DNA from: a virus
Taxonomy: Duplodnaviria; Caudoviricetes
IMG/VR virus record: IMGVR_UViG_2902511754_000003
Coordinates: 9,764 to 73,763 of that record
DNA: 64,000 nucleotides
Direction: 5' to 3' (one strand)
Shown here: piece by piece, positions 1-64,000 of the stretch
Position numbering within the stretch: position 1 is the first letter of the stretch
Layout: the number at the start of each line of letters is the position of its first letter
Notes under the pieces: generated by a model
What the model was told of the DNA's origin: nothing
The model's input: only the letters and a program-made list of their open reading frames with translations
Database searches by the model: none
Program-made: the position numbers and the translations under genes

Positions 1-144
1 GAGCAATTTAGTTGTAATGATGGCAAACGCACCTGCAAAGATATGGATAATTGCGATGATGCCAAATTTCATTTACACCAGTGTGGTATGAAAAAACTTG
101 ACCGTGATCGTGATGGTGTGCCTTGTGAGAGTATTTGTGGATAG
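1..144 (+). CDS. Excalibur calcium-binding domain protein, 3' end (not in ORF track)
   Basis: Frame 1 translates EQFSCNDGKRTCKDMDNCDDAKFHLHQCGMKKLDRDRDGVPCESICG*, with the Excalibur C..LDRDxDGxPCE signature. Confidence 0.85.
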   Translation, partial: EQFSCNDGKRTCKDMDNCDDAKFHLHQCGMKKLDRDRDGVPCESICG

Positions 145-152
145 GGGAACGG

Positions 153-671
153 ATGAATATAGATCGTAAATTACAAAATTGTGTATTACAATTTTTGAAA
201 ATGTCCTATGATAATTTTTTGGAAGATCGTTTTATTTATGCAGCTTGCATTGATGGTATTGGTATTCCTGAATTTGAAGATTATGGAGCACAACTTGCGT
301 TTTATTCATCCATCAAAATTGATAAAACCACAATAAAACATTTGCGCGAAAATCTTACTTATCTGACTGCTCACGAATTATTAGAGAAAAAAGGCTCAAG
401 TTATCGCATTACACACAAAGGCATTGATTTTATAGAAGATGACGGCGGATTATCCGCCATTCTAAATATATCAACGATAAAACTTCATCCTAGCACTTTA
501 GATTTAATCACTGCGGCGATTGATGGTTCAAGCCTAAACCCAAGCGATAAGCAGAAAATGATTGATCAGCTAAAATCGCTTCCTGCCGATGCCATAAAAC
601 AAATTCTGACGGAATTAGTGAATAAGGGAGTGGGTTATCTACCGGCATTATTCGCATCACTTTGTACGTAG
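153..671 (+). CDS. Conserved-looking phage hypothetical protein (possible winged-helix N-terminus)
   Basis: ATG at 153, 8 nt after the Excalibur stop; ITHKGIDFIEDDGGLSAIL motif recalled from phage hypotheticals. Confidence 0.75.
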   Translation: MNIDRKLQNCVLQFLKMSYDNFLEDRFIYAACIDGIGIPEFEDYGAQLAFYSSIKIDKTTIKHLRENLTYLTAHELLEKKGSSYRITHKGIDFIEDDGGLSAILNISTIKLHPSTLDLITAAIDGSSLNPSDKQKMIDQLKSLPADAIKQILTELVNKGVGYLPALFASLCT

Positions 672-813
672 TATAGAGTCCTTCTTTTCCGTGTTTTTCC
701 AATACAGCCACTCCGATGTCCTTGCCTAAATTCAAGCAAAACCCTTCGGCTTGGCTGTTAATATTAAAAAATGTGCCGTTGGTATGAAATAAAACGCTTT
801 TTATCATGCCCAT
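508..813 (-). CDS. Hypothetical ORF immediately downstream of gpD
   Basis: Start 1 nt after gpD stop (TGA-A-ATG), but 164 nt overlap the + strand gene in antisense. Confidence 0.35.
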   Translation of the reverse strand: MGMIKSVLFHTNGTFFNINSQAEGFCLNLGKDIGVAVLEKHGKEGLYTTYKVMRIMPVDNPLPYSLIPSEFVLWHRQEAILADQSFSAYRLGLGLNHQSPQ

Positions 814-814
814 T

Positions 815-1993
815 TCATTTTTCCTCTTTCTTTACTGCTACTTCTTCCGCCTCAACCTTCAACTCACACTCCACCTGCGAAGTATAACCATCTTTAGAAA
901 TACTATGCGAAACCTTAGTAATTAACCAATCCGTCCCATCAATTTCTTGTTTAAACCCGTTCAACTGCACTGGTGTTTCCGGCATTAAATCCGGTATGCC
1001 GTAGGCGAGGGTGATGCTAAAACTTGCGACCCCACGTTTGAGCTTATCAAAAGCGGATTTTGCCGCATTGATTGCGGAGGCTTCTGTGGCGTAGGTGTGG
1101 CGTAGGGTTTTGATTTGATCGCTATTGCTTGTTACCGGCTCTTGTTGTTCAACGCTGTTGTATTTCCGCTTGCTCAATCGTCTGCCTTTCACCGTACCGT
1201 TTTTCAGCGTTCTGCCTTTTGTCATCCGCTGTTTTTTCACAATCTTGGTGTTGGCATCAACGATGAGCTCGCCCCGTTTGCCGGTGTCCGTATTGTGCCA
1301 ATAGGCACGCACGGCTTTGTAATTATCGCTTTCGGCAATGCTGAAATTGTAGCTGTCGCCTTCCGATTTAGTGATTTGAACCGCTGGAATGGGGTTGCCT
1401 GTGGCGGTTTTGGCTGCGCCCAATGGCATAAACAGCAACACGCCATTTTTCACCGTTGCCATTGCGCCATATTCTTCTGCAAGGCGTGTCAGTAAATTAA
1501 TGTCGCTTTCGTTGGTTTGGTCAATGTGCGAAATGGTTTGTTCGGTATATTCTTTGGCACATTGGCTTTCCAATTTATTTTCTTTGGCGATTTGGTCAAT
1601 CAATGCACCCAATTTTATGCCGTGAAATGACCGCTCTTTTTGTTCTCTCAAACTGCCCTTTAAATCTGCCGCACGAGCGCGAATAGTGAGGCTATCCGGC
1701 GCACCGGAAAACTGCACTTCATCAACCAAATATTTTCCTTTATCAATCAACGGCTCACCTTGCCAGCCTATCGCCACTTGAATGGTAGCATTGCGAGGGG
1801 GAAGGGCGAGTTTGCCGTCGTGGTCGGAAAGCTGCAAATCAAGCATATCCGCTTCAAAGCCCCGATTGTCCTCAATCTGCATACTCATTAAACGGTCAGC
1901 GACAGTTTGGGTGATGTCGTTCTTCTGTTTGTCCTGTGTGATCACCACTACAGAAAATTTAGGTGTGCGGTGATTGGTGGCAAACTCAAACAT
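815..1993 (-). CDS. gpD: Phage late control/tail hub protein gpD
   Basis: P2 D-like motifs (DNRGFEADMLDLQLSD, HIDQTNESDINLLTRLA); position after U. Confidence 0.93.
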   Translation of the reverse strand: MFEFATNHRTPKFSVVVITQDKQKNDITQTVADRLMSMQIEDNRGFEADMLDLQLSDHDGKLALPPRNATIQVAIGWQGEPLIDKGKYLVDEVQFSGAPDSLTIRARAADLKGSLREQKERSFHGIKLGALIDQIAKENKLESQCAKEYTEQTISHIDQTNESDINLLTRLAEEYGAMATVKNGVLLFMPLGAAKTATGNPIPAVQITKSEGDSYNFSIAESDNYKAVRAYWHNTDTGKRGELIVDANTKIVKKQRMTKGRTLKNGTVKGRRLSKRKYNSVEQQEPVTSNSDQIKTLRHTYATEASAINAAKSAFDKLKRGVASFSITLAYGIPDLMPETPVQLNGFKQEIDGTDWLITKVSHSISKDGYTSQVECELKVEAEEVAVKKEEK

Positions 1994-2430
1994 TAAAATG
2001 CTCCCATTATATTTTGCGCAAGCTCAATCAATAGTGGATCATCAGTACGTTTTAAATTAAGGGTAAAATCAATGGCGCGTGCCGTGCCATCTCCAAATAG
2101 TTCGGTTCGGGTTTCTTGGATTGATTCGATGACAAAGAACCCCATCACCATAAAATTTGCCCCTTCAATCAGCGGAAATGCCGCACCGCTTTCCGCCATT
2201 AATTCCAACATGGTAAGGCTTAATGTTCCACCCGTGATTTCAGGAATGAGTCTGCCACTAATCGTGACGGTTTCAGAATCTTTGCCGGTAAACTGGGTTT
2301 TCGGCATTTGCCCCACAACGGAATTGGTGGGATGTCGCCACGATGATTGACGGTCAAAACTTTGAAAAGGCACGGTTTGACGGGTAAACACAAACACGCC
2401 AAGGGCAGCAAGGGCGGAGTTTTGAAGCAT
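1993..2430 (-). CDS. gpU: Tail protein gpU
   Basis: LAALGVFVFTRQTVPFQ...SWRHPTNSVVG typical of P2 U; start overlaps/abuts D. Confidence 0.93.
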   Translation of the reverse strand: MLQNSALAALGVFVFTRQTVPFQSFDRQSSWRHPTNSVVGQMPKTQFTGKDSETVTISGRLIPEITGGTLSLTMLELMAESGAAFPLIEGANFMVMGFFVIESIQETRTELFGDGTARAIDFTLNLKRTDDPLLIELAQNIMGAF

Positions 2431-2434
2431 GATA

Positions 2435-2635
2435 CTATCCTTCGGATTGAGATTTATCAGAAGTCTTGATTGTCATACTAACAAGCAAAACATCAATGAA
2501 AACGAGCCAACCCCAACCCTCAATTCTATGATACATCAGGAACGCTGCAAAACCTGACACGGCAATAATGGAAAGAAAATAGAAAAGAAAAATAAATACA
2601 GATTTCATTGAGAACCTCATAAAAAGTGCGGTCAA
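2435..2635 (-). CDS. Small two-TM hypothetical protein
   Basis: 66-aa hydrophobic ORF within the tail operon. Confidence 0.6.
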   Translation of the reverse strand: MTALFMRFSMKSVFIFLFYFLSIIAVSGFAAFLMYHRIEGWGWLVFIDVLLVSMTIKTSDKSQSEG

Positions 2636-2664
2636 AAAATCCCTTGATTTCTGACCGCTCTTGA

Positions 2665-2763
2665 TTAGTGAAAAAGAAAAGCAATGCTAAAGATAACAAT
2701 CAGCCAAAAGCAGAGAAGTGCGGCCAACAAAATGCGCCAAATCACATAACGGGGTTTTGCCAT
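2665..2763 (-). CDS. 32-aa hydrophobic peptide (MAKPRYVIWRILLAALLCFWLIVIFSIAFLFH), not in ORF track
   Basis: Manual translation; ATG 7 nt after the E' stop. Confidence 0.5.
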   Translation of the reverse strand: MAKPRYVIWRILLAALLCFWLIVIFSIAFLFH

Positions 2764-2770
2764 TAAATAA

Positions 2771-2890
2771 TCAATCACTTTCTGTCTCATTTCGTTCTCT
2801 CGCTTTTTCCCGCCATTGCATAAGCTCGCTAAATGTCATCTCGTCAAAGGCTTGTGGTTGCCAGTGGAAAATCAGGGCAATATCTGCCAT
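2771..2890 (-). CDS. gpE': gpE' segment (MADIALIFHWQPQAFDEMTFSELMQWREKARER...), probably made as E+E' fusion by -1 frameshift
   Basis: Manual translation matches P2 E' family; open -1 frame back to slippery T-TTT-TTA at 2956-2962. Confidence 0.85.
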   Translation of the reverse strand: MADIALIFHWQPQAFDEMTFSELMQWREKARERNETESD

Positions 2891-2919
2891 GGCATCTTCC
2901 ACCGTGGCAGCGATTAAGA

Positions 2920-3216
2920 TTACTCGGTCGGATCTTCCGTTTCCGAGTTCTTCCCTAAAAAACCGACAGCCGCCGCAGATAATTCGGTGAAATCTGCCAC
3001 TTCCATAGTGTCAAAATCAGCTTTGTGTAAAACAGGTTGTGTTACGCGCGGCAATAATTTTTGCAATGAATCGACATCCATTTGCAACACATCAAACATT
3101 TTCAAGCCTTTTAGTGCCGGCACAGTGGGTTTAATCACGGTGATGTCGGTGATTTTCTTGTCACCACGTATAATCGGCAAGCTAAGTGTAATAATTTTTG
3201 AGGTTTCGTTTTTCAT
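2920..3216 (-). CDS. gpE: Tail assembly chaperone gpE (start at MKNETSK)
   Basis: TLSLPIIRGDKKIT...KPTVPALKGLKMFDVLQMDV; follows tube gene. Confidence 0.88.
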   Translation of the reverse strand: MKNETSKIITLSLPIIRGDKKITDITVIKPTVPALKGLKMFDVLQMDVDSLQKLLPRVTQPVLHKADFDTMEVADFTELSAAAVGFLGKNSETEDPTE

Positions 3217-3311
3217 AACATAATTTCCGTTTTTAAATTGGAAATTTCCAAAAATAATGTGGAAATTTCCAAGAGTGAATAAATGCCCCTTTCGGGGCAA
3301 GGTGTGTGAAA

Positions 3312-3818
3312 TTAAATGCCGATGGCTGCACGGTGTTCCGCTAAGCGGTCTTTACCGTCCACGATAAACACGGAATTGAGCAGATCAATTTCGATAATAT
3401 CTTTGCCGTTTTCGATGATTTTGTAATAAGTCAAAGGCACAGTGTAGCTTTGTTCGGTGTCATCGCCCGATTTACTGGTGCCATTGTCGATTTCACCAAA
3501 ACGACCACGCATAACAAGTTCAATACTGGTGACTTCTTCGGTGTCATCTTGTTGATATGCACCGGCAAAACGTAGCGGTGTGCCGTCAATCGCTCCGCCA
3601 AATTGTTTCAAAAGCTCGGTCATATAACCGCCCATTTTGAATTGTGCTTCAAGGGCTTCAACACCGAGATTGACTTTAACCGGTCCGAACATACCGCCGG
3701 CACGGTATTCTTCCAGTTTTAAAGCGAGTTTAGGTTGAGTGATTTCGGTGACTTGACCACGATAGGAATTGCCGTCAGCCAAGAAATTCATCAGTTTTAA
3801 TTTACTGGGTAAAGCCAT
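3312..3818 (-). CDS. gpFII: Major tail tube protein FII
   Basis: MALPSKLKLMNFLADG...TQPKLALKLEEYRAGGM is P2 FII-like. Confidence 0.95.
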   Translation of the reverse strand: MALPSKLKLMNFLADGNSYRGQVTEITQPKLALKLEEYRAGGMFGPVKVNLGVEALEAQFKMGGYMTELLKQFGGAIDGTPLRFAGAYQQDDTEEVTSIELVMRGRFGEIDNGTSKSGDDTEQSYTVPLTYYKIIENGKDIIEIDLLNSVFIVDGKDRLAEHRAAIGI

Positions 3819-3821
3819 TTG

Positions 3822-5006
3822 TTACGCTCCTACTTTTGCGATGTTGGCTGCAAATTCAACCAAATATTCATCGCTGATATATTGGTTAAAGCCAAGCTGT
3901 TCTAATGGTGGCACAGGGCAGTAATCATAAGAGACAATCAATTTCGCATCTTTTAAGGTTGCTGCGGTGTTTAATTCAGGATTGATAAAGGCTTTGCCGC
4001 CAACCAAATAACCTTTCGCCACAAACTCACGCCATTTCGCATTGATTGCTTCCACAATCTCTTTTACAAGATTGACGGAAATATCTTTATCTACCGCCCA
4101 ATCGAATGATTGCGCAATAGTGTCTTTCAGCACTTGTGCGGTGCGGGTGTAGTTTTCGTAGATGAACAATTTGTCGGCAGAACAGGTACGCAAGCCCCAG
4201 AATTTGTAGCCGTTGTAATTGATACAAGCGGTAATGCCTTGTTCATTGAGATAATTCACATCCGTTGCGGAATCATTAATATCAAAGGAAAGTGGCTTAG
4301 TAACACCTGTCACACCGTTTAAGCCTTTGTTTGAAATGGAGGTATGCCAGCCAAATTCTTTGTCTTGATACGCACGCATCGCTGCAGCGCGGGTAACGGC
4401 ATAGTCAATTTCTGTCTGTTTGGTATGCGGGTTGAAGGAAAGGAAGTCACCAAAAATCAACATCAATTCACGTTGCGAGAATTGGCGGCGATAAGTAACG
4501 GCTTGTTCTTTTGTGTTGCAACCGTAGCAAGAGGCATAGACAAAACCGTTGAGTTTTTGCGCTACGCTAATTAATTCAGTGGTGACATCTTGCGAATCAT
4601 ATTTCGGTACACAGAAAATGCGGGGTTTAACACCACAAACGGCGGCAGATACTAAAAAGGCTTTCAAGCCGGTGTAATTGCCTTCATCATCCACACCGCC
4701 GATCACGTTGGCTTTCATTTGTGATTCATCGTCACTTTCTTCCACACGGATCACAATGACTTTACAATTGACAATATCTAAAATGCCGTCTAATGCACGG
4801 GAAAGTGTGCCGGTTTTGCCTGCTTTGGCAATCATTGACGGTGTAATGCCGGTGAGTAAGGTCGGTTTATTGAGTGGGAAGGTGTCATTGTCTGCATCAG
4901 GTGCTGTCGCAACTAAGCCAATGACGGCAGTGGATGATGTCGTCAAGGTGCGCAAGGCTTCGGAAATTTCCGTAACTTTGACACCGTGTAGATATTCTTC
5001 AGACAT
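3822..5006 (-). CDS. gpFI: Tail sheath protein FI
   Basis: YLHGVKVTEI...TAVIGLVATAPDAD, FWGLRTCS motifs. Confidence 0.95.
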   Translation of the reverse strand: MSEEYLHGVKVTEISEALRTLTTSSTAVIGLVATAPDADNDTFPLNKPTLLTGITPSMIAKAGKTGTLSRALDGILDIVNCKVIVIRVEESDDESQMKANVIGGVDDEGNYTGLKAFLVSAAVCGVKPRIFCVPKYDSQDVTTELISVAQKLNGFVYASCYGCNTKEQAVTYRRQFSQRELMLIFGDFLSFNPHTKQTEIDYAVTRAAAMRAYQDKEFGWHTSISNKGLNGVTGVTKPLSFDINDSATDVNYLNEQGITACINYNGYKFWGLRTCSADKLFIYENYTRTAQVLKDTIAQSFDWAVDKDISVNLVKEIVEAINAKWREFVAKGYLVGGKAFINPELNTAATLKDAKLIVSYDYCPVPPLEQLGFNQYISDEYLVEFAANIAKVGA

Positions 5007-5051
5007 AATTTAGCCCTATGGTTTCAGATTGAAATATAAAAAAGCAAGGCT

Positions 5052-5110
5052 ATTTTGTCGGAAGCTGTGAGGGAGTGCGAGTGGGGGAAAGTGTGAGGGG
5101 ATAATTAACA
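5052..5110 (-). promoter_or_regulatory. Late promoter pF with TGT-N13-ACA activator dyad
   Basis: Minus strand TGT-N13-ACA-N11-TCGCAC-N17-CAAAAT; same spacing at pV and pO. Confidence 0.7.
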
Positions 5111-5139
5111 AAATGCGGTCAGTTTTGACCGCATTTTTT
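5110..5139 (-). terminator. Intrinsic terminator after tail-fibre operon (paired USS-like arms)
   Basis: AAAATGCGGTCA-GTTT-TGACCGCATTTT inverted repeat with A/T tails. Confidence 0.7.
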
Positions 5140-5140
5140 G

Positions 5141-5413
5141 TTATGCAAAATCCTGCGGATATTGTTTGCGCAAAATCTCGCTTTCATAGGCTGTTTTACA
5201 GTGATTTTTGTCAAAGAACAGCCCATTAATCACACGATATAACACACGCCAACGTTTTTTAGGCTTACTTTGCGTTAAAATAGTGCGACGATAAGTGCGG
5301 CTAGATAACGTTTCATCTGCACCGCCGCCTGTGACTGCATTGAAGAGTTGGTCAATCGCAATAATGACGTGATAACCCCAATTCTTCATTTTTTGTTTTA
5401 TAGTTTTTGCCAT
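5141..5413 (-). CDS. Conserved phage protein downstream of tail-fibre chaperone
   Basis: AIDQLFNAVTGGGADETLSSR motif; near-identical copy at 63728-64000. Confidence 0.85.
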   Translation of the reverse strand: MAKTIKQKMKNWGYHVIIAIDQLFNAVTGGGADETLSSRTYRRTILTQSKPKKRWRVLYRVINGLFFDKNHCKTAYESEILRKQYPQDFA

Positions 5414-5982
5414 TGTTCAATCTCCTGTTCAATTTTGTCTAAGTCTTCCAATGTTTCAGCTTGCTCAATATGGGTTTCAAAATTTTGTTTAATCGCAAAA
5501 AGTTTACCCATGACGATAGCGAATAAATCTGCTTTTTCGATGACTTTCTTTTTCAGCTCTTCAATATTTTCTAAGTCGTCGCGACCTTCAAAAATTGCCG
5601 TTAAAATCATTTCTGGCAATTCATTTCGTGCCTCTCGCTCTTGGCGGTAAAAACTGTCAATCTCGGCTTGGGAATAGCCTTGCAGATACTGTGCTTTGAA
5701 TTGGTCGGTTTTATCCGCAATGCGTTGTAAGAGGGCGGTTTTGCGTTGGGTGAAAAGTGCGGTTATTTTGGTTTTTGAAATAATCCACGTCTTACCGTTC
5801 CAGTCGTGTTCTTCCGAGGGGCGTTTTTCAACCAATCTAAATTTACTTTTAAAAAAAACCGCACTTTTTCTTGCTAATTCGCTTTCATCTTCAACTTCCG
5901 CCAAGAAATAATCTTCTAGATTTTCCGGTTCCGGAAATATAACGAATTGTGAAATATCACTTTTTAAAAAATAAACTTTCAT
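5398..5982 (-). CDS. Tail fibre assembly/chaperone protein (start MKVYFLK)
   Basis: Starts 2 nt after fibre stop; C-terminal two-thirds near-identical to 63150-63743. Confidence 0.8.
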   Translation of the reverse strand: MKVYFLKSDISQFVIFPEPENLEDYFLAEVEDESELARKSAVFFKSKFRLVEKRPSEEHDWNGKTWIISKTKITALFTQRKTALLQRIADKTDQFKAQYLQGYSQAEIDSFYRQEREARNELPEMILTAIFEGRDDLENIEELKKKVIEKADLFAIVMGKLFAIKQNFETHIEQAETLEDLDKIEQEIEQWQKL

Positions 5983-5984
5983 TT

Positions 5985-8045
5985 TTAAACTCCTACCACG
6001 ACTTTTTTTATAACCGGTTTTCTTGCGCCACTTGGCGTTAGTGTAAGTGCTCGACCGGATTTTGTGAGTTTTACAGCCATTGAAAAATTGTAGTCTCCAC
6101 TCGCACCCCCTGCATCTTGGTCGCCAATATGTGTGTTGTTGCAGTTGCCAATCGGTGCGGATAACCACATGTCGTTGATTGTTCCCGCTCCCGTTGATTT
6201 CGTTACACATACAAACAATGTGCCGGTATCAGCAGGCAAATTAACGGTTATTGCATTATTGCTTGAGCCTTGCCATAACAATTGTTCATTTGTTTTTATA
6301 TCATCAAGTAATGCAACCGTGCCGCCTTTTTTCCTCAAAGAAACCGTATTAATATTTGTTCCGTTTGCTTCCCTATACACGATAGTTAGCATGCTCTCTG
6401 CGGAGTGGGGATTCCCTTCAAATCTGACATAGCGACCCGATAAATTTTTTAGGTTGAATCCAGCCCAATCCGAACCATCTAGAATCATCCCCGGTGCGAC
6501 AAGTGTTTTATTTGAGTAAACAGAATTCGCAAGTAATTCTAATGCGGTGTTGTCTGTGTAGTTGACTACAACAACATCATTACTCGTACTATTTCGTAGC
6601 CCGACAGCATATTTATTCACTCCGTTTCTTTGACCTTTAAGCAATGAATCAGTCGTATCAATGATTAAATTTCCTGTCATTGTGCCGCCTGTTCTCATGA
6701 GCGCACTATTTAATGATGCGCCGTATTTGGTCACGACATCCCCTTTAGTCCACAACCTTGACTCATCAAGAGAGGCATTAAATTCAGCGGCATTGGGTTT
6801 GCCACCTAAATGTAAACCACCATTATTATTGAAACCGATAGCGCATATTTCATTGCCAATCACTGAATCGCCACTTAAGTGAATTTTCTTCGACCAGTTA
6901 TTGCCACCTATTCGATAGACTTCTCCCGAACTGTTAATTCCCAGCATTCCGCTCATCGTATCGCCCGATTTTGACACTTTGTCTAAGCCGTCGATACGTT
7001 TCCAGTCATTCCAACCTTGATTAGCATTTCTGCCTCGTGCGTAAATATGATTGACATCAAAGGGGGTATAAAGCTGTTGTGCGCCATAACCCGAGCTTCC
7101 CGTTACTATCAACATCCCCGCTTGTTGTATCGGATAATGTCGATCCGATGTTGAGTTGGAATTTAAAGATTGCCCGTAAATACCGGAGGCTGTAAAACTG
7201 TTTAAATCCTCGTTTGATAACGCAAGTCCAAATGCACGTCTATTTGCATTGTTGTTAGCATTATCAGCCGCATTTTTCGCTTCCACGGCTTTATCATAAG
7301 CCGTTTTAGCTGCTAAACTTGTCGCCACCGTATCAGATGACGCACTATTAACCGCATTGGATTTTTTGCTGTTGGGAATGTAGTTATCCAACAAACGCCG
7401 CAATCCGTCATAAAGCCCTTTGAGTTTTTTAATCGCTTTTAATGTCGGGGCTTTGGTTTCATCATCGCTGTTGTCGTCATTTGAGAGCTGAACAATACCG
7501 GCTTTTTCCGTATTCGCACGATCAATTTCGTGAGTGTGACCACTTTCATCAAATCCGTTTTGTGTTTCTGCGGTGATAGTTTTAGGGTTTAGTTGTTGGC
7601 GTGTAACAAAAATCACGCTGTGATCAATGCTCAATGTGACTGCATCTGATGATGAAACTTTGAGAATCATGCGTAATACTTGAACTTTTCCGCTACCACT
7701 GCTTTCGGTCGGTTTAAAACTTTCTGGGCAGTTGGCATAGGCAACCAGTTTGTTTTGATTATCAAATACGCCCATTTCGCGAATATAGAAACCGCCCACA
7801 TTTTCAGGAATGGTCAGTTCGACAACCACTTGTTTATTGTTGCGAGGATCGAGCGAAACTGCACTTACCGGCGCACGGTGTTTTTCACGTGCAAGTGCGG
7901 TGCGATTGGCTGTTGGGGTAACGACTTGTCCGTTCCCGTCACCCACGGCAAAGGTGGTGAGTTGTAACGGCTGTTTACTGCTTAATGCGTTGGCAAAAGC
8001 GGTTGTGCCGTAATCCGTCAAAATTGCAAAATATTGTGAAGCCAT
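5985..8045 (-). CDS. gpH: Tail fibre protein gpH
   Basis: N-terminus MASQYFAILTDYG...GGFYIREMG...ANCPESFKP is P2 H-like; follows gpI. Confidence 0.93.
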   Translation of the reverse strand: MASQYFAILTDYGTTAFANALSSKQPLQLTTFAVGDGNGQVVTPTANRTALAREKHRAPVSAVSLDPRNNKQVVVELTIPENVGGFYIREMGVFDNQNKLVAYANCPESFKPTESSGSGKVQVLRMILKVSSSDAVTLSIDHSVIFVTRQQLNPKTITAETQNGFDESGHTHEIDRANTEKAGIVQLSNDDNSDDETKAPTLKAIKKLKGLYDGLRRLLDNYIPNSKKSNAVNSASSDTVATSLAAKTAYDKAVEAKNAADNANNNANRRAFGLALSNEDLNSFTASGIYGQSLNSNSTSDRHYPIQQAGMLIVTGSSGYGAQQLYTPFDVNHIYARGRNANQGWNDWKRIDGLDKVSKSGDTMSGMLGINSSGEVYRIGGNNWSKKIHLSGDSVIGNEICAIGFNNNGGLHLGGKPNAAEFNASLDESRLWTKGDVVTKYGASLNSALMRTGGTMTGNLIIDTTDSLLKGQRNGVNKYAVGLRNSTSNDVVVVNYTDNTALELLANSVYSNKTLVAPGMILDGSDWAGFNLKNLSGRYVRFEGNPHSAESMLTIVYREANGTNINTVSLRKKGGTVALLDDIKTNEQLLWQGSSNNAITVNLPADTGTLFVCVTKSTGAGTINDMWLSAPIGNCNNTHIGDQDAGGASGDYNFSMAVKLTKSGRALTLTPSGARKPVIKKVVVGV

Positions 8046-8047
8046 AA

Positions 8048-8590
8048 TTATCCTTGTGGGTAAATGGTGATAACTTCGCCCTCTTGTTGCCCGACAAATG
8101 TGTTAAGTGAGCCGGTAGGCGAGATAGCGATAGCAAGCTGTATTAAGTGGCGTGAGACAGGTTTTACATCATTGACCAGTCGCACTAATTCGTTATAAGT
8201 TTGTTCGTTTAATCCGCTTTCAGGGACTTCAACAGTAAGACTAAATGTACCGGGTCTGCCTTGTGGTTTGGCGTTAAACCACTCCGTTAATTCGATAAGA
8301 TAACCGATAGGTTCAATCACCCGTTTAACGGCGGCAATCGTGCCTTTGTGTTTATGTACAAAGTAGGATTGTTTGATCGCAATACGTTTTACTTCTTCTG
8401 TCCAATGTTCGTTCCATTTATCAACGGAAAACGCCCATGCAAGATAGGGGAGCAGTTCAACAGGGCAGCGGTCAGGATTGATTAAATCCGCAATAATGAT
8501 GGGATTTTCAACCGCACTTTTGAGAATTTTCGCCGCCCGTTTTTCAAGGGGTGTCGAACCGATAGGCAATAAATGATTAGTAATCATCAC
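8048..8590 (-). CDS. gpI: Tail protein gpI
   Basis: LLPIGSTPLE...CPVELLPYLAWAFSVDKW. Confidence 0.93.
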   Translation of the reverse strand: MMITNHLLPIGSTPLEKRAAKILKSAVENPIIIADLINPDRCPVELLPYLAWAFSVDKWNEHWTEEVKRIAIKQSYFVHKHKGTIAAVKRVIEPIGYLIELTEWFNAKPQGRPGTFSLTVEVPESGLNEQTYNELVRLVNDVKPVSRHLIQLAIAISPTGSLNTFVGQQEGEVITIYPQG

Positions 8591-9491
8591 TGGTTACTAC
8601 CTCAAGATGAATGTCGGTACAATAAGCGGATTTTGAGCTTGGTAGCACAATGTCGGCAGAGGGACTTAATAGTTCCACACGTTGCACCCCCTCTAAATGT
8701 AATGCGGCATAAATACCGGAAAGGCTAATATCACGACCTAATCGGCGTTTTTCTTCGGTGTAAGCGGTGAGTTTTTTCAAGGCTTCCGCTTTGATAGGTT
8801 CATATTCAGGCCCACGGTATAAATGCAATTTTGCCCGAATATTGTAAGAGTGAATCACCGCACTTTGCACTGTCACCCGATCACCAATCGGGCGGATATT
8901 TTCATCATTGAGTTTTTTACGTACGGCATTTAATACTTGTTCGCTTGCCGTGCCTTGCCCGATTCGGCTTAAAATGGTGACAGTCACTTGTGCCGGTTCG
9001 GGTGAAATAACGGAAACATCGGCCACTTCCGGATGCGCCGATAAGGCGTGAAACACATAAGCGGAACGAGGCCCAGCGACAGAAAGCCCCTCAAAAGCTA
9101 GTTGAGTACGCAAACGTAGCGAGGTGTCATCTTCTAAAATAGCGAGTATTTTAGGTGTTACGCTGTTGTCTTCCGTTTGAATAATTTGTCGTTGTACATT
9201 GAAGTTAGCAGCAATGACATCAAGATCCGAACCGGTTGCATACGCTAACATAGTCGCTTGTGCCGCTTGGTTAATGCGGGAGCGTTCAAGCAATTGCAGA
9301 TAAACGACTTCTTGTAAAAGTTTAGTGATAGGTTCGCTTTCAAGGTTTAATCGTGCGCGCCAAAAATCCTGTTCTTCTTGCGGGAAAAGGGCGATAAATT
9401 CCGCTTTTCGTTCAGTAAGCAAGGTTTCAAAATTTAAGTCTTCAAGCACTTTGGGTGCATTAAGTTTGGATAAATCGACAAGTTCGCTCAT
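8577..9491 (-). CDS. gpJ: Baseplate assembly protein gpJ
   Basis: VDLSKLNAPKVLEDLNFE...SVAGPRSAYVFHA. Confidence 0.95.
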   Translation of the reverse strand: MSELVDLSKLNAPKVLEDLNFETLLTERKAEFIALFPQEEQDFWRARLNLESEPITKLLQEVVYLQLLERSRINQAAQATMLAYATGSDLDVIAANFNVQRQIIQTEDNSVTPKILAILEDDTSLRLRTQLAFEGLSVAGPRSAYVFHALSAHPEVADVSVISPEPAQVTVTILSRIGQGTASEQVLNAVRKKLNDENIRPIGDRVTVQSAVIHSYNIRAKLHLYRGPEYEPIKAEALKKLTAYTEEKRRLGRDISLSGIYAALHLEGVQRVELLSPSADIVLPSSKSAYCTDIHLEVVTSDDY

Positions 9492-9829
9492 TGTTTGCCA
9501 CCGAGTAAGAGTTGTTCGTTGCGAATTTCTTGGTTATTTTTGCGATAACGCACGACATAGCTTGCGGTAATGCCGCGTTCGGTTAGTTGCGGTTTAAATT
9601 GCGTAATCTGTACACGGGGTTCCCATCGGTTGATCGCCGTAACGGCGCAAGCGGCAAGCTGTAGTAATAAAACGGTGTTAATCGGTCGGTCAATCAACAT
9701 CGGAATCAAGCTGCCATATTCCCGCCGCTGAATTCGTGAGCCAATGGGCGTGAGTAAAATATCGGCGATAGATTGTTTGATATGCGAACTTTCATCAGTT
9801 AAGCGTTCACCGGTGTATCTATTCATCAT
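9488..9829 (-). CDS. gpW: Baseplate protein gpW (gp25 family)
   Basis: HIKQSIADILLTPIGSRIQRREYGS. Confidence 0.95.
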   Translation of the reverse strand: MMNRYTGERLTDESSHIKQSIADILLTPIGSRIQRREYGSLIPMLIDRPINTVLLLQLAACAVTAINRWEPRVQITQFKPQLTERGITASYVVRYRKNNQEIRNEQLLLGGKQ

Positions 9830-10422
9830 TAAACTTTTGCGGTTGTGGTTCTTGCTCTTTCGCCTTGGGCGATGTGTACGTGATTTTGCAGGCTGATTGC
9901 TCCGCCTTTAATATCACCGCTTGCCGTTACGCTGCCTTGTGTGCTGATATTGCCTTTTGTGGTGCTTGTACCGCTAGTTGAGAGTGAGCCGTTAATATTG
10001 ACATTACCTTTGATGTTCACTGTCGGGCAGAAAATATCAATTTGTTCACTGGCATTGATAAAGGCGGATTTTATCCCGGCCACATTTAATCGCCCACTTG
10101 CTTGGTTGTATTCAATGGTTGCGCCGTCGGCAAATTGAATGACGTGCAAATCGGGTGAATGGCTTGGGCTGTTTTGCGTGTAAAGCCCAACCAGCACACA
10201 AGCCGTGGTAAATTCACCGCTTGCCGCTAAAATCACACATTGCTCGTTCACAGTCGGCGGCGACCACGTTTTTGTCGTGCCGGCACGGAGCGTAATAAAA
10301 GGTAAAAAATCTGTCAGAATTTGACCGCTCTTTACCCGCACACGGGCTGTCGCATAATCTACTTCGGCAATGGTGCCAAAACGAATCAGGTTATCTAATC
10401 GGCGGTTGAATTCGGCGGACAT
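9829..10422 (-). CDS. gpV: Baseplate spike gpV
   Basis: NLIRFGTIAEVD...WSPPTVNEQC; C-terminal H-x-H metal motif. Confidence 0.95.
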   Translation of the reverse strand: MSAEFNRRLDNLIRFGTIAEVDYATARVRVKSGQILTDFLPFITLRAGTTKTWSPPTVNEQCVILAASGEFTTACVLVGLYTQNSPSHSPDLHVIQFADGATIEYNQASGRLNVAGIKSAFINASEQIDIFCPTVNIKGNVNINGSLSTSGTSTTKGNISTQGSVTASGDIKGGAISLQNHVHIAQGERARTTTAKV

Positions 10423-10454
10423 AAAGCCTTTTTTCAGTTGTAATAAATAGCGTT

Positions 10455-10513
10455 ATTGTTGGCGAGATGTGGAATAAATGCGAGGGTGGGGAAGTGTGAA
10501 TTTTGGGGTAACA
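10455..10513 (-). promoter_or_regulatory. Late promoter pV with TGT-N13-ACA dyad
   Basis: Minus strand TGT-N13-ACA-N11-TCGCAT-N17-AACAAT. Confidence 0.7.
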
Positions 10514-10541
10514 AAAAAGCAAGCCTGGTTAGCTTGCTCAG
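10513..10541 (-). terminator. Terminator after TA pair
   Basis: AGCAAGC-TAACCAG-GCTTGCT followed by T6 on minus strand. Confidence 0.7.
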
Positions 10542-10559
10542 TATCAGGAATTGTAGCAG

Positions 10560-10862
10560 TTAGGCAAGGATTTCAATGCCTTTATGTTGGACTAATGTTA
10601 AAAGTTTTAACGCTGTGCCGGTGGGTTTTTTTACCCCTCTTTCCCATTCGGAAATCATATTTTTACTCACGTTAAGATAATGAGCAAAGACTGTTTGTGA
10701 AACACGCTCTTTTTCTCGAATAGCTTTGATTTCGTCCGGTGTAAATGTTGGCACAGGCGTTATACATAATTCATCAAATTTTTTCATGGTTTTTTTGTCC
10801 ATTAATCCGGCTTCGTGTAAATCTGCCGCATTCTCATGGATCATTGCTAATAATTCACTCAT
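10560..10862 (-). CDS. HTH (Xre/HigA-type) antitoxin
   Basis: SQTVFAHYLNVSKNMISEWERGVKKPTG HTH; overlaps upstream toxin stop. Confidence 0.85.
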   Translation of the reverse strand: MSELLAMIHENAADLHEAGLMDKKTMKKFDELCITPVPTFTPDEIKAIREKERVSQTVFAHYLNVSKNMISEWERGVKKPTGTALKLLTLVQHKGIEILA

Positions 10863-11238
10863 TTTTTACCTCCGGTAACACTTCAATAAGTAACCCGTTT
10901 TGGATTTGTAACTCAATTTGTTGCGGTGTAAATGTTGCATAAACTTTGGCTAATTCTTTCAGTGCGGTAAGTTCTTGCGGTGAAATATTATCACGCACAT
11001 TTTTACTAATTCCGGCAACAAAATAGTTATTTTCATTAATACGATAAAAGATAAAGGAACGGAAACCACCACTGCGCCCTTGACCTTCCCTTGCGAGACG
11101 TTGCTTAATAATATTGCCTCCTAAATCGGCATCAATTAAACCTTGTTCTGCTCGCATGATCGCTTTGAGTAGCTCGTTATCTAAAATATGGTTTTTTTGT
11201 GCGAATTTATCAAAGGCTTTGGTTTTAAAAATTCTCAT
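10855..11238 (-). CDS. RelE/ParE-family (HigB-like) toxin
   Basis: MRIFKTKAFDKFA...DADLGGNIIKQR...GRSGGFR; toxin-first order. Confidence 0.85.
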   Translation of the reverse strand: MRIFKTKAFDKFAQKNHILDNELLKAIMRAEQGLIDADLGGNIIKQRLAREGQGRSGGFRSFIFYRINENNYFVAGISKNVRDNISPQELTALKELAKVYATFTPQQIELQIQNGLLIEVLPEVKNE

Positions 11239-11266
11239 TAGTGGTTCATTTTGTCATCTTTAAGAG

Positions 11267-11295
11267 TATATTAGCAAATTAATAAGCCCACTTCA
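11267..11295 (-). promoter_or_regulatory. sigma70 promoter for TA pair
   Basis: TTGAAG-N17-TAATAT right after the tape-measure terminator. Confidence 0.55.
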
Positions 11296-11296
11296 A

Positions 11297-11317
11297 TAAA
11301 AAGGGCTTTCGCCCTTT
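11297..11317 (-). terminator. Terminator after tape measure
   Basis: AAAGGGC-GAAA-GCCCTTT TT. Confidence 0.75.
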
Positions 11318-11319
11318 GG

Positions 11320-14205
11320 TTAAACACGATCTCGTAAAATGCTCCGTGAACGTGCTTGTTCTTGGTTTTGGATTTGCCTAAATTTTTGTTCAATAATGCG
11401 TCCAATATCTTTTTCATTCATGCCCGGGGCAGCATTGATGGTGATTTGCACATTCATCGGCTGTGCAACTTGAGTAGTAACAGGACGTGCGGAAATTGGC
11501 GACCGGTGATCTACTTGCACCGGTGCGGCTGTGGCGACACTGATACCTAACCCGCCTGCAATCAAGGCTTGTTTGCCGTAATTGAGGGCGTTTAGGGTGT
11601 GAATGCCAAGGCGTGAGGTCGCCTCTTTTGTCATCACATATTCGCCACCGTGAACGATGCCCATCGGTTGATATTTGCCACCGTTGCCAGTGTAACCGCC
11701 TTTAGAAAATCCTGTCATTGCTGCCATCTCTGCCGTTTTTTGGATTTGTTCTGCATGTTGTTTTGACACAAGCGTTGTGGCAATATCACTTACGCTTGGC
11801 ATATTATCAACAACCCACTTGATACTATCCATCACCCATTGCAGCGGTTTAGTGACTAAATCAATACCTGCAGCAAGCCATTCACCGAATTTTTTCCCCG
11901 CACTTGCGGCGGCATCTAGATCATCTCTGGTGCTTTGAACCGGTGAGAGTAAATCAGTAAACCATTTTACTGCTTTTTCAATCCAACCGACCACAACACC
12001 AAACAGATCGCCCAACGGCTTGAATTTTTCAATGACAGGGGCTAGACCTGATTTTAGACCTTCCCAAAAGCCACCAAAGAAACGTTTTACTTTTTCCCAA
12101 TTTTTATAAATTAATATACCTGCTCCTACAAAAGCAGAAACTAATAACCCGATAGGAGAAAGTAAGAAACCTAATAGAGAACCGATTCCCAGTAAGATCA
12201 TTCTAATTGGCGAAAATGCTACTCTAAGAATGGTTTTTAATACATTAAGCCAAAATGATAGATTTTTTGCATTTTTAACGATATTGATGAATGCCGTTGG
12301 AATTTTTTTTAATGTGCTATAAAACGCAATAGATTTTCCGATGATTGTCGTTTTTGTTCCTGATAAGGCATTGATTGTTGTTTTATAAGAAAACAAATGT
12401 TTGTTGGCAATAATGCTTGATAGTGACACTTTTTTCAGTGTTTGGTTAAATAAACCGCTTACACCGGTCAAGTGACCTAATTCTAAAATTAAGCGTGCAA
12501 CCGGATAAAATAAAAAACTCATAGCAAAACTTAATGCACCTAGTGCTGTGATTGTCATTGCAATGGCAGCAGCCCATTTCAAAATTTTAGCAGTAAGTTC
12601 AGGATTGGCTTTTATCCATTCGTTTACTTTTCTGATTAATTCTGTGAATGATTGAGTAAGTCCACGTATATCAGTTTCAATTGTTTTGTAAATTGCAATA
12701 CCAACGGATTCACGAGCAGATTCAAGACTTTTCAGATCACCTATTAAGTTGTCAGCCATCACTTTTGCCACTTGTTCAGCTCGACCGGCAGAGTTTTTTA
12801 ATTTTTCGGTCATTTCCTGAATACCGTTAATACCGGCTTGATTGACTAATTCAACCATTGCTGTTGCGGCTTCTGTTCCAAAAATGGCTTTGTAATATGC
12901 CATTCTGTCGCCTGATCCCATTTTGGCGGTTTTACGCTCTATATCCACTAGGATATCGGTCAGCGCACGCATATTACCCTTACTATCTTTTGCGGAGACA
13001 CCAAGTTTGGCTAATGCTTTGGCTGCTTGTTTCGGTGGTCCAGCAAGGCGTAACATGGCTGAACGTAATGATGTACCGGCTTGAGAGCCTTTAATCCCTA
13101 CATTCCCTAATAATCCCACCATGGCTGACATGGTTTCAAAATTTTGTCCAGTGGAAACAGCGTTAGGACCAAGATATTTCATTGTGTCCCCCAAGGTTTC
13201 AAGCGTTGTATTAGTGCTTGAAAAAGTGGCTGTAAGTACATCCGACACTCTTCCAAATTCATTTGTTGGAATTTTGAATCCTGATGAAATATCTGAAGCA
13301 ATATCCGTTACTCGACCCAAATCGTCCATTCCGGAAGCAATAGCCATATTTAAAGTATGTGGGGTTGCTTCCAGTATTTCTTGATCATTGAATCCAGCCA
13401 TTGCTAAATATCCTTGACCTTGAGCAACTTGCCCTGATGTAAATTGGGTTTTTGAACCTAAATCAATTGCCTGCTCTCTTAGTTTTTCAATCCTTTTAAG
13501 ATCTTCCTCTTTTGTTTTATCTAAATTTGTTAAAGCAATAACTTTAGAGAAATCTTTTTCAAAGTCTAATGCTGGTTTCAACATAATCCCTGCGACAGCA
13601 TTTCCCGCCGTACCCGCAATGACAGAACGTTGTCCAAAGGTTCGGAGTTGATCGCTTTTATTCTTAATATTATTGACACTATTTCGATAAGCCTGATTTC
13701 TTGCTTGCCGTTGTTGCAATTTTTTCATTGCCGCATTTTGTTTTTCAATTGCAGCAGTGGCTTGATTGATTTTGTCTTTAAGTTTTTGTTGGCTTTCTTT
13801 GAATTTTGAAGTATCAAAACCACCCTGTTTTAAAGATTGGCGTAATTGATTTAATTTTCTACGCTGACTTTCTTGTGCTTGCGCCATTTTATGAGCCGAC
13901 TTATGAGCGGCTTCCACTTGGCGTTTTAATGCAGCGGTAGGGTTTGCCGTATTCCGTAATTGTTCGGTTAATTTTTTGGCTTTCTCACGGGCATTAACTA
14001 ATTCCTGATTATTTTTTTGCAGTGAGTTTTGTAATTTTTTGAAAGAATCTGCCGTTTTTTCTTGCTGTTTTAATTTGTTCAATTCCCCCGTTGCCCCTTT
14101 TACCGCTTTATCTAATTTTTCAATCTGTTTTTGTACACCACGCAACGGCGTTGTTATTTTATCAACGGCTTCTAAAATAAACTTGAGTTCTAAATTTTTC
14201 ATCAT
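11320..14205 (-). CDS. gpT: Tail tape measure protein (TP901-type core)
   Basis: 961 aa; coiled-coil N-terminus, ...GLLGNVGIKGSQAGTSLR core, hydrophobic repeats. Confidence 0.92.
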   Translation of the reverse strand: MMKNLELKFILEAVDKITTPLRGVQKQIEKLDKAVKGATGELNKLKQQEKTADSFKKLQNSLQKNNQELVNAREKAKKLTEQLRNTANPTAALKRQVEAAHKSAHKMAQAQESQRRKLNQLRQSLKQGGFDTSKFKESQQKLKDKINQATAAIEKQNAAMKKLQQRQARNQAYRNSVNNIKNKSDQLRTFGQRSVIAGTAGNAVAGIMLKPALDFEKDFSKVIALTNLDKTKEEDLKRIEKLREQAIDLGSKTQFTSGQVAQGQGYLAMAGFNDQEILEATPHTLNMAIASGMDDLGRVTDIASDISSGFKIPTNEFGRVSDVLTATFSSTNTTLETLGDTMKYLGPNAVSTGQNFETMSAMVGLLGNVGIKGSQAGTSLRSAMLRLAGPPKQAAKALAKLGVSAKDSKGNMRALTDILVDIERKTAKMGSGDRMAYYKAIFGTEAATAMVELVNQAGINGIQEMTEKLKNSAGRAEQVAKVMADNLIGDLKSLESARESVGIAIYKTIETDIRGLTQSFTELIRKVNEWIKANPELTAKILKWAAAIAMTITALGALSFAMSFLFYPVARLILELGHLTGVSGLFNQTLKKVSLSSIIANKHLFSYKTTINALSGTKTTIIGKSIAFYSTLKKIPTAFINIVKNAKNLSFWLNVLKTILRVAFSPIRMILLGIGSLLGFLLSPIGLLVSAFVGAGILIYKNWEKVKRFFGGFWEGLKSGLAPVIEKFKPLGDLFGVVVGWIEKAVKWFTDLLSPVQSTRDDLDAAASAGKKFGEWLAAGIDLVTKPLQWVMDSIKWVVDNMPSVSDIATTLVSKQHAEQIQKTAEMAAMTGFSKGGYTGNGGKYQPMGIVHGGEYVMTKEATSRLGIHTLNALNYGKQALIAGGLGISVATAAPVQVDHRSPISARPVTTQVAQPMNVQITINAAPGMNEKDIGRIIEQKFRQIQNQEQARSRSILRDRV

Positions 14206-14274
14206 TTACTCGCTTTTTCTTGACATTTCAGAAATAAAGGTTAAATAATAGGCAAACTAAATAAGGAGAGAACT

Positions 14275-14580
14275 ATGGAAATTTTTGTTTTGCTCATTGT
14301 TGTACCTATTGTTATCGGGCTATTTGTTGCGTTTGGTGCGGCTGTTTTTGCAGTGATCAGTTCTCTTATTATTGGTGCAATTTCACTGGCTGTCAGTTTT
14401 TGGTATGTAACGCTTTCTATAATGCTCGTATTCCTTGCTCCGATAGTTTATTTAAATGGTTGGTTGGCTTGGTTTTTAATTCCTCTCGCTATTGTAGCCA
14501 TGGCTGTTTTCTTTGCCCCACTATCAGAAGAACAAAAAGCCAAAATTCAACGAGCAAAAGAATCGTTGAAAAATTCCTAG
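14275..14580 (+). CDS. Multi-TM membrane protein, moron opposite to late operon
   Basis: 101 aa, almost entirely hydrophobic; AAGGAG RBS; TTGACA upstream at 14220. Confidence 0.8.
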   Translation: MEIFVLLIVVPIVIGLFVAFGAAVFAVISSLIIGAISLAVSFWYVTLSIMLVFLAPIVYLNGWLAWFLIPLAIVAMAVFFAPLSEEQKAKIQRAKESLKNS

Positions 14581-15038
14581 ATACTTAATTGCTGTAATAT
14601 CAGCTTTTCAATTTCAGCCACATCATCATTCCCAAAGCCCAACAATTCCCGTTGGGCGTATTGCACTTTAAAATCCTTGTTTTTTGACGGGCTTGATTTC
14701 AACCCGTATTGATGCACTGCCGCAATGGCTGCACCTGAGCCGTTAAATCCCACCGAAACTTCATTGCCATTCGACCGCACTTTTAAATGCTTGGTGGTGC
14801 GGAGCTTGGCAAACATGGCTTTGCGTTTGATTCGTCCTTGCTTTTGCCTGAAATTTTTACGGGGTTTACGGGGTTCAAATGCCGAACCATCGGGATTTTG
14901 TTGTCGTGCAATGCGTGCCGATTGGCTTTTTCTTAACGCTTGCCCGATGTTGCGTGCCAGTTGTCTTCGAGCCTGTGGCGACAGATTATTGACAAGGGCG
15001 GTCAATTTCCCTTGGATTTCTTGTACCGTTGCCATCAT
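14577..15038 (-). CDS. gpS: Tail completion/virion morphogenesis protein gpS
   Basis: RIARQQNPDGSAFEPRK...AAVHQYGL. Confidence 0.93.
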   Translation of the reverse strand: MMATVQEIQGKLTALVNNLSPQARRQLARNIGQALRKSQSARIARQQNPDGSAFEPRKPRKNFRQKQGRIKRKAMFAKLRTTKHLKVRSNGNEVSVGFNGSGAAIAAVHQYGLKSSPSKNKDFKVQYAQRELLGFGNDDVAEIEKLILQQLSI

Positions 15039-15502
15039 GCTTTACCCTCAAAAATCAAATTATCCCAAGTCTGCAAATAAACTTTTACCAAGCGTGGATC
15101 CTCAAGTACCGGTTCTTTTGCATAATTCAGTTGCACGCTGTCGCCGTCTTTTTTTGAGATCACACGCTCGGTGAGTTTGATTTCAAAACTGATGTCTGCG
15201 GTGTCGTTATTGTTGTAATCCACCTGAAACTTAAAGGAATTTTCACGCAGTTGGGGATTTTCAAAGATTTCCGGTTGATTGGTGCGTAGATAGGCAATCA
15301 TCGGCACAACCAATGAAGCAATGTCACCGGCATAATCGGTCACAATGATGTTCAGTGTGTAGCGATATTCAAAACTAAATGAGCTTGCTCCGGTAGCGAT
15401 GATTTGTCCGCCATCCGTGTAGAGCTGTAATTTGTCGGGATTTTCAATAAAATCCGGCAAACTTTGCTCAAGGATTTTGCGCAGTTGGTTGGGCTTTTTC
15501 AT
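15035..15502 (-). CDS. gpR: Tail completion protein gpR
   Basis: MKKPNQLRKIL...SFEYRYTLNII...KLTERV. Confidence 0.93.
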   Translation of the reverse strand: MKKPNQLRKILEQSLPDFIENPDKLQLYTDGGQIIATGASSFSFEYRYTLNIIVTDYAGDIASLVVPMIAYLRTNQPEIFENPQLRENSFKFQVDYNNNDTADISFEIKLTERVISKKDGDSVQLNYAKEPVLEDPRLVKVYLQTWDNLIFEGKA

Positions 15503-15714
15503 TTTCTAACATTCCGTTGGCGTTTTTCTTCCTGTTCTTGGCATATCACGCAACGGGTGACACCCTGAATGGTTTGGCGGCGTTTTTCGGGAATGGGGGC
15601 ATCGCAATCTTCACAGTAAAGTCGGCTGACTGCCTTAAACGTGCGGTGTTTTTTCAGGGCGATTTCACGTGCCATTTCTTCAAGTTGTTGTGCACGGTCA
15701 AATTGATCAGTCAT
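15499..15714 (-). CDS. TraR/DksA C4-type zinc-finger protein
   Basis: CEDCDAPIPEKRR...CVICQE; start MTDQFDRAQ. Confidence 0.88.
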   Translation of the reverse strand: MTDQFDRAQQLEEMAREIALKKHRTFKAVSRLYCEDCDAPIPEKRRQTIQGVTRCVICQEQEEKRQRNVRK

Positions 15715-15976
15715 TGGTTTTTTCCTTTTGATTAAAATCTTCAATACATTTTTTTAAGCTGTGATTTTCAACCACGCATAAATTTAAACGGTGCTGTGCC
15801 TGTTGGTAGGCTTCCGCCAGTTCGCCGTTGGTGCGGATTTGTGGCGAAAATTGACCGCACTCTGCCGTTTGTGGGCAGAGTATCGGTTGTTTAATGATTT
15901 GCGGAGCCGTTGAGCACGCCGCGCACGCTGTCAGGAATAGGGCTGTCAGCCCAAGTTTGATGTTGTTTAAGTGCAT
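15707..15976 (-). CDS. Outer-membrane spanin lipoprotein (Rz1/LysC-like)
   Basis: Lipobox-like LTACAAC, Pro/Cys-rich, overlaps i-spanin 3' end. Confidence 0.8.
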   Translation of the reverse strand: MHLNNIKLGLTALFLTACAACSTAPQIIKQPILCPQTAECGQFSPQIRTNGELAEAYQQAQHRLNLCVVENHSLKKCIEDFNQKEKTND

Positions 15977-16241
15977 TTTTTAGATCCTGTGTTTGTTGGG
16001 TTTGTTGATGTTTTAGGGCATTAACGGCTTGGGTCAGTTGCTTTTGCTGTTCGGCAAACTGTTGCACGTGTTCATTTAATGCCATGTAAGAAGCCTGCCA
16101 TTTGGCTTTGAGCTGTTCTTCTTTCACCATTTCAGCGTGCCAGTGATTGGCTTGCCAACCTTGAAACAAGATGAGCAGTAAGAGCAGCAACGGGCCAACT
16201 AATAACACCCATTTTTCTTCTGAACTTAAGAAGTTAAACAT
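15891..16241 (-). CDS. Inner-membrane spanin (Rz/LysB-like)
   Basis: N-terminal TM plus coiled coil, after endolysin. Confidence 0.8.
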   Translation of the reverse strand: MFNFLSSEEKWVLLVGPLLLLLLILFQGWQANHWHAEMVKEEQLKAKWQASYMALNEHVQQFAEQQKQLTQAVNALKHQQTQQTQDLKNALKQHQTWADSPIPDSVRGVLNGSANH

Positions 16242-16744
16242 AGGGCTTTCTCCTGTTGTCGGCGTTCAATTAAACCTTTTAGCGGTTTTCCATTTGCATA
16301 AATCCAACGTTCAAACTGACCGCACATAGCTTTGCTGTAACCTTTTCTTGCCATTTTAAAAAGCGTGCTGTTTTTGAGTTTGCCACATCCAACATTGAAG
16401 GTGATCGAGGTTAAGGCATCAAATGCCCCTTGGGGCATGGCTTGCCCGTTGGCATAAGTGTTGACGCATTTTTCCGCCTGTTGTACGCCTTTGGCAAAAG
16501 CATTGGCGATTTCTTTGTCAGTGTAAATTTTGTTGGGAATAATTTTTTCTACGGCTTCCGTTGTGCCAATGCCAAAGGTTAGGACATCAGCAGGGCAGTG
16601 ATAGGGCTTTCGTTGGCAGCCTTCGGCATTGCCAATGAGCAATAATCCTTTTTCCGAGGTGCGGATCTCATTGCCGTGTAAAGCCACGGTTAAACCAACA
16701 ATGGCGGCGATACCACACGCCCATTTAGCGCTTTTTCTTATCAT
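16226..16744 (-). CDS. Endolysin, GH24 lysozyme with SAR-like N-terminus
   Basis: E-G-C...D-V-L-T-F-G-I-G catalytic motif; GLIERR C-terminus. Confidence 0.93.
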   Translation of the reverse strand: MIRKSAKWACGIAAIVGLTVALHGNEIRTSEKGLLLIGNAEGCQRKPYHCPADVLTFGIGTTEAVEKIIPNKIYTDKEIANAFAKGVQQAEKCVNTYANGQAMPQGAFDALTSITFNVGCGKLKNSTLFKMARKGYSKAMCGQFERWIYANGKPLKGLIERRQQEKALCLTS

Positions 16745-16952
16745 GGAGTTTTCCTTCTACTTCTAATTTTCTTAATTCAAAATCTTTTTTCTTGTAATAC
16801 CAATTCACCACCCATGTAGCGATGGTGACGATAATCCCGACGATAACGCCGACATCGGCAAGCGTAACATTGCTGAACATATTGCTGATAAATCCCATAA
16901 ATGCGGTAAATCCGCTTGATACATAAGGTGCGTGGCTTTGAATATCTTTCAT
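16725..16952 (-). CDS. Holin (HP1-like)
   Basis: Small TM protein with basic C-terminus (NWYYKKK) upstream of endolysin. Confidence 0.8.
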   Translation of the reverse strand: MKDIQSHAPYVSSGFTAFMGFISNMFSNVTLADVGVIVGIIVTIATWVVNWYYKKKDFELRKLEVEGKLHDKKKR

Positions 16953-16954
16953 TT

Positions 16955-17164
16955 TTAGCTCCAAAGTTGCAGCGTATCTTGTGCCACGCTGATTTTTTCG
17001 GCGTTAGGATCGGGCAAATTCACTTCTGTGCCGATAGGGATTATTGGCAAGTGCATTAAATGCGGATTCAGTTCGCATGCGATTTCTAAATAACCTTGGC
17101 TTTTTCCCAAATGTCGATAAACAATGGCATCGAGATTGTCATTTTGTTGTGCGAGAACTTTCAT
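16955..17164 (-). CDS. gpX: Tail protein gpX (LysM-like)
   Basis: AQQNDNLDAIVYRHLG...ELNPHL...QLWS. Confidence 0.92.
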   Translation of the reverse strand: MKVLAQQNDNLDAIVYRHLGKSQGYLEIACELNPHLMHLPIIPIGTEVNLPDPNAEKISVAQDTLQLWS

Positions 17165-17673
17165 TAGATCAGCTCCACGTCAATTCTTCGGCGTTTCAAC
17201 ATATCGCTAATAGCAAAACGGGCATCTCGGCGGAGTTGGTCGATGCTGTCTTTAAGTTGTTCCATTTTCTTTTCGCCCTCATGGGTGCTGTCGTAGCTGG
17301 CATAGCGTTCGTATAAATTGGCAACGGCAAGGCAAATGACGGCACGTTGATAACGTTGCACCAAAATGCTTTCGTCATTTATGCGTGGAGCCGGAATACT
17401 TTCCAAATGACCGTATTTATCATTTTCCAGTTGAAATGCGCTCAATTCTTCATTGACCGATGCCATCGCCTCAATCAGAGAATCTTTTAAGCGAAATTCG
17501 GTGACTGTGCCGTCAAGTCGCATTTGATTACGGCATTGCGAAATCGACAAATCAGGGAAAAAGGGTTCATTACTAATTAAATCATCGGTGTTAGGGTAGG
17601 TTTCGACCTGTTTTTGCACTGCGCCCATTTCATAATCGGGGGCAAGTTTGATTGAGATTGCACCGTCTGACAT
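17164..17673 (-). CDS. gpL: Head completion protein gpL
   Basis: NEPFFPDLS...RYASYDST...DARFAISD. Confidence 0.9.
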   Translation of the reverse strand: MSDGAISIKLAPDYEMGAVQKQVETYPNTDDLISNEPFFPDLSISQCRNQMRLDGTVTEFRLKDSLIEAMASVNEELSAFQLENDKYGHLESIPAPRINDESILVQRYQRAVICLAVANLYERYASYDSTHEGEKKMEQLKDSIDQLRRDARFAISDMLKRRRIDVELI

Positions 17674-17710
17674 TGTGTTTACCTATAAAAAAGCGGGGTG
17701 GGGATTCATC

Positions 17711-17747
17711 AAGTGCGGTGTAAATTTAAGAAAACTTGACCGCACTT
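17711..17747. repeat. Inverted pair of Haemophilus-type DNA uptake sequences (AAGTGCGGT); further copies e.g. 2624, 5755, 22644, 26017, 34741, 63378
   Basis: Direct reading of the 9-mer on both strands. Confidence 0.85.
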
Positions 17748-17878
17748 TGAATCCGCCCCGCGGCTGCGTGGTTTGTTTGGGTTATCGGAAAATCATTCCG
17801 TAAAGCACAATAAATGCGCTTGCTAAATACAATTTAAGAATTAAACTGTCGTAAGATTTTTTATTCATAGGATTTCCC

Positions 17879-18106
17879 ATGTCGAAAGATAAATTAATTG
17901 TTGCTATCAATTATTTCGGTAGTTTTTGTATTGGTGTACTTGAATTTATCGCACGAGGTGATACAAAAACATTTGAGATATTTGGATATTCAATTAACAC
18001 GCAACAAATTCATTTTCTTTCAATGATGATTTTTATGTATTTGACCTTGTTGAATTGGTCAATGGTTTCCAAATGTTTAAAAAGAATCTTGTCTAAATTC
18101 CTTTAA
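17879..18106 (+). CDS. Small AT-rich membrane protein, moron inserted between gpM and gpL
   Basis: 75 aa, two hydrophobic segments, convergent with gpM (stops 1 nt apart). Confidence 0.65.
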   Translation: MSKDKLIVAINYFGSFCIGVLEFIARGDTKTFEIFGYSINTQQIHFLSMMIFMYLTLLNWSMVSKCLKRILSKFL

Positions 18107-18107
18107 A

Positions 18108-18758
18108 TTAAGATTCAGCCTTTTCAAGCTGTTTTCTTAATTTTTTGATTTCACCTTTTACGCCGATTTTTTGATCTAAACCGAGGGCTGATTCAAGGTA
18201 TTGCAAGGCTTGTTCGGGATTTTTTGCTGCAGTAAGCAATCCCAATTCACGCAATAATCTCGCTCGGCTTTCGTCCGGCATATCGCAATCGGTGGTAATG
18301 CGGTTTGCCTGTTCCAAATATGCCACGTTAAAAGGTTGATTTGCCGCTTGTGCCGCTTTGGCTGCATCGGCAAATTCTTCGGCGATAAGTGTGCCTAAGG
18401 TTCGGCTGAAGGGTTCAGGCAGTCGCAAATCGTGAAAAACGGCATAGTCGGCAATGGTTAAGGCAAGGTGATATTCGCCACAGTCAATCGCCCAGACACA
18501 CCACGTCATCACCACATTATCTTGTTTGCCTGTGCCGGCAGATAATGCCCCTTCAAGCCAAGGCAGATAATCCGGCAAAATGCGTTTTTTAAAGGCTGCT
18601 TTACGCACCGTGGATTGAATTTGTTTCAAATCCTTTTTGTGGCGGGCAAGCAAGCGGAGCATTTTGTCGTATTCGCTAAATTGGCTTAAATCCTCGGTTT
18701 CTGCCGCATTGGCTAAAGCGGCAGAGACTTCCAGGAAATGACGTTTAGTTGGGCGCAT
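18108..18758 (-). CDS. gpM: Terminase endonuclease/small subunit gpM (start MRPTKRH)
   Basis: LPDYLPWLEGAL...WAIDCG...GVKGEIKKL. Confidence 0.92.
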   Translation of the reverse strand: MRPTKRHFLEVSAALANAAETEDLSQFSEYDKMLRLLARHKKDLKQIQSTVRKAAFKKRILPDYLPWLEGALSAGTGKQDNVVMTWCVWAIDCGEYHLALTIADYAVFHDLRLPEPFSRTLGTLIAEEFADAAKAAQAANQPFNVAYLEQANRITTDCDMPDESRARLLRELGLLTAAKNPEQALQYLESALGLDQKIGVKGEIKKLRKQLEKAES

Positions 18759-18762
18759 TGGC

Positions 18763-19818
18763 TTATTCCGTTGTGCCGTTAGTGGTTTCGGTAGCCGGTG
18801 CATCAACAATCCGGATGTTTTTCGCCAATGCCACTGCTTCATAGTTTTCGACCACGTATGCTTCATTTGAAGATAAATAGTCTTCCACTCGGTTGCGTTC
18901 CGGCTTGTCTTTAAAGTGACGGCGCACTTTGCCTTCTTGGACGTAGATTGACAAGTTATCCAATGCGGTAATCAGCACCGTGCCTTTCGGGAAATACGGC
19001 ACAGACACCGCCTGTAAACCGCCCACCCGTTTTTGACTGATGACCGTATCACCGGCGACTTGCTCACTTGGCTTTTCTTGGTTGATTAATGGGAAGTATT
19101 TATCCGCTAATAAATCGCTACCCATAATCGCTACTAATTTAGTGTCGTCACGGTATTGTGCGGGAATAAAGTCTTCTTTGAGGGCGAACACAAAGGCATC
19201 AAGATTTTTGTAAGTTTTCCCTGTGCCGATTTCGATTTTGCCGCTGCCTTTGGTTTCTTCCGTCATCACACGGGCTGTGGCTTTGGTTTCAATTTGATGT
19301 AACCAGCCGACATTGACATCTTGCAATAATGGGTTGGCGGTAAGGTCTGTTGTGGTTGCAACACTTGAGCCGTTAAACCCGATCATAATACGGTCGTGTG
19401 CAATGCGTTCGGCTTTGAGATTGCCAATACGGGCGGCAAAATCAGGAAATTTCGCCCAACTATCCAAGGTGGCATAGTTTAAATGGGTGTCAAAGTTGGT
19501 TTGCTCACAAGAGTAGGTGTTTTCTTCAAGACTGTGAATGTCTCTTGTTTCACGCTCTTTTTTGTTGGTATCGGTGCGGCTTGCAATCGGGCCTAATACG
19601 CCTAAACGCAAGGTCGCCCCCTTCATTTCGGTGACCATCACCACATTAATGCGTTTTAGAAAATCGGAGTTTTCCAATACGGCATTTTCGAGTTTTTGTT
19701 GAATGGTTGGCTCAACGGTGAACTGACCGCCTGCGGCAACAAATTCTACGGATTCACCATTGTCTGCAGCAACACCGGCGAAATAATGGGCTAATTTGGT
19801 TTTGGTAAATTTATTCAT
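18763..19818 (-). CDS. gpN: Major capsid protein gpN
   Basis: FTVEPTIQQKLE...IGFNG...NPLLQDVNVGWL. Confidence 0.96.
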   Translation of the reverse strand: MNKFTKTKLAHYFAGVAADNGESVEFVAAGGQFTVEPTIQQKLENAVLENSDFLKRINVVMVTEMKGATLRLGVLGPIASRTDTNKKERETRDIHSLEENTYSCEQTNFDTHLNYATLDSWAKFPDFAARIGNLKAERIAHDRIMIGFNGSSVATTTDLTANPLLQDVNVGWLHQIETKATARVMTEETKGSGKIEIGTGKTYKNLDAFVFALKEDFIPAQYRDDTKLVAIMGSDLLADKYFPLINQEKPSEQVAGDTVISQKRVGGLQAVSVPYFPKGTVLITALDNLSIYVQEGKVRRHFKDKPERNRVEDYLSSNEAYVVENYEAVALAKNIRIVDAPATETTNGTTE

Positions 19819-19839
19819 TTTGGCTTCCTGTGGTGATGA

Positions 19840-20667
19840 TTAGAAGAAACGTCCGTCTGCTTCGGCTTTTTCGCCCGCCACGAGAGGGCGTTCGGTATAG
19901 TCAGCGGATGGTGTTTGTTCAAGTTGGGTAAACTTGCTTTGAATCGCTTTTTGGGTTTCTTGCATTGTGGCAAATTCCGCTTTTTGTTTTTCAAAATCGG
20001 CAGAAAGTGCGGTCAATTTTTCCAAGTTTTCTTTGGTTTGCTCGGCAAGCAATTCGATGGATTGTTCATGCACGGCAAAACGTTCATCATCGGATTTTTC
20101 TTTTTTAGCGAATAATCCTTTGATTTTTTCAAGAATAGACGGGGATTTTTCCGCTTCTTCCACAAACTCTAATTCGGTTTCAACAGCCGCGGTGAAAAGG
20201 TTGTCATCTTTTTCTTTGCGGTTATTGAGTGGGTTGGCTGTTGCACCGGCAGAGAATTTCAACATTTCGGTGCCGAGGCTTGCCGGATTATCGGTGACGG
20301 CAAGACCGACTAAATAAGCCTCGCCGGTGTCGGCAAAATTCGGATCACATTCAATGGACGTGTAGATTTTTTGGCGGTCTTTATTGAGTTTGATTAAATC
20401 TTCTGTGGGGTCGATTTGAGCCAATAACTGTAATTTACCTTCTTTGTTTTCTTCGGTTTTTAATCCAATGACATCACCATAGCATTTGGAATGCGGATCA
20501 TCTTTCCACATATAACGGAATTTAAGATGTTCAAGATTGATACGTGCGCCATATTTTTTAGGGTCGTAATTTGCCGCCATTTGTTCAATCCAACTGCGAT
20601 TGATCATGCGACCGTCTGTTGTTGCCCCTTCTGTTGCAACAACAAACCATTTAGAAAGTTTTGCCAT
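19840..20667 (-). CDS. gpO: Capsid scaffold/protease gpO (start MAKLSKW)
   Basis: WFVVATEGATTDGR...YLVGLAVTDNPASLGTE. Confidence 0.95.
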   Translation of the reverse strand: MAKLSKWFVVATEGATTDGRMINRSWIEQMAANYDPKKYGARINLEHLKFRYMWKDDPHSKCYGDVIGLKTEENKEGKLQLLAQIDPTEDLIKLNKDRQKIYTSIECDPNFADTGEAYLVGLAVTDNPASLGTEMLKFSAGATANPLNNRKEKDDNLFTAAVETELEFVEEAEKSPSILEKIKGLFAKKEKSDDERFAVHEQSIELLAEQTKENLEKLTALSADFEKQKAEFATMQETQKAIQSKFTQLEQTPSADYTERPLVAGEKAEADGRFF

Positions 20668-20705
20668 CGGCTTATCCTTAGTGAATGAGTTCAATAATTG
20701 CGCCC

Positions 20706-20804
20706 ATTCTGAAAGACTTTTCACACCTGTGCGAGTGTTTGCCATTGTTGCTTTTGGTTTCACAAAACGCCCTGAAAGACGACCGCCCTTATACTTTCTA
20801 CTAT
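20706..20804. promoter_or_regulatory. Divergent late promoters pO/pP sharing one TGT-N13-ACA dyad (20746-20764)
   Basis: Minus: dyad-N11-TCGCAC-N17-CAGAAT; plus: dyad-N11-AAGACG-N17-TACTAT. Confidence 0.72.
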
Positions 20805-20832
20805 GCCGTTATTAAAATTTAAGAGATAACGC

Positions 20833-22611
20833 ATGACAGAACCTATCAACAATACACCTCAACCGGAAACCACGGCAGACACAAAACGCCAAGCACAAGT
20901 GATGTATTTTAGCGGATATAAAATTGCAGAAATATCACGTCAGTTAAATATTCCGACATCGACGATTTCCAGTTGGAAAGAGCGTGAAAAATGGGATGAT
21001 TTCGCCCCTGTCGGGCGTGTTGAATTGACCCTAGAAAGTCGTTTGAATTTGCTCATTCTGAAAGAAAATAAGAGTGGGGCGGATTATAAAGAAATTGATT
21101 TACTCGGCCGCCAAATGGAACGCATGGCGCGTGTGAAAAAATATTCCTTTGGGGAAGGCAATGAAGTGGATTTAAACCCGAAACTTGCCAATCGTAACAA
21201 AGGCGAACGCAAGAAAACCGAGCCAAATGCGATCAGTCCGGAACAGGAAGAATTGTTGATTAATGGTTTTCTTGAGGGAATGTTTAACTATCAACGAGTG
21301 TGGCACAAGGCAAAAGAACATCGAATCCGCAATATTTTGAAAAGTCGTCAGATTGGGGCGACTTATTATTTTGCTCATGAAGCATTCGTTGATGCGCTGA
21401 CAACGGGCCATAATCAAATCTTTCTTTCCGCCAGTAAAAAACAGGCGTTGCAGTTCCGTTCTTATATTGTCAATTATGCCAAGCAGACGGCAGACGTGGA
21501 TTTAAAAGGGGAAACCATCAAACTGCCGAATGGGGCAGAATTGATTTTTTTGGGGACAAACTCCGCCACCGCCCAATCCTATCACGGCAATTTGTATTTT
21601 GATGAAGTGTTTTGGGTGCCGAAATTTGATGTGATGCGTAAAGTGGCATCGGGTATGGCGGCGCAAAAGATGTATCGTCAAACTTACTTTTCTACGCCCA
21701 CTACCATTGCACACCCCGCTTATGCGTTCTTTTCCGGTAAAGCCTTTAATCGCAACCGTGCGAAATCAGAAAAAGTGGAAATTGATATTTCTCACGAAAA
21801 TTTAAAAAGTGGGAAATTGTGCGCTGATCGCCAATGGAAACAGATTGTGAGCATTTACGATGCGATGGAAGGCGGGTGCAATCTGTTCAATATTGATGAT
21901 TTGATTGCAGAAAATAGCAAAGAAGAGTTTGAGCAGTTGTTTTTGTGTCAATTTGCCGATGATGATAGTTCCGCCTTCAAGTTTGCCGATTTACAACTAT
22001 GCCAAGTGGATAGCTGGGAAGAGTGGACGGATTATAAACCCGAATGGAAACGGCCCTTTGGCAATCGTGAGGTGTGGCTTGGTTATGACCCCGCATTCAC
22101 CGGCGACCGCGCGGCACTCGCTATTGTTGCCCCGCCTAAAGTGGAAGGGGGCGACTATCGTGTGTTGCATTGGCAAACCTTTCACGGTATGGATTATGAA
22201 GCGCAAGCAAATCGAATCAAACAATTTTGTGATGATTATAACGTCACCCGTATTGTGATTGATAAAACGGGAATGGGGTCGGGCGTGTATCAAGAAGTGA
22301 GAAAATTTTACCCGATGGCGCAAGGGTTAGATTATAACGCTGATTTAAAAAATGAAATGGTGCTGAAAACGCAAAATCTCATTCAGAAACGTCGTTTGAA
22401 ATTCGACGGCAAAGAAATTATTACCAGTTTTATGACAGTGAAAAAACGTACCACCGGCACGGGCAGAATCACTTACGTTTCCGACCGGTCGGAAGAAGCC
22501 AGCCACGGCGATTTATCGTGGGCGATTATGAATTGCATTTTGAATGTGCCTTATGGCTTGGGCGGTGATGTGGCAAACCAAGCGCAAACAACAATCTTTA
22601 CTTTTGAATAG
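20833..22611 (+). CDS. gpP: Terminase ATPase/large subunit gpP
   Basis: RNILKSRQIGATYYFA Walker A, LYFDEVFW Walker B, WLGYDPA nuclease Asp. Confidence 0.96.
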   Translation: MTEPINNTPQPETTADTKRQAQVMYFSGYKIAEISRQLNIPTSTISSWKEREKWDDFAPVGRVELTLESRLNLLILKENKSGADYKEIDLLGRQMERMARVKKYSFGEGNEVDLNPKLANRNKGERKKTEPNAISPEQEELLINGFLEGMFNYQRVWHKAKEHRIRNILKSRQIGATYYFAHEAFVDALTTGHNQIFLSASKKQALQFRSYIVNYAKQTADVDLKGETIKLPNGAELIFLGTNSATAQSYHGNLYFDEVFWVPKFDVMRKVASGMAAQKMYRQTYFSTPTTIAHPAYAFFSGKAFNRNRAKSEKVEIDISHENLKSGKLCADRQWKQIVSIYDAMEGGCNLFNIDDLIAENSKEEFEQLFLCQFADDDSSAFKFADLQLCQVDSWEEWTDYKPEWKRPFGNREVWLGYDPAFTGDRAALAIVAPPKVEGGDYRVLHWQTFHGMDYEAQANRIKQFCDDYNVTRIVIDKTGMGSGVYQEVRKFYPMAQGLDYNADLKNEMVLKTQNLIQKRRLKFDGKEIITSFMTVKKRTTGTGRITYVSDRSEEASHGDLSWAIMNCILNVPYGLGGDVANQAQTTIFTFE

Positions 22612-22619
22612 GATTTAAC

Positions 22620-23630
22620 ATGAAAAAATCACGTAAAAAAATGACCGCACTTTCTTCACAATCGAACGTAGAAGCCTTTAGTTTTGGTGAGCCGATTCCT
22701 GTGCTTGACCGTGCGGAAATCCTCAATTATTTCGAACCGGTGTTGATGTATCAAAAATATTACAATCCACCGATTAATTTGAGTTATCTCGCCAAGGCTA
22801 TTAATGCTTCGTCCCATCACCAAAGTGCAATCACCGTGAAGAAAAACATTTTGCTTTCTACTTGCAAAACGACCGCACTTTTGCCACGCACGCAACTTGA
22901 AAAATTGGTGCAGGATTATTTAGTTTTTGGGAATGCCTACGTTGAAATTAAACGTAATTCTTTTGGTGAGGTGATCGCATTAAATGCACCACTGGCAAAA
23001 TATATGAGGGTGGGTGTAGAGCAGGGTGTATTTTATCAAGTAGTAAACGGCTTTGATGAACACAAGTTTGCAAAAGGTTCGGTTTTCAATTTGGTTAATC
23101 CTGATGTGAATCAAGAAATTTATGGCGTGCCGGAATATTTGGCGGCATTACAATCCGCCTTTTTAAATGAGAGTGCGACATTATTCCGCCGTAAATATTA
23201 TCTCAACGGCGCACACGCAGGGGCGATTATTTATATGACCGACCCAACACAGAACAAAGACAGTGTTGAGGCAATCAAAGAACAAATCCGACAAACCAAG
23301 GGAACGGGGAATTTTAAAAATTTATTTATCAATATTCCAGACGGAAAAAAAGATGGCATACAGGTCATTCCGCTTTCCGATGCGGTGGCAAAAGATGAAT
23401 TTCTTAATATCAAAAACACGAGCCGTGATGATGTGTTAGCTGCGCACCGTGTGCCGCCGCAACTGATGGGGATTATTCCGAATAATACCGGCGGTTTTGG
23501 TGATGTTGAAAAGGCGACTAAGGTATTCTTCGTCAATGAGATTATTCCGCTACAAGAGCGGTTAAAAGAAATTAATGCGATTGTAGGAAAAGAAGTCATC
23601 ACTTTCAGCGAATACAAACTGTTTGAATAA
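22620..23630 (+). CDS. gpQ: Portal protein gpQ (PBSX family)
   Basis: AFSFGEPIPVLD...QEIYGVPEY...AAHRVPPQLMG. Confidence 0.96.
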   Translation: MKKSRKKMTALSSQSNVEAFSFGEPIPVLDRAEILNYFEPVLMYQKYYNPPINLSYLAKAINASSHHQSAITVKKNILLSTCKTTALLPRTQLEKLVQDYLVFGNAYVEIKRNSFGEVIALNAPLAKYMRVGVEQGVFYQVVNGFDEHKFAKGSVFNLVNPDVNQEIYGVPEYLAALQSAFLNESATLFRRKYYLNGAHAGAIIYMTDPTQNKDSVEAIKEQIRQTKGTGNFKNLFINIPDGKKDGIQVIPLSDAVAKDEFLNIKNTSRDDVLAAHRVPPQLMGIIPNNTGGFGDVEKATKVFFVNEIIPLQERLKEINAIVGKEVITFSEYKLFE

Positions 23631-23656
23631 AAACAGATCCTTTTAAAATAAAAATG

Positions 23657-23679
23657 CCCGTGCTTACCACGGGTTTTTT
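23657..23679 (+). terminator. Terminator after portal
   Basis: CCCGTG-CTTAC-CACGGG-T6. Confidence 0.75.
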
Positions 23680-23814
23680 ATTGCCAGAACAAAGCTGTTT
23701 TTTTCTCTGATTTATTTAATTCCGCCCCTGTTTATTATATCAAACTACCCCATAACACAAAGGCGAAAACCTTATTTTTCCCCTGATTTTTAACCACTTT
23801 CACGCACGAAAAAT

Positions 23815-23850
23815 CGCAAGCAAACCTTCGCCACGCCCGCACACTAAATG
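23815..23850 (-). other. Candidate cos site of P2-like phage
   Basis: Minus strand GGCGTGGCG (23829-23837) resembles the start of the P2 cohesive end GGCGAGGCG; canonical position beyond Q. Confidence 0.55.
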
Positions 23851-24065
23851 TGTGGATTTCAACGCAAATTGCGATCCTTATTAAAGCCTTTTCAGATATA
23901 GTGCCTTTTAGATCCTTTTATTTAGATCTTTCAACGCAAACCAACGCAGAAAAACGCAGTTTTTTAGATCCTTTACTAAGGAATTAGATCATTTTAAAAT
24001 TTTGGGTGCAATTTAGCGTGATTTTCTACATGTTAAGGTTTTGTTTTTATTGAAAACGGAAAAAT

Positions 24066-24079
24066 GACCCTAGGCACCA
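24066..24079 (+). other. att core: tRNA 3'-end duplicate GACCCTAGGCACCA (probably tRNA-Leu)
   Basis: Ends in ACCA, resembles recalled tRNA-Leu 3' ends, lies 32 nt from the integrase stop and is followed by a hairpin; no tRNA body upstream. Confidence 0.7.
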
Positions 24080-24084
24080 AATTT

Positions 24085-24134
24085 AAAAAAAAGTCGTAAG
24101 TTATTGATAAATCAATGGTTTACGGCTTTTTTAT
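24085..24134. terminator. Bidirectional hairpin after att core, overlapping int stop
   Basis: AAAAAAGTCGTAAGTTATTGAT / ATCAATGGTTTACGGCTTTTTT imperfect inverted repeat. Confidence 0.6.
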
Positions 24135-25203
24135 TTGTGCTTTTTTCGTTTATTTCGTCATTTTCTGCGGTGATTTTTGAAGTGTCGATCGCAGAGTTTG
24201 ACGTAAATTTGACGTGGTTTGCGTATCTCAACAAATGGTCAGCGTTGAGATGTGCATAACGTTTTACCATTTCCAAGGTTTCCCAACCCCCCAAATCTTT
24301 TAGCACCATCAATGGGGTGCCATTTTGAACATGCCAGCTCGCCCAGGTGTGACGCAAATCATGGAAACGGAAATTCTCAATTTTGCACCGTTTGAGTGCG
24401 CGTTTGAAATCGTAGGCATCAATTTCGCTGATTCGTTTTCCTTTTCCACGGTGAAAGACATAAGGTGAAATACGCTCAAATGTTCGCCTTTTCAAAATAG
24501 CCATTGCTTCGCCGCCTAATAACAAAGATCTTGCTTTGCCTGATTTGGCAATATCGCTTGTTACAATGGCTACTTGTCTTTCTATGTCAATTTTATCCCA
24601 TGTTAATGTGAGGATCTCACTCGCTCTTGCGCCGGTGGCGAGAGCAAATGCGCAGACATCTTTCATCCATTCCAGTTGTAATGCATTGATTAAGCTTTGC
24701 GCTTTTGTTTGGCTTATCCATCGTACTCTTATTTTAGGTTCTCTGTTGCGTGGAATGTGCGGTATGCTATCAATCCAACCTGCTTTTTGTGCAAGGGATA
24801 GTACACGCATAATAGAGGAGCGGTAACGATTTTGGGTGGAAGGAGAAATTGGCTCTTTTGTGCCTGTTTTGTGAGTGGGGAGGGCGTTTAGAATATCATC
24901 GGTTGTTAAAGAGCTAAGTAGCCGTCCTGATAATGCCTCACGCCAATATTCCACATGGCGGATTTTAGTGGTGAAATCCTTTTGCCCTTGTGAAATCTCG
25001 AGGAAACGAATTAACGCCTCTTCGATTGTTCTTTCCGGCTTTTTGTTGAGTTTTTCAACTTGCCAAAGTTCGTGTTTTAACTTGTCGTGATATTCTTGCG
25101 CGAGCCTTTTTTCAGTTGTTTTAGCAGAGCATCTAATTCTTTCTCCGCTCGGTGTGGCAATATCGATTTGCCATATCCCGTTTTTTGATTTTCTGATCGA
25201 CAT
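24112..25203 (-). CDS. int: Tyrosine integrase (start MSIRKSK)
   Basis: TGAR, FHDLRH, LGGW...RYAH catalytic motifs. Confidence 0.96.
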   Translation of the reverse strand: MSIRKSKNGIWQIDIATPSGERIRCSAKTTEKRLAQEYHDKLKHELWQVEKLNKKPERTIEEALIRFLEISQGQKDFTTKIRHVEYWREALSGRLLSSLTTDDILNALPTHKTGTKEPISPSTQNRYRSSIMRVLSLAQKAGWIDSIPHIPRNREPKIRVRWISQTKAQSLINALQLEWMKDVCAFALATGARASEILTLTWDKIDIERQVAIVTSDIAKSGKARSLLLGGEAMAILKRRTFERISPYVFHRGKGKRISEIDAYDFKRALKRCKIENFRFHDLRHTWASWHVQNGTPLMVLKDLGGWETLEMVKRYAHLNADHLLRYANHVKFTSNSAIDTSKITAENDEINEKSTNKKAVNH

Positions 25204-25409
25204 TTTCTTTTCTCCGAATCGCCGACCTGTATATCTCGGCATAAATTATTCTTCTTTTTCTTACTTTGTTCAAGAACTGATTTTTCTACAAGCCAAATCT
25301 TTGAAGATTTCATTTGAAAAAATCCCCATTCTTTTTTACGGGCAAAAACAGTAGAGTAGCTTAAATTCAGTAGTTTTGCCGCTTGCTTGACTGTTAATGT
25401 CTGCTCCAT
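25077..25409 (-). CDS. Excisionase-like HTH protein overlapping int start
   Basis: TLTVKQAAKLLNLSYSTV HTH_17-like; position upstream of int. Confidence 0.75.
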   Translation of the reverse strand: MEQTLTVKQAAKLLNLSYSTVFARKKEWGFFQMKSSKIWLVEKSVLEQSKKKKNNLCRDIQVGDSEKRKCRSENQKTGYGKSILPHRAEKELDALLKQLKKGSRKNITTS

Positions 25410-25596
25410 ATTTTCTCCACTACTTCAAAATATCCGGCACCTCAACAACTTTTAGCTGTTCAGGTGTCTTGTCTTTGTACTTAAGATAATAGTTGACGAT
25501 CTCGGTCGCTTGCTCTTCCGTTACAGTTCTATGAGTTTCTTGGACCACCGTCCAAATATGTCTATATTGGCATTCAAGCACGACGTATCGTGTTAA

Positions 25597-25785
25597 TTAT
25601 TTGGGCTGTTCCGGCAAAGGTTGCCAGTATGTTACGTTTGCATAAGAGTTACTTGGAAAGGTGAACCACTTATCATTAACTCTTTCTGCAACAAAAATAC
25701 ATAAATGATTGCAGCATAAAACTTGTTGAAAATTATCCGGCAATCTATCCTCAACACTGATCCAGCCGTTATTGTTTTCACTCAT
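25597..25785 (-). CDS. DUF551-family phage protein
   Basis: GWISVEDRLP...VTYWQPLPEQP. Confidence 0.85.
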   Translation of the reverse strand: MSENNNGWISVEDRLPDNFQQVLCCNHLCIFVAERVNDKWFTFPSNSYANVTYWQPLPEQPK

Positions 25786-25827
25786 TTTTTAAGTCCTCTT
25801 TGTTTGTTAATTTCATTATTTGTTTTC

Positions 25828-25956
25828 CTAAAAAGCCTGTTCAATTCTATGTATAGGTGCCATTTTTCCGTCATAATCATTACCAAGTTCTAAGTGCCAC
25901 GCCAAGCTGATAAATACCAACGCTATCAGTGTAATTTTTACCTTTCTAATGCTCAT
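25828..25956 (-). CDS. 42-aa membrane/secreted peptide with DYDGK motif (not in ORF track)
   Basis: MSIRKVKITLIALVFISLAWHLELGNDYDGKMAPIHRIEQAF; AAAGGA RBS; paralogue at 29916-30026. Confidence 0.7.
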   Translation of the reverse strand: MSIRKVKITLIALVFISLAWHLELGNDYDGKMAPIHRIEQAF

Positions 25957-25974
25957 TTTCTGTTCCTTTTGCTG

Positions 25975-26373
25975 AATCTAAGGTGCAAGAAACCGCCACA
26001 CGATTTTCACGGGGAAAAGTGCGGTCGGTTTTGATTAAGTTTTAGATTACTTGGTAGTTATTGGACTTTGGGTTGTAATTGTTGAGATGTTTTAGCACTC
26101 GCCAATTACTCTCATAGTCATATTGGAAATCAGCCGTGAGGCGTTTCAGGAGTTGATGAACTTCCCGAATAGTGTGCTTATATTCGTAGGCTTGTCCGTA
26201 GATTGCACCGGAATATTTTGAACCGATAGTTTCCATTGCCGGATAAATCATTCGGCAAGTTTCTGTGCCTCGTAAGGCGATAAACCATATCCACGGCAGT
26301 AGTTGAAGTTCGTACTCGGTAAATTCAAAAGTGAATTTCTTTTCGGGTTCGGGTAAGGCGAGCTGTTTTGGCT
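25975..26373. repeat. ~390-bp direct repeat, copy 1 (ant C-terminus plus 3' element)
   Basis: Near-identical to 30045-30443. Confidence 0.9.
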
Positions 26374-26713
26374 CAAGTTGATATTTTCCTGTTTTGCGGA
26401 TTTGGGGTAGCACTTCTTCAAATACCCACGCTTCAAAAGGTTCAGCTTCGGGCTTTCTGCTTTTGATGATCAAGCGGTATAAATTTGGTTCGTTGATGTA
26501 AACTAATTCCTGATTTCCCTTTTCTGTAAGGGTGTAACGTTTCGTTACACCCTTTGCTTTGCAATGATCTTGCAATGCTTTACGTGAATTTGTGTAGCCT
26601 AAAATATCGCAAACGTCCGCTCCACAGAACCAATGTTCTTGATTTGGATCTGTGATAACACGAACTGCATTTGAATTAAAATTGAAAGATTGGAATTGAA
26701 TTTGATTTGACAT
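26042..26713 (-). CDS. Antirepressor-type protein, Bro-N domain plus P22-ant-like C-terminus
   Basis: WFCGADVCDILGYTNSRKAL...INEPNLYRLI...EVLPQIRKTG. Confidence 0.9.
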   Translation of the reverse strand: MSNQIQFQSFNFNSNAVRVITDPNQEHWFCGADVCDILGYTNSRKALQDHCKAKGVTKRYTLTEKGNQELVYINEPNLYRLIIKSRKPEAEPFEAWVFEEVLPQIRKTGKYQLEPKQLALPEPEKKFTFEFTEYELQLLPWIWFIALRGTETCRMIYPAMETIGSKYSGAIYGQAYEYKHTIREVHQLLKRLTADFQYDYESNWRVLKHLNNYNPKSNNYQVI

Positions 26714-26961
26714 AATGTAATCCTATTACTATTTGTTGAAACAAGCCATTTTTCAGAATGGCGGTCAGGAGGCTGAAAAACCCCGTAATAGGAAAGGGCT
26801 GGACGTATTCCCCGAAGGTATTGTATTAGTCGCCCTCCCGACCATAGTCAGGATTACGGATATAAAAAAATCGCCTTGTGGCGATTAGTGAACTATCCGC
26901 CTATTACATTAAGGTTTTCAGACCTTAGGCGGATAGTAAAACAAAACCCCGTGGATTGCAA
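26714..26961 (-). ncRNA. C4-like antisense RNA switch 1 with own sigma70 promoter
   Basis: TTGCAA-N17-TACTAT; core GCGACTAATACAATACCTTCGGGGAATACGTCCAGC; CCTATTAC/GGTTTTTCAG complementary to flanking GTAATAGG/CTGAAAA sites. Confidence 0.75.
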
Positions 26962-26977
26962 CGGGGTTTTTGAAAAT

Positions 26978-27382
26978 TTATTCATCTTCGTTTCGTCTTT
27001 GTTGTTCCAGTGTGGTTATTTTACCACGTCCGAAACCTGCGATATAACCAGCTAATAATGCACCACCAATTTTAAGCACCTCTAGAGCAAAAGCAGTATT
27101 ATCTGTAAACATTGATACAAAAATAACGGCAACAACCGCAACAATAACAATACCGATAATAATATTGCGTTGTGTGTGCATTTTGGAAACTGCTTTTATT
27201 TGTTCGTTCCTGTCGCCTTTTTGTGCGTCAATGCTTGCCAGTGCAATCTTTTCATTGGATTTTATACGCTCTTGTTCAACTGCTAATTCTTTTTCTTTCA
27301 CGGCTTGATTAGCTTGTTGTACTTTGACTAAATCTCGCATTGTGGCGAGAAGTTGAACGTCTGTTTGTGGCTTTGGATTCAT
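26978..27382 (-). CDS. Coiled-coil plus two-TM hypothetical protein
   Basis: 134 aa; coupled to the upstream small ORF. Confidence 0.8.
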   Translation of the reverse strand: MNPKPQTDVQLLATMRDLVKVQQANQAVKEKELAVEQERIKSNEKIALASIDAQKGDRNEQIKAVSKMHTQRNIIIGIVIVAVVAVIFVSMFTDNTAFALEVLKIGGALLAGYIAGFGRGKITTLEQQRRNEDE

Positions 27383-27383
27383 A

Positions 27384-27578
27384 CTATCTCAACGGGCAAA
27401 GTTGTGGTGTTTTGTAAGTGATCTGGAATGAACCGTAACCACTTGAACCGATTGTAGGTGGTACAAAAGTAACAGATTGGATATTGTTATTTACACTCGC
27501 TTTTTTCGCTTCATTCAAGTACTGCTTGGCTGAAACATTGCGAGTTTTTCTAGGAACAAGCAATTTTGTTTTAGTCAT
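27384..27578 (-). CDS. 64-aa basic hypothetical protein (start MTKTKLL)
   Basis: AAAGG RBS; the upstream part of the tracked ORF runs through a promoter/leader. Confidence 0.7.
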   Translation of the reverse strand: MTKTKLLVPRKTRNVSAKQYLNEAKKASVNNNIQSVTFVPPTIGSSGYGSFQITYKTPQLCPLR

Positions 27579-27627
27579 AATAAATACCTTTGGTTGTGCG
27601 AAAATCCCTTGTGAAATAGGGTTTCTA

Positions 27628-27708
27628 TGAAAAGAGCCACTTAATGCGACTTGCTGACATTCTGTTGAAAGTGGGTTTAGTTTAGTCTGAATTGGGGGCG
27701 GTGTCAAA
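27628..27708 (-). promoter_or_regulatory. Promoter plus two-hairpin leader, copy B
   Basis: TTGACA-N17-TAAACT then ACTTTCAACAGAATGTCAGCAAGTCGCATTAAGTGGCTCTTTT; related to 31873-31953. Confidence 0.6.
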
Positions 27709-27756
27709 TTTTTCAAAAGCAAAACCACTTATTAAAATGTGAGATATGCCTCAAAA

Positions 27757-27993
27757 TTAAAATGATTTTGTTGAAGATGAAAATCGCTGTGCTATTCTTT
27801 TGATCGCCTTTGCTAACCACGAGGTATCTTTTACTGGAATGTGAATTGATTGCGTAATTTCGCCTTCGTAGGTTGCTTGGGAAACTGCCTTTATTTTTTC
27901 TTTGGCTTGCTTTGGCGTATCGGCAAAGATATTGATAACCCAAGTTTGACCCTCAAAATGATAAGTAAAGGTATATTCTTTCATTTGGTGCAT
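27757..27993 (-). CDS. Hypothetical phage protein
   Basis: 78-aa ORF with AGGAG RBS. Confidence 0.7.
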   Translation of the reverse strand: MHQMKEYTFTYHFEGQTWVINIFADTPKQAKEKIKAVSQATYEGEITQSIHIPVKDTSWLAKAIKRIAQRFSSSTKSF

Positions 27994-28004
27994 AAGGAGC
28001 TCCT

Positions 28005-28187
28005 ATGTATTTTGAAATTTATAAAGATGCGAAAGGTGAATTTCGCTGGAGATTGAAAGCAGGTAATCACCAATCTATAGCGACAAGTGGTGAAGGCTAT
28101 ACAACAAAGCAAAGTTGCCAACACGCCATTGGCGTTATTAAAACTGTAAATGAACAAACAGAAGTTAAAGACTTGACTGTTGCTTAA
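28005..28187 (+). CDS. DUF1508/YegP-family protein (moron)
   Basis: MYFEIYKDAKGEFRWRLKAGNHQSIATSGEGY; terminator AGCCCTGT...ACAGGGCTTTT follows. Confidence 0.9.
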   Translation: MYFEIYKDAKGEFRWRLKAGNHQSIATSGEGYTTKQSCQHAIGVIKTVNEQTEVKDLTVA

Positions 28188-28278
28188 AATTTAGCCCTGT
28201 AATAACAGGGCTTTTATAAAATGAAACTGTGCATAAGAGCGGTTAGGTTAATTGCGGTTTGTATCAACAACCGGCAAC

Positions 28279-28548
28279 TCAACAAACGCATTGAGCGGTT
28301 GTGGTGTTGTTTGTCTTTTCGTCAATCCAAGCCAATAAGTCTTTAAACTCATCGTAGTAACGGGCTTGCTTAGTTGCTTCTTTAACAACAAAGTCACGCA
28401 TTTCGCTATCTGAAAGTAGCCAGTATTTTTTAACCTGTTCAATCGCTCTTAATCGGTTAGGTCTTCTAAGATTAAAATTGTCGTGTATGTACTTACAAAA
28501 CAATTCAGAGAAAAACGAATAAGCTATACTGATATGCATTTCGTTCAT
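28279..28548 (-). CDS. Hypothetical phage protein
   Basis: Start overlaps the upstream stop at 28548. Confidence 0.7.
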   Translation of the reverse strand: MNEMHISIAYSFFSELFCKYIHDNFNLRRPNRLRAIEQVKKYWLLSDSEMRDFVVKEATKQARYYDEFKDLLAWIDEKTNNTTTAQCVC

Positions 28549-29204
28549 TAATCCGCTCCTAAAATTCTGCTCTTCGCCACTTCGATCAATAGTTGATACT
28601 CGCGTTTGGTTTTCTCGTCATGTACTTTCGCCGATTTTGCTAAAAACTCATCGACTGTGCCGGTAAAACAACCTCTTGTAACGATTAAGTCATCCTTGCC
28701 ATTAAACACTGTGAGTGTACCGTTCTCGGTACCGACATTACTCGCCCAGAAAATCATTTTTCGCTCGGAAACAATGGCGCAAGAACTAACCCGAGCGTTG
28801 CCATATACCCGAGCGTTGCCATATACCCGAGCGTTGCCATATACCCGAGCGTTGCCATATACCCGAGCGTTGCCATATACCTCAGCGTTGCCACATACCT
28901 CAGCGTTGCCATATACCTCAGCGTTGCCATATACCTCAGCGTTGCCATATACCTCAGCGTTGCCAAATACCCGAGCGTTGCCATATACCCGAGCGTTGCC
29001 ATATACCTCAGCGTTGCCAAATACCCGAGCGTTGCCACATACCCAAGCGTTGCCAGATTGATCTAAATTTTTCTCTGCTTCGATATAGCCGCCAAGTTCG
29101 CCGGCAACTACTGCACCAAAAGAGATTAGGGCTTTAATGCGATATAGCGTTCTGCCCAAATATTCTTTGGTGTCATCTTTCAACAGTTCGTATTTCTTTT
29201 GCAT
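28548..29204 (-). CDS. Phage protein with hexapeptide (left-handed beta-helix-like) repeats
   Basis: LYRIKAL...GELGGYIE N-terminus plus 15 GNA(R/E/W)V(Y/F/C/S) units. Confidence 0.88.
   Translation of the reverse strand: MQKKYELLKDDTKEYLGRTLYRIKALISFGAVVAGELGGYIEAEKNLDQSGNAWVCGNARVFGNAEVYGNARVYGNARVFGNAEVYGNAEVYGNAEVYGNAEVCGNAEVYGNARVYGNARVYGNARVYGNARVYGNARVSSCAIVSERKMIFWASNVGTENGTLTVFNGKDDLIVTRGCFTGTVDEFLAKSAKVHDEKTKREYQLLIEVAKSRILGAD
28785..29054 (-). repeat. 18-bp coding tandem repeat, 15 units
   Basis: GGCAACGCT(CGG/GAG/TGG)GTA(TAT/TTT/TGT)-like units counted from the translation. Confidence 0.95.
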
Positions 29205-29261
29205 TTTGTTTGTCCTATAAAAAAGCCCACGGTTAAGTGGGCGGTGTGGTTCAGAATGGGA

Positions 29262-29906
29262 TTAGCTCATTTCCTGAATGAGCTGTTGATAATATTCTTG
29301 GGCAGCACTAACACGTTCTTTGATTTTGTCGATGATGGCGTTATCACGTTTGACGGTCACGGTAGTGATCCGTTTGTCTTGCGGAATTTGTTCGACTAAA
29401 TCAATGTAGCGTTCGGGGCTATCATAACTACTGAGCATTTCGTAAGGAGTAGGGAAGAGGACAAAATCAATTTGTGCTTCTTCACAATCCCATAGCCACA
29501 TATAGCCTTGCATTTGAATGTCATAACCGGCTTTTTTCGCTTTATCTTCGGCTTCGTCTGTAAAGAACGGGTGAGTGCCAATATCCCACGAGCATTTTGT
29601 ATCAATAATGAGCTTGCGAGAGGGAACGTAAATATCACACTCTCCCGTGATCCATTCATTCTCTCGGCGTTCAGTGTTTTTCTTGAGGGGCAAGCCTCGT
29701 TTTCTGCCACTTAATTTAATGGCTTGTTCTTCCAGAAGATTCCCTTTTTCGGTGTATTTGTTGCCTTCAAAATCTTGATAACCGAACAGATCGAATTTAG
29801 CGATCTTTCTGACCGCACTTTTGGCGGTGTCGGAAAGTCCTTCTCCGCCTCTCTTCTGTGGCATTAAGTCAGCAAGACCTGAACATCTGGCTTTGAATTG
29901 GTACAT
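29262..29906 (-). CDS. PD-(D/E)XK exonuclease (YqaJ/lambda-exo-like)
   Basis: G..LEEQAI, GECDI, IIDTKCSW, QMQGYM motifs; same operon as RecT. Confidence 0.8.
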   Translation of the reverse strand: MYQFKARCSGLADLMPQKRGGEGLSDTAKSAVRKIAKFDLFGYQDFEGNKYTEKGNLLEEQAIKLSGRKRGLPLKKNTERRENEWITGECDIYVPSRKLIIDTKCSWDIGTHPFFTDEAEDKAKKAGYDIQMQGYMWLWDCEEAQIDFVLFPTPYEMLSSYDSPERYIDLVEQIPQDKRITTVTVKRDNAIIDKIKERVSAAQEYYQQLIQEMS

Positions 29907-29915
29907 CGTTATTCC

Positions 29916-30026
29916 TTATTGTTGAATGTGAGAAATTTTCCCATCGTAGTCGTGGGTGAGATCCAGTTGATATGCGCTGATAATCACAAACACGGCAAGC
30001 ACAATTTTTAAACCTTTCTTGAACAT
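29916..30026 (-). CDS. 36-aa membrane/secreted peptide with DYDGK motif (not in ORF track)
   Basis: MFKKGLKIVLAVFVIISAYQLDLTHDYDGKISHIQQ; AAAGGA RBS. Confidence 0.7.
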   Translation of the reverse strand: MFKKGLKIVLAVFVIISAYQLDLTHDYDGKISHIQQ

Positions 30027-30044
30027 TTTTTCTTCCTTTTGCTG

Positions 30045-30443
30045 AAATTTGGGTGCAAGAAACCGCCACACGATTTTCACGGGGAAAAGTGCGGTCGGTT
30101 TTGATTAAGTTTTAGATTACTTGGTAGTTATTAGATTTCGGGTTGTAATTCTCGAGGTGTTTTAGCACTCGCCAGTTACTCTCATAGTCGTATTTGAAAT
30201 CGGCTGTAAGGCGTTTCAGTAGCTTATGAACTTCCCGAATAGTGTGCTTATATTCGTAGGCTTGTCCGTAGATTGCACCGGAATATTTTGAACCGATAGT
30301 TTCCATTGCCGGATAAATCATTCGGCAAGTTTCTGTGCCTCGTAAGGCGATAAACCATATCCACGGCAGTAGTTGAAGTTCGTACTCGGTAAATTCAAAC
30401 TTGAATTTCTTTTCCGGCTCGGGCAAGGCGAGTTGTTTTGGCT
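30045..30443. repeat. ~390-bp direct repeat, copy 2
   Basis: Near-identical to 25975-26373. Confidence 0.9.
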
Positions 30444-30804
30444 GATTTTTCTCAATTAGAATTTTTTCAATTTGTTCATCACACCAAATAGCAAATTCAA
30501 CATTTAACCAACGAGCAAATGGAACAGCAAGACGACGGTGTAGCCAAGTGCCTTGTTGAGATAAATCTTTACCACCTTTGATTGTTTTTACGAAGTGGGA
30601 TTTCCCTACTTTGGCAGCGTTACCAGATTTTCTGGTTTCGGTCTTTTTGCAAAGGGTTTCAATATATTCTTGAGTTGTCGGTAACGTTAGCCAGTCATTA
30701 GGACGTTTATTAAAATGTTTTGCAATAGCCGTTGCATTAAGATATGCGTCATCTTGGAAGAAAACTTGAGTGCCGTTGTAATCGGCGGTGATGATATTTG
30801 TCAT
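30112..30804 (-). CDS. Antirepressor-type protein, KilA-N domain plus C-terminus shared with 26042-26713
   Basis: YLNATAIAKHFNKRPNDWL...GTWLHRRLAVPFARWL. Confidence 0.9.
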   Translation of the reverse strand: MTNIITADYNGTQVFFQDDAYLNATAIAKHFNKRPNDWLTLPTTQEYIETLCKKTETRKSGNAAKVGKSHFVKTIKGGKDLSQQGTWLHRRLAVPFARWLNVEFAIWCDEQIEKILIEKNQPKQLALPEPEKKFKFEFTEYELQLLPWIWFIALRGTETCRMIYPAMETIGSKYSGAIYGQAYEYKHTIREVHKLLKRLTADFKYDYESNWRVLKHLENYNPKSNNYQVI

Positions 30805-31051
30805 TTTGACTCTCCACTTGATATTTTCGATAATTCACCATTTTTCGACAAATGGTGCCGAGAGGTTCGAAAGCCTTCAAGTGGTTAGGCTGGACGTATT
30901 TCCCTTGCGGGTATTGTATTAGTCGCCCTCTCGACTTAACGAGATTTCGGCATAAAAAAGACCGCACTTTGGCGATCCGTTTACTACCGCCACTTGAAAA
31001 AGGTTTCGACACCTTGGGGCGGATAGTAGTATAAAGTGTTGGGGTTGTCAA
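30805..31051 (-). ncRNA. C4-like antisense RNA switch 2
   Basis: TTGACA-N17-TACTAT; same core; CCACTTGAA/TTTCGA complementary to flanking TCAAGTGG/TCGAAA. Confidence 0.75.
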
Positions 31052-31052
31052 A

Positions 31053-31850
31053 TTAGACTTCATTTTTATCTAAAATATCAATTAAATTTTTGATGTGGTA
31101 AAGCACGATTTTGTCGTCTACCGTGTGAACCATTACATCAACAATAAAGAGTTTGTGGTAGGGGTGTTCTCGCATTACCATCGTCTGTTTAAGCTCGTTT
31201 GTTTCAAAACTCACTTTAATCGCTTTTTTAGTAAAGGCTTCGATAATAGCTTTGTCGATCTGTTTATCTGCAGCTGTAACGGCTAATTGCATTACACAAC
31301 CTTTTTGCAATCCGACAATCGGTTCTTTCATTTCATCCATTTTCTTGCCGATTAGATGCTGTAATGCATTCGCTTTCATATTGTCGGCTTCAAAGTGAAT
31401 ATGAATACCACCATCAACTTTGATTGAGCCGATAGAAATGCTTGCTTTTGGGTCATTTGCAACAGGTTCTAAGGCGTGGCTTAGATGGCGCAATTCGCTT
31501 ACATTTATATTGTCGGGCTGTGGTCGCTTTCCTTGTAGCCAGCCGTATGTTTGAGCAAGACGTTCTCCAAACTCAAAAATAGCATTGCTATGTTCAATAA
31601 GTGTGTAAGTTGCGGCAACATAAGTTCCTAACTCGACAATAATGCTACCTTTGGTAATTTGTGTAACGTAGATGTTACTATCACAAGGTTGTAAATTTTG
31701 TTCTGGTGTAGAGTTTTGAATAAAGCGTGAATATTCTTTTGAAATGCCATCTAAACTTTGACATAAGGTGGATAACTCCACTGGTTTATCATTATGTAAG
31801 TAAATTTGTAATTTCATATTCTCATCGATTACTGTAAATGGTTCTGTCAT
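31053..31850 (-). CDS. Hypothetical accessory protein
   Basis: ~265 aa with own promoter/leader; no recognised domain. Confidence 0.8.
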   Translation of the reverse strand: MTEPFTVIDENMKLQIYLHNDKPVELSTLCQSLDGISKEYSRFIQNSTPEQNLQPCDSNIYVTQITKGSIIVELGTYVAATYTLIEHSNAIFEFGERLAQTYGWLQGKRPQPDNINVSELRHLSHALEPVANDPKASISIGSIKVDGGIHIHFEADNMKANALQHLIGKKMDEMKEPIVGLQKGCVMQLAVTAADKQIDKAIIEAFTKKAIKVSFETNELKQTMVMREHPYHKLFIVDVMVHTVDDKIVLYHIKNLIDILDKNEV

Positions 31851-31872
31851 AACACGCCTCAAAATTCAGATA

Positions 31873-31953
31873 CAAAAAAAGCCACTTAATTGTGGCTTGC
31901 CGACTTTCTGTTGAAAGTAGGCATAGTCTAGAATAAAGGGCGGTGGGTGTCAA
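31873..31953 (-). promoter_or_regulatory. Promoter plus two-hairpin leader/terminator, copy A
   Basis: TTGACA-N17-TAGACT; ACTTTC-AACA-GAAAGT hairpin; AAGCCAC-AATTAA-GTGGCTT-T-run. Confidence 0.65.
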
Positions 31954-31957
31954 ATGT

Positions 31958-32368
31958 TTAGATTAGTGATTGTCGAATAATTAGCTCTTGGTGTGCTGAA
32001 ATATCGTCTGATTGCAATGCACATTGTTGAATATATTTTAGATGTTCATTAACTAATATTCCACAATGAAATAATTCAGAATTACCTATTCGATTGCCCA
32101 ATTCATTTTTATCAAGTTCATAAAATTCATCAAAACAAATCCAAGTATTTTTACTCAGTATAGGGTTACTATTTTGTGGCAAAAAGAATGCTTGATGCGT
32201 ATTTAACTGACAACCATATTCAAGGGTATATCTCCACCCCTTTGAAGTGGTTTTAGCTACAATCAATTTTTGTGATGTCATACCCAAAATAATTAGGTAT
32301 TTATCACGCTCTCCGCCATCATTAAACTTGAATTTAGGATGAAATAAGATTGAACCCAACTGAAGCAT
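31958..32368 (-). CDS. Putative toxin, possible PemK/MazF-like fold
   Basis: G...FNDGGERDKYLIILG...IVAKTTSK resembles the MazF K-R-P..V..T-S/T layout; coupled to Panacea gene. Confidence 0.55.
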   Translation of the reverse strand: MLQLGSILFHPKFKFNDGGERDKYLIILGMTSQKLIVAKTTSKGWRYTLEYGCQLNTHQAFFLPQNSNPILSKNTWICFDEFYELDKNELGNRIGNSELFHCGILVNEHLKYIQQCALQSDDISAHQELIIRQSLI

Positions 32369-32925
32369 TACTTTAACACCTCAAGCAGTGCTAGACGTTC
32401 AATACTGTCCTTGTGCATTGACTCCCTATTTTGGCTTGGTAATGCTAACTCATAAGGAATTATTTCTTTCTTTTTGCCTTCAACTTCATAGATTTGATGC
32501 CACGGTAAACGTTCAAGGTGGGTTGCTTCGATCATATCATCAGCAAATGCATTTTTATATTGCTGTGCTAATGTATTAAGTATTTTTAATTCTCGTTTAG
32601 AAAAATGGGTTTGATCAAATTCAGACAAGGCATTAAATTTCAGCATTTCTTGTCTTCCTTTACGGATGGGAATTTGTTCAATTTTGATTTTAGCTAGAAA
32701 ATCGGCTTCTGGCTGTTTAATTTCTTCATGTAAATCGACAGGTACAGGTCCCATTTTCCAAGCAGAATAATCAAGCCCTGTTACGGAACGCCCTACTTGT
32801 TTGTAATGCTCAAAATCAAGGAAATAAAGCAACTTAAAGAGCTTTATTTTCCCTAACTTTTCAACATTTTGAGAAAAAAAAGTAATTACTTGTAACAATT
32901 TTTCTCTATTGTGAGTGATGAGCAT
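32368..32925 (-). CDS. Panacea (DUF4065/SocA-like) antitoxin
   Basis: GKIKLFKLLYFLD...YSAWKMGPVP...LIEATH..PW-like motifs. Confidence 0.88.
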   Translation of the reverse strand: MLITHNREKLLQVITFFSQNVEKLGKIKLFKLLYFLDFEHYKQVGRSVTGLDYSAWKMGPVPVDLHEEIKQPEADFLAKIKIEQIPIRKGRQEMLKFNALSEFDQTHFSKRELKILNTLAQQYKNAFADDMIEATHLERLPWHQIYEVEGKKKEIIPYELALPSQNRESMHKDSIERLALLEVLK

Positions 32926-33000
32926 TGATTTTCCTCTTTTGACTAGTGTGGTTATAGTACTTAATTTTTAATTTTAAATAAAGAATAAGAATTTCTGACG

Positions 33001-33939
33001 TTATAGTTTCTCCAACTTCTCCAATTCGTCATACTGTTCTTTGCTGAACTCATACATCCCACTATCACACAATTCTTGTAGTGTGGTTTCACCGTTGATG
33101 ATGTTTTGTTTGCATTGTTCAAAGGTTTCCTCATCAACAACTGTAATGATGTTATCCTCTTCTTTTTTGCCGCCCTCTTGCTTGTCCATTTCATCAATGC
33201 GGTATTTGTCGTTTCCATTTTCAATTTCAACCGCTCTTGCGATTTGTTCCTGACGTTCTTCCATTGGCATTTTACTGAGAACATATTTAATGGCTTTCCC
33301 AATGTACATTTCCAAATTCCACAAGGTGTAAGGCGAATAGCTGCCATTTTTCTTGCTTGGGCTGACTCCGGCAATTTGTAGGATTTTGCCAAAACTCACA
33401 AAGCGGTGAGAAATTTCATTGTTTTCTTTTGTGGAAACCAAAACGCCACGGAGATGACCTTCAACCCAAGCCGGTTCATAATCTTTTTGGTTATCAACAT
33501 CAGGGATATGTTTGACGACAGTGTCAAATCCATCGCTTACCATTTCAAATTGATCGCAGTCAAAAATAGGTGTCGCACGTAAATTAATGCCGGCACGTTT
33601 GGCTAATAATTGCCATCCTTTGTAGCCAATCTGAAATTCGGCATCTTTTTTGTACTTAACGATATAAGCAAGCCCCATATTTTTATTGAGTGGCAAGTCT
33701 AATTCTGCCGCTTGTAAACCGGACTTCACAATGCTTTCAGGGGTACAATAGACAAGCGAATCATCAAGCGCCACATTGAGTAATGTGGCTGCAAATTTCT
33801 CTTTCTTGTTTGGATCTGAGAGCAAACTTTTAATTCGGCTTTGGATACCTGCACTACCAATATAATGTTTGATATCGACTTTTCGTTGTTCTATCGGCGT
33901 TAGTTTTTTTTCTTTGCTTTCTGTTTTGTTATCTGTCAT
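33001..33939 (-). CDS. recT: RecT-family single-strand annealing protein
   Basis: CTPESIV...AAELDLP.....GLAYIV.Y...AEFQIGYKG. Confidence 0.92.
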   Translation of the reverse strand: MTDNKTESKEKKLTPIEQRKVDIKHYIGSAGIQSRIKSLLSDPNKKEKFAATLLNVALDDSLVYCTPESIVKSGLQAAELDLPLNKNMGLAYIVKYKKDAEFQIGYKGWQLLAKRAGINLRATPIFDCDQFEMVSDGFDTVVKHIPDVDNQKDYEPAWVEGHLRGVLVSTKENNEISHRFVSFGKILQIAGVSPSKKNGSYSPYTLWNLEMYIGKAIKYVLSKMPMEERQEQIARAVEIENGNDKYRIDEMDKQEGGKKEEDNIITVVDEETFEQCKQNIINGETTLQELCDSGMYEFSKEQYDELEKLEKL

Positions 33940-33951
33940 TTTTCACCTCAC

Positions 33952-34245
33952 TTAATCAGGGGCATACTCATTCATTCGTTTATCTAGACGTTGCTTTGCT
34001 ACATAAGCAATAGCTCGCTCTCGCACTTCGGTGAGCTTATAAAAAGCACCGGAACCGATAGCTAAATCGTGCAATGCTAACTCTTCATCGTTGTAGGCAA
34101 TGTATTCATTAATCGCATAAATAACGTTTTCATCTTCATTTTCAGCATCGGCTTTGATGGCTTCTATTTCTTGTTCGAGGGCAATTTCATAGCCGGCGAG
34201 GTTGTCTAGGTGTTCTTGATGGGCTGTGGCGAGAAAAGGTTTCAT
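33952..34245 (-). CDS. Hypothetical phage protein
   Basis: ORF coupled in early operon. Confidence 0.75.
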   Translation of the reverse strand: MKPFLATAHQEHLDNLAGYEIALEQEIEAIKADAENEDENVIYAINEYIAYNDEELALHDLAIGSGAFYKLTEVRERAIAYVAKQRLDKRMNEYAPD

Positions 34246-34727
34246 TTTGCTTGCTCCTGTGTGGCTTTTACCATTTCTGCCAACATTGCGAACATTGCCG
34301 GTTCAAGTACAATGGTGCGTGCGCTTGCACGGCGGTCTAAATGTAGGCGGATGTTGCCGTGTTTATCCACTAAATAACCGGTTAATCCATAAGGCGTGAA
34401 AGGCTTGCGATGTGGTTTTCGTGCCGGTTTTTGCAGCGTGGCTGGCTTCGGTGTTGTTCCTGTTAATTCAATTTTGGGTGATTCGGGTTTAACAGGTTTT
34501 GGTTCAATTTTTTTCATATTCGTCTTTCCTTTTTCATAATGCGGAATTTTTGTACTATTTAATAAATTGAATGAATCAATTCGTTTGTTTAAGGCGTTAA
34601 TCGCAACCATTTCGTTCATAAGAGGATAAGTGCGAATTTCCCGTTTATTATTTACCCAGAGTTCACCGTGATATTTTTTCGAATCAGCATTAAAAAGAAC
34701 GTGCATTTTGTAACTTTCAACTTTCAT
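34242..34727 (-). CDS. Hypothetical phage protein
   Basis: ORF coupled in early operon (4-nt overlaps). Confidence 0.75.
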   Translation of the reverse strand: MKVESYKMHVLFNADSKKYHGELWVNNKREIRTYPLMNEMVAINALNKRIDSFNLLNSTKIPHYEKGKTNMKKIEPKPVKPESPKIELTGTTPKPATLQKPARKPHRKPFTPYGLTGYLVDKHGNIRLHLDRRASARTIVLEPAMFAMLAEMVKATQEQAK

Positions 34728-35131
34728 TTTTTAGCCCTCAAAGTGCGGTCAATTTCCGCTTGTTTTTGAGCGGTATAAATTCGCAGTTCTTGTTCTGCTT
34801 GTGGGGTTAAATTAGGCGGTAAGCAAAGCCCGTTTTCATACACACCGCCTTTCAGTTCGCAACGGGTTTCAAGGCTGATTTGTTCGCTGACTTCGTTATT
34901 GTGCCAGTCGGTTGGGTTGCCCCACGCTTGAGAGACACTAAAAATGGCAATCACTACGATTGCGGTGGCGAGTAAAACAAGTGCGCCTTTGCCAAGAAAG
35001 GCGAGAAATTCAAAGATTGATTTGTGCATAATGGTGTCCTTTTTCGGTGGCTCGTTAAGAAATACGGTGCGAGAGCGCATTGCGGTTTGGTTTCGTTGTT
35101 GCCGCTTACGGCGTTTTTGTCGTTTGTTCAT
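34724..35131 (-). CDS. Hypothetical protein: Arg-rich N-terminus plus signal/TM segment; second possible start at MHKSIF
   Basis: AAGGA RBS before both ATGs. Confidence 0.7.
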   Translation of the reverse strand: MNKRQKRRKRQQRNQTAMRSRTVFLNEPPKKDTIMHKSIFEFLAFLGKGALVLLATAIVVIAIFSVSQAWGNPTDWHNNEVSEQISLETRCELKGGVYENGLCLPPNLTPQAEQELRIYTAQKQAEIDRTLRAKK

Positions 35132-35225
35132 TTTGTTTCCTTTTTAATCAATTTACTGAATTTAGGGTGCAAGAAACCGCCACACGATTTTCACGGGGAA
35201 AAGTGCGGTCGGTTTTGGTTGAGTT

Positions 35226-35867
35226 TTAGAAATTTATTTTGATCGCTTTTAAATCAAATTGGCGTAAGTGTTTTAGTACTCGCCAATTCGTCATTGGATC
35301 AATGTCAAAACTTGCGGTTAGTCGGTTTAAGATTTGGTTGGTTGAGCGTAGCACGCTTAAATATTCGTAAGCCTGTCCGTAAATTTGTCCGCTCATATTT
35401 GAACCTAAAACATCAAAGGCTTTTTCAATGTGTTGGAATGTGCCTACGCCACGTTTGAAAGCAAACCAGAGCCAAGCAAGTTCTTGAAGCTCATACTCGG
35501 TAAATTCAAAGGTGAATTTCTTTTCAGGTTCGGGTAAAGCAAGTTGTTTCGGTGGCTCAATCTGATTTAAGAACGCTCTGAGGACGACAAGGTGAAAAGC
35601 AGGGCTTATCCATGCAGCGTAGGCGATAACGAGTTCTTTACAGGCGTATGTGCCACCTTGTGAACCTCGAATTATTTTAAATGTACAGATCTGTACATTT
35701 GAATTTTCACTCTCAATTGCTGAAATAAGATCTTTTGTTTGATCTAAGCGAAGAAAATGAGAGGGGCGATGTTTTTCAGCTCCGCCACTAAGAGAGTGAA
35801 GATCATTTAAAGCGTAAAGGTTATCAAGAGTGCGGATTGAAGTGTTAAGAATAGTTAGATTTGACAT
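35226..35867 (-). CDS. Antirepressor-type protein, KilA-N plus P22-ant-like C-terminus
   Basis: LYALNDLH..SGG..KHRPSHFL...GTYACKELVIAYAAWISPAFHL. Confidence 0.9.
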   Translation of the reverse strand: MSNLTILNTSIRTLDNLYALNDLHSLSGGAEKHRPSHFLRLDQTKDLISAIESENSNVQICTFKIIRGSQGGTYACKELVIAYAAWISPAFHLVVLRAFLNQIEPPKQLALPEPEKKFTFEFTEYELQELAWLWFAFKRGVGTFQHIEKAFDVLGSNMSGQIYGQAYEYLSVLRSTNQILNRLTASFDIDPMTNWRVLKHLRQFDLKAIKINF

Positions 35868-36135
35868 ACTTTGTTCCTTCTACGAAAAGAAATGGTGATC
35901 GAGTGGTTCGTAGGCTGAACAAAGACAGCTGGACGTATTTCCCGAAGGTATTGTATTAGTCGCCCACTCGATCATAGATTGTAAATTACCTTTTTGTACA
36001 AAAATTGTGGGAAAGAGAAAAGAGATCACAAATTTTGGACACAAAAAAATCACGCTGACGGGGTGAATTACCGCTTTGTTTATAAGGCTACGACACCTTG
36101 GAATAAATCCTACCCTTGAACGTTGGGATTGTCAA
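35868..36135 (-). ncRNA. C4-like antisense RNA switch 3
   Basis: TTGACA-N17-TAGGAT; same core; CTTTGTT/CTACGA complementary to flanking AACAAAG/TCGTAG. Confidence 0.75.
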
Positions 36136-36148
36136 GGGTAGGGCGAGA

Positions 36149-36604
36149 TTATGCCCGCTCCATTCCTGCGTAGGAACCAGCAAATAGCTCTTTCTGTGCT
36201 GCAACCGCTAAGAAGTGGCTGCGATCGCGATAGAGTGAATTATTGGCAACACGGTTATCAATGTTGTGGAGTAGATATTGCGGAATGCTGATATTGATTC
36301 GTTGTTTTTTTCCGAAAAATTCAGACACATCAATATCAACTAATAACCAAGTGTCGCAATACTCATAATCTTCGTGTTTTTGATATTCGGCAAAACCGAG
36401 ATCTTTGATTGTAGAAAAATCAAAGCCTGTTTCTGCCATATCTTCAAGAACAAGGTGAATAGCGTCCGTTACCATTGGCAAAATATCTTCAATTTTGTCA
36501 GCGGCACTAATGCAGTGGTAAAGGTCGTTAGACAATGCGGGAACATAAAGCCCGATTGCGGTTTTATCATCTTTCGGCATTTCAACGCCGATAGTAAATA
36601 ACAT
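36149..36604 (-). CDS. hicB: HicB antitoxin
   Basis: VPAL...CISAAD...RINISIP RHH C-terminus; follows hicA. Confidence 0.9.
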   Translation of the reverse strand: MLFTIGVEMPKDDKTAIGLYVPALSNDLYHCISAADKIEDILPMVTDAIHLVLEDMAETGFDFSTIKDLGFAEYQKHEDYEYCDTWLLVDIDVSEFFGKKQRINISIPQYLLHNIDNRVANNSLYRDRSHFLAVAAQKELFAGSYAGMERA

Positions 36605-36632
36605 AAGCAAGCTCCTTGTTAGCTCGGCGGAG

Positions 36633-36815
36633 CTAAAGCCCCGCCGATTTTTTGATGGATTTTAAAGTTCCGATGGCTAAATCCTTTTTCGGGTGGGGAA
36701 CTGGAAAGGTTTTTCCGGTTTTAGGCGAGTACCAAATTTGATGATCGCCTTTTCCCATTCGTTTGAGATAACAGCCGTGAGCTTTAAGCTCCGAGATTAA
36801 GTCAGCTGAGTGCAT
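36633..36815 (-). CDS. hicA: HicA toxin (start MHSADL)
   Basis: GKGDHQIW...VPHPKKDLAIGTLKSIKKSAGL; promoter TTGAAA-N17-TATAAT at ~36846-36874. Confidence 0.92.
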   Translation of the reverse strand: MHSADLISELKAHGCYLKRMGKGDHQIWYSPKTGKTFPVPHPKKDLAIGTLKSIKKSAGL

Positions 36816-36901
36816 GCTTCCTCCTGTTGTCTTAATCTGGAAATAATTATACACACAACAAACACATGTTTCAATGAGTTTAATAATTTTAGGGAGAAAT
36901 A

Positions 36902-37459
36902 ATGCGAGTGAAACCACTCAAACCGAAGAAATGCAAAGTGTGCAGTAAAGAATTTACTCCGTTTAACTCAATGCAAAAGGCTTGTTCTCCAAAATGCGCA
37001 ATAGAGCTCGTTCGAAATAACTCACAGAAAGCCCGAGAGAAAGCGGAGATGCAAAGGCTAAGGGAACGTAAGGTTAAATTAAAAAGTCGCTCAGAATGGC
37101 TGAAAGAGGCGCAATCGGTATTTAATAAATTCATTCGTCTGAGGGATAAAGACGAGCCTTGTATCAGTTGTGGTCGCTATCATCAAGGGCAATGGCACGC
37201 AGGACATTATCGCAGTGTTGGGGCTGCACCTGAATTAAGATTTTGTGAGTTGAATGTCCATAAACAATGCCAACCGTGCAATAACCATAAAAGCGGAAAT
37301 GTGATTGAGTATCGAATTAATTTGGTAAGAAAAATCGGTGCAGATAAAGTCGAGTGGCTCGAACGCCAAGACCACGATCCGAAAAAGTACACGATCGAAG
37401 ATTGCAAAGAAATTATTCAGTATTACAAAGAACAAATTAAAGGGATGACTGATGCGTAA
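36902..37459 (+). CDS. ninG: NinG/Rap recombination endonuclease
   Basis: KCKVC...CSPKC, FIRLRD..EPCISCG, HAGHYRSVGA, QCQPCN. Confidence 0.93.
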   Translation: MRVKPLKPKKCKVCSKEFTPFNSMQKACSPKCAIELVRNNSQKAREKAEMQRLRERKVKLKSRSEWLKEAQSVFNKFIRLRDKDEPCISCGRYHQGQWHAGHYRSVGAAPELRFCELNVHKQCQPCNNHKSGNVIEYRINLVRKIGADKVEWLERQDHDPKKYTIEDCKEIIQYYKEQIKGMTDA

Positions 37460-37958
37460 ATTTAGCGATTTAACTTTAACAAGTGAGCAAGAACGATTTG
37501 TTGATGAATGGATGTACAAATGGGGAGCTTGGGTGCGTTCCGGTAGGCTTAATAAGGCTCAAGTGAATATTATCGCTAGATTAATGCAATCGGTAATTCC
37601 GGCTGAGCCCAGTGAGCCAATTTGTAATGATGATGAAGGAGTTATGATTAGTCAGGTTGTGGAACAATTCTTTGTAAAAAATGACCGAATTTTACATTTT
37701 ATTTTGTTTGCTTACTACGTAAATAAACGTACTGTAAATTTTATTGCCAATAAACTACGTGAAAATTGCGGAGAGATTCAAATGCAGCCTTGTGCAGGTA
37801 AACCAAATATTCGAGTGCCTAGCGCGCTTACTATGCGTAGAAAAATTGAAAAAGAATTGATGTTTGCAAAATCAATAATTCACGAATTGCTTGTAACTGG
37901 TTTTGTATTGTTGCGAACTGGTCGAGAAAATGCAAAAAATATTAAAATCACTTATTGA
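37452..37958 (+). CDS. Late antitermination protein Q-like
   Basis: Position after ninG and before pR'-like promoter; WMYKWGAW motif. Confidence 0.75.
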   Translation: MRKFSDLTLTSEQERFVDEWMYKWGAWVRSGRLNKAQVNIIARLMQSVIPAEPSEPICNDDEGVMISQVVEQFFVKNDRILHFILFAYYVNKRTVNFIANKLRENCGEIQMQPCAGKPNIRVPSALTMRRKIEKELMFAKSIIHELLVTGFVLLRTGRENAKNIKITY

Positions 37959-38070
37959 CTATCTTGATAACTTGATATACTATTTCAGTATATGGTGGTC
38001 GTTGTGTAACTGATGTTCACCGAATGAATTTAGTAGCCCTGATTGGTTTAACCCGTCAGGGCTTTTTATT
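37955..38070 (+). promoter_or_regulatory. pR'-like late promoter with downstream tR'-like terminator
   Basis: TTGACT(37955)-N17-TACTAT(37978); AGCCCTGA...TCAGGGCT-T5 at 38035-38067. Confidence 0.7.
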
Positions 38071-38126
38071 TGAGATGAATTAATCTATAACCGTTTATTA
38101 TTCGTCCATTTAGATAAGGACAAATT

Positions 38127-38651
38127 ATGTCATTTGAGAAACGAAAAAAGCTCGCTGATTTAAAAGCGGATAGCAATGCATTATTTGAACATCGTTTAGC
38201 TGTTTTGCTTGAGAAGAAAAAGCAAGTTGTTTCTTCAATACGTGACGAAGCGATTTACTTTCTTAATGAGCAAGGATTTTCTATCAATAAATCTGTCTTA
38301 GTGAATTCTCCACTACAAGTAGAGGCTGATTACAAAGGCTCAATGAAAATTAAGATTGTGCTTTCAGATCCTGCTGATAGCTTTATGGGAGCTGATATTA
38401 TTCTTGATGTTGATTATTTAAAGCAAAAATTTGAGTTTACTGTAGATTTATTTAGACAATCATTTGATACCATTTGGGAAGATGATTTAGACAAAGCAAT
38501 TTTAGACTATATCAGCCAAAATGAGAAAATTTCTGAACTCAATGCGGCAGATATTAACGGGAATTATAAAATCACTTTAATTAAATCACAAAATCAAAAA
38601 ACGGAATTTGAAAATATTTCCGATGTATTGAAATTCGTTTTAGAAATGTAA
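38127..38651 (+). CDS. AT-rich hypothetical moron between Q and lysis
   Basis: 174 aa, flanked by terminator hairpins. Confidence 0.8.
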   Translation: MSFEKRKKLADLKADSNALFEHRLAVLLEKKKQVVSSIRDEAIYFLNEQGFSINKSVLVNSPLQVEADYKGSMKIKIVLSDPADSFMGADIILDVDYLKQKFEFTVDLFRQSFDTIWEDDLDKAILDYISQNEKISELNAADINGNYKITLIKSQNQKTEFENISDVLKFVLEM

Positions 38652-38827
38652 AGAAGGAAAGACGGGGCTAGTGCTAGACGCTATCGGTGGAGAGGGTTAG
38701 AAAGTGTACATATCTAATTTTTCAGTGCTTCCGTGAGCTTAAGGCTCGACCGAATTAAAAATTAATTGATGAGATAACTTACAAGCTCAGTTTGATAACT
38801 GGGCTTTTTTATATAACAGGTTTTATT

Positions 38828-39151
38828 ATGCCGACTAAAGATCCAAATAGCTGGGAATCTTTTTTACGCTGGCTCCCTTTGGTGATTATTGGGTTATTTG
38901 CCGGCGTAGCGAAATATGCAAGTGATATTCAAGCCGGAAAGCTCCACTTTAGCGTGGGGCTTTTTTTATGCCAAGTGGTTGTATCTATGTTTGCCGGTTG
39001 GATTGGTGGATTGTTATGTTTATATTCCGGTTTAGGGCTTGAGCTTACCTGTGTTGGTGCTGGACTTGCTGGTTACGGTGGGGGCGCAGTGCTTAATGCA
39101 ATTTGGCGCGGTTTCTTCGTGTCTAAACTGGGGATTAAAGATGAAAATTAG
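38828..39151 (+). CDS. Holin (three TM)
   Basis: Start MPTKDPNSW; upstream of endolysin. Confidence 0.82.
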   Translation: MPTKDPNSWESFLRWLPLVIIGLFAGVAKYASDIQAGKLHFSVGLFLCQVVVSMFAGWIGGLLCLYSGLGLELTCVGAGLAGYGGGAVLNAIWRGFFVSKLGIKDEN

Positions 39152-39584
39152 TGAAAAAGGAATTGAATTTATTCGTCAGGCAGAGGGTGAGAAATTAACT
39201 GCATATCCTGACATTGTTGGGGTTTGGACGATTGGTGTCGGGCATACCGGATTTGTGGATGGAAAATCGGTCTCACGTGGAATGACAATTACGAAAGAAA
39301 AATCCAAAGAGATTTTGATTGCGGATTTAAAGCGTTTTGAACGTGCGGTCATTTCTGCCGTTAAAGTTTCCCTCACTCAAAATCAGTTTGATGCACTTGT
39401 TAGCCTTGCATTTAATATTGGCGAAGGTGCTTTTACCCGTTCAACGCTGGTGAAAAAACTCAATGCCGGCGATTATAAAGGCGCAGCGGAACAATTCCTT
39501 GTTTGGAAAAATGCCGGTGGGCGAGTGTCACAAGGTTTACTCAATCGGCGTAAACGCGAGAAAGCGATGTTTGAGGTGTCTTGA
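39141..39584 (+). CDS. Endolysin, GH24 lysozyme (start MKISEKG)
   Basis: EGEKLTAYPD.VGVWTIGVGH, QNQFDALVS, GLLNRR..E. Confidence 0.95.
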   Translation: MKISEKGIEFIRQAEGEKLTAYPDIVGVWTIGVGHTGFVDGKSVSRGMTITKEKSKEILIADLKRFERAVISAVKVSLTQNQFDALVSLAFNIGEGAFTRSTLVKKLNAGDYKGAAEQFLVWKNAGGRVSQGLLNRRKREKAMFEVS

Positions 39585-39970
39585 TGTGGTGGATGTTTAT
39601 TATTAAAAAACTCAGTGCAAATCTATTGGCTTACGGTTTCAAGCACCTGAATAAGATTGCGGTATTTTTTGTCGCCATCTTTGTTATGGCGTTACTTTAT
39701 ATACAACACGCAAATAAATTAAATATCGAGCGTCAATCTGCGGTGATTAATTCGTTGCACGAGAAAGTGATTCAGCGGGACAAGATTATTGACGAATTAC
39801 ATGAAGATGTTGGCGAGCAACGCAAAATAGCTGAAAAGCGTTTAGAGCAAGAACAAACGATTCGGGAACAAAGTTATGCGCAAATTCAATCTATTAAAAA
39901 AATGCTGGAAAGTAATCAATGTAGCGATGTTACTTTGCCTGCCGGTGTTGTTAACGAATTGCGCAAGTAA
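39581..39970 (+). CDS. Inner-membrane spanin (Rz-like)
   Basis: TM plus coiled coil after endolysin. Confidence 0.75.
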   Translation: MMWWMFIIKKLSANLLAYGFKHLNKIAVFFVAIFVMALLYIQHANKLNIERQSAVINSLHEKVIQRDKIIDELHEDVGEQRKIAEKRLEQEQTIREQSYAQIQSIKKMLESNQCSDVTLPAGVVNELRK

Positions 39971-40187
39971 GCCTGAAATTGAGTATCGTACGATTGCTTT
40001 TTCACCACCGGTGAGTTTGCTCGCACCTTGTATGCAGCCAACATTTCACGGTTCAACTTTTGGGGAAACGGTGGAGTATGCCTTGTTGCTTAAACAAGAG
40101 TTAAAGTTATGCGGCAATAAGGTTGAAGGGATTCGGGAATATGTAGAGGCAAGAAAAAGTGCGGTGGAAAATGGGAAAGAAAAATAA
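39926..40187 (+). CDS. Outer-membrane spanin lipoprotein (Rz1-like)
   Basis: MLLCLPVLLTNC lipobox, PPVSLLAPC. Confidence 0.78.
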
Positions 40188-40228
40188 CTACCCAAATTTT
40201 TTAGGGGGATTTGTTTTAAGGATTTTCT

Positions 40229-40774
40229 ATGCTGGACGTGAAAGGAAAATCCACGTCTAAAGGGCGTGGGCAGCCTACAAAATATAAACCGGAGTATGTA
40301 ATCCAAGTTGAAAAACTGTGTTTACTTGGGGCAACAGATAGAGATATAGCAGATTTTTTTGAAGTTGCTGAATCTACCATCAATAACTGGAAAATTGAAT
40401 ATCCTGAATTCTTGGAGTCCATAAAAAAAGGGAAGTTATTAGCAGATGCAAATGTAGCAAATAGTCTCTATAAAAGAGCATTAGGCTATGAAGCTCCTGA
40501 TATTGATATTCGGGTGATTGAAAATAAAATTGTCGAAACGCCGTTAATTAAGCATTATCCACCCGATCCAACATCAGCTATTTTTTGGCTCAAAAACAGA
40601 CAGCCTGATAAATGGCGGGATAAGCAAATACAAGAAGTCTCTGGTGTAGATGGCAGTGCGGTACAAATCGAAGTAAAAAAGGAAATCGATCTTTCGGTAT
40701 ATTCTGATGATGAACTTAGACTTCTTAGAAAGCTTAAACATAAACAATCTGAATTTGGAGTTAGCGAGGCGTAA
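40229..40774 (+). CDS. Terminase small subunit
   Basis: GQPTKY...LLGATD.DIADFF.V...SLYKRALG...FWLKNR. Confidence 0.9.
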   Translation: MLDVKGKSTSKGRGQPTKYKPEYVIQVEKLCLLGATDRDIADFFEVAESTINNWKIEYPEFLESIKKGKLLADANVANSLYKRALGYEAPDIDIRVIENKIVETPLIKHYPPDPTSAIFWLKNRQPDKWRDKQIQEVSGVDGSAVQIEVKKEIDLSVYSDDELRLLRKLKHKQSEFGVSEA

Positions 40775-42161
40775 TCTATTTGATTTTACCCTTGAGACGA
40801 AACCCGACTTTGTGACGGGGTGGTTTAATGAAATCGTAGCCAAAGAGTTACAGCAATTCTATGAAGATGTAAAAGCGGGTAAGCAGCCTCGATTAATGAT
40901 ATTTGCTCCGCCCCGTAGCGGAAAAAGTGAATTATTTAGTCGCCGTTTCCCTGCATGGGTATTTGGTAAAGATCCTGATTTACAGATTATTGCTTGTTCC
41001 TATTCTGCCGATCTTGCAAGCCGAATGAATCGTGATGTGCAGCGAATAATGGATGATGAAAGTTATCACGGTATTTTTCCTAATTCATCATTAAATGAAA
41101 AGCGTATTGCAACTGTATCCGGTCAGCCTTTACGCAATAGCGAGATTTTTGAAATAGCAGGACACCGTGGTGCATATCGTTCTGCCGGTGTGGGTGGAGG
41201 TATCACAGGTATGGGGGCTGATATAGCAATTATTGACGACCCTGTAAAAGATGCCAAAGAAGCCAATTCTCAAACCGTGCGTGATAGCGTGTGGGATTGG
41301 TACACTACGACACTTTATACCCGTTTGTCGCCCAATAGTGGCGTTCTGCTGGGAATGACAAGATGGCACGAAGACGATCTAGCCGGACGGCTTATTGAAG
41401 AAATGAAAAAAGACGGCGATCAGTGGCGAATTGTTTCTTTTCCCGCAATTGCCGAACAAGATGAAGAATTTCGCAAAGAGGGGGAGCCGTTACATCCTGA
41501 ACGATTTAATTTAGAACGTTTGATCAAGATAAAAAAAGCGGTGGGTTCTCATACTTGGAACGCCTTGTATCAACAACGCCCTACAAGTAAAGGTGGAGGC
41601 ATAATCAAAGGGGCTTGGTTCCCTCGTTATCAAGTACCGCCGATTATTAAAATTAAAGGTATTTACGCTGATACGGCTCAAAAAGCAAAAGAACACAACG
41701 ACTACTCCGTATTTCTCGTTGCCGGCAAGGGGGCTGATGGAAAAGTTTATATTCTTGATCTGATTCGAGGTAAGTGGGAGGCCCCCGAACTTGAGCAAAA
41801 ACTCAAGGATGTTTGGAATCATCAAAAATCAATTCGAAATACTGGTTATCTCTCTCGTGTAAACATTGAGGATAAAGCAAGCGGTACATCGTTGATTCAA
41901 CGTATTCAGCGTGAAGCAAGAATACCAATTAAGGCTATTCAGGTTGATGCCGATAAATATACTCGAGTGCTTGGTGTTCAAGGGTATATCGAAAGCGGTT
42001 ATGTGTGTTTACCTGAAAATGCTTACTGGGTAAAAGACTTCGTTGCAGAATGTGAAGCATTTACCGCAACAGATAGTCACGCCCACGACGATCAGGTTGA
42101 TAGCCTAGTAATGGCTATTGCTGATTTGCTTGGAAAACCAAAATCCCTACTGGATTGCTAA
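40707..42161 (+). CDS. Terminase large subunit
   Basis: PPRSGKSE Walker A, IIDDPVK, MTRWHEDDL, HDDQVD. Confidence 0.95.
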   Translation: MMNLDFLESLNINNLNLELARRNLFDFTLETKPDFVTGWFNEIVAKELQQFYEDVKAGKQPRLMIFAPPRSGKSELFSRRFPAWVFGKDPDLQIIACSYSADLASRMNRDVQRIMDDESYHGIFPNSSLNEKRIATVSGQPLRNSEIFEIAGHRGAYRSAGVGGGITGMGADIAIIDDPVKDAKEANSQTVRDSVWDWYTTTLYTRLSPNSGVLLGMTRWHEDDLAGRLIEEMKKDGDQWRIVSFPAIAEQDEEFRKEGEPLHPERFNLERLIKIKKAVGSHTWNALYQQRPTSKGGGIIKGAWFPRYQVPPIIKIKGIYADTAQKAKEHNDYSVFLVAGKGADGKVYILDLIRGKWEAPELEQKLKDVWNHQKSIRNTGYLSRVNIEDKASGTSLIQRIQREARIPIKAIQVDADKYTRVLGVQGYIESGYVCLPENAYWVKDFVAECEAFTATDSHAHDDQVDSLVMAIADLLGKPKSLLDC

Positions 42162-42163
42162 TT

Positions 42164-43459
42164 ATGAAAATTAATGACAATTTACAATCTTTTGCTTTAA
42201 AACTCGGTGTAAAACAGGAAAAAACCACCTATGTTAGAAGCTCTACACTTACCGAAGATAGAGAACAGCTTAATGCACTATGGGCTGAAAATTGGGTTGC
42301 CCGTAAAATTTGCATAAAACGCCCACAAGACATGGTTCGCCGTTGGCGTGATGTGTACTCAAACGATTTAGAGGCAGAGCAACTTGAAGCCTTCGAAAAG
42401 TTAGAACGGAAACTAAAATTGCGTGAAATCCTCGGTGAAGCGTTATCGTGGTCAAGCTTATATGGCTCTGTGGCAATTTTAATCGTTACCGATACGCTAA
42501 ATTTGAATGTTCCACTACAACCAACAGAGCAAATTAAGCGGTTAGTTATTCTGCCCAAATGGAAAATATCGCCTTACGGGGAGAAAGATGAAGATGTACT
42601 CTCGCCTAATTTTTCAGGTTATTCTTACTATCAAATTAATGGTGCATTAAGTGTACATTACTCAAGATTAGTTATTTTAAATGCGGCCAAATCCCCCTTA
42701 TCTGATGAAGATATTTGGGGGATTTCTGATTTAGAAGCCGTAATTGAAGTGTTAAAACGATTTGATGGTGCAAGTAAAAATATCGGCGATTTAATATACG
42801 AGAGCAAAATTGATATTTTCAAGATAGCGGGGCTTTCCGACAAAATTAGTGCTGGTATGGAAGCTGATGTAGCGAAAGCAATTAGTGCTGTTCAAGATAT
42901 TAAATCTGCGACAAATAGCCTACTTCTTGACCCTGAAAATGAATACGAACAAAAAGAGCTTAGCTTTGGCGGATTGAAAGATCTGTTGGTTGAATTTCGT
43001 AATGCCGTAGCCGGTGCTGTGGATATGCCGGTTACGATTTTATTCGGGCAAAGTGCGGCTGGATTCGCAAGTGGTCAAGAAGACATTGATAACTATCACG
43101 AAAGTGTACACCGATTGCAAGAAGAGCGATTACGACCCGTGTTAGAACGTATAGATCCTTTGTTGTGCAATATGGCATTCGGAAACTATCCGCAAGATTG
43201 GTGGTTTGAATTTGTACCGCTGAAAGAACTCACTCAAGAACAACAAATCAATATGTTGAATACCTTTGCAAGTGCGAGCAATGTCTTTATTCAAAATGGG
43301 ATATTAACCGAAAATCAGATAGCAAACGAACTTAAGGAAAGTGGCTTGTTTGCTAATATTTCTGCCGAAGATATTGAGGATATGAATAATGTTGATGAAT
43401 TTGCCGGAGATTTTGAAAAATCAGAAGAGATGGAAGGCACGGAAATTCAAGCCGGTTAA
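42164..43459 (+). CDS. Portal protein (DUF1073-like)
   Basis: Follows TerL; AGAVDMPVTILFGQSAAGFASG, YHE...LQE. Confidence 0.88.
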   Translation: MKINDNLQSFALKLGVKQEKTTYVRSSTLTEDREQLNALWAENWVARKICIKRPQDMVRRWRDVYSNDLEAEQLEAFEKLERKLKLREILGEALSWSSLYGSVAILIVTDTLNLNVPLQPTEQIKRLVILPKWKISPYGEKDEDVLSPNFSGYSYYQINGALSVHYSRLVILNAAKSPLSDEDIWGISDLEAVIEVLKRFDGASKNIGDLIYESKIDIFKIAGLSDKISAGMEADVAKAISAVQDIKSATNSLLLDPENEYEQKELSFGGLKDLLVEFRNAVAGAVDMPVTILFGQSAAGFASGQEDIDNYHESVHRLQEERLRPVLERIDPLLCNMAFGNYPQDWWFEFVPLKELTQEQQINMLNTFASASNVFIQNGILTENQIANELKESGLFANISAEDIEDMNNVDEFAGDFEKSEEMEGTEIQAG

Positions 43460-44771
43460 GAGCAGTAAGCGGACAGAAATTTGGTATCATCAACAGCTTA
43501 AGGTATTCGTCAAAAATATGACGAGCAACATTGAAAGGGCTTTGCAACGACCGCAAAGTCCTTTTTTTATGGATAGTGCTGATGGGTTCCAGGCGATCAG
43601 TAAACAGGCTTTATTGGATTACCTGAAAAAATACCAAGAAAAAGACCGCACTTCTGAGGCTGAATACATCGCTCAAGGGTTTGTAAGCCGTGGAAATATC
43701 CAAAACCAAAGGGAAGTATCAACAAATCTTAAAAATCAAACAGGCGTTGATTTAGCAGCGTATTTAAACAATAGCCCGAATATCAAAGAGAAGTTGGAGA
43801 TGACGCAATTATGGAACGTTTCTCTTATTTCTAATTTGCAGGCAGATTATTTAAACAAAATCAACAATGCGGTGACCCAGTCTGTTTTATCCGGTGGGGA
43901 TATTAAGGATTTAGCCGCTCAAATTAAGGAAATCGCAAAAGTATCTGAAAAGCGTGCTGCATTAATTGCACGAGATCAGACATCAAAATTTAATGCTGCA
44001 TTGACACAGGCTCGCCACGAAGATTTGGGTGTTAAAAAGTATATGTGGAGCACTGCGGGTGATGAGCGTGTGCGAGATAATCATGCTGAAAAAGATGGGC
44101 AGATTTTTGAATATGCTAATCCACCTGAAGATACCGGACATCCAGGGCATGATATAAACTGCCGATGTGTTCAGATTGCCGTGTTTGATGAGGTGCACGA
44201 AAAGCAAATCAATGAGCAGTTGGAGAAGCAAGATGCCGGTAAGGCGATTGCAATAGAGGCGTTTGATTTTCAGGCTAAGGAAATTGCTAAAGACGATGTT
44301 GCATTATCATTTGTAAAGAACCGTAACTTATCTAAACCTGAAGCGGTGATATTGCGAGAATATACAGGACATTCCGCACAACAAATTAACGCTGACTTGC
44401 GCAGTAACAAACCTAGCTTAAAAACATTATCATTTGCCAGGATCTTAAACCGTGCATTAAATAAATTACCGTCTTATAAAGGTAAGGTATGGCGTGATGT
44501 TGATTTGCCAGAGAAAGTGTTGGCACTATACTCTGTTGGTGAAATTGTTACTGAAAAAGGATTTGTAAGCTCAAGTCGTGATGAATTTGAGCGGTTTGAT
44601 TCTGCACGTCCTCATAGACTTCTTATTCATAGTAAGAACGGTAAGATTATTGAGAAAATAAGTATTCTCCCGTTAGAGTATGAGGTATTATTTAGATCAG
44701 GAACAAAATTTAAAGTGCTTAAACGAACCCAAAAAAAAGAGTATCTGCTCATTGAGTTACAGGAGCTTTAA
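43395..44771 (+). CDS. MuF/SPP1-gp7 minor head protein fused to C-terminal ADP-ribosyltransferase domain
   Basis: IARDQTSK, WSTAGDERVRDNH, PGHDINCRC; then YT..INADLR, VWR, FVSSS, EYEVLF (R-S-ExE). Confidence 0.88.
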   Translation: MNLPEILKNQKRWKARKFKPVKSSKRTEIWYHQQLKVFVKNMTSNIERALQRPQSPFFMDSADGFQAISKQALLDYLKKYQEKDRTSEAEYIAQGFVSRGNIQNQREVSTNLKNQTGVDLAAYLNNSPNIKEKLEMTQLWNVSLISNLQADYLNKINNAVTQSVLSGGDIKDLAAQIKEIAKVSEKRAALIARDQTSKFNAALTQARHEDLGVKKYMWSTAGDERVRDNHAEKDGQIFEYANPPEDTGHPGHDINCRCVQIAVFDEVHEKQINEQLEKQDAGKAIAIEAFDFQAKEIAKDDVALSFVKNRNLSKPEAVILREYTGHSAQQINADLRSNKPSLKTLSFARILNRALNKLPSYKGKVWRDVDLPEKVLALYSVGEIVTEKGFVSSSRDEFERFDSARPHRLLIHSKNGKIIEKISILPLEYEVLFRSGTKFKVLKRTQKKEYLLIELQEL

Positions 44772-45029
44772 ATGCGCAAAGAATATACTGACCCTGATAT
44801 TTATAAAAGAAACCTCGATCGCCACATGAATAGTGAAAATATTAAGCGATCTGAATACTTAATGATGTGGATGTATCAATTGCTTACTGCAGAAACAAAA
44901 TTTGGTACACGAGAGGCCGTGCTTTATCGGGTTCAAAAGCGTTTTACTGGCGATGTAAGCTTTGATGAAGCTGTGGAAAAAATGGATAAATTAATCTCAG
45001 AGGCAGAAACAGAAGAATTAATGCAGTAA
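44772..45029 (+). CDS. Small protein, candidate immunity for the MuF toxin
   Basis: 85 aa; ATG directly after toxin TAA; terminator-like hairpins follow. Confidence 0.6.
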   Translation: MRKEYTDPDIYKRNLDRHMNSENIKRSEYLMMWMYQLLTAETKFGTREAVLYRVQKRFTGDVSFDEAVEKMDKLISEAETEELMQ

Positions 45030-45127
45030 ATTTATCCAATACGGTCGAATTGTCACAATACAGTTCGGTCTTTTTGTTGAATTTTTATAACCCGCTTGAA
45101 TTGGCGGGTTTTTTATTGGAGAAAATA

Positions 45128-46225
45128 ATGAAATTCACAGATAAAACAGAACAAGCCAAAACACAGCGAACCATCACAAAAGATGGTTTTTTAGTCGTGC
45201 CGGCAATAATTTCCAAGGTGGGAGTATTTGATTATTTGGCAACGGAGCTTGGCTTGAAAGAAGATGGCATTAAGAAAGTCGCTCGAACAGAAAAATCCTT
45301 GTTTAGCGATGAAACAATCAAAAGTTTCGAGAATGCCACTTTGACCATTGGTCACCCGAAAGAAGATGTGAATGCGAAAAACTGGAAACAGCTTTCTGTG
45401 GGCGTGGTTCGTAACGTAAAACGTGTTGGCGATGAGTTAACAGCGGAAGCATGGATTTATGATGAAAATGCCATTAAAACCGTGCAGGAGCAGGGGGTTG
45501 AACAATTATCTTGCGGGTACGATTGCGACATTAAACCGTCAACTGTGCAAGATGCAGATTTTGAGATGTCGCCGATGATCGGCAACCATGTAGCGATTGT
45601 GGCAAAGGGTCGCTGCGGTGGAGAAGTCAAACTTGCCGATGAGGATAAAACATTTATGAGTAAAACAGAAAAATTCATTGATGCATTTTTAGGTGCGTTC
45701 GGTATTAAGTTATCAGACGAACAGAAAAAGCAGATTGAAGAAGATGAAGAGCAAGGGAAAGAGGGTAAACCGGAAGAAGGTAAAAAGCCTGAAGATCCTA
45801 AAGCGAAACCGGAAGAAAAAAACGAAGAAGAGAAGGAGAAAAAAATGGCAGATGCCGACTTACAAAAACGCATTGATGAGCTGGAAGCGGAAAACAAGCA
45901 GCTAAAAGATGCCAAAGCAAACACGGAAAGCGAACAAAAACGTATTGAGCTTTTAACCGATGCGAAAGCAAGCTTTGCTGAAGTGAAATTTGCCGATTCC
46001 GCAACCGTGCGTGAAATTCAAGAAAGTGCTGTCATTTCTACAGGTATTTTTGCCAAAGATGAAGCAGCGAAATTATCCGATGCTGAAATGGCTGGAGCTT
46101 ATCAAGCCGCCAAAGCAACGGCAAAAAAATTAGCCGAACGATCATTAGGCAGCGTGCTATTAAAAGATGGCAATGCGGTGGCAAAATCGTTTGATTTCAA
46201 CACTTACAATGAAGGAGCAAAATAA
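45128..46225 (+). CDS. Prohead protease/scaffold (DUF2213-like)
   Basis: T.DGFLVV, LTIGHP, LSCGY, NHVAIV..GRCG; acidic scaffold tail. Confidence 0.9.
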   Translation: MKFTDKTEQAKTQRTITKDGFLVVPAIISKVGVFDYLATELGLKEDGIKKVARTEKSLFSDETIKSFENATLTIGHPKEDVNAKNWKQLSVGVVRNVKRVGDELTAEAWIYDENAIKTVQEQGVEQLSCGYDCDIKPSTVQDADFEMSPMIGNHVAIVAKGRCGGEVKLADEDKTFMSKTEKFIDAFLGAFGIKLSDEQKKQIEEDEEQGKEGKPEEGKKPEDPKAKPEEKNEEEKEKKMADADLQKRIDELEAENKQLKDAKANTESEQKRIELLTDAKASFAEVKFADSATVREIQESAVISTGIFAKDEAAKLSDAEMAGAYQAAKATAKKLAERSLGSVLLKDGNAVAKSFDFNTYNEGAK

Positions 46226-46674
46226 TGGCATTTGCACTTAATACGGCGGTTGCTACCGCAGGAAATATCGGAAAAGGCGGGTTAGCCAATTCTAAATCTA
46301 TTGCTTATATGAATGACGGAGAAACACCGTTGCTTGCCGGGCGTTTTGTTGCGTTATCTGCAAATGGTGTCAAAGTATTAACAGCCAAAACAGATACTCT
46401 TGCTGGCGTTGTTGTTCGCAATGTGATTAAAGATGAAACACCAAAAGGTGAGCTTTGTGATGTCATGCATATTGGCACGGCGGACAGCATTTGGGTTGAA
46501 ATTGCCAAAGGCGCAACTGTTGAGCGAGGGAATAAAGTCGTTGTGGTTGCGACAAAAAACGGAGAAAAAGAACCCGGTACGATTCAGGCGGAAGCCGATG
46601 AAGCAAACGGCATTACAACCGATTATACCGTGATTACGGTTGCCGACGGCATTGCTGAGATCACTCGTCTATAA
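46225..46674 (+). CDS. Head decoration/cement protein
   Basis: Between protease and capsid. Confidence 0.65.
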   Translation: MAFALNTAVATAGNIGKGGLANSKSIAYMNDGETPLLAGRFVALSANGVKVLTAKTDTLAGVVVRNVIKDETPKGELCDVMHIGTADSIWVEIAKGATVERGNKVVVVATKNGEKEPGTIQAEADEANGITTDYTVITVADGIAEITRL

Positions 46675-46700
46675 CATTATTAACAAGAGGTAAAAAATTT

Positions 46701-47606
46701 ATGCCACATATTAACGTGCTACGCTCGGCATTAACCGAAGTGCAAAGCGGAATTAACCGTACTAAATATCCTGATATTGTGTTTCCAAAATTTGTTTTTA
46801 TTAACTCAAGTGGTAGTGAACTTGCCGATGAAATTTTGAGTTTTAGCTCAGATGTTACTGGTGATTTAGATAGCGGCTTGATTTCTCTGAATACCAGCGT
46901 ATTCGATCAAGTTGGCGTTACCTTCAATCATACCAAAGTGCCGTTGGTCACTTGGATGAAATTGGTTGAATGGCACCAATTTGAGTTGAAAAAAGCGGCA
47001 GCATTAGGGGTTTCCGTGAATACAGAAAAACTCTATGCCCTTAACCAAAACGCACATCAAACCTTGCAAAAAGTGGCGTTTTTAGGCCACGCAAGAGATA
47101 CCCGATTACAAGGCTTACTAAATTCAGACAAGATTGAAGTTTACAAGCCGACAACCAAGGGCAAAGTAGGTGATTTAGATTATAAAAAAGCAGTCGATTT
47201 CTTTGAAGAAATTTTCTTGCGCTCGGTAGAGAAGACTTATCGTATTGCTGTGCCGGATACCTTTGCTATTGACAGCGCGGATAAAGCTCACCTTGCTTTA
47301 TTAGAACGTCCAAATTCGGATAAATCGGCCCTTGAATGGTTGGAAGAAAAGTTACAAGGTGCGGCAGGTAAGCCAATCAAAATTGAAGCTTTACCGTCTA
47401 ACTTTGGCAAAATTGCAAGTGAAGGCAAAACGCGTGCGATTGTTTATACCAATGATAAAAACTATGTCGAAATGAACGTACCGAAATCCCCGACAGTAAT
47501 CGGTGCAGAAAAAAAAGATTTAGTGACTTATCAATCCGGTCTAACAATGGTATTTGGTGGAGTTAACTTTAAAGAACCTGATGCTGCTCTTTATATTGAT
47601 TATTAG
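46701..47606 (+). CDS. Major capsid protein (DUF2184-like)
   Basis: Size and position; AFLG......GLLN; GGV...P..ALYID. Confidence 0.85.
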   Translation: MPHINVLRSALTEVQSGINRTKYPDIVFPKFVFINSSGSELADEILSFSSDVTGDLDSGLISLNTSVFDQVGVTFNHTKVPLVTWMKLVEWHQFELKKAAALGVSVNTEKLYALNQNAHQTLQKVAFLGHARDTRLQGLLNSDKIEVYKPTTKGKVGDLDYKKAVDFFEEIFLRSVEKTYRIAVPDTFAIDSADKAHLALLERPNSDKSALEWLEEKLQGAAGKPIKIEALPSNFGKIASEGKTRAIVYTNDKNYVEMNVPKSPTVIGAEKKDLVTYQSGLTMVFGGVNFKEPDAALYIDY

Positions 47607-47615
47607 GAGTAAACA

Positions 47616-47978
47616 ATGCCAACAGTAGAAGCTTATAATTTAACCCTGCGCTATCCCGAATTTGAAGAGATCGATCATAACCGAATCGATCTTTTTTTAT
47701 TAGATGCAAAAATGGAAGTAAGTCAAGTGCGATGGGGGAAGCTCTATCAACGTGGCGTGTTGGCATTGGCAGCCCACTTATTACGTCTTTCTCTCTGGAC
47801 TACAGAAATGGACGGCGGTGCGAACCGTAATATCGCAAGTGAAAACGCAGGTGAATTATCGGTGAGTTATGTCGCACCGGCACTAACAGGTACAGATGCG
47901 GATTATCAGCTCACGGCGTACGGGCAAGAATACTTGCGATTGCGCCGTTTGGTTGGTATTGGTGTGATGGTGGCTTAA
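47616..47978 (+). CDS. Head-tail adaptor (DUF4054-like)
   Basis: RYPEF...LAAHLL...TAYGQEYL.L. Confidence 0.85.
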   Translation: MPTVEAYNLTLRYPEFEEIDHNRIDLFLLDAKMEVSQVRWGKLYQRGVLALAAHLLRLSLWTTEMDGGANRNIASENAGELSVSYVAPALTGTDADYQLTAYGQEYLRLRRLVGIGVMVA

Positions 47979-48491
47979 ATGGCAGTACAGATTATTGGTG
48001 GATTAAATCAAGCATTGCAGTTGATTGATCAACTAAAATCAGTGAAAGATAAAGCGATATATGTGGGAGTACCCGCGGAGAAAAATAGTCAAGTGGAAGG
48101 CGGTATTAACCTAGCTACATTGGCGATGATTTTACAACGTGGTGGCACTATTGTTCCAAAGCAAGCAAAAGCATTAGCTTTTGGAAAAGGTAAGAAAAGA
48201 TTTTTTGCAAAATCGGTTTTTATTCCTGCGCGTCCCTTTATTGAGCAAACCATTAATGAAAACCGAGAAAAATACGTGGCGAAATTAGCGAAGTTCATTC
48301 AGCAGGGAAAAACACCGTTGCAAGCGATGAATTTGGTGGCATTAATGGCGGAAGGCGATATTAAAGAAGCAATGCGAGATAAAAAACTTTGGGCTCCAAA
48401 TAGTGCTCTAACTGTAGCGATAAAAGGCTCAAGTACGCCGCTAATTGATAGTGGGAATTTACGTAAATCTATTACAGGACTTGTCAAATGA
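47979..48491 (+). CDS. Neck/virion morphogenesis protein
   Basis: IPARPFI...PNSALT...KGSSTPLIDSG.LR.SI. Confidence 0.8.
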   Translation: MAVQIIGGLNQALQLIDQLKSVKDKAIYVGVPAEKNSQVEGGINLATLAMILQRGGTIVPKQAKALAFGKGKKRFFAKSVFIPARPFIEQTINENREKYVAKLAKFIQQGKTPLQAMNLVALMAEGDIKEAMRDKKLWAPNSALTVAIKGSSTPLIDSGNLRKSITGLVK

Positions 48492-48859
48492 GCTTAATTA
48501 ATCAATCAACACGATTTCAAAACAGCAAATTTCGTCAATCTGTTATTGTTAAACGCTTGCAAGGCGAACATTCGGCGGATGGATTTGGTGCGGAATATCA
48601 CAATGAGAAAATGACAGCAATTGTCGTTCCTGCATCGCCCAATGATGTGTTGCTTTTGCAGGAAGGTGAGCGGTATATCCCATCAATCAAAATCTACACG
48701 ATGAGCCAGCTACATATTGGCGATTTGGTGGAGTATCGCGGCGAGACTTACAAAATCAAAACCGCAGCTAACTGGGGAGATTATGGATACTACAACAATA
48801 TCGGCGTTCGACACAGCGAAACTGCGAAAGTGGATTCAACAGGCTTTGAAGTTACCTAA
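48488..48859 (+). CDS. Head-tail joining protein
   Basis: Position and size. Confidence 0.65.
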   Translation: MSLINQSTRFQNSKFRQSVIVKRLQGEHSADGFGAEYHNEKMTAIVVPASPNDVLLLQEGERYIPSIKIYTMSQLHIGDLVEYRGETYKIKTAANWGDYGYYNNIGVRHSETAKVDSTGFEVT

Positions 48860-49286
48860 TGGCGCAGTCATTGGTGGGTGGCTGCCTGAAAATCATCTGC
48901 CAGCTTTCATTACGGTGGATTTATTGACGGTAAATGAAATAGGGCAGGCAACAAGAGATTTTGACGGAAAACGCGAACGTATTACACAATCAATGCAAAG
49001 TACGGTGAACATTTCTTGTTTTGGTAAAAATTCTGTTGCGCAATGTCACAAGGTCAAAGCCATCTTTCAGAGTTCTGCGTTTCTCTCGTTTCTTAAATCG
49101 CAACACTGGGGCGTGATTCGCTTTTCTGATGTGCGAAATCTTACCTCTACAGTGGGGGCGGATTATGAAGAGCGAGGGCAATTTGATGTCATTTTCAGCC
49201 ATCATCACATTGTTGATACACCGCTCGATCCTATTCTACGCGTGGAACAACGCACAAACAACTTAACCCAACAAATAGGAGAATAA
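48783..49286 (+). CDS. Neck/tail terminator protein
   Basis: Directly upstream of sheath. Confidence 0.65.
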   Translation: MDTTTISAFDTAKLRKWIQQALKLPNGAVIGGWLPENHLPAFITVDLLTVNEIGQATRDFDGKRERITQSMQSTVNISCFGKNSVAQCHKVKAIFQSSAFLSFLKSQHWGVIRFSDVRNLTSTVGADYEERGQFDVIFSHHHIVDTPLDPILRVEQRTNNLTQQIGE

Positions 49287-49291
49287 GCCTT

Positions 49292-50800
49292 ATGGCATTA
49301 TCAATTTCTCAAATTGTGAACGTGCAGCTTAATACTGTGCCGAAATCGGCTGCGCGTAAATCATTTGGCATTGTGGCGCTGTTTACACCAGAAAGTGGTC
49401 AGGTGTTTACAGATGCTACTACTCGATATGTCTATGTAAATAATCAAAAAGATGTAGAGCAATTATTCGGTACAAACTCAGAAACGGCAAAAGCTGCTCA
49501 GCCGTTTTTTGCTCAAAGCCCACGTGCGAAACAATTAATCATTGCGCGTTGGCAGAAAAATTCTGTGACTATTCCATCAACCTCTAATGCATTACGCGGC
49601 GCAACGCTCTCCGATGATTTGGAAACGTTCAGAGCTGTTGTAAATGGTCGTTTTTCGGTAACGGTTGGCTCTGAAATTAAAAAAGTGGGAGGCTTAAATT
49701 TCTCTCGTTTAGCTGATTTCAATGCGATCGCTGAGCAAATTCAGCAAAAATTGACTGAGCTTTCTGTTAATGTGAGCGTAACTTATGATTCAGTCGGGAA
49801 TCGCTTTATCATTGAATCTACTGCTGATGGTGAAAGCAAAGACACGGAAATTTTTTACGCAATCAATGAGCCGGGCGAGGGTGAATATATTGGTGGATTA
49901 TTGAAGTTGGAAGACGGTCAAGCTGAGTGTGTAATTGGTAAAAACCAAGTTTCGATCATAGCTGAAAAACTCGAAGAAGCCTTGTTTAATGTGGCTGAAG
50001 TTGAGAATGGCTGGTATGGCTTTACTTTTGCGGCGCAGTTAACCGATGCACAGGTGGAAGCAGCAGCCAAATATGCTCAAACGAACACTAAAATGTTTGG
50101 CGCGAATGTCATTCGCGAAAGCCAGTTAGAGTGGTCATCGGATAACGTTTACAAGAAATTGTATGATGCAGGTTTAGATCATACGTTGGCAATGTTTGAT
50201 AAAAACGACTTTTACCCGGCATCCTCCGCGTTGGCTCGATTGTTATCAACCAACTTCGCAGCAAATAATTCAACGATAACGCTTAAATTTAAGCAACAAC
50301 CGACTATTACAGCAGATGAAATCACTGCAACCGAATTTGCGAAAGCAAAACGCCTTGGCATAAACGTTTACACTTATTTTGATGACGTGGCGATGATTGC
50401 TGAAGGTTCTGTGATTGGTGGTAAATTTGCTGATGAGATTGTGATTCTAGATTGGTTCACTGATGCTGTTCAAAAAGAAGTGTTCGCACGTTTATATAAG
50501 TCGCCAACTAAAATCCCACTCACTGATAAAGGGCAGGCAATTTTAATTTCAGCGGTGGAAAAAGTCTGTCTGGAAGGTATCAACAATGGCGCATTTGCTC
50601 CAGGTGTGTGGAATGGTGACGGTTTTGGCAATTTAAGCACAGGCGACTATCTTGAAAAAGGCTATTATGTTTGGGCTGCACCGATGGATACGCTATCCGA
50701 TAGTGACCGTGAACAGCGTCGAGCAACACCAATTCAAACTGCGGTGAAATTAGCCGGAGCAATCCATTCAAGTGATGTAATCGTGAATTACAATCGATAA
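49292..50800 (+). CDS. Tail sheath protein (DUF3383-like)
   Basis: 502 aa; FFAQSP, GINVY, KIPLTDKGQ, GAIH motifs. Confidence 0.9.
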   Translation: MALSISQIVNVQLNTVPKSAARKSFGIVALFTPESGQVFTDATTRYVYVNNQKDVEQLFGTNSETAKAAQPFFAQSPRAKQLIIARWQKNSVTIPSTSNALRGATLSDDLETFRAVVNGRFSVTVGSEIKKVGGLNFSRLADFNAIAEQIQQKLTELSVNVSVTYDSVGNRFIIESTADGESKDTEIFYAINEPGEGEYIGGLLKLEDGQAECVIGKNQVSIIAEKLEEALFNVAEVENGWYGFTFAAQLTDAQVEAAAKYAQTNTKMFGANVIRESQLEWSSDNVYKKLYDAGLDHTLAMFDKNDFYPASSALARLLSTNFAANNSTITLKFKQQPTITADEITATEFAKAKRLGINVYTYFDDVAMIAEGSVIGGKFADEIVILDWFTDAVQKEVFARLYKSPTKIPLTDKGQAILISAVEKVCLEGINNGAFAPGVWNGDGFGNLSTGDYLEKGYYVWAAPMDTLSDSDREQRRATPIQTAVKLAGAIHSSDVIVNYNR

Positions 50801-50848
50801 CTAACCAAAAGCCAAGTATAACCTTGGCTTATTTTTTAAGGGAAAACT

Positions 50849-51280
50849 ATGGCAATTTTCGATCCAAAACAAGTGGTCGTTTTATTGGACGGCAAAGAGA
50901 TTGATGACTGGGCGGATGGTTCAGATGTAATCAGTGCATTGAATCAAGTTGATGCGGGCCAGTTGATTATTGGTGCTGATGGTTCAGGCGTTTTTATCGC
51001 AAACCCTGATAAATCCGGCAAGTTGACATTAAAAATCAAGCAGCACTCACCGGATAACGCCTATCTGAATAAGCTGTTTAATCAACAAAAGAACAGTATT
51101 AAAACCTTTATGCCGTTTACTTTAGCGATTCGCGATCTTATCAATGATGATGTAGTGACTGCAACAAAAGGTTACTTCACTACGCCAACGCCATACACGC
51201 GTGGTAATGGTTACAATGCACAAACATGGACGATTGTGTTTGAGCAAATGACAATTAACCTTGAACAAGGGGTGCAATAA
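50849..51280 (+). CDS. Tail tube protein
   Basis: Follows sheath; IGADG...N....G.LTL.I.Q.SP.N. Confidence 0.85.
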   Translation: MAIFDPKQVVVLLDGKEIDDWADGSDVISALNQVDAGQLIIGADGSGVFIANPDKSGKLTLKIKQHSPDNAYLNKLFNQQKNSIKTFMPFTLAIRDLINDDVVTATKGYFTTPTPYTRGNGYNAQTWTIVFEQMTINLEQGVQ

Positions 51281-51687
51281 TGGATCAATCAAAACAAATC
51301 ACTATTGAGAACGTTACCTACACAATGACACCGGCTAATGCGATGGCTGCGTGGACTGCCTTGAAAAATGCGATGAAGCTGTTGCAGTCGGTTGATTTAT
51401 CTTCTTTAGGGGATGGTAAAAAACTCGGTGCAAATGTGCTAACTACCGTACTGGCTAATCTTGGTGATCCAAGTGTGAAAGCGTTAGAAGATATTGTGTT
51501 AAAACACACATCTTGTGAACAAGACGGCAAACAATATCGCCTATCCGAACGATTTGATAGTCACTTTAATCAATATCGTGGCCATTTAATTCCGGTATTG
51601 AAAGAGGGGTTAATGTATCAATTCGCTGATTTTTTTATCGGTGGGGGGGGATTGCTGAACGGTATGGCGAACAATCTCAAGATGTAG
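51280..51687 (+). CDS. Tail assembly chaperone
   Basis: Between tube and tape measure; G8 slippery run at 51643-51650. Confidence 0.82.
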   Translation: MDQSKQITIENVTYTMTPANAMAAWTALKNAMKLLQSVDLSSLGDGKKLGANVLTTVLANLGDPSVKALEDIVLKHTSCEQDGKQYRLSERFDSHFNQYRGHLIPVLKEGLMYQFADFFIGGGGLLNGMANNLKM

Positions 51688-51857
51688 AAGTAAATCAATC
51701 TGAAAGTAAGGTTGACTGGTTCGTATTTACGCCAATTGTTAAAAATTTCTGTTCACTTAATGAGTTAAGGTCGGTTTATTCAATAGCCGACCTTTTATCT
51801 TTCCATGAAGTAATCGTTGAAATGAATCAAATGGAGCAACGCAATGCTACTCGATGA
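51651..51857 (+). CDS. -1 frameshift extension of tail chaperone (...KVDWFVFTPIVKNFCSLNELRSVYSIADLLSFHEVI...)
   Basis: Open -1 frame from G-GGG-GGA to TGA 51857, overlapping the tape-measure start. Confidence 0.72.
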   Translation: MAERYGEQSQDVEVNQSESKVDWFVFTPIVKNFCSLNELRSVYSIADLLSFHEVIVEMNQMEQRNATR

Positions 51858-53958
51858 ATTATTGATTAAGATCGGAATTGATGCCGACAGCCAAGCGATA
51901 CAACAGTTTGAGAAATTTCTTAAATCGATTGGTGACGGAACAGAAGAAGCGGCAGAAAGTTTGGGTGAGTTCGCACGAGCCATTGAAGATGCGGTAAATG
52001 AAGCAACTGAACAGGTTAAAGATATGCCGGAGTTTTCCGGATATATTGAATCGCTCGAAAAGTTGCTGGTCGAAACCGAAAATCTCTCACAAGATGAAGC
52101 ATTAGACGCTTGGATAAATAAACTCATTGAAGGTGACGAATTGCTGTCTGCTTTTGGTGAAGGGTTTATTGAAAATAGCGAAGAGCTTGAGCAAGAGTTA
52201 AAAAAAACCGGTATTGGCGCAGAACACGTTGGCGTTGTTATCGGTAAGCTCAAATCTGCAATTGAGCAGAAGAAAAAAGCAGTCGAGCAAGACACAAAAG
52301 CAGTCGGTGAAAATACAGAAGCTGAAAAGGAAAATGCTGAAAGTGCGGACGATTTAGCCAATAAAATGATTAGCCTATGGGCGACAAAATACGGTGCTGA
52401 TGGACTAATCGAAAAGTTTGAATTGCTTGGATTTAGCATTAGTAAAACTACGCTCAAAGTTGCGGCCTTTGGTGCGGCTTTTTATGCTGCGACTATAGGT
52501 GTAAAAAACTTTGTTGATGCGAATCTTAATGCGCTTGATGAAATCAAACAACTTACCGCCGTAACAAATGAATCTGCCAATCAGATTTATCTTCTTGGAA
52601 AAGTAGCAGAGGTAAACGGCTCATCCGCTCAAGCTGCACAATCGTCAATTGAGGGATTATCCCGGGTGATTGGTGAAGCGGCTGCTGGTATTGGTCGAGG
52701 GGCTAAATCCTTTGAGCAATACGGATTAAGTGCGAAAAAAGCCAACGGCGATGTGAAAACCTCAAGCGAAATGCTGGGTGAAATTTCTGACAAAATGCAG
52801 AAGATGAGTGAGCAAGAGCAAATTTCGATGCTTGCCAAGCTCGGCATTGATGGCTCAATGATCCAAACCTTGCGTCTTGGTAATGATGAATTACGGGAGC
52901 AAATCGAACTCGCAAATGCGCTGACACTTGGTGTAGGTAATGCTGAAAATGCGGAAACTGCTGCAGCATTTAAAGATGCATTAACTCAAGTTTCGCAAGT
53001 CCTAACCGCTATCGGTGAATATCTTGCGCTCAGAATCGCCCCTTCTATTCAACGGCTCGCTGAGCGGTTTACAAAATGGTTTACCGAAAATAACGAGTTT
53101 GTAAAAACGGTATTAAATGGTTTTGGCAAAGTACTTTCATTTTTGTTTGAGCTTGCCGCCGCTATTGACAACGTAGTTGAGCATACTATCGGCTGGAAAA
53201 CAACGATTTATATTGTAGGGGTGGCGTTGTTATGGCTTAGTCGCAAAATGTTGCTTGCGTTTGCAACTAACCCAATCGGTTTAGTGATTGCAGCAATTGC
53301 TGCTTTATTCCTACTTGTTGATGACTTCATCACTTATCTTGAGGGTGGGGAGACCGCACTTGGAGACTTTTAGAAACCATTTAAGACTGCGCTTTTATGG
53401 GTCAAAACCACATGGCAAAACTTTGTTGATAATTTCAGTGTAGATCCGATTGGTGCAACATTATCGCTTGTTACTGATTTAATCAAACTACCGTTTGAGC
53501 TTGGTTTTGCACTTGTTATTGGGCTGTGGAATCTTTTTACCGGAGAACAACTTGATTTAGATGTTATTGAAAAAGGTTTTAATAAAGTCACAGACTGGAT
53601 TAAAGATCCGTTCAGGAAGGCGTTTGATTGGGTGAAAGGTTACTATGACCAATATATTGCCCCGATTGTTGATACAGTGAAAGGTTGGTTTGGTAGTGAT
53701 GAATCTGCGCCAACGGGAACGGTGAGTCAAAACACGCAAGCTTATGATGCAATGATGTTTGATCCATCTTATGCAGCAGCGCCACAAGTTGCGGCCGCGG
53801 GTGTGAGCAGACAAACATCGAATGCTGATAACAGTGTGAAGAACAGTAATAACAAAATCACCATTACGCAAAACATTCAAGGTGCTGAAAATCCTAAGAT
53901 GATTGCCGATCAAGTGGTGAGAGCGGTTAATAATCAATTGTCACCTATTGTGGGGTAG
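51844..53958 (+). pseudogene. Tape measure protein interrupted by in-frame TAG (53371-53373)
   Basis: Frame stays open after TAG for 194 codons and joins ORF 53632-53958; context GDF*KPF suggests TGG>TAG. Confidence 0.85.
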
Positions 53959-53959
53959 T

Positions 53960-54739
53960 ATGCTTAATTTTGCTCAAGTATCCAATCGTCGAATTGGCAA
54001 GATTACGTTTGATGTTGTTTCGAGTGAAGATCATCAGTCGAATTTATCCATTACTGAAAATCCTATTGAATCTGGTGCGGCAATCGCAGATCACGCAGTT
54101 ATTCAACCTAAACAGGTGACGATTAACGGCATTATGGTTGATCACGATCATAACGGATTTGGTGCGGATATTCCATATCTTGGCAATATTCGTGGAGGTG
54201 TTGATTTTTTAAATCGTTTGCCGCTACCGATTAATGTTGTAACAAAAACCGCTCAAACCTTAGCTAAAGCGGGGCGTGTACTTAGTCAAAGTGCAAGCAT
54301 TATTAAAACTGCTAGCGATGCAATTAATGGGGTGCGAAAAATCGCCCCATTTTTACCGGATTTCTCACTGGGGGGATTGCTGGATAGTTCGCTTGGTGGC
54401 GATGGTAGGGTGCAACAGTGTTATGCGGACTTGCTCGCTAGTCAAAAGTCCGGAGAAACAATTGATATTCAGACCGGCATACATCTTTACAAAGACATGC
54501 TCATACAGTCTATTGCGGTCAATCAATCACAAGACGGCAGTGCCACTTTCACGATTACCGCGCGAGAGATTTTTATTGTCGAAACCCAAACCACAAGCAG
54601 CGGTACATCCGCCGCAGGCAAAGATAAAAGTGGACGCGCGGCGACACAATCGGCAACCAAAACCCAACAAGGCACGACACAACCCGTGGAAAAATCACCG
54701 AAAAAAACATCCGCACTTTTTAACATTTTCAAAGGATAG
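53960..54739 (+). CDS. Tail/baseplate hub-proximal protein
   Basis: Follows tape measure; TENPIESGA.IADHA..QP. Confidence 0.75.
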   Translation: MLNFAQVSNRRIGKITFDVVSSEDHQSNLSITENPIESGAAIADHAVIQPKQVTINGIMVDHDHNGFGADIPYLGNIRGGVDFLNRLPLPINVVTKTAQTLAKAGRVLSQSASIIKTASDAINGVRKIAPFLPDFSLGGLLDSSLGGDGRVQQCYADLLASQKSGETIDIQTGIHLYKDMLIQSIAVNQSQDGSATFTITAREIFIVETQTTSSGTSAAGKDKSGRAATQSATKTQQGTTQPVEKSPKKTSALFNIFKG

Positions 54740-54744
54740 TTAAG

Positions 54745-55047
54745 ATGAAACAAATCCCTCTCACATCATCACCCTATCAAGAACAAACGATAGAATTTAA
54801 TGGCGTGAAAATTAGAATTACCTTGCGTTTTAATAGCGTAGGAAATTTCTGGGCAATGGATGTTTATGAACCGGTGAATCAACGTCAAATTTGCCAAGGG
54901 CAAGCACTTGCTTGTGGTGTGCCGATTTTATCGCGATCAATCCAACCCTATTATTTTTACCTTGAAGATGAGAGTGGTGCTCAATTAGATCCTGAAAGCG
55001 TAAGTGATTTAGGAACACGCTGTTTTCTCTACATAGGAGAGAAATAA
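54745..55047 (+). CDS. Small baseplate protein
   Basis: Position; IPL...PYQ...L.FN. Confidence 0.7.
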   Translation: MKQIPLTSSPYQEQTIEFNGVKIRITLRFNSVGNFWAMDVYEPVNQRQICQGQALACGVPILSRSIQPYYFYLEDESGAQLDPESVSDLGTRCFLYIGEK

Positions 55048-55916
55048 TGATACAGTTCGGTAGGCAGTGGAAACTTGATATTAGCAATGACCAAGAAACG
55101 CTAAGCATTGAGCAACTCCGCGTAGCGTTTGAAATCGACAAAACCATTAATGAAAAACCCAACCCAGCAAGAATCCAAGTGTGGAATCTTAACCGAAATC
55201 ATATCAACCAACTTTTAAGCCAAGACTATAAAAAAGTCTCGCTGTCTGTTGGGTATAGTGAGATGAGGCAGATTTATACTGGAGATATTACTAAAACACG
55301 CATTCAGCGTGAAGGATTGGATTTTATTTTAACGCTGGAATGCGCCGATGGTTATCAAGCTTATACACGTTCCCGCGCCAAAACTACACTTAAAGCGGGC
55401 GCGACAGACAAGCAAATTGTGGAAGAAATCCAAAAAACAATGCTAAATGTTAATACTGGCGCAGTGGATATCCCTAACCAACGGAAGCTCCCACGCGGAC
55501 GCGTGTTAAATGGTAATAGCCGAGATATTCTCACTAAAATTGCCCGTAACAATGGCGCAGACTGGTCTATTCAAGATGGTTCGTTGGTGTTTTTACCAAA
55601 GGACAAAGTGCTGAATGATGATGCTGTCTTAATCTCACAAGAAACAGGGATGATTAACGCGCCGGAGCAAACGGATGAAGGGCTAGAAGTAACTTGTTTA
55701 CTTAATCCGGCATTACAAATTGGCGGATTAGTGCGAGTGGAATCCATCATTGAGTATTTTAACGGTGATTACAAAGTTGTGAAGCTGATACACAGTGGTG
55801 ATGGTATAGGCGGAAACTGGCAAAGTAAAATGATCGTAGTCGGTGGCAAGTTCAAAAAAGTCGAAAAAGAAAAGAGTAAATCAGACAAAAGCAAGGGAAA
55901 GGATAAAAAGAAATGA
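55047..55916 (+). CDS. Baseplate hub protein
   Basis: Position before spike; WSIQDG, CLLNP....GG.V. Confidence 0.75.
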   Translation: MIQFGRQWKLDISNDQETLSIEQLRVAFEIDKTINEKPNPARIQVWNLNRNHINQLLSQDYKKVSLSVGYSEMRQIYTGDITKTRIQREGLDFILTLECADGYQAYTRSRAKTTLKAGATDKQIVEEIQKTMLNVNTGAVDIPNQRKLPRGRVLNGNSRDILTKIARNNGADWSIQDGSLVFLPKDKVLNDDAVLISQETGMINAPEQTDEGLEVTCLLNPALQIGGLVRVESIIEYFNGDYKVVKLIHSGDGIGGNWQSKMIVVGGKFKKVEKEKSKSDKSKGKDKKK

Positions 55917-56557
55917 ATTATTCAATAGATTTAGCAACACCTGAAACGGCGACTGATTTACAAATCCAACAAGATCGCTTAAATCTGCACACCGCATTAC
56001 CCGCAAAGGTCGTGAGTTTTGATCCGTCAAAACAAACCGTTACCCTTGCAGTACAAATTAAAATGCAGTTGGACGATGGAAGTGGTGCGGATATTCCGCC
56101 TTTGGTTGATGTGCCGGTGAGCTTTCCGCGCGGTGGAGGGTTTGCGGTAACTTTTCCATTAAAAGCAGGTGATGAAGGAGTAGCCATTTTCTCCGAACGT
56201 TGCATTGATGGCTGGTGGCAAAGCTCGGAAGCATCTTTACCACTTGATTTTAGATTGCACGATCTATCAGATGCAATGTTTATCCCCGGTATTTGTTCAA
56301 CCCCTAGATCCATTAAAAGCTTTTTTACCGGTGGTTTATCAATGCAAACGCTTGATGGCAGCACTTATATTCGCATCGAAAATGGCTCAATTAAAATCAA
56401 AGGCAATATTGAGCATAATGGCGATACAGAACAAAAAGGCAAGTACAGCTCAACAGGTATTATATCAAGTGATGTTGATGTAATGGCTGCGGGTAAATCG
56501 GGCAAATCGCACAAACACTCAGGCGATAGCGGAGGCAAAACAGGAGAGCCGGAATGA
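55913..56557 (+). CDS. Baseplate spike (Gp138-like)
   Basis: HTALPAKV, VPV.FPRGGG, HDLSDA; C-terminal HKH. Confidence 0.85.
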   Translation: MNYSIDLATPETATDLQIQQDRLNLHTALPAKVVSFDPSKQTVTLAVQIKMQLDDGSGADIPPLVDVPVSFPRGGGFAVTFPLKAGDEGVAIFSERCIDGWWQSSEASLPLDFRLHDLSDAMFIPGICSTPRSIKSFFTGGLSMQTLDGSTYIRIENGSIKIKGNIEHNGDTEQKGKYSSTGIISSDVDVMAAGKSGKSHKHSGDSGGKTGEPE

Positions 56558-56907
56558 GAGTAAGACGGTTAGATAAAAATCATGATTGGACATTCGGGCA
56601 AGGCTTTGTGAATTATGCATCAGAATCTGAAGCGATTGCGCAGAACGTACAAACACGCCTTTTGTCATTTGCTAATGACTGGTTTCTAGATTTAAATCAT
56701 GGCTTACCGTGGCTTGAACAAATGGGGCACAATGTCAATCTGAGCGATTGGGAAATCCGCATTAAGCGACACGTATTGCAAACAGAAGGTGTGATTAAGA
56801 TCACAGAATATGAATCTATCTTTGATCCTGATACGCGACAATTAAAAATCACTATCAGCTATCAAGATATCTACGGACAACAACAAACTGCACGATATGA
56901 TGTTTAA
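56554..56907 (+). CDS. Baseplate wedge protein
   Basis: RRLD..HDWTFG, DWFLD...GLPW. Confidence 0.8.
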   Translation: MRVRRLDKNHDWTFGQGFVNYASESEAIAQNVQTRLLSFANDWFLDLNHGLPWLEQMGHNVNLSDWEIRIKRHVLQTEGVIKITEYESIFDPDTRQLKITISYQDIYGQQQTARYDV

Positions 56908-57039
56908 AACACAGTCTAATTTTATGGTAAAAATTTGCGATCTATATCTCAAAATTGAAATAAATTTGGCTTAAAACTTACAAAAACATTTTGGGTTTCG
57001 TAGAATGGGTGTTTCTATTTTTTACTAAGGAACATACTT

Positions 57040-58134
57040 ATGAACGCAACCAATATTATTGCGATAATCATTGTTATTTTGGCTTTCTGTAGTCCTTTTG
57101 CGTTGATTTACTGGATCGTAAGAAAAATAAAGAAATATATAGGGCAAAAAAATAAACCTTTATCTAATAAGTCAGAAGTTTATATAAAAAATAAGAGCAA
57201 TATCAATACCTCAGTAATTCATAATCAAAATTTTAATAAAAAAATAAATCGTAAGTTACATATTGTTAGTGATATGAATTTAAAAAATTATACTAATGAA
57301 GAGATTATTGAGTTAGTATTTGATCCTTTTTTGAGGATAAAAACATTTTCAGATGAATTAAAAACAAATGTAACTTATCGAGATTATAATGGGAATATTA
57401 TTTTTGATAGAACATTTACTGCGCTTGAGATGAGGAGTGAACGAATAGATAATTATCTGTTAATTCAATTTGCAAGATCAGATGGAGATGATGCATTTAA
57501 GCTGTATTTTATTGACTTATTAAATAATAAAGTGATATTTTCTGTATATCCGGAATTCTACTGGGATGAGGTGAATTCTTATGATGGAAACATATTGGTG
57601 ATAAAAAATAAATATGGTAGTTTTGAAGTAAATAATTTTGGACAGTTGGTTGATAATGTTACCTACTTAAAGGCTGTTGCAGTTTCTTACTCTATAGAAT
57701 CTTTAGACGCTGTTTCACAATTGTTTAGTAAGTTAGACAAAAACAAAGATAATATTCAATTTTATCACTCTGTTTTAGATGAATGTTTCGTCAAAATTCA
57801 ATCTGAATTCCATGCTTTAGGTTATCTTGCTAATTTATTAAAAATAAAAGGTGAAATTTTTGAGTATCAAAATGATTTTTATAATGCATATAGAGTGTAT
57901 GCTTTGGGATTGAAGTTAAATGCTAAACTAAGCGTAAGGAATGCTATAAAAAGAGTATCAAAACAATTAAGACAAAACACTATAGATTCTATCAACAAGT
58001 CAATTACATTTCTTGCTGACTCTTTGATTGCTAAAAATAAAGAGTTACGAGAAAAAAGTTTAGAGAAAAGCAGATTGGGTTTTGAAGAGGGTGTTAGAAC
58101 AGGAAGAATAGTGATAAAAGAATCTGAAAAGTGA
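57040..58134 (+). CDS. Very AT-rich moron protein with N-terminal membrane anchor
   Basis: 364 aa; own promoter TTACAA-N17-TAGAAT; terminator 58141-58169. Confidence 0.82.
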   Translation: MNATNIIAIIIVILAFCSPFALIYWIVRKIKKYIGQKNKPLSNKSEVYIKNKSNINTSVIHNQNFNKKINRKLHIVSDMNLKNYTNEEIIELVFDPFLRIKTFSDELKTNVTYRDYNGNIIFDRTFTALEMRSERIDNYLLIQFARSDGDDAFKLYFIDLLNNKVIFSVYPEFYWDEVNSYDGNILVIKNKYGSFEVNNFGQLVDNVTYLKAVAVSYSIESLDAVSQLFSKLDKNKDNIQFYHSVLDECFVKIQSEFHALGYLANLLKIKGEIFEYQNDFYNAYRVYALGLKLNAKLSVRNAIKRVSKQLRQNTIDSINKSITFLADSLIAKNKELREKSLEKSRLGFEEGVRTGRIVIKESEK

Positions 58135-58173
58135 TGTCTTAGCCCTATTATAATTAGTAGGGCTTTTTTGTTA

Positions 58174-58450
58174 TTGACAAGAACAAAGCAAAGCAATAGA
58201 CTTACCTACAAGGTCTCAAAAGCCTTATGTTCAACGGTATTCACTCCGTCAGCGTGATTTTTTTGTATCTAAAATTTGTGATCTCTTTCTCTTTACCACA
58301 AGATTTAGTGATACAAAACAACAATGTAATCAATGATCGACAGTGCGACTAATACAATACCTTCGGGGAATACGTCCGCCTGATTGAACACAGGTTTTGA
58401 GCTGTCGATCACCCTACAATGTAGGATTTCTCTCAAAAGGAAATGTTCAA
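58174..58450 (+). ncRNA. C4-like antisense RNA switch 4
   Basis: TTGACA-N17-TAGACT; same core; TTGAACA/TTTTGAG complementary to flanking TGTTCAA/CTCAAAA. Confidence 0.75.
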
Positions 58451-59110
58451 ATGACTAACTTAACTATTCTTTCAAATAAAATTCGTACTTTAGATAATCT
58501 CTATTCCTTGAATGACCTTCACTTGGCTAGTGGTAACGATCCAAAACATCGTCCTAGTTTATTTGCTCGTAATGAACAAACTAAGGAATTAGCAAAAGAG
58601 ATTGAAAGTGAGCGAAGCACAAAAACGATCTTCGCTATAAAAACAATTCGTGGTGGAAAAGATATTTCTGTGCAAGGCACTTGGGCTTGTGAAGAACTCG
58701 TCTTAAGCTATGCAATGTGGATAAGCCCGAAATTCCACTTAATCGTCTTGAGAGCATTTTTAGCAATGCACCGGAATGAGCCGAAACAGCTTGCTTTGCC
58801 AACGCCCGAACGCACTTTCACCCTCAAACTCACTGAACAGGAATTATGCGATCTTTGTTGGCTATGGAAAGCGGCAGAAGCCATGCGTAACTTGCTTAAA
58901 CTCATTGAACCTGCGTTAGATATACTTGGTTCTCGCTATGCGGGAGCGGCTCATTCCTGTTCCGTTGAATATCGCCGAACGATTGAAAGCGCAAGAGATA
59001 TACTCCTTCGCCCCACAGGCGAAATCAAAGAGCAAGGCACTTACCTTGAAGAAAATTGGCACAGAGTGCTACACGAACTCCGCAAAGGCGAGCTAAATAA
59101 AATCTATTAA
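58451..59110 (+). CDS. Antirepressor-type protein, KilA-N domain
   Basis: LYSLNDLH.ASG..PKHRPSLF...GTWACEELVLSYAMWISPKFHL. Confidence 0.9.
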   Translation: MTNLTILSNKIRTLDNLYSLNDLHLASGNDPKHRPSLFARNEQTKELAKEIESERSTKTIFAIKTIRGGKDISVQGTWACEELVLSYAMWISPKFHLIVLRAFLAMHRNEPKQLALPTPERTFTLKLTEQELCDLCWLWKAAEAMRNLLKLIEPALDILGSRYAGAAHSCSVEYRRTIESARDILLRPTGEIKEQGTYLEENWHRVLHELRKGELNKIY

Positions 59111-59228
59111 AACCCAACCAAAACCGACCGCACTTTTTTAAGCCTGCGGCGGTTTTCTGCACCCTAAATAACCCTGAGAAATGACTTTCTCGGGGTTTTT
59201 TATTATCCAAAATTTAATAGGAGTAATA

Positions 59229-59750
59229 ATGAAGACATTAAAAGCAAAATTCTTAGGCTTGGATATTTTAGTAATTAATCACGAAAATAAGCCTTACGTG
59301 CCGATGAAACAAATTGCCGAAAATATCGGTTTAGATTGGAAAGCCCAACATTCCAGAATTAAGCGTAACGAGGTTCTTTCCGAAGGTATGGTCATTATGA
59401 CCATACCTTCAAATGGCGGCGGGCAAGAAGCCGTTTGTTTACCGCTTCATTATTTAAACGGCTGGCTTTTCGGGGTTAAACCCTCAAAAGTAAAGCCGGA
59501 AATCAAAGCTAAACTGATCGAATATCAAAAAGAATGCTACGAAGTGTTATGGGATTACTGGACGCTTGGTGTCGCAAAATGGGAAAATATTCGCCAACAA
59601 CGTGAAGTATTGGAAGAAAATGAAGCTGAATCTAAAAAACGTGGTAGTGAAGCGGGACGGGCCTTGCAAAAGCGAAAAAAGGAAAAGTGCGCTTATGAAG
59701 AAGTTAGGCAACGATTAGCCCAAATGGAACAACTTGACTTTGCATTTTAA
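59229..59750 (+). CDS. P22-type antirepressor N-terminal domain protein
   Basis: PYVPMKQI.ENIGLDW..Q, CLPL..LNGWLFG, YQKECY.VLWDYW. Confidence 0.9.
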   Translation: MKTLKAKFLGLDILVINHENKPYVPMKQIAENIGLDWKAQHSRIKRNEVLSEGMVIMTIPSNGGGQEAVCLPLHYLNGWLFGVKPSKVKPEIKAKLIEYQKECYEVLWDYWTLGVAKWENIRQQREVLEENEAESKKRGSEAGRALQKRKKEKCAYEEVRQRLAQMEQLDFAF

Positions 59751-59794
59751 ATTGACCGCATTTTATATGCGGTTTTTTATTTATAGAGGTATTT

Positions 59795-60937
59795 ATGGCA
59801 AAACTCACAGAAACCGGCATCCAGATTGAGCGATTAAATAACATTGTGGCAAAGTTAGAAAGTGGTTTTCGCGAAATATACGGACAAAATATTGACCTTT
59901 CACCAAATACGCCAGACGGTCAGATGGTGGGGTTGCTCGCTCAAATTAGAATGGATATTGAGGAGTTATCTGAAAATATTTATCGACAGCTCGATCCTGA
60001 TGTGGCCACTGGAACGTGGCTTGAGCAGCGAGTGTCTTATGCTGGATTAATGCGTAGGAGTGCAAGCTATAGCTATTTGCGGTCAGTGATTTTGACAGGT
60101 GAACCAAACACACCACTGTATGCCGGTATTATCGTTTCAGATCCTCATAAAGTGCGCTGGGTTTTGACTGCCGACGTACAACTTGATAGCAACGGTTCTG
60201 CGCGTGCTGATTTTCGCAGTGAACAACTAGGCGCATTTAATCTTGCGAAAAACACTGAGCTAACGATTGAAACGGTAACTCTTGGATTTAATAGCGCAAC
60301 TACTTTTGAAAATGCGGAAATCGGTGCAGAAGAAGAAACTGATCAGCAGTTGCGAGAGCGTTTCTGGGTAAGCCGAACCAAGAATGCGACGAATTCGGCT
60401 GAGGCTATTACAGCTAAAATCCGAGCGTTGCCAGATGTTGAGCAAGTCCGCACGCTTGAAAATAATAGTAATCAACGTGACAAATTAGGAGTCGAACCAC
60501 ACTCTCTCAATATCATTGTAGAGGGGGGCGAAGACAGCCAAATTGCAGAAGTTATTTATTATAACAAAGGTGCGGGTGTGGGATTGCAAGGCTCAACTGA
60601 AGTGACTTTTCGGCGTGATAATGAGCCTCGTTTAATTCGTTTCGATCGCGCAGTAGCTGTTGATATTCAAATTTCAATGCGCTGTGTTCGATATGAAGAT
60701 TTTACTGAAATTGATAAAGATGAGATTAAGAGATTACTGACGGCTCAAAAATTCAGCATTGGTCAAACCGTCTCGCTCTCACGTCTTTATTCACCGATAA
60801 ATCAAGTTGGTGGTTTCTGGATTAAAGAGCTCAAAATTGCGCGCAAAGGACAAGCGTTGAAAGCAGAAAATGTGGTGTTGCAACCGCGTGAATTAGCTCG
60901 CATTTTGAGTGCAGATATTAGTATTGAGGTGGAATAA
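59795..60937 (+). CDS. Baseplate J/gp47-family protein
   Basis: TPDGQ, ATG..L, G...ETD..LR.R. Confidence 0.9.
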   Translation: MAKLTETGIQIERLNNIVAKLESGFREIYGQNIDLSPNTPDGQMVGLLAQIRMDIEELSENIYRQLDPDVATGTWLEQRVSYAGLMRRSASYSYLRSVILTGEPNTPLYAGIIVSDPHKVRWVLTADVQLDSNGSARADFRSEQLGAFNLAKNTELTIETVTLGFNSATTFENAEIGAEEETDQQLRERFWVSRTKNATNSAEAITAKIRALPDVEQVRTLENNSNQRDKLGVEPHSLNIIVEGGEDSQIAEVIYYNKGAGVGLQGSTEVTFRRDNEPRLIRFDRAVAVDIQISMRCVRYEDFTEIDKDEIKRLLTAQKFSIGQTVSLSRLYSPINQVGGFWIKELKIARKGQALKAENVVLQPRELARILSADISIEVE

Positions 60938-61512
60938 TGGCTTATTCCGATTTGCTAATTTGGCAATACCAAGGAAAACCAAAAGCTCTTGCTACAATCC
61001 AACTATTAGAAAATGTGATTGCACAAGGGTTTATTGATTTATATCAATTACAAAATGTCCTCAATATCGAAACCGCAACAGGCGATCAGCTTGATTTAGT
61101 AGGTAAGCATGTAGGGCAAACTCGAGTTATCAACGGTTATCAGTTACGCAAGTTCTTCGGTTTTCAAAATGCGCAAAATGCAATGGGTTTTAGTAGAACA
61201 AGACAAGGAGGCGGACAGTGGTACCGAAAACGAGATCCTCTCGCCGATTCTGTGCGGTTATCCGATGCAGACTATCGTTTCTTGATAAAATGTCGAATTA
61301 TTAAAAATTATCAAATAGGCACGCTATCGAACATCATCGAAGCGTGCCGTTTTATTTTCGGCGTCGATTGTCGAGTGGTAGATAATTTAAATATGACCGT
61401 GACTGTGACCGTGAATAATGGTTTATCCACAGACTTTGTCAAGTACGCAATTAATCATCTTGATATTCTTCCGCGACAAGCCGGAACGGAAATTATTTTT
61501 GAACTCCAATAG
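60937..61512 (+). CDS. Baseplate wedge protein (DUF2612-like)
   Basis: LIWQY..KPKA, TATG.QLD.VG..VG. Confidence 0.85.
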   Translation: MAYSDLLIWQYQGKPKALATIQLLENVIAQGFIDLYQLQNVLNIETATGDQLDLVGKHVGQTRVINGYQLRKFFGFQNAQNAMGFSRTRQGGGQWYRKRDPLADSVRLSDADYRFLIKCRIIKNYQIGTLSNIIEACRFIFGVDCRVVDNLNMTVTVTVNNGLSTDFVKYAINHLDILPRQAGTEIIFELQ

Positions 61513-61521
61513 AGGTGCTTT

Positions 61522-63150
61522 ATGGCATTACACAATAAACCAGATGAATACATTTTTGCTTCCGAGGCGAAACAGGGTGAAGTAGATAATTTTCCCGATC
61601 TACCAAGAGGGTGGGGAATTTCTTTTGAGCAAACAGGCGGCATTCCGCCAATGGAATGGTTTAACTACTTATTTAAACGAATAGATGAAAAATATGGTTA
61701 CTTAATGCAGCGTGGTTTGTCGGAATGGTCAGCAACACAGGATTATCCTAAAGGCGCTTTTGTGCAACATAAAAACTTAAGTTATAAAGCATTAACAGCG
61801 AATAAAAGTAAGGAACCGGGAGCAGTGAATGCTGCTGATTGGCAACGATGGGGATTCACGCTAACGGAGATAGCCAAAGCTACGCTTCAGCAAGCGGGCA
61901 TAGTCCAATTAAATTCTGCAACCAACAGCACCAGCGAAACGCAAGCGGCAACGCCAAAAGCGGTAAAAACCGTCAAAGACCAACTCGACAGTGTACAACG
62001 CAATCAGGCTAACTACATCCCAAACAGCAAAAAATCCAATGCGGTTAATAGTGCGTCATCTGATACGGTGGCAACTTCGGTTGCGGTTAAAACAGCTTAT
62101 GACAAAGGAGTGGAAGCAAAAAACGCTGCTGATAATGCTAACAACAATGTAAACAGACGTGCGTTTGGACTTGCATTATCAAACGAGGATTTAAACAGCA
62201 TTGCTGTTACCGGCATTTACGGACAATCTTTAAATTCCAACTCAACATCAGCTCGACATTATCCAATAGAACAAGCCGGGAAGCTGATAGTGACTGGAAG
62301 CTCCGGCTTTGGCGCACAGCAGCTTTATATCAGTTATCACGATAATCACATTTATGCGCGAGGGAAAAATCAAAATGGTTGGAGTGACTGGAAACGCATT
62401 GACGGCTTAAACGGAGTGTCAAAATCGGGCGATACGATGACCGGAAATCTGGTCATTGATACGGATGATTCGTTGCTTAAAGGTAAAAGAAGCGGGGTGA
62501 ATAAATATGCTGTCGGGCTACGAAATAGTACAAGTAACGATGTTGTCGTGCTCAATTATACTGATAATACCTCGATCGAATTGCTTGCGAATTCGGTTTA
62601 CTCAAATAAAACGCTTGTCGCGCCGGGAATGATTCTGGAGGATTCTGATTGGACGGGATTAAATATAAAAAATTTATCGGGTCGCTACGTCAGATTTGAA
62701 GGCAATCCTCATTCCGCAACTAACATGCTGACTATTATGTATAGGGAAGCAAACGGAACAAATATTAATACGGTTTCTTTGCGGAAGAAAGGCGGTACGC
62801 TGGCATTACTTGAAGATTTTACCTATCAAAAAATTGGTAATTTCGAAGTTAGACGCTATCCAGACGGAACGATGATTCAGACTTATTTCGCTGAATTCAA
62901 TGATATTTTCGGCGCTAACTCCGGACTGGGCGGTTCTGGGCAAAAACAATTAACTTGGGCTGCGGCTTTTGTTGGTAAACCCATAGTGTTTGGCAACATC
63001 ACCACATCTCTAGAGGAGAATCATAATGCAGGAGTAAATATACTTACTAAATCAACAAACACTACATTATATTGGTATAACTATGAGAGTGGTAGCGCTA
63101 ATCAGAGGTTGTGCCGCTTGCAATTTTTGGCAATCGGGAGATGGAGATAA
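61522..63150 (+). CDS. Tail fibre protein
   Basis: GGIPPMEWFN N-terminus; central blocks shared with gpH of the P2-like phage. Confidence 0.9.
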   Translation: MALHNKPDEYIFASEAKQGEVDNFPDLPRGWGISFEQTGGIPPMEWFNYLFKRIDEKYGYLMQRGLSEWSATQDYPKGAFVQHKNLSYKALTANKSKEPGAVNAADWQRWGFTLTEIAKATLQQAGIVQLNSATNSTSETQAATPKAVKTVKDQLDSVQRNQANYIPNSKKSNAVNSASSDTVATSVAVKTAYDKGVEAKNAADNANNNVNRRAFGLALSNEDLNSIAVTGIYGQSLNSNSTSARHYPIEQAGKLIVTGSSGFGAQQLYISYHDNHIYARGKNQNGWSDWKRIDGLNGVSKSGDTMTGNLVIDTDDSLLKGKRSGVNKYAVGLRNSTSNDVVVLNYTDNTSIELLANSVYSNKTLVAPGMILEDSDWTGLNIKNLSGRYVRFEGNPHSATNMLTIMYREANGTNINTVSLRKKGGTLALLEDFTYQKIGNFEVRRYPDGTMIQTYFAEFNDIFGANSGLGGSGQKQLTWAAAFVGKPIVFGNITTSLEENHNAGVNILTKSTNTTLYWYNYESGSANQRLCRLQFLAIGRWR

Positions 63151-63743
63151 TGGCAATTTATTTTAAAGACGGATTTTTTAATGATGATTTTGGCGGGTTT
63201 GTGCCGGAAGGCGCGATAGAAATCAGCGAAGAAAAATATATTGAGTTGCTTGAGGGGCAAGAGCAAGGAAAACAAATCATCAGTGATAAACAAGGAACCC
63301 CAGTACTGCTTGAGCCACAACCCAGTCCGGCTCACGAATTAAAAGATGGTGAGTGGATTATTTCAAAAACCAAAATAACCGCACTTACCACCCAACGCAA
63401 AACAACCCTTTTACAACGCATTGCGGACAAAACCGATCAATTTAAAATGCAATATCTGCAAGGGTATTCTCAAGCCGAGATTGACAGTTTTTACCGTCAA
63501 GAACGTGAAGCGAGAAATGAATTGCCGGAAATGATTTTAACTGAAATCTTCAAGGGTCGTGACGACTTAAAAAACATTGAAGAGTTGAAACAAAAAGTCA
63601 TCGAAAAAGCGGATTTGTTCGCCATTGTGATGGGTAAACTTTTTGCAATTAAGCAAAATTTTGAAACCCATATCGAACAAGCGCAAACGTTAGAAGAACT
63701 AGACCAAATTGAACAGGAGATTGAGCAATGGCAAAAACTGTAA
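63150..63743 (+). CDS. Tail fibre assembly/chaperone protein (start MAIYFKDG)
   Basis: TAATG coupling; VPEGAIEIS..KY.ELL.GQ..GK.I. Confidence 0.85.
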   Translation: MAIYFKDGFFNDDFGGFVPEGAIEISEEKYIELLEGQEQGKQIISDKQGTPVLLEPQPSPAHELKDGEWIISKTKITALTTQRKTTLLQRIADKTDQFKMQYLQGYSQAEIDSFYRQEREARNELPEMILTEIFKGRDDLKNIEELKQKVIEKADLFAIVMGKLFAIKQNFETHIEQAQTLEELDQIEQEIEQWQKL

Positions 63744-64000
63744 AACACAAGTTAAAAAATTGGGGTTATAACGTCATTATCGCGATTGACCAATTATTTA
63801 ACGCACTCACGGGCGGTGGTGCAGATGAAACATTATCCAGCCGCACCTACCGCCGTGCGGTTTTAACGCAAGGTAAGCCGAAAAAACGTTGGCAAGTGTT
63901 ATATCGCCTGATTAACGGGCTGTTTTTTGACAAAAATCACTGTAAAACCGCTTATGAAAGTGAGCTTTCCCGCAAACAATATCCACAGGATTTTGCATAA
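63728..64000 (+). CDS. Conserved phage protein, near-identical to 5141-5413
   Basis: Direct comparison of translations. Confidence 0.85.
   Translation: MAKTVKHKLKNWGYNVIIAIDQLFNALTGGGADETLSSRTYRRAVLTQGKPKKRWQVLYRLINGLFFDKNHCKTAYESELSRKQYPQDFA

What the first reader, a model, noticed from the sequence alone, without database searches (positions are those of the whole stretch)
26714..58450. Four C4-like antisense-RNA switches with one scaffold and four different recognition codes
SEEN: four cassettes at 26714-26961, 30805-31051, 35868-36135 (minus) and 58174-58450 (plus). Each has a 17-nt-spaced sigma70 promoter, a short leader hairpin, a hairpin plus T-run, the core GCGACTAATACAATACC..GGAA(A)TACGTCC(A)GC, and an antirepressor-type gene. 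Each core carries two short boxes complementary to sites found twice, once in the leader and once at the RBS or start codon of the downstream gene. The boxes differ per cassette: 1 CCTATTAC/GGTTTTTCAG vs GTAATAGG/CTGAAAA; 2 CCACTTGAA/TTTCGA vs TCAAGTGG/TCGAAA; 3 CTTTGTT/CTACGA vs AACAAAG/TCGTAG; 4 TTGAACA/TTTTGAG vs TGTTCAA/CTCAAAA. KNOWN: this is the a'/b' versus a1b1/a2b2 layout of the P1/P7 c4-ant secondary immunity region. INFERENCE: one prophage carries a bank of four orthogonal RNA immunity channels. Each would silence its own ant gene and any incoming phage with the same code. A reprogrammable natural riboregulator set of this kind would be unusual.
Basis: partly seen in the sequence, partly recalled or inferred. 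Interest (0 to 1): 0.88.

Follow-up and report, generated by a model that had tools for sequence, protein, structure and literature searches.

The report
Four antisense-RNA locks on antirepressor genes
One prophage carries four copies of a small structured RNA, each with its own pair of recognition sequences matching the ribosome-binding site of the antirepressor gene behind it; this is the phage P1 c4 type of RNA lock in another RNA family, and several copies per prophage are common among related phages.

Summary
Four cassettes lie at the stated coordinates. Each has a promoter, a leader, a hairpin with a T-run, an 83-87-nt structured RNA, and a KilA-N/Bro-N + P22_AR_C antirepressor gene. Each RNA carries two variable boxes. 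Their complements occur together at only two places on the RNA's strand: the leader, and the ribosome-binding site or start codon.

The Rfam C4 model (RF01695) does not match these RNAs. All four pass the curated threshold of sRNA-Xcc1 (RF02221), which has the same fold topology as P1 c4.

Across 47 distinct codes from 21 related proviruses, the loop box has a 7-nt or longer complement on both sides in 30 of 47 cognate cases. For non-cognate pairs the figure is 13 of 2160.

Copy number is not unusual. Of 50 related virus records, 18 hold two matches, 9 hold three and 6 hold four.

The most likely mechanism is c4-type translational repression of each antirepressor by its own RNA. Orthogonality, action in trans on incoming phages, and RNase P processing are inferred, not shown.

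The prophage has no recognisable repressor of its own, so the antirepressors probably act on other prophages.

This scan has already reported the same switch in at least 207 other genomes. Verdict: real, a new variant of a known kind, of moderate interest.

The parts
26933..26961 (-). Cassette 1 promoter, TTGCAA-17-TACTAT
   Evidence: It matches 8 of 12 and is below the scan cut-off. Its position is conserved in homologous leaders. Its -35 hexamer lies in the loop of the upstream gene's terminator, 26943-26970.
26862..26932 (-). Cassette 1 leader. Junction-box target CTGAAAA (26915-26921) sits in a small hairpin loop. Loop-box target is GTAATAGG (26900-26907). Terminator-like hairpin 26869-26886 is followed by a T-run.
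26756..26842 (-). Cassette 1 RNA (sRNA-Xcc1 class). Loop box CCTATTAC is at 26785-26792 and junction box TTTTCAG at 26773-26779.
   Evidence: 56.0 bits, cut-off 53
26714..26756 (-). Cassette 1 downstream targets: CTGAAAA(A) at 26750-26756 in a hairpin loop, and GTAATAGG(A) at 26722-26729 over the Shine-Dalgarno-like AGGA
26042..26713 (-). ant1, 223 aa, Bro-N + P22_AR_C
   Evidence: E 1e-28 and 8e-27
31023..31051 (-). Cassette 2 promoter, TTGACA-17-TACTAT
   Evidence: 10 of 12
30954..31022 (-). Cassette 2 leader. Targets are TCGAAA (31004-31009) and TCAAGTGG (30990-30997). Terminator-like hairpin plus T-run lies at 30954-30978.
30849..30935 (-). Cassette 2 RNA. Loop box CCACTTGA is at 30877-30884 and junction box TTTCGA at 30867-30872.
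   Evidence: 67.1 bits
30805..30848 (-). Cassette 2 downstream targets: TCGAAA twice (30843-30848, 30825-30830), and TCAAGTGG (30814-30821) running into the GGAGAG Shine-Dalgarno
30112..30804 (-). ant2, 230 aa, KilA-N + P22_AR_C
36107..36135 (-). Cassette 3 promoter, TTGACA-17-TAGGAT
   Evidence: 10 of 12
35973..36106 (-). Cassette 3 long leader. Targets are TCGTAG (36088-36093) and AACAAAG (36074-36080). A weak 4-bp hairpin plus T-run lies at 36043-36066, followed by a spacer of about 70 nt.
35890..35972 (-). Cassette 3 RNA. Loop box CTTTGTT is at 35918-35924 and junction box CTACGA at 35908-35913.
   Evidence: 57.0 bits
35868..35886 (-). Cassette 3 downstream targets: TCGTAG (35880-35885) and AACAAAG (35869-35875), flanking AAGGAA and ending 1 nt before the ATG
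35226..35867 (-). ant3, 213 aa, KilA-N + P22_AR_C
58174..58202 (+). Cassette 4 promoter, TTGACA-17-TAGACT, just after the terminator of the preceding tail gene (58141-58164)
   Evidence: 10 of 12
58203..58334 (+). Cassette 4 long leader. Targets are CTCAAAA (58215-58221) and TGTTCAA (58228-58234). A weak hairpin plus T-run lies at 58241-58264, followed by a spacer.
58335..58418 (+). Cassette 4 RNA. Loop box TTGAACA is at 58384-58390 and junction box TTTTGAG at 58395-58401.
   Evidence: 60.3 bits
58432..58450 (+). Cassette 4 downstream targets: CTCAAAA (58432-58438) and TGTTCAA (58444-58450), flanking AAGGAAA and abutting the ATG
58451..59110 (+). ant4, 219 aa from the ATG at 58451, KilA-N + P22_AR_C. 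A P22_AR_N protein follows at 59181-59750.

Best explanation
Each cassette is a self-contained antisense-RNA lock on one antirepressor gene, built like the immI region of phages P1 and P7.

A sigma70-type promoter starts a transcript whose leader carries a first copy of two short target sites. A terminator-like hairpin with a T-run follows. Transcripts that read through contain an RNA of about 85 nt, made of a closing stem, a conserved hairpin, a hairpin with a variable loop, a variable single-stranded junction, and a 3' RCC(A/C) tail.

The loop box and the junction box pair with a second copy of the two sites. These flank or cover the Shine-Dalgarno sequence and start codon of the antirepressor gene, so ribosomes cannot load and the antirepressor stays off.

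The leader copy of the sites most likely competes for the RNA as a decoy, or feeds back on its synthesis. It could do this within the precursor or as a short terminated RNA, as shown for IsrK of Gifsy-1.

The four RNAs share the scaffold but have four different box pairs, so each should act mainly on its own gene and on any incoming phage carrying the same code.

Shown here: the sequences, the fold family, the positions of the sites, and three-way co-variation of box, leader site and RBS site across the family.

Inferred: the direction of regulation, processing (by RNase P, as for P1 c4), stability, action in trans, and orthogonality.
For: - Four RF02221 matches above the gathering score, with compensatory changes in the closing stems between the four copies.
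- The stem of the variable-loop hairpin covaries across 38 relatives, with 9-13 sequences changed on both sides at 3 of its 4 pairs.
- Both boxes of each RNA have complements in the leader and at the RBS or start codon, and paired sites occur nowhere else on that strand.
- Family-wide co-variation: 47 codes, 46 different loop boxes. Loop boxes with a 7-nt or longer complement on both sides number 30 of 47 cognate and 13 of 2160 non-cognate.
- The sites sit at fixed offsets, about -53 to -135 upstream and about +25 to +37 downstream of the RNA.
- The downstream genes are antirepressor-type. In the isolated Aggregatibacter phage S1249, the homologous region is 87.6% identical over 221 nt and stands before the annotated anti-repressor Ant.
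- P1 annotation and sequence show the same order: a1, b1, hairpin with T-run, c4, a2, b2 over the RBS. The RNA topology is the same, with one box in a hairpin loop, the other in the junction, and a 3' ACC tail.
- The leader hairpin with T-run lies 20-105 nt upstream of the RNA in 72 of 98 distinct upstream regions, with many different stems that stay paired.
- A published precedent exists for a short terminated leader RNA acting on the read-through antirepressor transcript: IsrK (PMC4825925).
Against: - No RNA data. No listed sequencing run is on record as RNA, so no discrete RNA, 5' end or 3' end is shown.
- The Rfam C4, c4-a1b1 and isrK models do not match the window. The link to P1 therefore rests on architecture, not on demonstrable sequence homology.
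- There is no icd-like small ORF between the RNA and ant. The P1 step in which blocked icd translation leads to Rho termination cannot be carried over as it stands.
- In cassettes 3 and 4 the leader hairpin is weak.
- In 17 of 47 codes the 7-nt criterion fails on at least one side, through shorter pairing or module exchange.
- sRNA-Xcc1 was described in Xanthomonas as a trans-acting integron sRNA, with no such role assigned (PMC2996969, and Chen 2011 as cited in PMC12189769).
Confidence: 0.8

Rival explanations
1. Cis-acting leader switch of the IsrK type. The structured RNA is not released as a diffusible repressor. It folds back on the RBS within the same read-through transcript, giving an inactive form. 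The short leader RNA that ends at the hairpin with T-run acts in trans as an activator by pairing with the boxes. The cassettes would then be switches for turning antirepressors on, not immunity channels.
For: - The leader terminator is conserved, and it forms whether or not the target sites are occupied.
- The predicted fold of the full cassette 2 transcript pairs the leader sites with the RNA boxes in cis.
- The mechanism was shown experimentally for isrK-orf45-anrP of Gifsy-1 (PMC4825925).
- The Rfam isrK model gives a sub-threshold match (35 bits) on the P1 leader, hairpin and T-run included.
Against: - The RNA has the closing stem and 3' RCC tail of the processed P1 c4 RNA.
- No isrK model match in the window.
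- Codes are shared between different proviruses, as expected for immunity types acting in trans.
- The two readings are not exclusive. Decoy and repressor may both operate.
Confidence: 0.3
2. The RNAs are trans-acting sRNAs whose main targets are host or other phage mRNAs. This has been proposed for sRNA-Xcc1 in Xanthomonas and Xylella, and for the C4-like group in Acinetobacter baumannii. The nearby complementary sites would be incidental.
For: - Published suggestions in PMC5320573 and PMC12189769.
- In some relatives the loop box matches the leader but not the downstream region.
Against: - Three-way co-variation with sites at fixed offsets next to the RNA.
- In the window, paired targets occur only within the RNA's own cassette on its strand.
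Confidence: 0.05
3. The repeated scaffold is chiefly a recombination module: a conserved DNA stretch at which antirepressor morons are exchanged. On this reading the RNA has no regulatory function.
For: - Contigs from mixed samples join the scaffold of one cassette to the leader of another, for example 26842 to 30940 and 31010 back to 26922.
- Some relatives have mismatched RNA/RBS pairs.
Against: - Such joints may be assembly artefacts at repeats.
- Compensatory changes in stems and in box/target pairs show selection on RNA pairing.
- Recombination at the scaffold is compatible with function and does not replace it.
Confidence: 0.03

Closest known systems
c4 antisense RNA / immI region of phages P1 and P7 (Rfam C4 RF01695, with c4-a1b1 RF03163)
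   Same: - Constitutive promoter, upstream target pair, leader hairpin with T-run, structured RNA of about 80 nt, second target pair over the RBS, then the antirepressor.
- The RNA has a closing stem, a tetraloop hairpin, one box in a hairpin loop, one box in the 3' junction, and an ACC tail.
- The box nearer the RNA's 5' end pairs with the site nearest the RBS.
- Specificity lies in a few nucleotides of the boxes (PMC5320573).
   Different: - No match to either Rfam model.
- The closing stem is 9 bp rather than about 17. The first hairpin is long and carries the conserved AAUACAAUACC motif.
- There is no icd ORF; the RNA acts directly on the ant start.
- There are four cassettes in one prophage rather than one.
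sRNA-Xcc1 (Rfam RF02221; Xanthomonas campestris integron sRNA)
   Same: All four RNAs match the model over its full length, above the curated threshold.
   Different: - The papers I could read treat the family as a free-standing, trans-acting, virulence-linked sRNA with no known target (PMC2996969, PMC12189769).
- Here each copy has cognate sites beside it and an antirepressor gene behind it.
- The APSE phage paper only notes that such RNAs sit upstream of BRO/ORF6N genes (10.1101/2020.03.17.996009).
IsrK of Salmonella prophage Gifsy-1 (Rfam RF01394)
   Same: A promoter gives a short RNA ending at an intrinsic terminator. Read-through gives an antirepressor mRNA whose translation depends on pairing with that short RNA (PMC4825925). 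The leaders here have the same position and a conserved hairpin with T-run.
   Different: - No isrK model match in the window.
- An sRNA-Xcc1-type RNA lies between leader and gene.
- No upstream small ORF.
CI RNA immunity of satellite phage P4 and CA RNA of N15
   Same: A processed small RNA has complementary sites both upstream and downstream of itself in the same transcript. It prevents expression of the downstream genes. This rests on my own knowledge, and on Barquist 2013 (PMC3632133), which groups P4, P1, P7 and N15 together.
   Different: Not compared by sequence here. P4 controls replication genes through premature termination, not an antirepressor.
Multi-copy C4-like sRNAs of Acinetobacter baumannii and tandem sRNA-Xcc1 copies in a Xylella island
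   Same: Many copies share one scaffold and vary in the box regions (PMC5320573, PMC12189769).
   Different: Those papers propose host or plant targets. They do not report cognate flanking sites or one antirepressor gene per copy.

Membership tests
Rfam RF02221 sRNA-Xcc1 | Covariance-model score at or above the gathering score (53 bits), over the full model length | tested here: met
   67.1, 60.3, 57.0 and 56.0 bits, model positions 1-87 in all four
Rfam RF01695 C4 antisense RNA | Covariance-model match | tested here: not met
   no match in the window even at E<=10. The same model scores 68.8 bits on P1 c4.
Rfam RF01695 C4 antisense RNA | Fold topology: closing stem, tetraloop hairpin, hairpin with a variable loop, variable junction, 3' ACC tail | tested here: met
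   Consensus-structure lines compared. The variable-loop hairpin stem covaries.
P1/P7 immI system | Two boxes in the RNA, each complementary to one site upstream of the RNA and one at the RBS of the next gene | tested here: met
   Family-wide 30 of 47 cognate against 13 of 2160 non-cognate.
P1/P7 immI system | Leader matches the Rfam c4-a1b1 model (RF03163) | tested here: not met
   no match at E<=10 in 26600-36300. The model scores 51 bits on P1.
P1/P7 immI system | Small icd ORF between the RNA and ant, whose translation block causes Rho termination | tested here: not met
   Only 35-45 nt separate the RNA from the ant start in all four cassettes. There is no room for an ORF.
P1/P7 immI system | RNA released from the precursor by RNase P, and stable | not testable with these tools
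   Only the stem plus RCC(A/C) tail is seen. No RNA reads were available.
Rfam RF01394 isrK | Covariance-model match on the leader | tested here: not met
   none. There is a sub-threshold 35.1 bits on the P1 leader.
IsrK-type leader | Intrinsic terminator between the leader sites and the antirepressor mRNA, giving a short RNA | tested here: inconclusive
   The hairpin with T-run is strong in cassettes 1 and 2 and weak in 3 and 4. It is conserved in 72 of 98 relatives. Termination itself is not shown.
Phage antirepressor (P22 Ant type) | P22_AR_C domain with a KilA-N or Bro-N DNA-binding domain | tested here: met
   all four, E between 2e-20 and 1e-29 for P22_AR_C

The most novel reading that the evidence does not exclude
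The sRNA-Xcc1 family is a natural library of dozens of mutually orthogonal antisense locks on one scaffold. On this reading, a prophage that has lost its own repressor and replication genes keeps four of them as an RNA shield. The shield would block antirepressors of four classes of incoming phage, and so protect the repressor of the neighbouring prophage, while its own four antirepressors can act on other prophages once unlocked.
Probability: 0.2. Interest if true: 0.7.

Novelty: new variant of a known kind. Interest (0 to 1): 0.5.

Why it matters
It gives a concrete, testable job to an RNA family, sRNA-Xcc1, that the papers I could search annotate as an orphan virulence-linked sRNA. That job is guarding prophage antirepressor genes in the manner of P1 c4.

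The family offers a ready-made set of short, naturally co-varying RNA/target codes on one scaffold: 46 loop boxes in this small sample. These could be used to study how heteroimmunity evolves and how much cross-talk such short pairings allow. They could also serve as parts for synthetic riboregulators.

For phage biology, several locked antirepressors in a prophage without a repressor point to cross-talk between co-resident prophages.

It does not overturn anything. The principle has been known since 1990, and the scan has met the same switch many times.

Tried and rejected
- **Rfam models.** C4 (RF01695), c4-a1b1 (RF03163) and isrK (RF01394) gave no match in the window at E<=10. RF02221 gave no match on P1. 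Sequence-level homology between the two RNA families could therefore not be shown.
- **RNA evidence.** No RNA holder was listed. The four runs laid were contigs of mixed samples with mosaic relatives, and they say nothing about transcripts.
- **Whole-RNA RNAduplex 4x4 matrix**. The diagonal was strongest for RNAs 1-3 at the RBS site, but the result was blurred by the conserved stems. I replaced it with box-specific exact-complement counts.
- **First box/target statistic**. It included the conserved hairpin arms and gave only a modest separation. I refined it.
- **Test of whether co-resident cassettes avoid sharing a code.** The result was 0 of 65 pairs with the same loop box, but only about 0.8 would be expected at random, so the test has no power.
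- **RNAalifold on a MAFFT alignment of 38 RNAs**. It recovered the variable-loop hairpin and the tip of the first hairpin. It missed the closing stem, because two sub-classes with different stem lengths were misaligned.
- **Attenuator idea**, that the RNA binding the leader sites would switch the terminator. Constrained folds keep the terminator hairpin either way, so there is no support for a switch. This does not exclude one.
- **Fifth RNA copy near 31.9 kb.** Only a promoter, leader and terminator are there, with no RF02221 match.
- **Literature.** I found no paper describing these cassettes in Pasteurellaceae phages. Hartmann 1995 (PMC41593) is not held.


Full report
**1. The observation**

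I read the four stretches on the coding strand and located every motif by script.

Each promoter has a 17-nt spacer. Those of cassettes 2, 3 and 4 score 10 of 12 in the consensus scan. That of cassette 1 (TTGCAA/TACTAT) matches 8 of 12 and was not listed. It lies at the position of TTGACA/TTTACA in homologous leaders.

The hairpin with T-run is convincing in cassettes 1 and 2, with 7 pairs of which 4 are G-C. In cassettes 3 and 4 it is a 4-bp stem with a 9-nt loop.

An Rfam scan of the whole window gives exactly four matches above a gathering score, all to sRNA-Xcc1 (RF02221). They lie at 26756-26842(-), 30849-30935(-), 35890-35972(-) and 58335-58418(+), and score 56-67 bits against a cut-off of 53. 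The four closing stems differ by compensatory changes.

The second box is the single-stranded junction before the 3' half of the closing stem.

Each box has its complement once in the leader and once just upstream of the start codon. On the RNA's strand, a junction target followed within 45 nt by a loop target occurs only at these two places per cassette. Two stray pairs on the + strand are in line with chance for 6-7-mers.

The downstream sites flank or overlap the Shine-Dalgarno sequence and reach to within 0-8 nt of the ATG.

The four genes behind the cassettes have Bro-N or KilA-N domains plus P22_AR_C. They are 34-82% identical to one another over the aligned parts.

**2. Setting**

The window is part of a 73.8-kb provirus record and holds two prophages.
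- Bases 1 to about 23.7k carry P2-like packaging, head and tail genes.
- From the integrase at 24112-25242 to the end lies a second prophage. It has a leftward early arm (exonuclease, RecT-like protein), then hicBA, then rightward ninG, Q, lysis, terminase, portal, sheath, tape measure, baseplate and fibre genes.

All four cassettes lie in the second prophage. Three are in the early arm. One is a self-contained insert between tail genes, with terminators on either side.

This prophage has no recognisable repressor. hicA abuts ninG. The only HTH_3 plus S24 frame of the whole record lies at record 7835-8467, outside the window on the side of the first prophage. The earlier first-reader notes e1-5916241 and e1-5916234 say the same, and my searches agree.

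**3. Relatives and co-variation**

The conserved 17-mer of the first hairpin occurs in 73 stretches of viral contigs. It also occurs in 50 stretches of bacterial genomes. Most are Pasteurellaceae (Haemophilus, Rodentibacter, Gallibacterium, Actinobacillus, Pasteurella), with some Vibrio, Gilliamella, Sodalis and Neisseria.

In nearly every copy, the loop has an exact complement at a fixed distance upstream and about 30-37 nt downstream of the RNA. The upstream distance is about -63 in a short-leader class and about -107 to -135 in a long-leader class. The junction box has complements some 7-27 nt 5' of each of these.

I then took all RF02221 matches from 21 proviruses, including weak ones, and parsed 61 cassettes. 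They gave 47 distinct codes, with 46 loop boxes and 18 junction boxes.
- A 7-nt or longer exact complement of the loop box in both the leader and the downstream window: 30 of 47 cognate cases against 13 of 2160 non-cognate pairs.
- Taken singly: 37 of 47 cognate against 2.7% non-cognate for the leader, and 32 of 47 against 3.0% for the downstream site.
- The junction box is less diverse and separates less well: 36 of 47 cognate against about 20% non-cognate.

The stem under the variable loop covaries, with 9-13 sequences changed on both sides at three of its four pairs.

This is strong evidence that RNA box, leader site and RBS site evolve together. The same codes recur in different proviruses. 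The window's cassette 2 code, for example, is also in L038, L052 and L187. This is what immunity types would look like.

**4. How common is a bank of several?**

I ran RF02221 over 50 of the related virus records. It gave 0, 1, 2, 3 and 4 matches (E<=0.001) in 3, 14, 18, 9 and 6 records respectively. None had more than four.

The weak matches I parsed also have cognate sites. Tandem pairs before one gene occur too, for example in Aggregatibacter phage S1249.

Four is therefore the top of the range seen, but it is not exceptional.

Co-resident cassettes never shared a loop box (0 of 65 pairs). Random pairs share one in only 1.2% of cases, so this says nothing.

**5. Relation to P1 c4**

The C4 model matches P1 at 48337-48422 (68.8 bits) but not the window. 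RF02221 does not match P1. By the models these are two families. Rfam places C4 and c4-a1b1 in clan CL00128, while sRNA-Xcc1 has no clan.

The architecture is nevertheless the same.
- P1 has a1 and b1 upstream.
- Next comes a hairpin with a T-run, whose 3' flank (TATTTTTGTGTCCGTAA) resembles that of the cassettes (TTTTTTTATATCCGTAA in cassette 1).
- The RNA has a closing stem, a UUCG hairpin, a box in a hairpin loop (b'), a box in the junction (a') and an ACC tail.
- Then come a2 and b2, the latter over the RBS.

In P1 terms, the window's loop box corresponds to b' and its junction box to a'.

Differences:
- The closing stem is shorter.
- The first hairpin is long and carries the invariant AAUACAAUACC.
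- There is no icd ORF.
- There are several cassettes per phage.

**6. The leader**

The hairpin with T-run between the leader sites and the RNA lies 20-105 nt upstream of the RNA in 72 of 98 distinct upstream regions. It shows many stem variants that keep pairing.

In the long-leader class, the stem changes (TCAC/GTGA, CCAAC/GTTGG, CCGCT/AGCGG) while the loop keeps CCCGNNAG.

Constrained folds keep the hairpin whether or not the sites are occupied. I therefore see no evidence for an RNA-controlled attenuator.

The Rfam isrK model gives a sub-threshold match to the P1 leader, including this hairpin. For Gifsy-1, the short terminated IsrK RNA was shown to activate translation of the read-through antirepressor transcript (PMC4825925). 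Barquist et al. group IsrK-like and C4-like elements of P4, P1, P7 and N15 as one kind of system (PMC3632133).

I therefore think the leader yields a short RNA, or a precursor segment, that competes for the boxes. This is inference.

**7. Mechanism and rivals**

Most likely (0.8): c4-type translational repression of each ant by its own RNA.

The IsrK-type reading, a cis lock plus a trans-activating leader, is compatible with much of the anatomy and may coexist (0.3).

Host-directed sRNA function and a purely recombinational role are unlikely, given the co-variation and the fixed local sites.

**8. Literature and novelty**

C4-like multi-copy RNAs are reported in Acinetobacter baumannii (PMC5320573) and tandem sRNA-Xcc1 copies in Xylella (PMC12189769). 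Both are interpreted as acting on host or plant targets.

The APSE phage paper notes C4, IsrK and sRNA-Xcc1 RNAs upstream of BRO/ORF6N genes, without a mechanism (10.1101/2020.03.17.996009).

I found no paper that assigns sRNA-Xcc1 the c4-type role, or that describes the cassettes in Pasteurellaceae phages.

Within this scan, the same switch has already been reported in at least 207 other genomes, with follow-up agents reaching the same reading. What this window adds is the four-fold bank in one prophage that lacks a repressor, and the family-wide statistics given here.

**9. Verdict**

- The anatomy and the P1-like logic hold.
- The C4 model check fails in favour of sRNA-Xcc1.
- "Unusual" does not hold.
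- Orthogonality and trans immunity remain to be tested.

This is a new variant of a known kind, with interest 0.5.

Noticed in passing
window 31862-31953 (-): A fifth promoter (TTGACA-17-TAGACT, 31925-31953), a short leader and a terminator-like hairpin with T-run (31879-31898) stand directly before the 269-aa gene 31053-31862 (phrog_9226, function unknown). No sRNA-Xcc1-type RNA lies between them. The T-run flank resembles that of cassette 4. There is a weak isrD match (E 0.015) at 31874-31923.
   Followed up: partly
window 36149-37459; record 7835-8467: The second prophage has no cI/cro/replication block. hicA/hicB (36149-36917, -) abut ninG (36902, +) and Q (37452, +). The only HTH_3 + Peptidase_S24 frame of the record lies upstream of the window, on the side of the P2-like prophage.
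   Followed up: partly
L127 2265-2348 and 2496-2582 (-), Aggregatibacter phage S1249 NC_013597: Two tandem sRNA-Xcc1-type RNAs (47.3 and 68.6 bits) stand before the annotated anti-repressor Ant D11S_2263. Neither is annotated in the record. The upstream one is part of the 221-nt stretch that is 87.6% identical to the window's cassette 1.
   Followed up: partly
L125 1394-1475 (phage P1 48230-48311): The P1 c4 leader contains a hairpin with T-run. Its 3' flank resembles the leaders of these cassettes. The Rfam isrK model matches this stretch below threshold (35.1 bits, E 4.5e-6). This suggests that IsrK-like RNAs are the terminated leaders of c4-type systems.
   Followed up: partly
long-leader cassettes, e.g. 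window 36043-36066 (-) and 58241-58264 (+), and relatives: The weak hairpin before the T-run keeps a conserved loop (CCCGNNAG) while its stem covaries (TCAC/GTGA, CCAAC/GTTGG, CCGCT/AGCGG). The T-run can also pair with an A-rich stretch about 60 nt downstream to form a long spacer hairpin.
   Followed up: no
window 26842/30940, 31010/26922, 35747/26800: Contigs from mixed public samples join the scaffold of one cassette to the flank of another. Either relatives have recombined at the conserved scaffold, or these are assembly artefacts at repeats.
   Followed up: no
window 32368-32925 (-), 28548-29204 (-), 28005-28187 (+): The early arm also encodes a SocA/Panacea antitoxin-domain protein, a YdcK beta-solenoid/bactofilin-like protein, and a DUF1508 protein on the opposite strand.
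   Followed up: no
window 59170-59197 (+): A strong terminator-like hairpin after ant4 overlaps the listed start (59181) of the P22_AR_N protein ORF 59181-59750. Either the true start is later, or the gene is read only by read-through.
   Followed up: no

Follow-up and report, generated by a model that had tools for sequence, protein, structure and literature searches.

The window analysed here, a stretch of 64,000 nucleotides, corresponds to bases 9764–73763 of a 73.7-kb IMG/VR "provirus" record in which two prophages lie in tandem. The first one, judged to be P2/HP1-like from its ORF layout, occupies window positions 1–23630 and a further 9.7 kb to the left (G000:1–9763), and comprises tail and capsid genes, an ORF of 726 aa which by its size and position is probably the replication gene, and a repressor with HTH_3 and S24 domains (G000:7808–8503), the single one in the record. 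About 480 bp and a core sequence resembling the 3' end of a tRNA separate the portal gene of this prophage from a second integrase gene. The second prophage (prophage 2) starts at this core, with the integrase directly after it, and reaches the end of the record (Table 1). As the core GACCCTAGGCACCA matches only once in the window and no second copy was found there, attR is expected beyond the end of the record, and since this end falls inside an ORF the record is taken to be a draft contig.

The host of prophage 2 is a rodent-associated member of the Pasteurellaceae. Its NinG protein is nearest to those of Rodentibacter prophages (86–93% identity), followed by those of Haemophilus/Aggregatibacter prophages (75–80%), and DNA of the prophage is also present in mouse gut metagenome runs. 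A search for the region around the ant3 gene (the joint described below) in the genus (13 genomes) and in the family (235 genomes) gave no genome with >88% identity, so the host genome, or sister genomes with prophage 2, are absent among the species representatives; a 55-kb provirus (G005) has patches alone in common with the window.

Table 1. Features of prophage 2 and their positions in the window.
Feature	Position	Strand	Basis or remark
att core GACCCTAGGCACCA, tRNA 3'-end-like	24066..24079	.	left end of prophage 2
integrase	24112..25242	-	Phage_integrase 2.2e-30
excisionase	25077..25409	-	phrog_2907 excisionase 5.5e-27
antirepressor 1 (ant1)	26042..26713	-	Bro-N + P22_AR_C
c4-like RNA of ant1	26756-26842	-	Rfam sRNA-Xcc1
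recombination exonuclease (exo)	29262..29906	-	phrog_5715 7e-102; 97% identity to closest relative
antirepressor 2 (ant2)	30112..30804	-	KilA-N + P22_AR_C
c4-like RNA of ant2	30849-30935	-	Rfam sRNA-Xcc1
RecT-like annealing protein	33001..33939	-	RecT 8e-14; 94% identity to closest relative
w_135, last early-left gene before the joint	34724..35131	-	phrog_16199
90-nt element, with uptake sequence AAGTGCGGT	35141..35230	.	follows each early-left ant gene
antirepressor 3 (ant3), gene at the joint	35226..35867	-	KilA-N + P22_AR_C
c4-like small RNA ahead of ant3	35890..35972	-	Rfam sRNA-Xcc1, RF02221, 57 bits
HicB antitoxin	36149..36610	-	HicB_lk_antitox 7.3e-25
HicA toxin	36633..36815	-	HicA_toxin 3.3e-18
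hicA-ninG spacer, hicA promoter/operator then ninG ribosome-binding site	36816..36901	.	86 bp
NinG/Rap-like endonuclease	36902..37459	+	NinG 1.6e-70
Q-type late antiterminator	37452..37958	+	Phage_antitermQ 3.4e-16; phrog_943
PR'-like promoter after Q	37955-37983		promoter scan
lysis cassette: holin, lysozyme, spanins	38792..40187	+	
small and large terminase, portal	40229..43459	+	colinear with S1249
tape-measure gene, in-frame TAG at 53371-53373	51844..53958	+	alignment of S1249 694-aa protein
fourth sRNA-Xcc1 match	58335-58418	+	upstream of fourth antirepressor
fourth antirepressor	58397-59110		KilA-N/P22_AR_C; in baseplate-region insertion
P22_AR_N protein	59181-59750		in baseplate-region insertion
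last late gene	63728..64000	+	homolog of S1249's last gene; cut by record end

Four antirepressor (ant) genes occur in prophage 2, each with a match to Rfam sRNA-Xcc1 directly upstream (n = 4, 56–67 bits). Within the early-left arm, a gene for a Panacea/SocA-domain antitoxin-like protein (4e-21) overlaps that of a 136-aa partner without family match (31958–32925), and the two may represent a second toxin-antitoxin pair in the early-left operon. In the same arm, 15 tandem 18-bp units (28735–29112) lie within a gene for a YdcK beta-solenoid/bactofilin-like protein (28548–29204), where they mirror the hexapeptide repeat of the protein.

The late region was compared with that of S1249, a serum-inducible Aggregatibacter phage of the Aaphi23/S1249 temperate myovirus group (PMC10087258; for an overview of the group see PMC6776037). 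As in this group, NinG and Q are encoded ahead of the lysis genes, the integrase and excisionase lie at one prophage end, and the late module (terminase, portal, head, sheath, tube, tape measure, baseplate and fibres) is colinear with that of S1249, down to the terminal gene of the latter. Within it the tape-measure gene is interrupted by an amber codon. The 694-aa tape-measure protein of S1249 aligns end to end in one frame, with Tyr at the TAG site, and because the 195 codons downstream are in frame and conserved the nonsense mutation is either recent or a sequencing error; a scan around the TAG gave no match. An inactivating mutation of this kind is a hallmark of defective prophages and points to a decaying prophage, with a sequencing error as the alternative.

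Relative to S1249, the baseplate region contains an insertion (57040–59750) that includes a 364-aa ORF without Pfam match. A MuF-like head protein (43389–44771) bears a C-terminal ADP-ribosyltransferase domain (ADPrib_exo_Tox 5e-08, ART 2.4e-06), and its S1249 homolog matches the first 214 residues only.

The spacer between hicA and ninG

The spacer is bounded by the ATG of hicA at 36815 (minus strand; GGAGG ribosome-binding site at 36820–36824) and that of ninG at 36902 (plus strand; ribosome-binding site at 36891–36896), in agreement with a sequence-only reading of this DNA, which had counted 86 bp between the two starts and recognized a hicA promoter in them. The promoter scan located this leftward promoter at 36874->36846 (near-consensus TTGAAA-17-TATAAT, 11 of 12 matches) and found no rightward promoter above the scan threshold on the plus strand between 35000 and 37955. 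HicA and HicB domains are encoded in one operon with its own promoter and, on the basis of domains, gene order and promoter, hicAB is predicted to be a type II toxin-antitoxin system.

The sequence-only reading had further regarded the spacer as the scar of a multi-kb deletion, a view that the relatives contradict. The order hicB-hicA, leftward and 66–170 bp upstream of ninG, recurs in 13 relatives from several Pasteurellaceae genera (H. influenzae and relatives, Canicola haemoglobinophilus and Rodentibacter mrazii). The left neighbour of hicB is ninB or a methylase gene in every case, and most of these loci also have O/P, cII or cI within the fetched flank. Loci with the same abutment thus keep nin-region or replication genes further left; the compact junction is shared, the absence of the module is not. 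Moreover, four genera share a conserved stretch of about 75 bp upstream of hicA that takes in the -10 box, and a prophage of R. mrazii could be aligned by blastn contiguously through ant, hicBA, the spacer and ninG (window 35816–37440), with a second alignment covering 35484–36073. As the arrangement recurs in relatives and the spacer is conserved, hicAB is considered a moron (a self-contained add-on gene cassette) habitually placed beside ninG, and the spacer is its native edge, untouched. A toxin-antitoxin moron in this position is normal and recurs among lambdoid phages of the Pasteurellaceae; it does not mark a deletion.

An assembly break at 36816–36901, which had also been considered, is refuted by a single 23.7-kb contig that starts at 35496 and crosses the spacer in X1, a near-identical sample assembled independently (k=31, Logan contigs). 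In addition, a 3.3-kb contig from a mouse gut metagenome covers 36041–37084.

The absent block and the joint at ant3

Immunity and replication genes are absent from prophage 2 as assembled. No immunity or replication family was detected with Pfam and PHROG in ORFs of at least about 50 aa from 24112 to about 43500 and in the late-region ORFs that have no S1249 homolog. A six-frame HMM search of the 73.7-kb record (Peptidase_S24, HTH_3, Phage_rep_O, Phage_lambda_P, DnaB_C, IstB, P22_Cro, CII/CP76 and NinB/DUF1367) found no cI/S24, HTH_3, Cro, cII, O, P, DnaB, DnaC-type loader or NinB in 24066–64000; the lack of cI/S24, cro, cII, initiator and helicase genes perceived from the letters alone is thereby borne out. 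All matches of this search fall outside prophage 2, namely the HTH_3+S24 repressor and a weak Cro-like match left of the window, in the P2/HP1-like prophage (G000:7590–8467), and an HTH_3 match at about 10599–10730. Likewise, tblastn with cI, cro, cII, O, P, methylase and NinB of S1249 and 587AP2 retrieved nothing in the window. Prophage 2 has neither a cI/cro switch between the early-left operon and replication genes nor an O-type initiator and a P-/DnaC-type loader. The S24 repressor of the record was considered as its cI and rejected, as it sits beside a Cox-like gene and the 726-aa ORF of the P2/HP1-like prophage. The genes thought to be retained (int/xis, exo/recT for recombination, Q, lysis, terminase and head) were all matched in the scans, and ninG and the tail genes are kept as well.

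Gene order was mapped at 105 NinG loci from IMG/VR and species-representative genomes. Immunity/replication homologs occur at 86 of the 90 loci for which at least 3 kb upstream were available, so the absence of the module is not a matter of chance; among close relatives such genes are missing from the window alone, and the other three loci without a match have a distant NinG (42–58% identity). The record stops before attR and inside an ORF, and the genes might be located elsewhere in prophage 2, either past 64000 or in a non-canonical place. This is extremely improbable: every relative has the module between its early-left arm and ninG, and the sole repressor of the record belongs to the P2/HP1-like neighbour. 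Furthermore, colinearity extends to the terminal gene of S1249, which is about 250 bp from the end of the S1249 prophage, so that only attR is expected past 64000, with no room for the module.

The joint consists of ant3 and its 3' flank (35131–35530), about 1.5 kb left of the spacer, where the early-left arm meets a nin-region cassette composed of ant, c4-like RNA and hicBA. Leftward from hicB are found a promoter (TTGACA-17-TAGGAT, 36135->36107), the c4-like RNA, ant3, the 90-nt element and then, at once, the start of w_135. A doubtful 57-aa ORF (35880–36053) is probably the c4-like RNA and not a protein gene. The 90-nt element is present in three copies (at 25957, 30027 and 35141) that are 90–100% alike.

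The two halves of ant3 differ in their relationships. The 5' half is of nin-region type, the encoded N-terminal KilA-N half and the upstream RNA being nearest to nin-region ants (Pasteurella oralis 77%, R. mrazii 69%), whereas the 3' half (35223–35525) is a repeat of early-left type. For the C-terminal P22_AR_C half together with the 3' flank, the nearest ants (88–89%) stand in other contexts, early-left wherever this was mapped; that of S1249 is 83% identical. An exact-pattern scan of IMG/VR and JGI metagenomes for the middle of ant3 returned only relatives of 66–85%, all in other contexts, and a protein search with w_161 retrieved two distant loci alone.

From the start of w_135 to that of ninG there are 1.77 kb in the window but 10.35 kb in the closest relative (IMGVR_UViG_2791354948_000007), which indicates that about 9–10 kb are missing; the distance from the w_135 homolog to ninG is 7.1–9.6 kb in 11 further relatives. 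Hence, as regards the multi-kb deletion proposed from the letters alone, the block is indeed absent from the prophage as assembled, and its placement at 36816–36901 is not sustained. The lack of a lytic module of about 9–10 kb is a second hallmark of a defective prophage, one that depends on the contig having been joined correctly.

The block would have comprised the distal early-left genes, cI, cro, cII, an O-like initiator, a DnaC-like loader, a methylase gene and ninB. Its most probable cause of loss would be homologous recombination between two directly oriented ant cassettes, one in the early-left operon just after w_135 and the other in the nin region, where ninB would be followed by ant, c4-like RNA, leftward hicB-hicA and then ninG. 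Both cassettes are on the same strand in intact relatives, so that recombination would delete the whole interval between the early-left and the nin-region ant, leaving ant3 with its 3' flank (35131–35530) as the surviving hybrid joint. With PL/PR and their operators gone, ninG-Q would have no upstream promoter and the late operon would be silent; prophage 2 alone would then be capable of neither repression nor replication nor induction. Morons with promoters of their own could still be expressed, namely the four ant genes gated by c4 RNA, hicAB and the Panacea/SocA pair. An amber codon in the tape-measure gene would fit relaxed selection.

Assembly evidence and competing explanations

The contigs of X1 support both arms of the joint separately. 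A 4.8-kb contig covers 30403–35194 with zero differences to the window, and the 23.7-kb contig shows none over the part compared (35496–42000). The left arm reaches 35194 and the right arm starts from 35496, with 35223–35525 forming a separate 303-bp contig with a depth of 23.6 vs. 16 and 14.4 for its neighbours; this ant repeat of about 303 bp at the joint is the only place where the independent contigs break. A loose-end contig joins GGGGATTTTGGGGAAGATAAAACCGCACCG to 35201 onward, a joint absent from the record. This 30-mer is the exact ninB 3' end and terminator arm of R. mrazii, the only match in an exact-pattern scan of IMG/VR. Judging from this ninB-ant joint, X1 contains another, related prophage or else the block that is "missing" here. 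Two further flanks at the ant repeat are missing from the window; a loose end at 35977 turned out to be the window's own ant1 leader. Segments at 30000–30400 have double depth and a 90%-identical variant in X1, which indicates a second related element.

The joint between w_135 and ant3 was not seen in three other samples (X3, X4 and X6), in which uncovered parts (e.g., 34753–35200 and 36775–37183) were not counted as absence and may reflect merging with a high-depth relative. In X3 and X4, the NinG 3' end, Q, lysis and terminase genes (37183–42000) have 110–350x depth, and the left arm (30403–34753) and ant3-hicBA 14–19x; in these samples a relative that shares the late genes seems to be present in multiple copies or to replicate actively.

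These contig data fit equally well a true deletion accompanied by a second, intact relative, and a loop collapse or chimera produced by the assembler at the ant repeat. In the latter case the prophage, or two related ones in the same genome, would be intact and a short-read assembler would have stepped through the identical ant 3' segment of about 303–325 bp (35201/35223–35525), either collapsing the loop from cI to ninB or fusing the left and right arms of two prophages. The contig breaks at 35194/35496 with the repeat apart at raised depth, the ninB end joined to 35201, the two extra flanks, the double depth with its 90% variant and the draft nature of a record that ends inside an ORF all speak for such an artefact. 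Nevertheless, assemblers mostly break at unresolved repeats and seldom mis-join, and the same assembly resolved the three copies of the 90-nt element and a 300-nt pair at 86%. In X1 both arms show the same depth, that of a single copy, and a second prophage with a ninB-ant joint accounts equally for the extra flank; the amber codon separately suggests that the prophage is non-functional. Polylysogeny with NinG-type phages is seen in R. trehalosifermentans and two strains of H. influenzae, each of which has two NinG loci. An assembly artefact, in whichever of these forms, is on balance unlikely, if far from negligible. The behaviour of assemblers, the neighbouring repeats that were resolved and the amber codon favour a true deletion: the region 24066–64000 is probably a defective (cryptic) temperate myovirus prophage of S1249/Aaphi23 type that has lost about 9–10 kb.

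A functional but unconventional element, either a helper-dependent prophage or a GTA-like or lateral-transducing packager, was among the suggestions of the sequence-only reading and found no support here. In the helper-dependent version, the four c4-RNA-gated antirepressors and the P22_AR_N protein would act in trans on the repressor of a co-resident partner, the Q and replication functions of which would switch on the lysis and packaging genes of prophage 2. It is true that reading frames are open for int/xis, Q, lysis, terminase and almost every virion gene, that these five proteins, with no own repressor present, could act in trans only, and that there are signs of a related second element, the late region shared in the sister samples having 7–20 times the depth of the left arm. 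However, prophage 2 has no replication origin or initiator, no promoter for ninG-Q and an amber stop in its tape-measure gene. Lateral transduction requires replication in situ, and neither initiator nor loader was found. GTAs are much smaller head-tail clusters under host control and are devoid of int/xis and Q-type control, whereas prophage 2 carries int, xis and Q as well as antirepressors and a recombination module. Phage satellites (PICI/P4-like) are small islands that have a repressor and replication genes of their own and no virion genes; prophage 2 shows the opposite pattern, a full virion set without repressor or replication genes. The same deleted architecture occurs at none of the 105 NinG loci, and the deleted form is thus not a conserved lineage. 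A functional role of this sort, the helper-dependent version included, is quite improbable.

Beyond this prophage, directly oriented paralogous ant cassettes are plausible recombination handles that could excise the immunity and replication block in one step, and the ant repeats are also exactly where short-read contigs can mis-join. The 73.7-kb record is rated 100% complete. In view of the risk of mis-joining at repeats, "module-less" prophages in draft genomes and provirus catalogues need a check of the junction before a biological reading.

Comparison with known systems

Prophage 2 is a structural member of the S1249/Aaphi23 group that lacks the immunity and replication genes of the group. 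It shares with S1249 the order int, early-left operon, NinG, Q, lysis, terminase, head and contractile tail, with colinear late genes of 38–85% amino acid identity where homologs exist (77% for NinG), and an early-left ant with a C-terminal half 83% identical to that of ant3. In contrast to prophage 2, S1249 carries cI, cro, Ant, O, P, methylase, NinB and three small ORFs in about 5 kb directly left of NinG, has no hicAB adjoining NinG, and its tape-measure gene is uninterrupted.

On both arms, prophage 2 is most closely related to IMGVR_UViG_2791354948_000007, a 24-kb Rodentibacter-type fragment (exo 97%, RecT 94%, w_135 86%, NinG 93% and Q 91% identity) with the same 90-nt element after its early-left ant. 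The 10.35-kb interval of this fragment contains ant, several unknown genes and the genes for a 238-aa cI with HTH_3 and S24 domains, Cro (P22_Cro type), cII (CP76 type), an O-like protein, a loader of IstB/DnaC type, a methylase and NinB; unlike in prophage 2 there is no hicAB cassette, and NinB abuts NinG. The prophage of R. mrazii Ppn418 (NZ_MLHG01000016.1) has the identical leftward order of ant, c4-like region, hicB and hicA, with ninG 66 bp right of hicA and a contiguous alignment of 71–72% to window 35484–37440. It differs in having ninB (plus strand) directly left of ant (minus strand), with cII and cI further left, and in its ant, the C-terminal half of which is unrelated to that of ant3.

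As in the immI region of P1/P7, where the c4 antisense RNA controls ant, a small structured RNA precedes each ant gene of prophage 2; the immI of P1 works alongside a primary repressor (C1), whereas prophage 2 has none.

Unless the contig was mis-joined at the ant repeat, prophage 2 looks like another case of a known kind, the crippled cryptic prophage. The cryptic lambdoid prophages of E. coli K-12 (DLP12) are non-inducible chromosomal passengers from which the immunity/replication region has been deleted and which keep int, nin-region genes, a Q homolog and lysis genes. Prophages of DLP12 type are far more decayed, with most virion genes gone, whereas the virion set of prophage 2 is almost complete and only one nonsense codon is visible, for which reason its loss looks recent.
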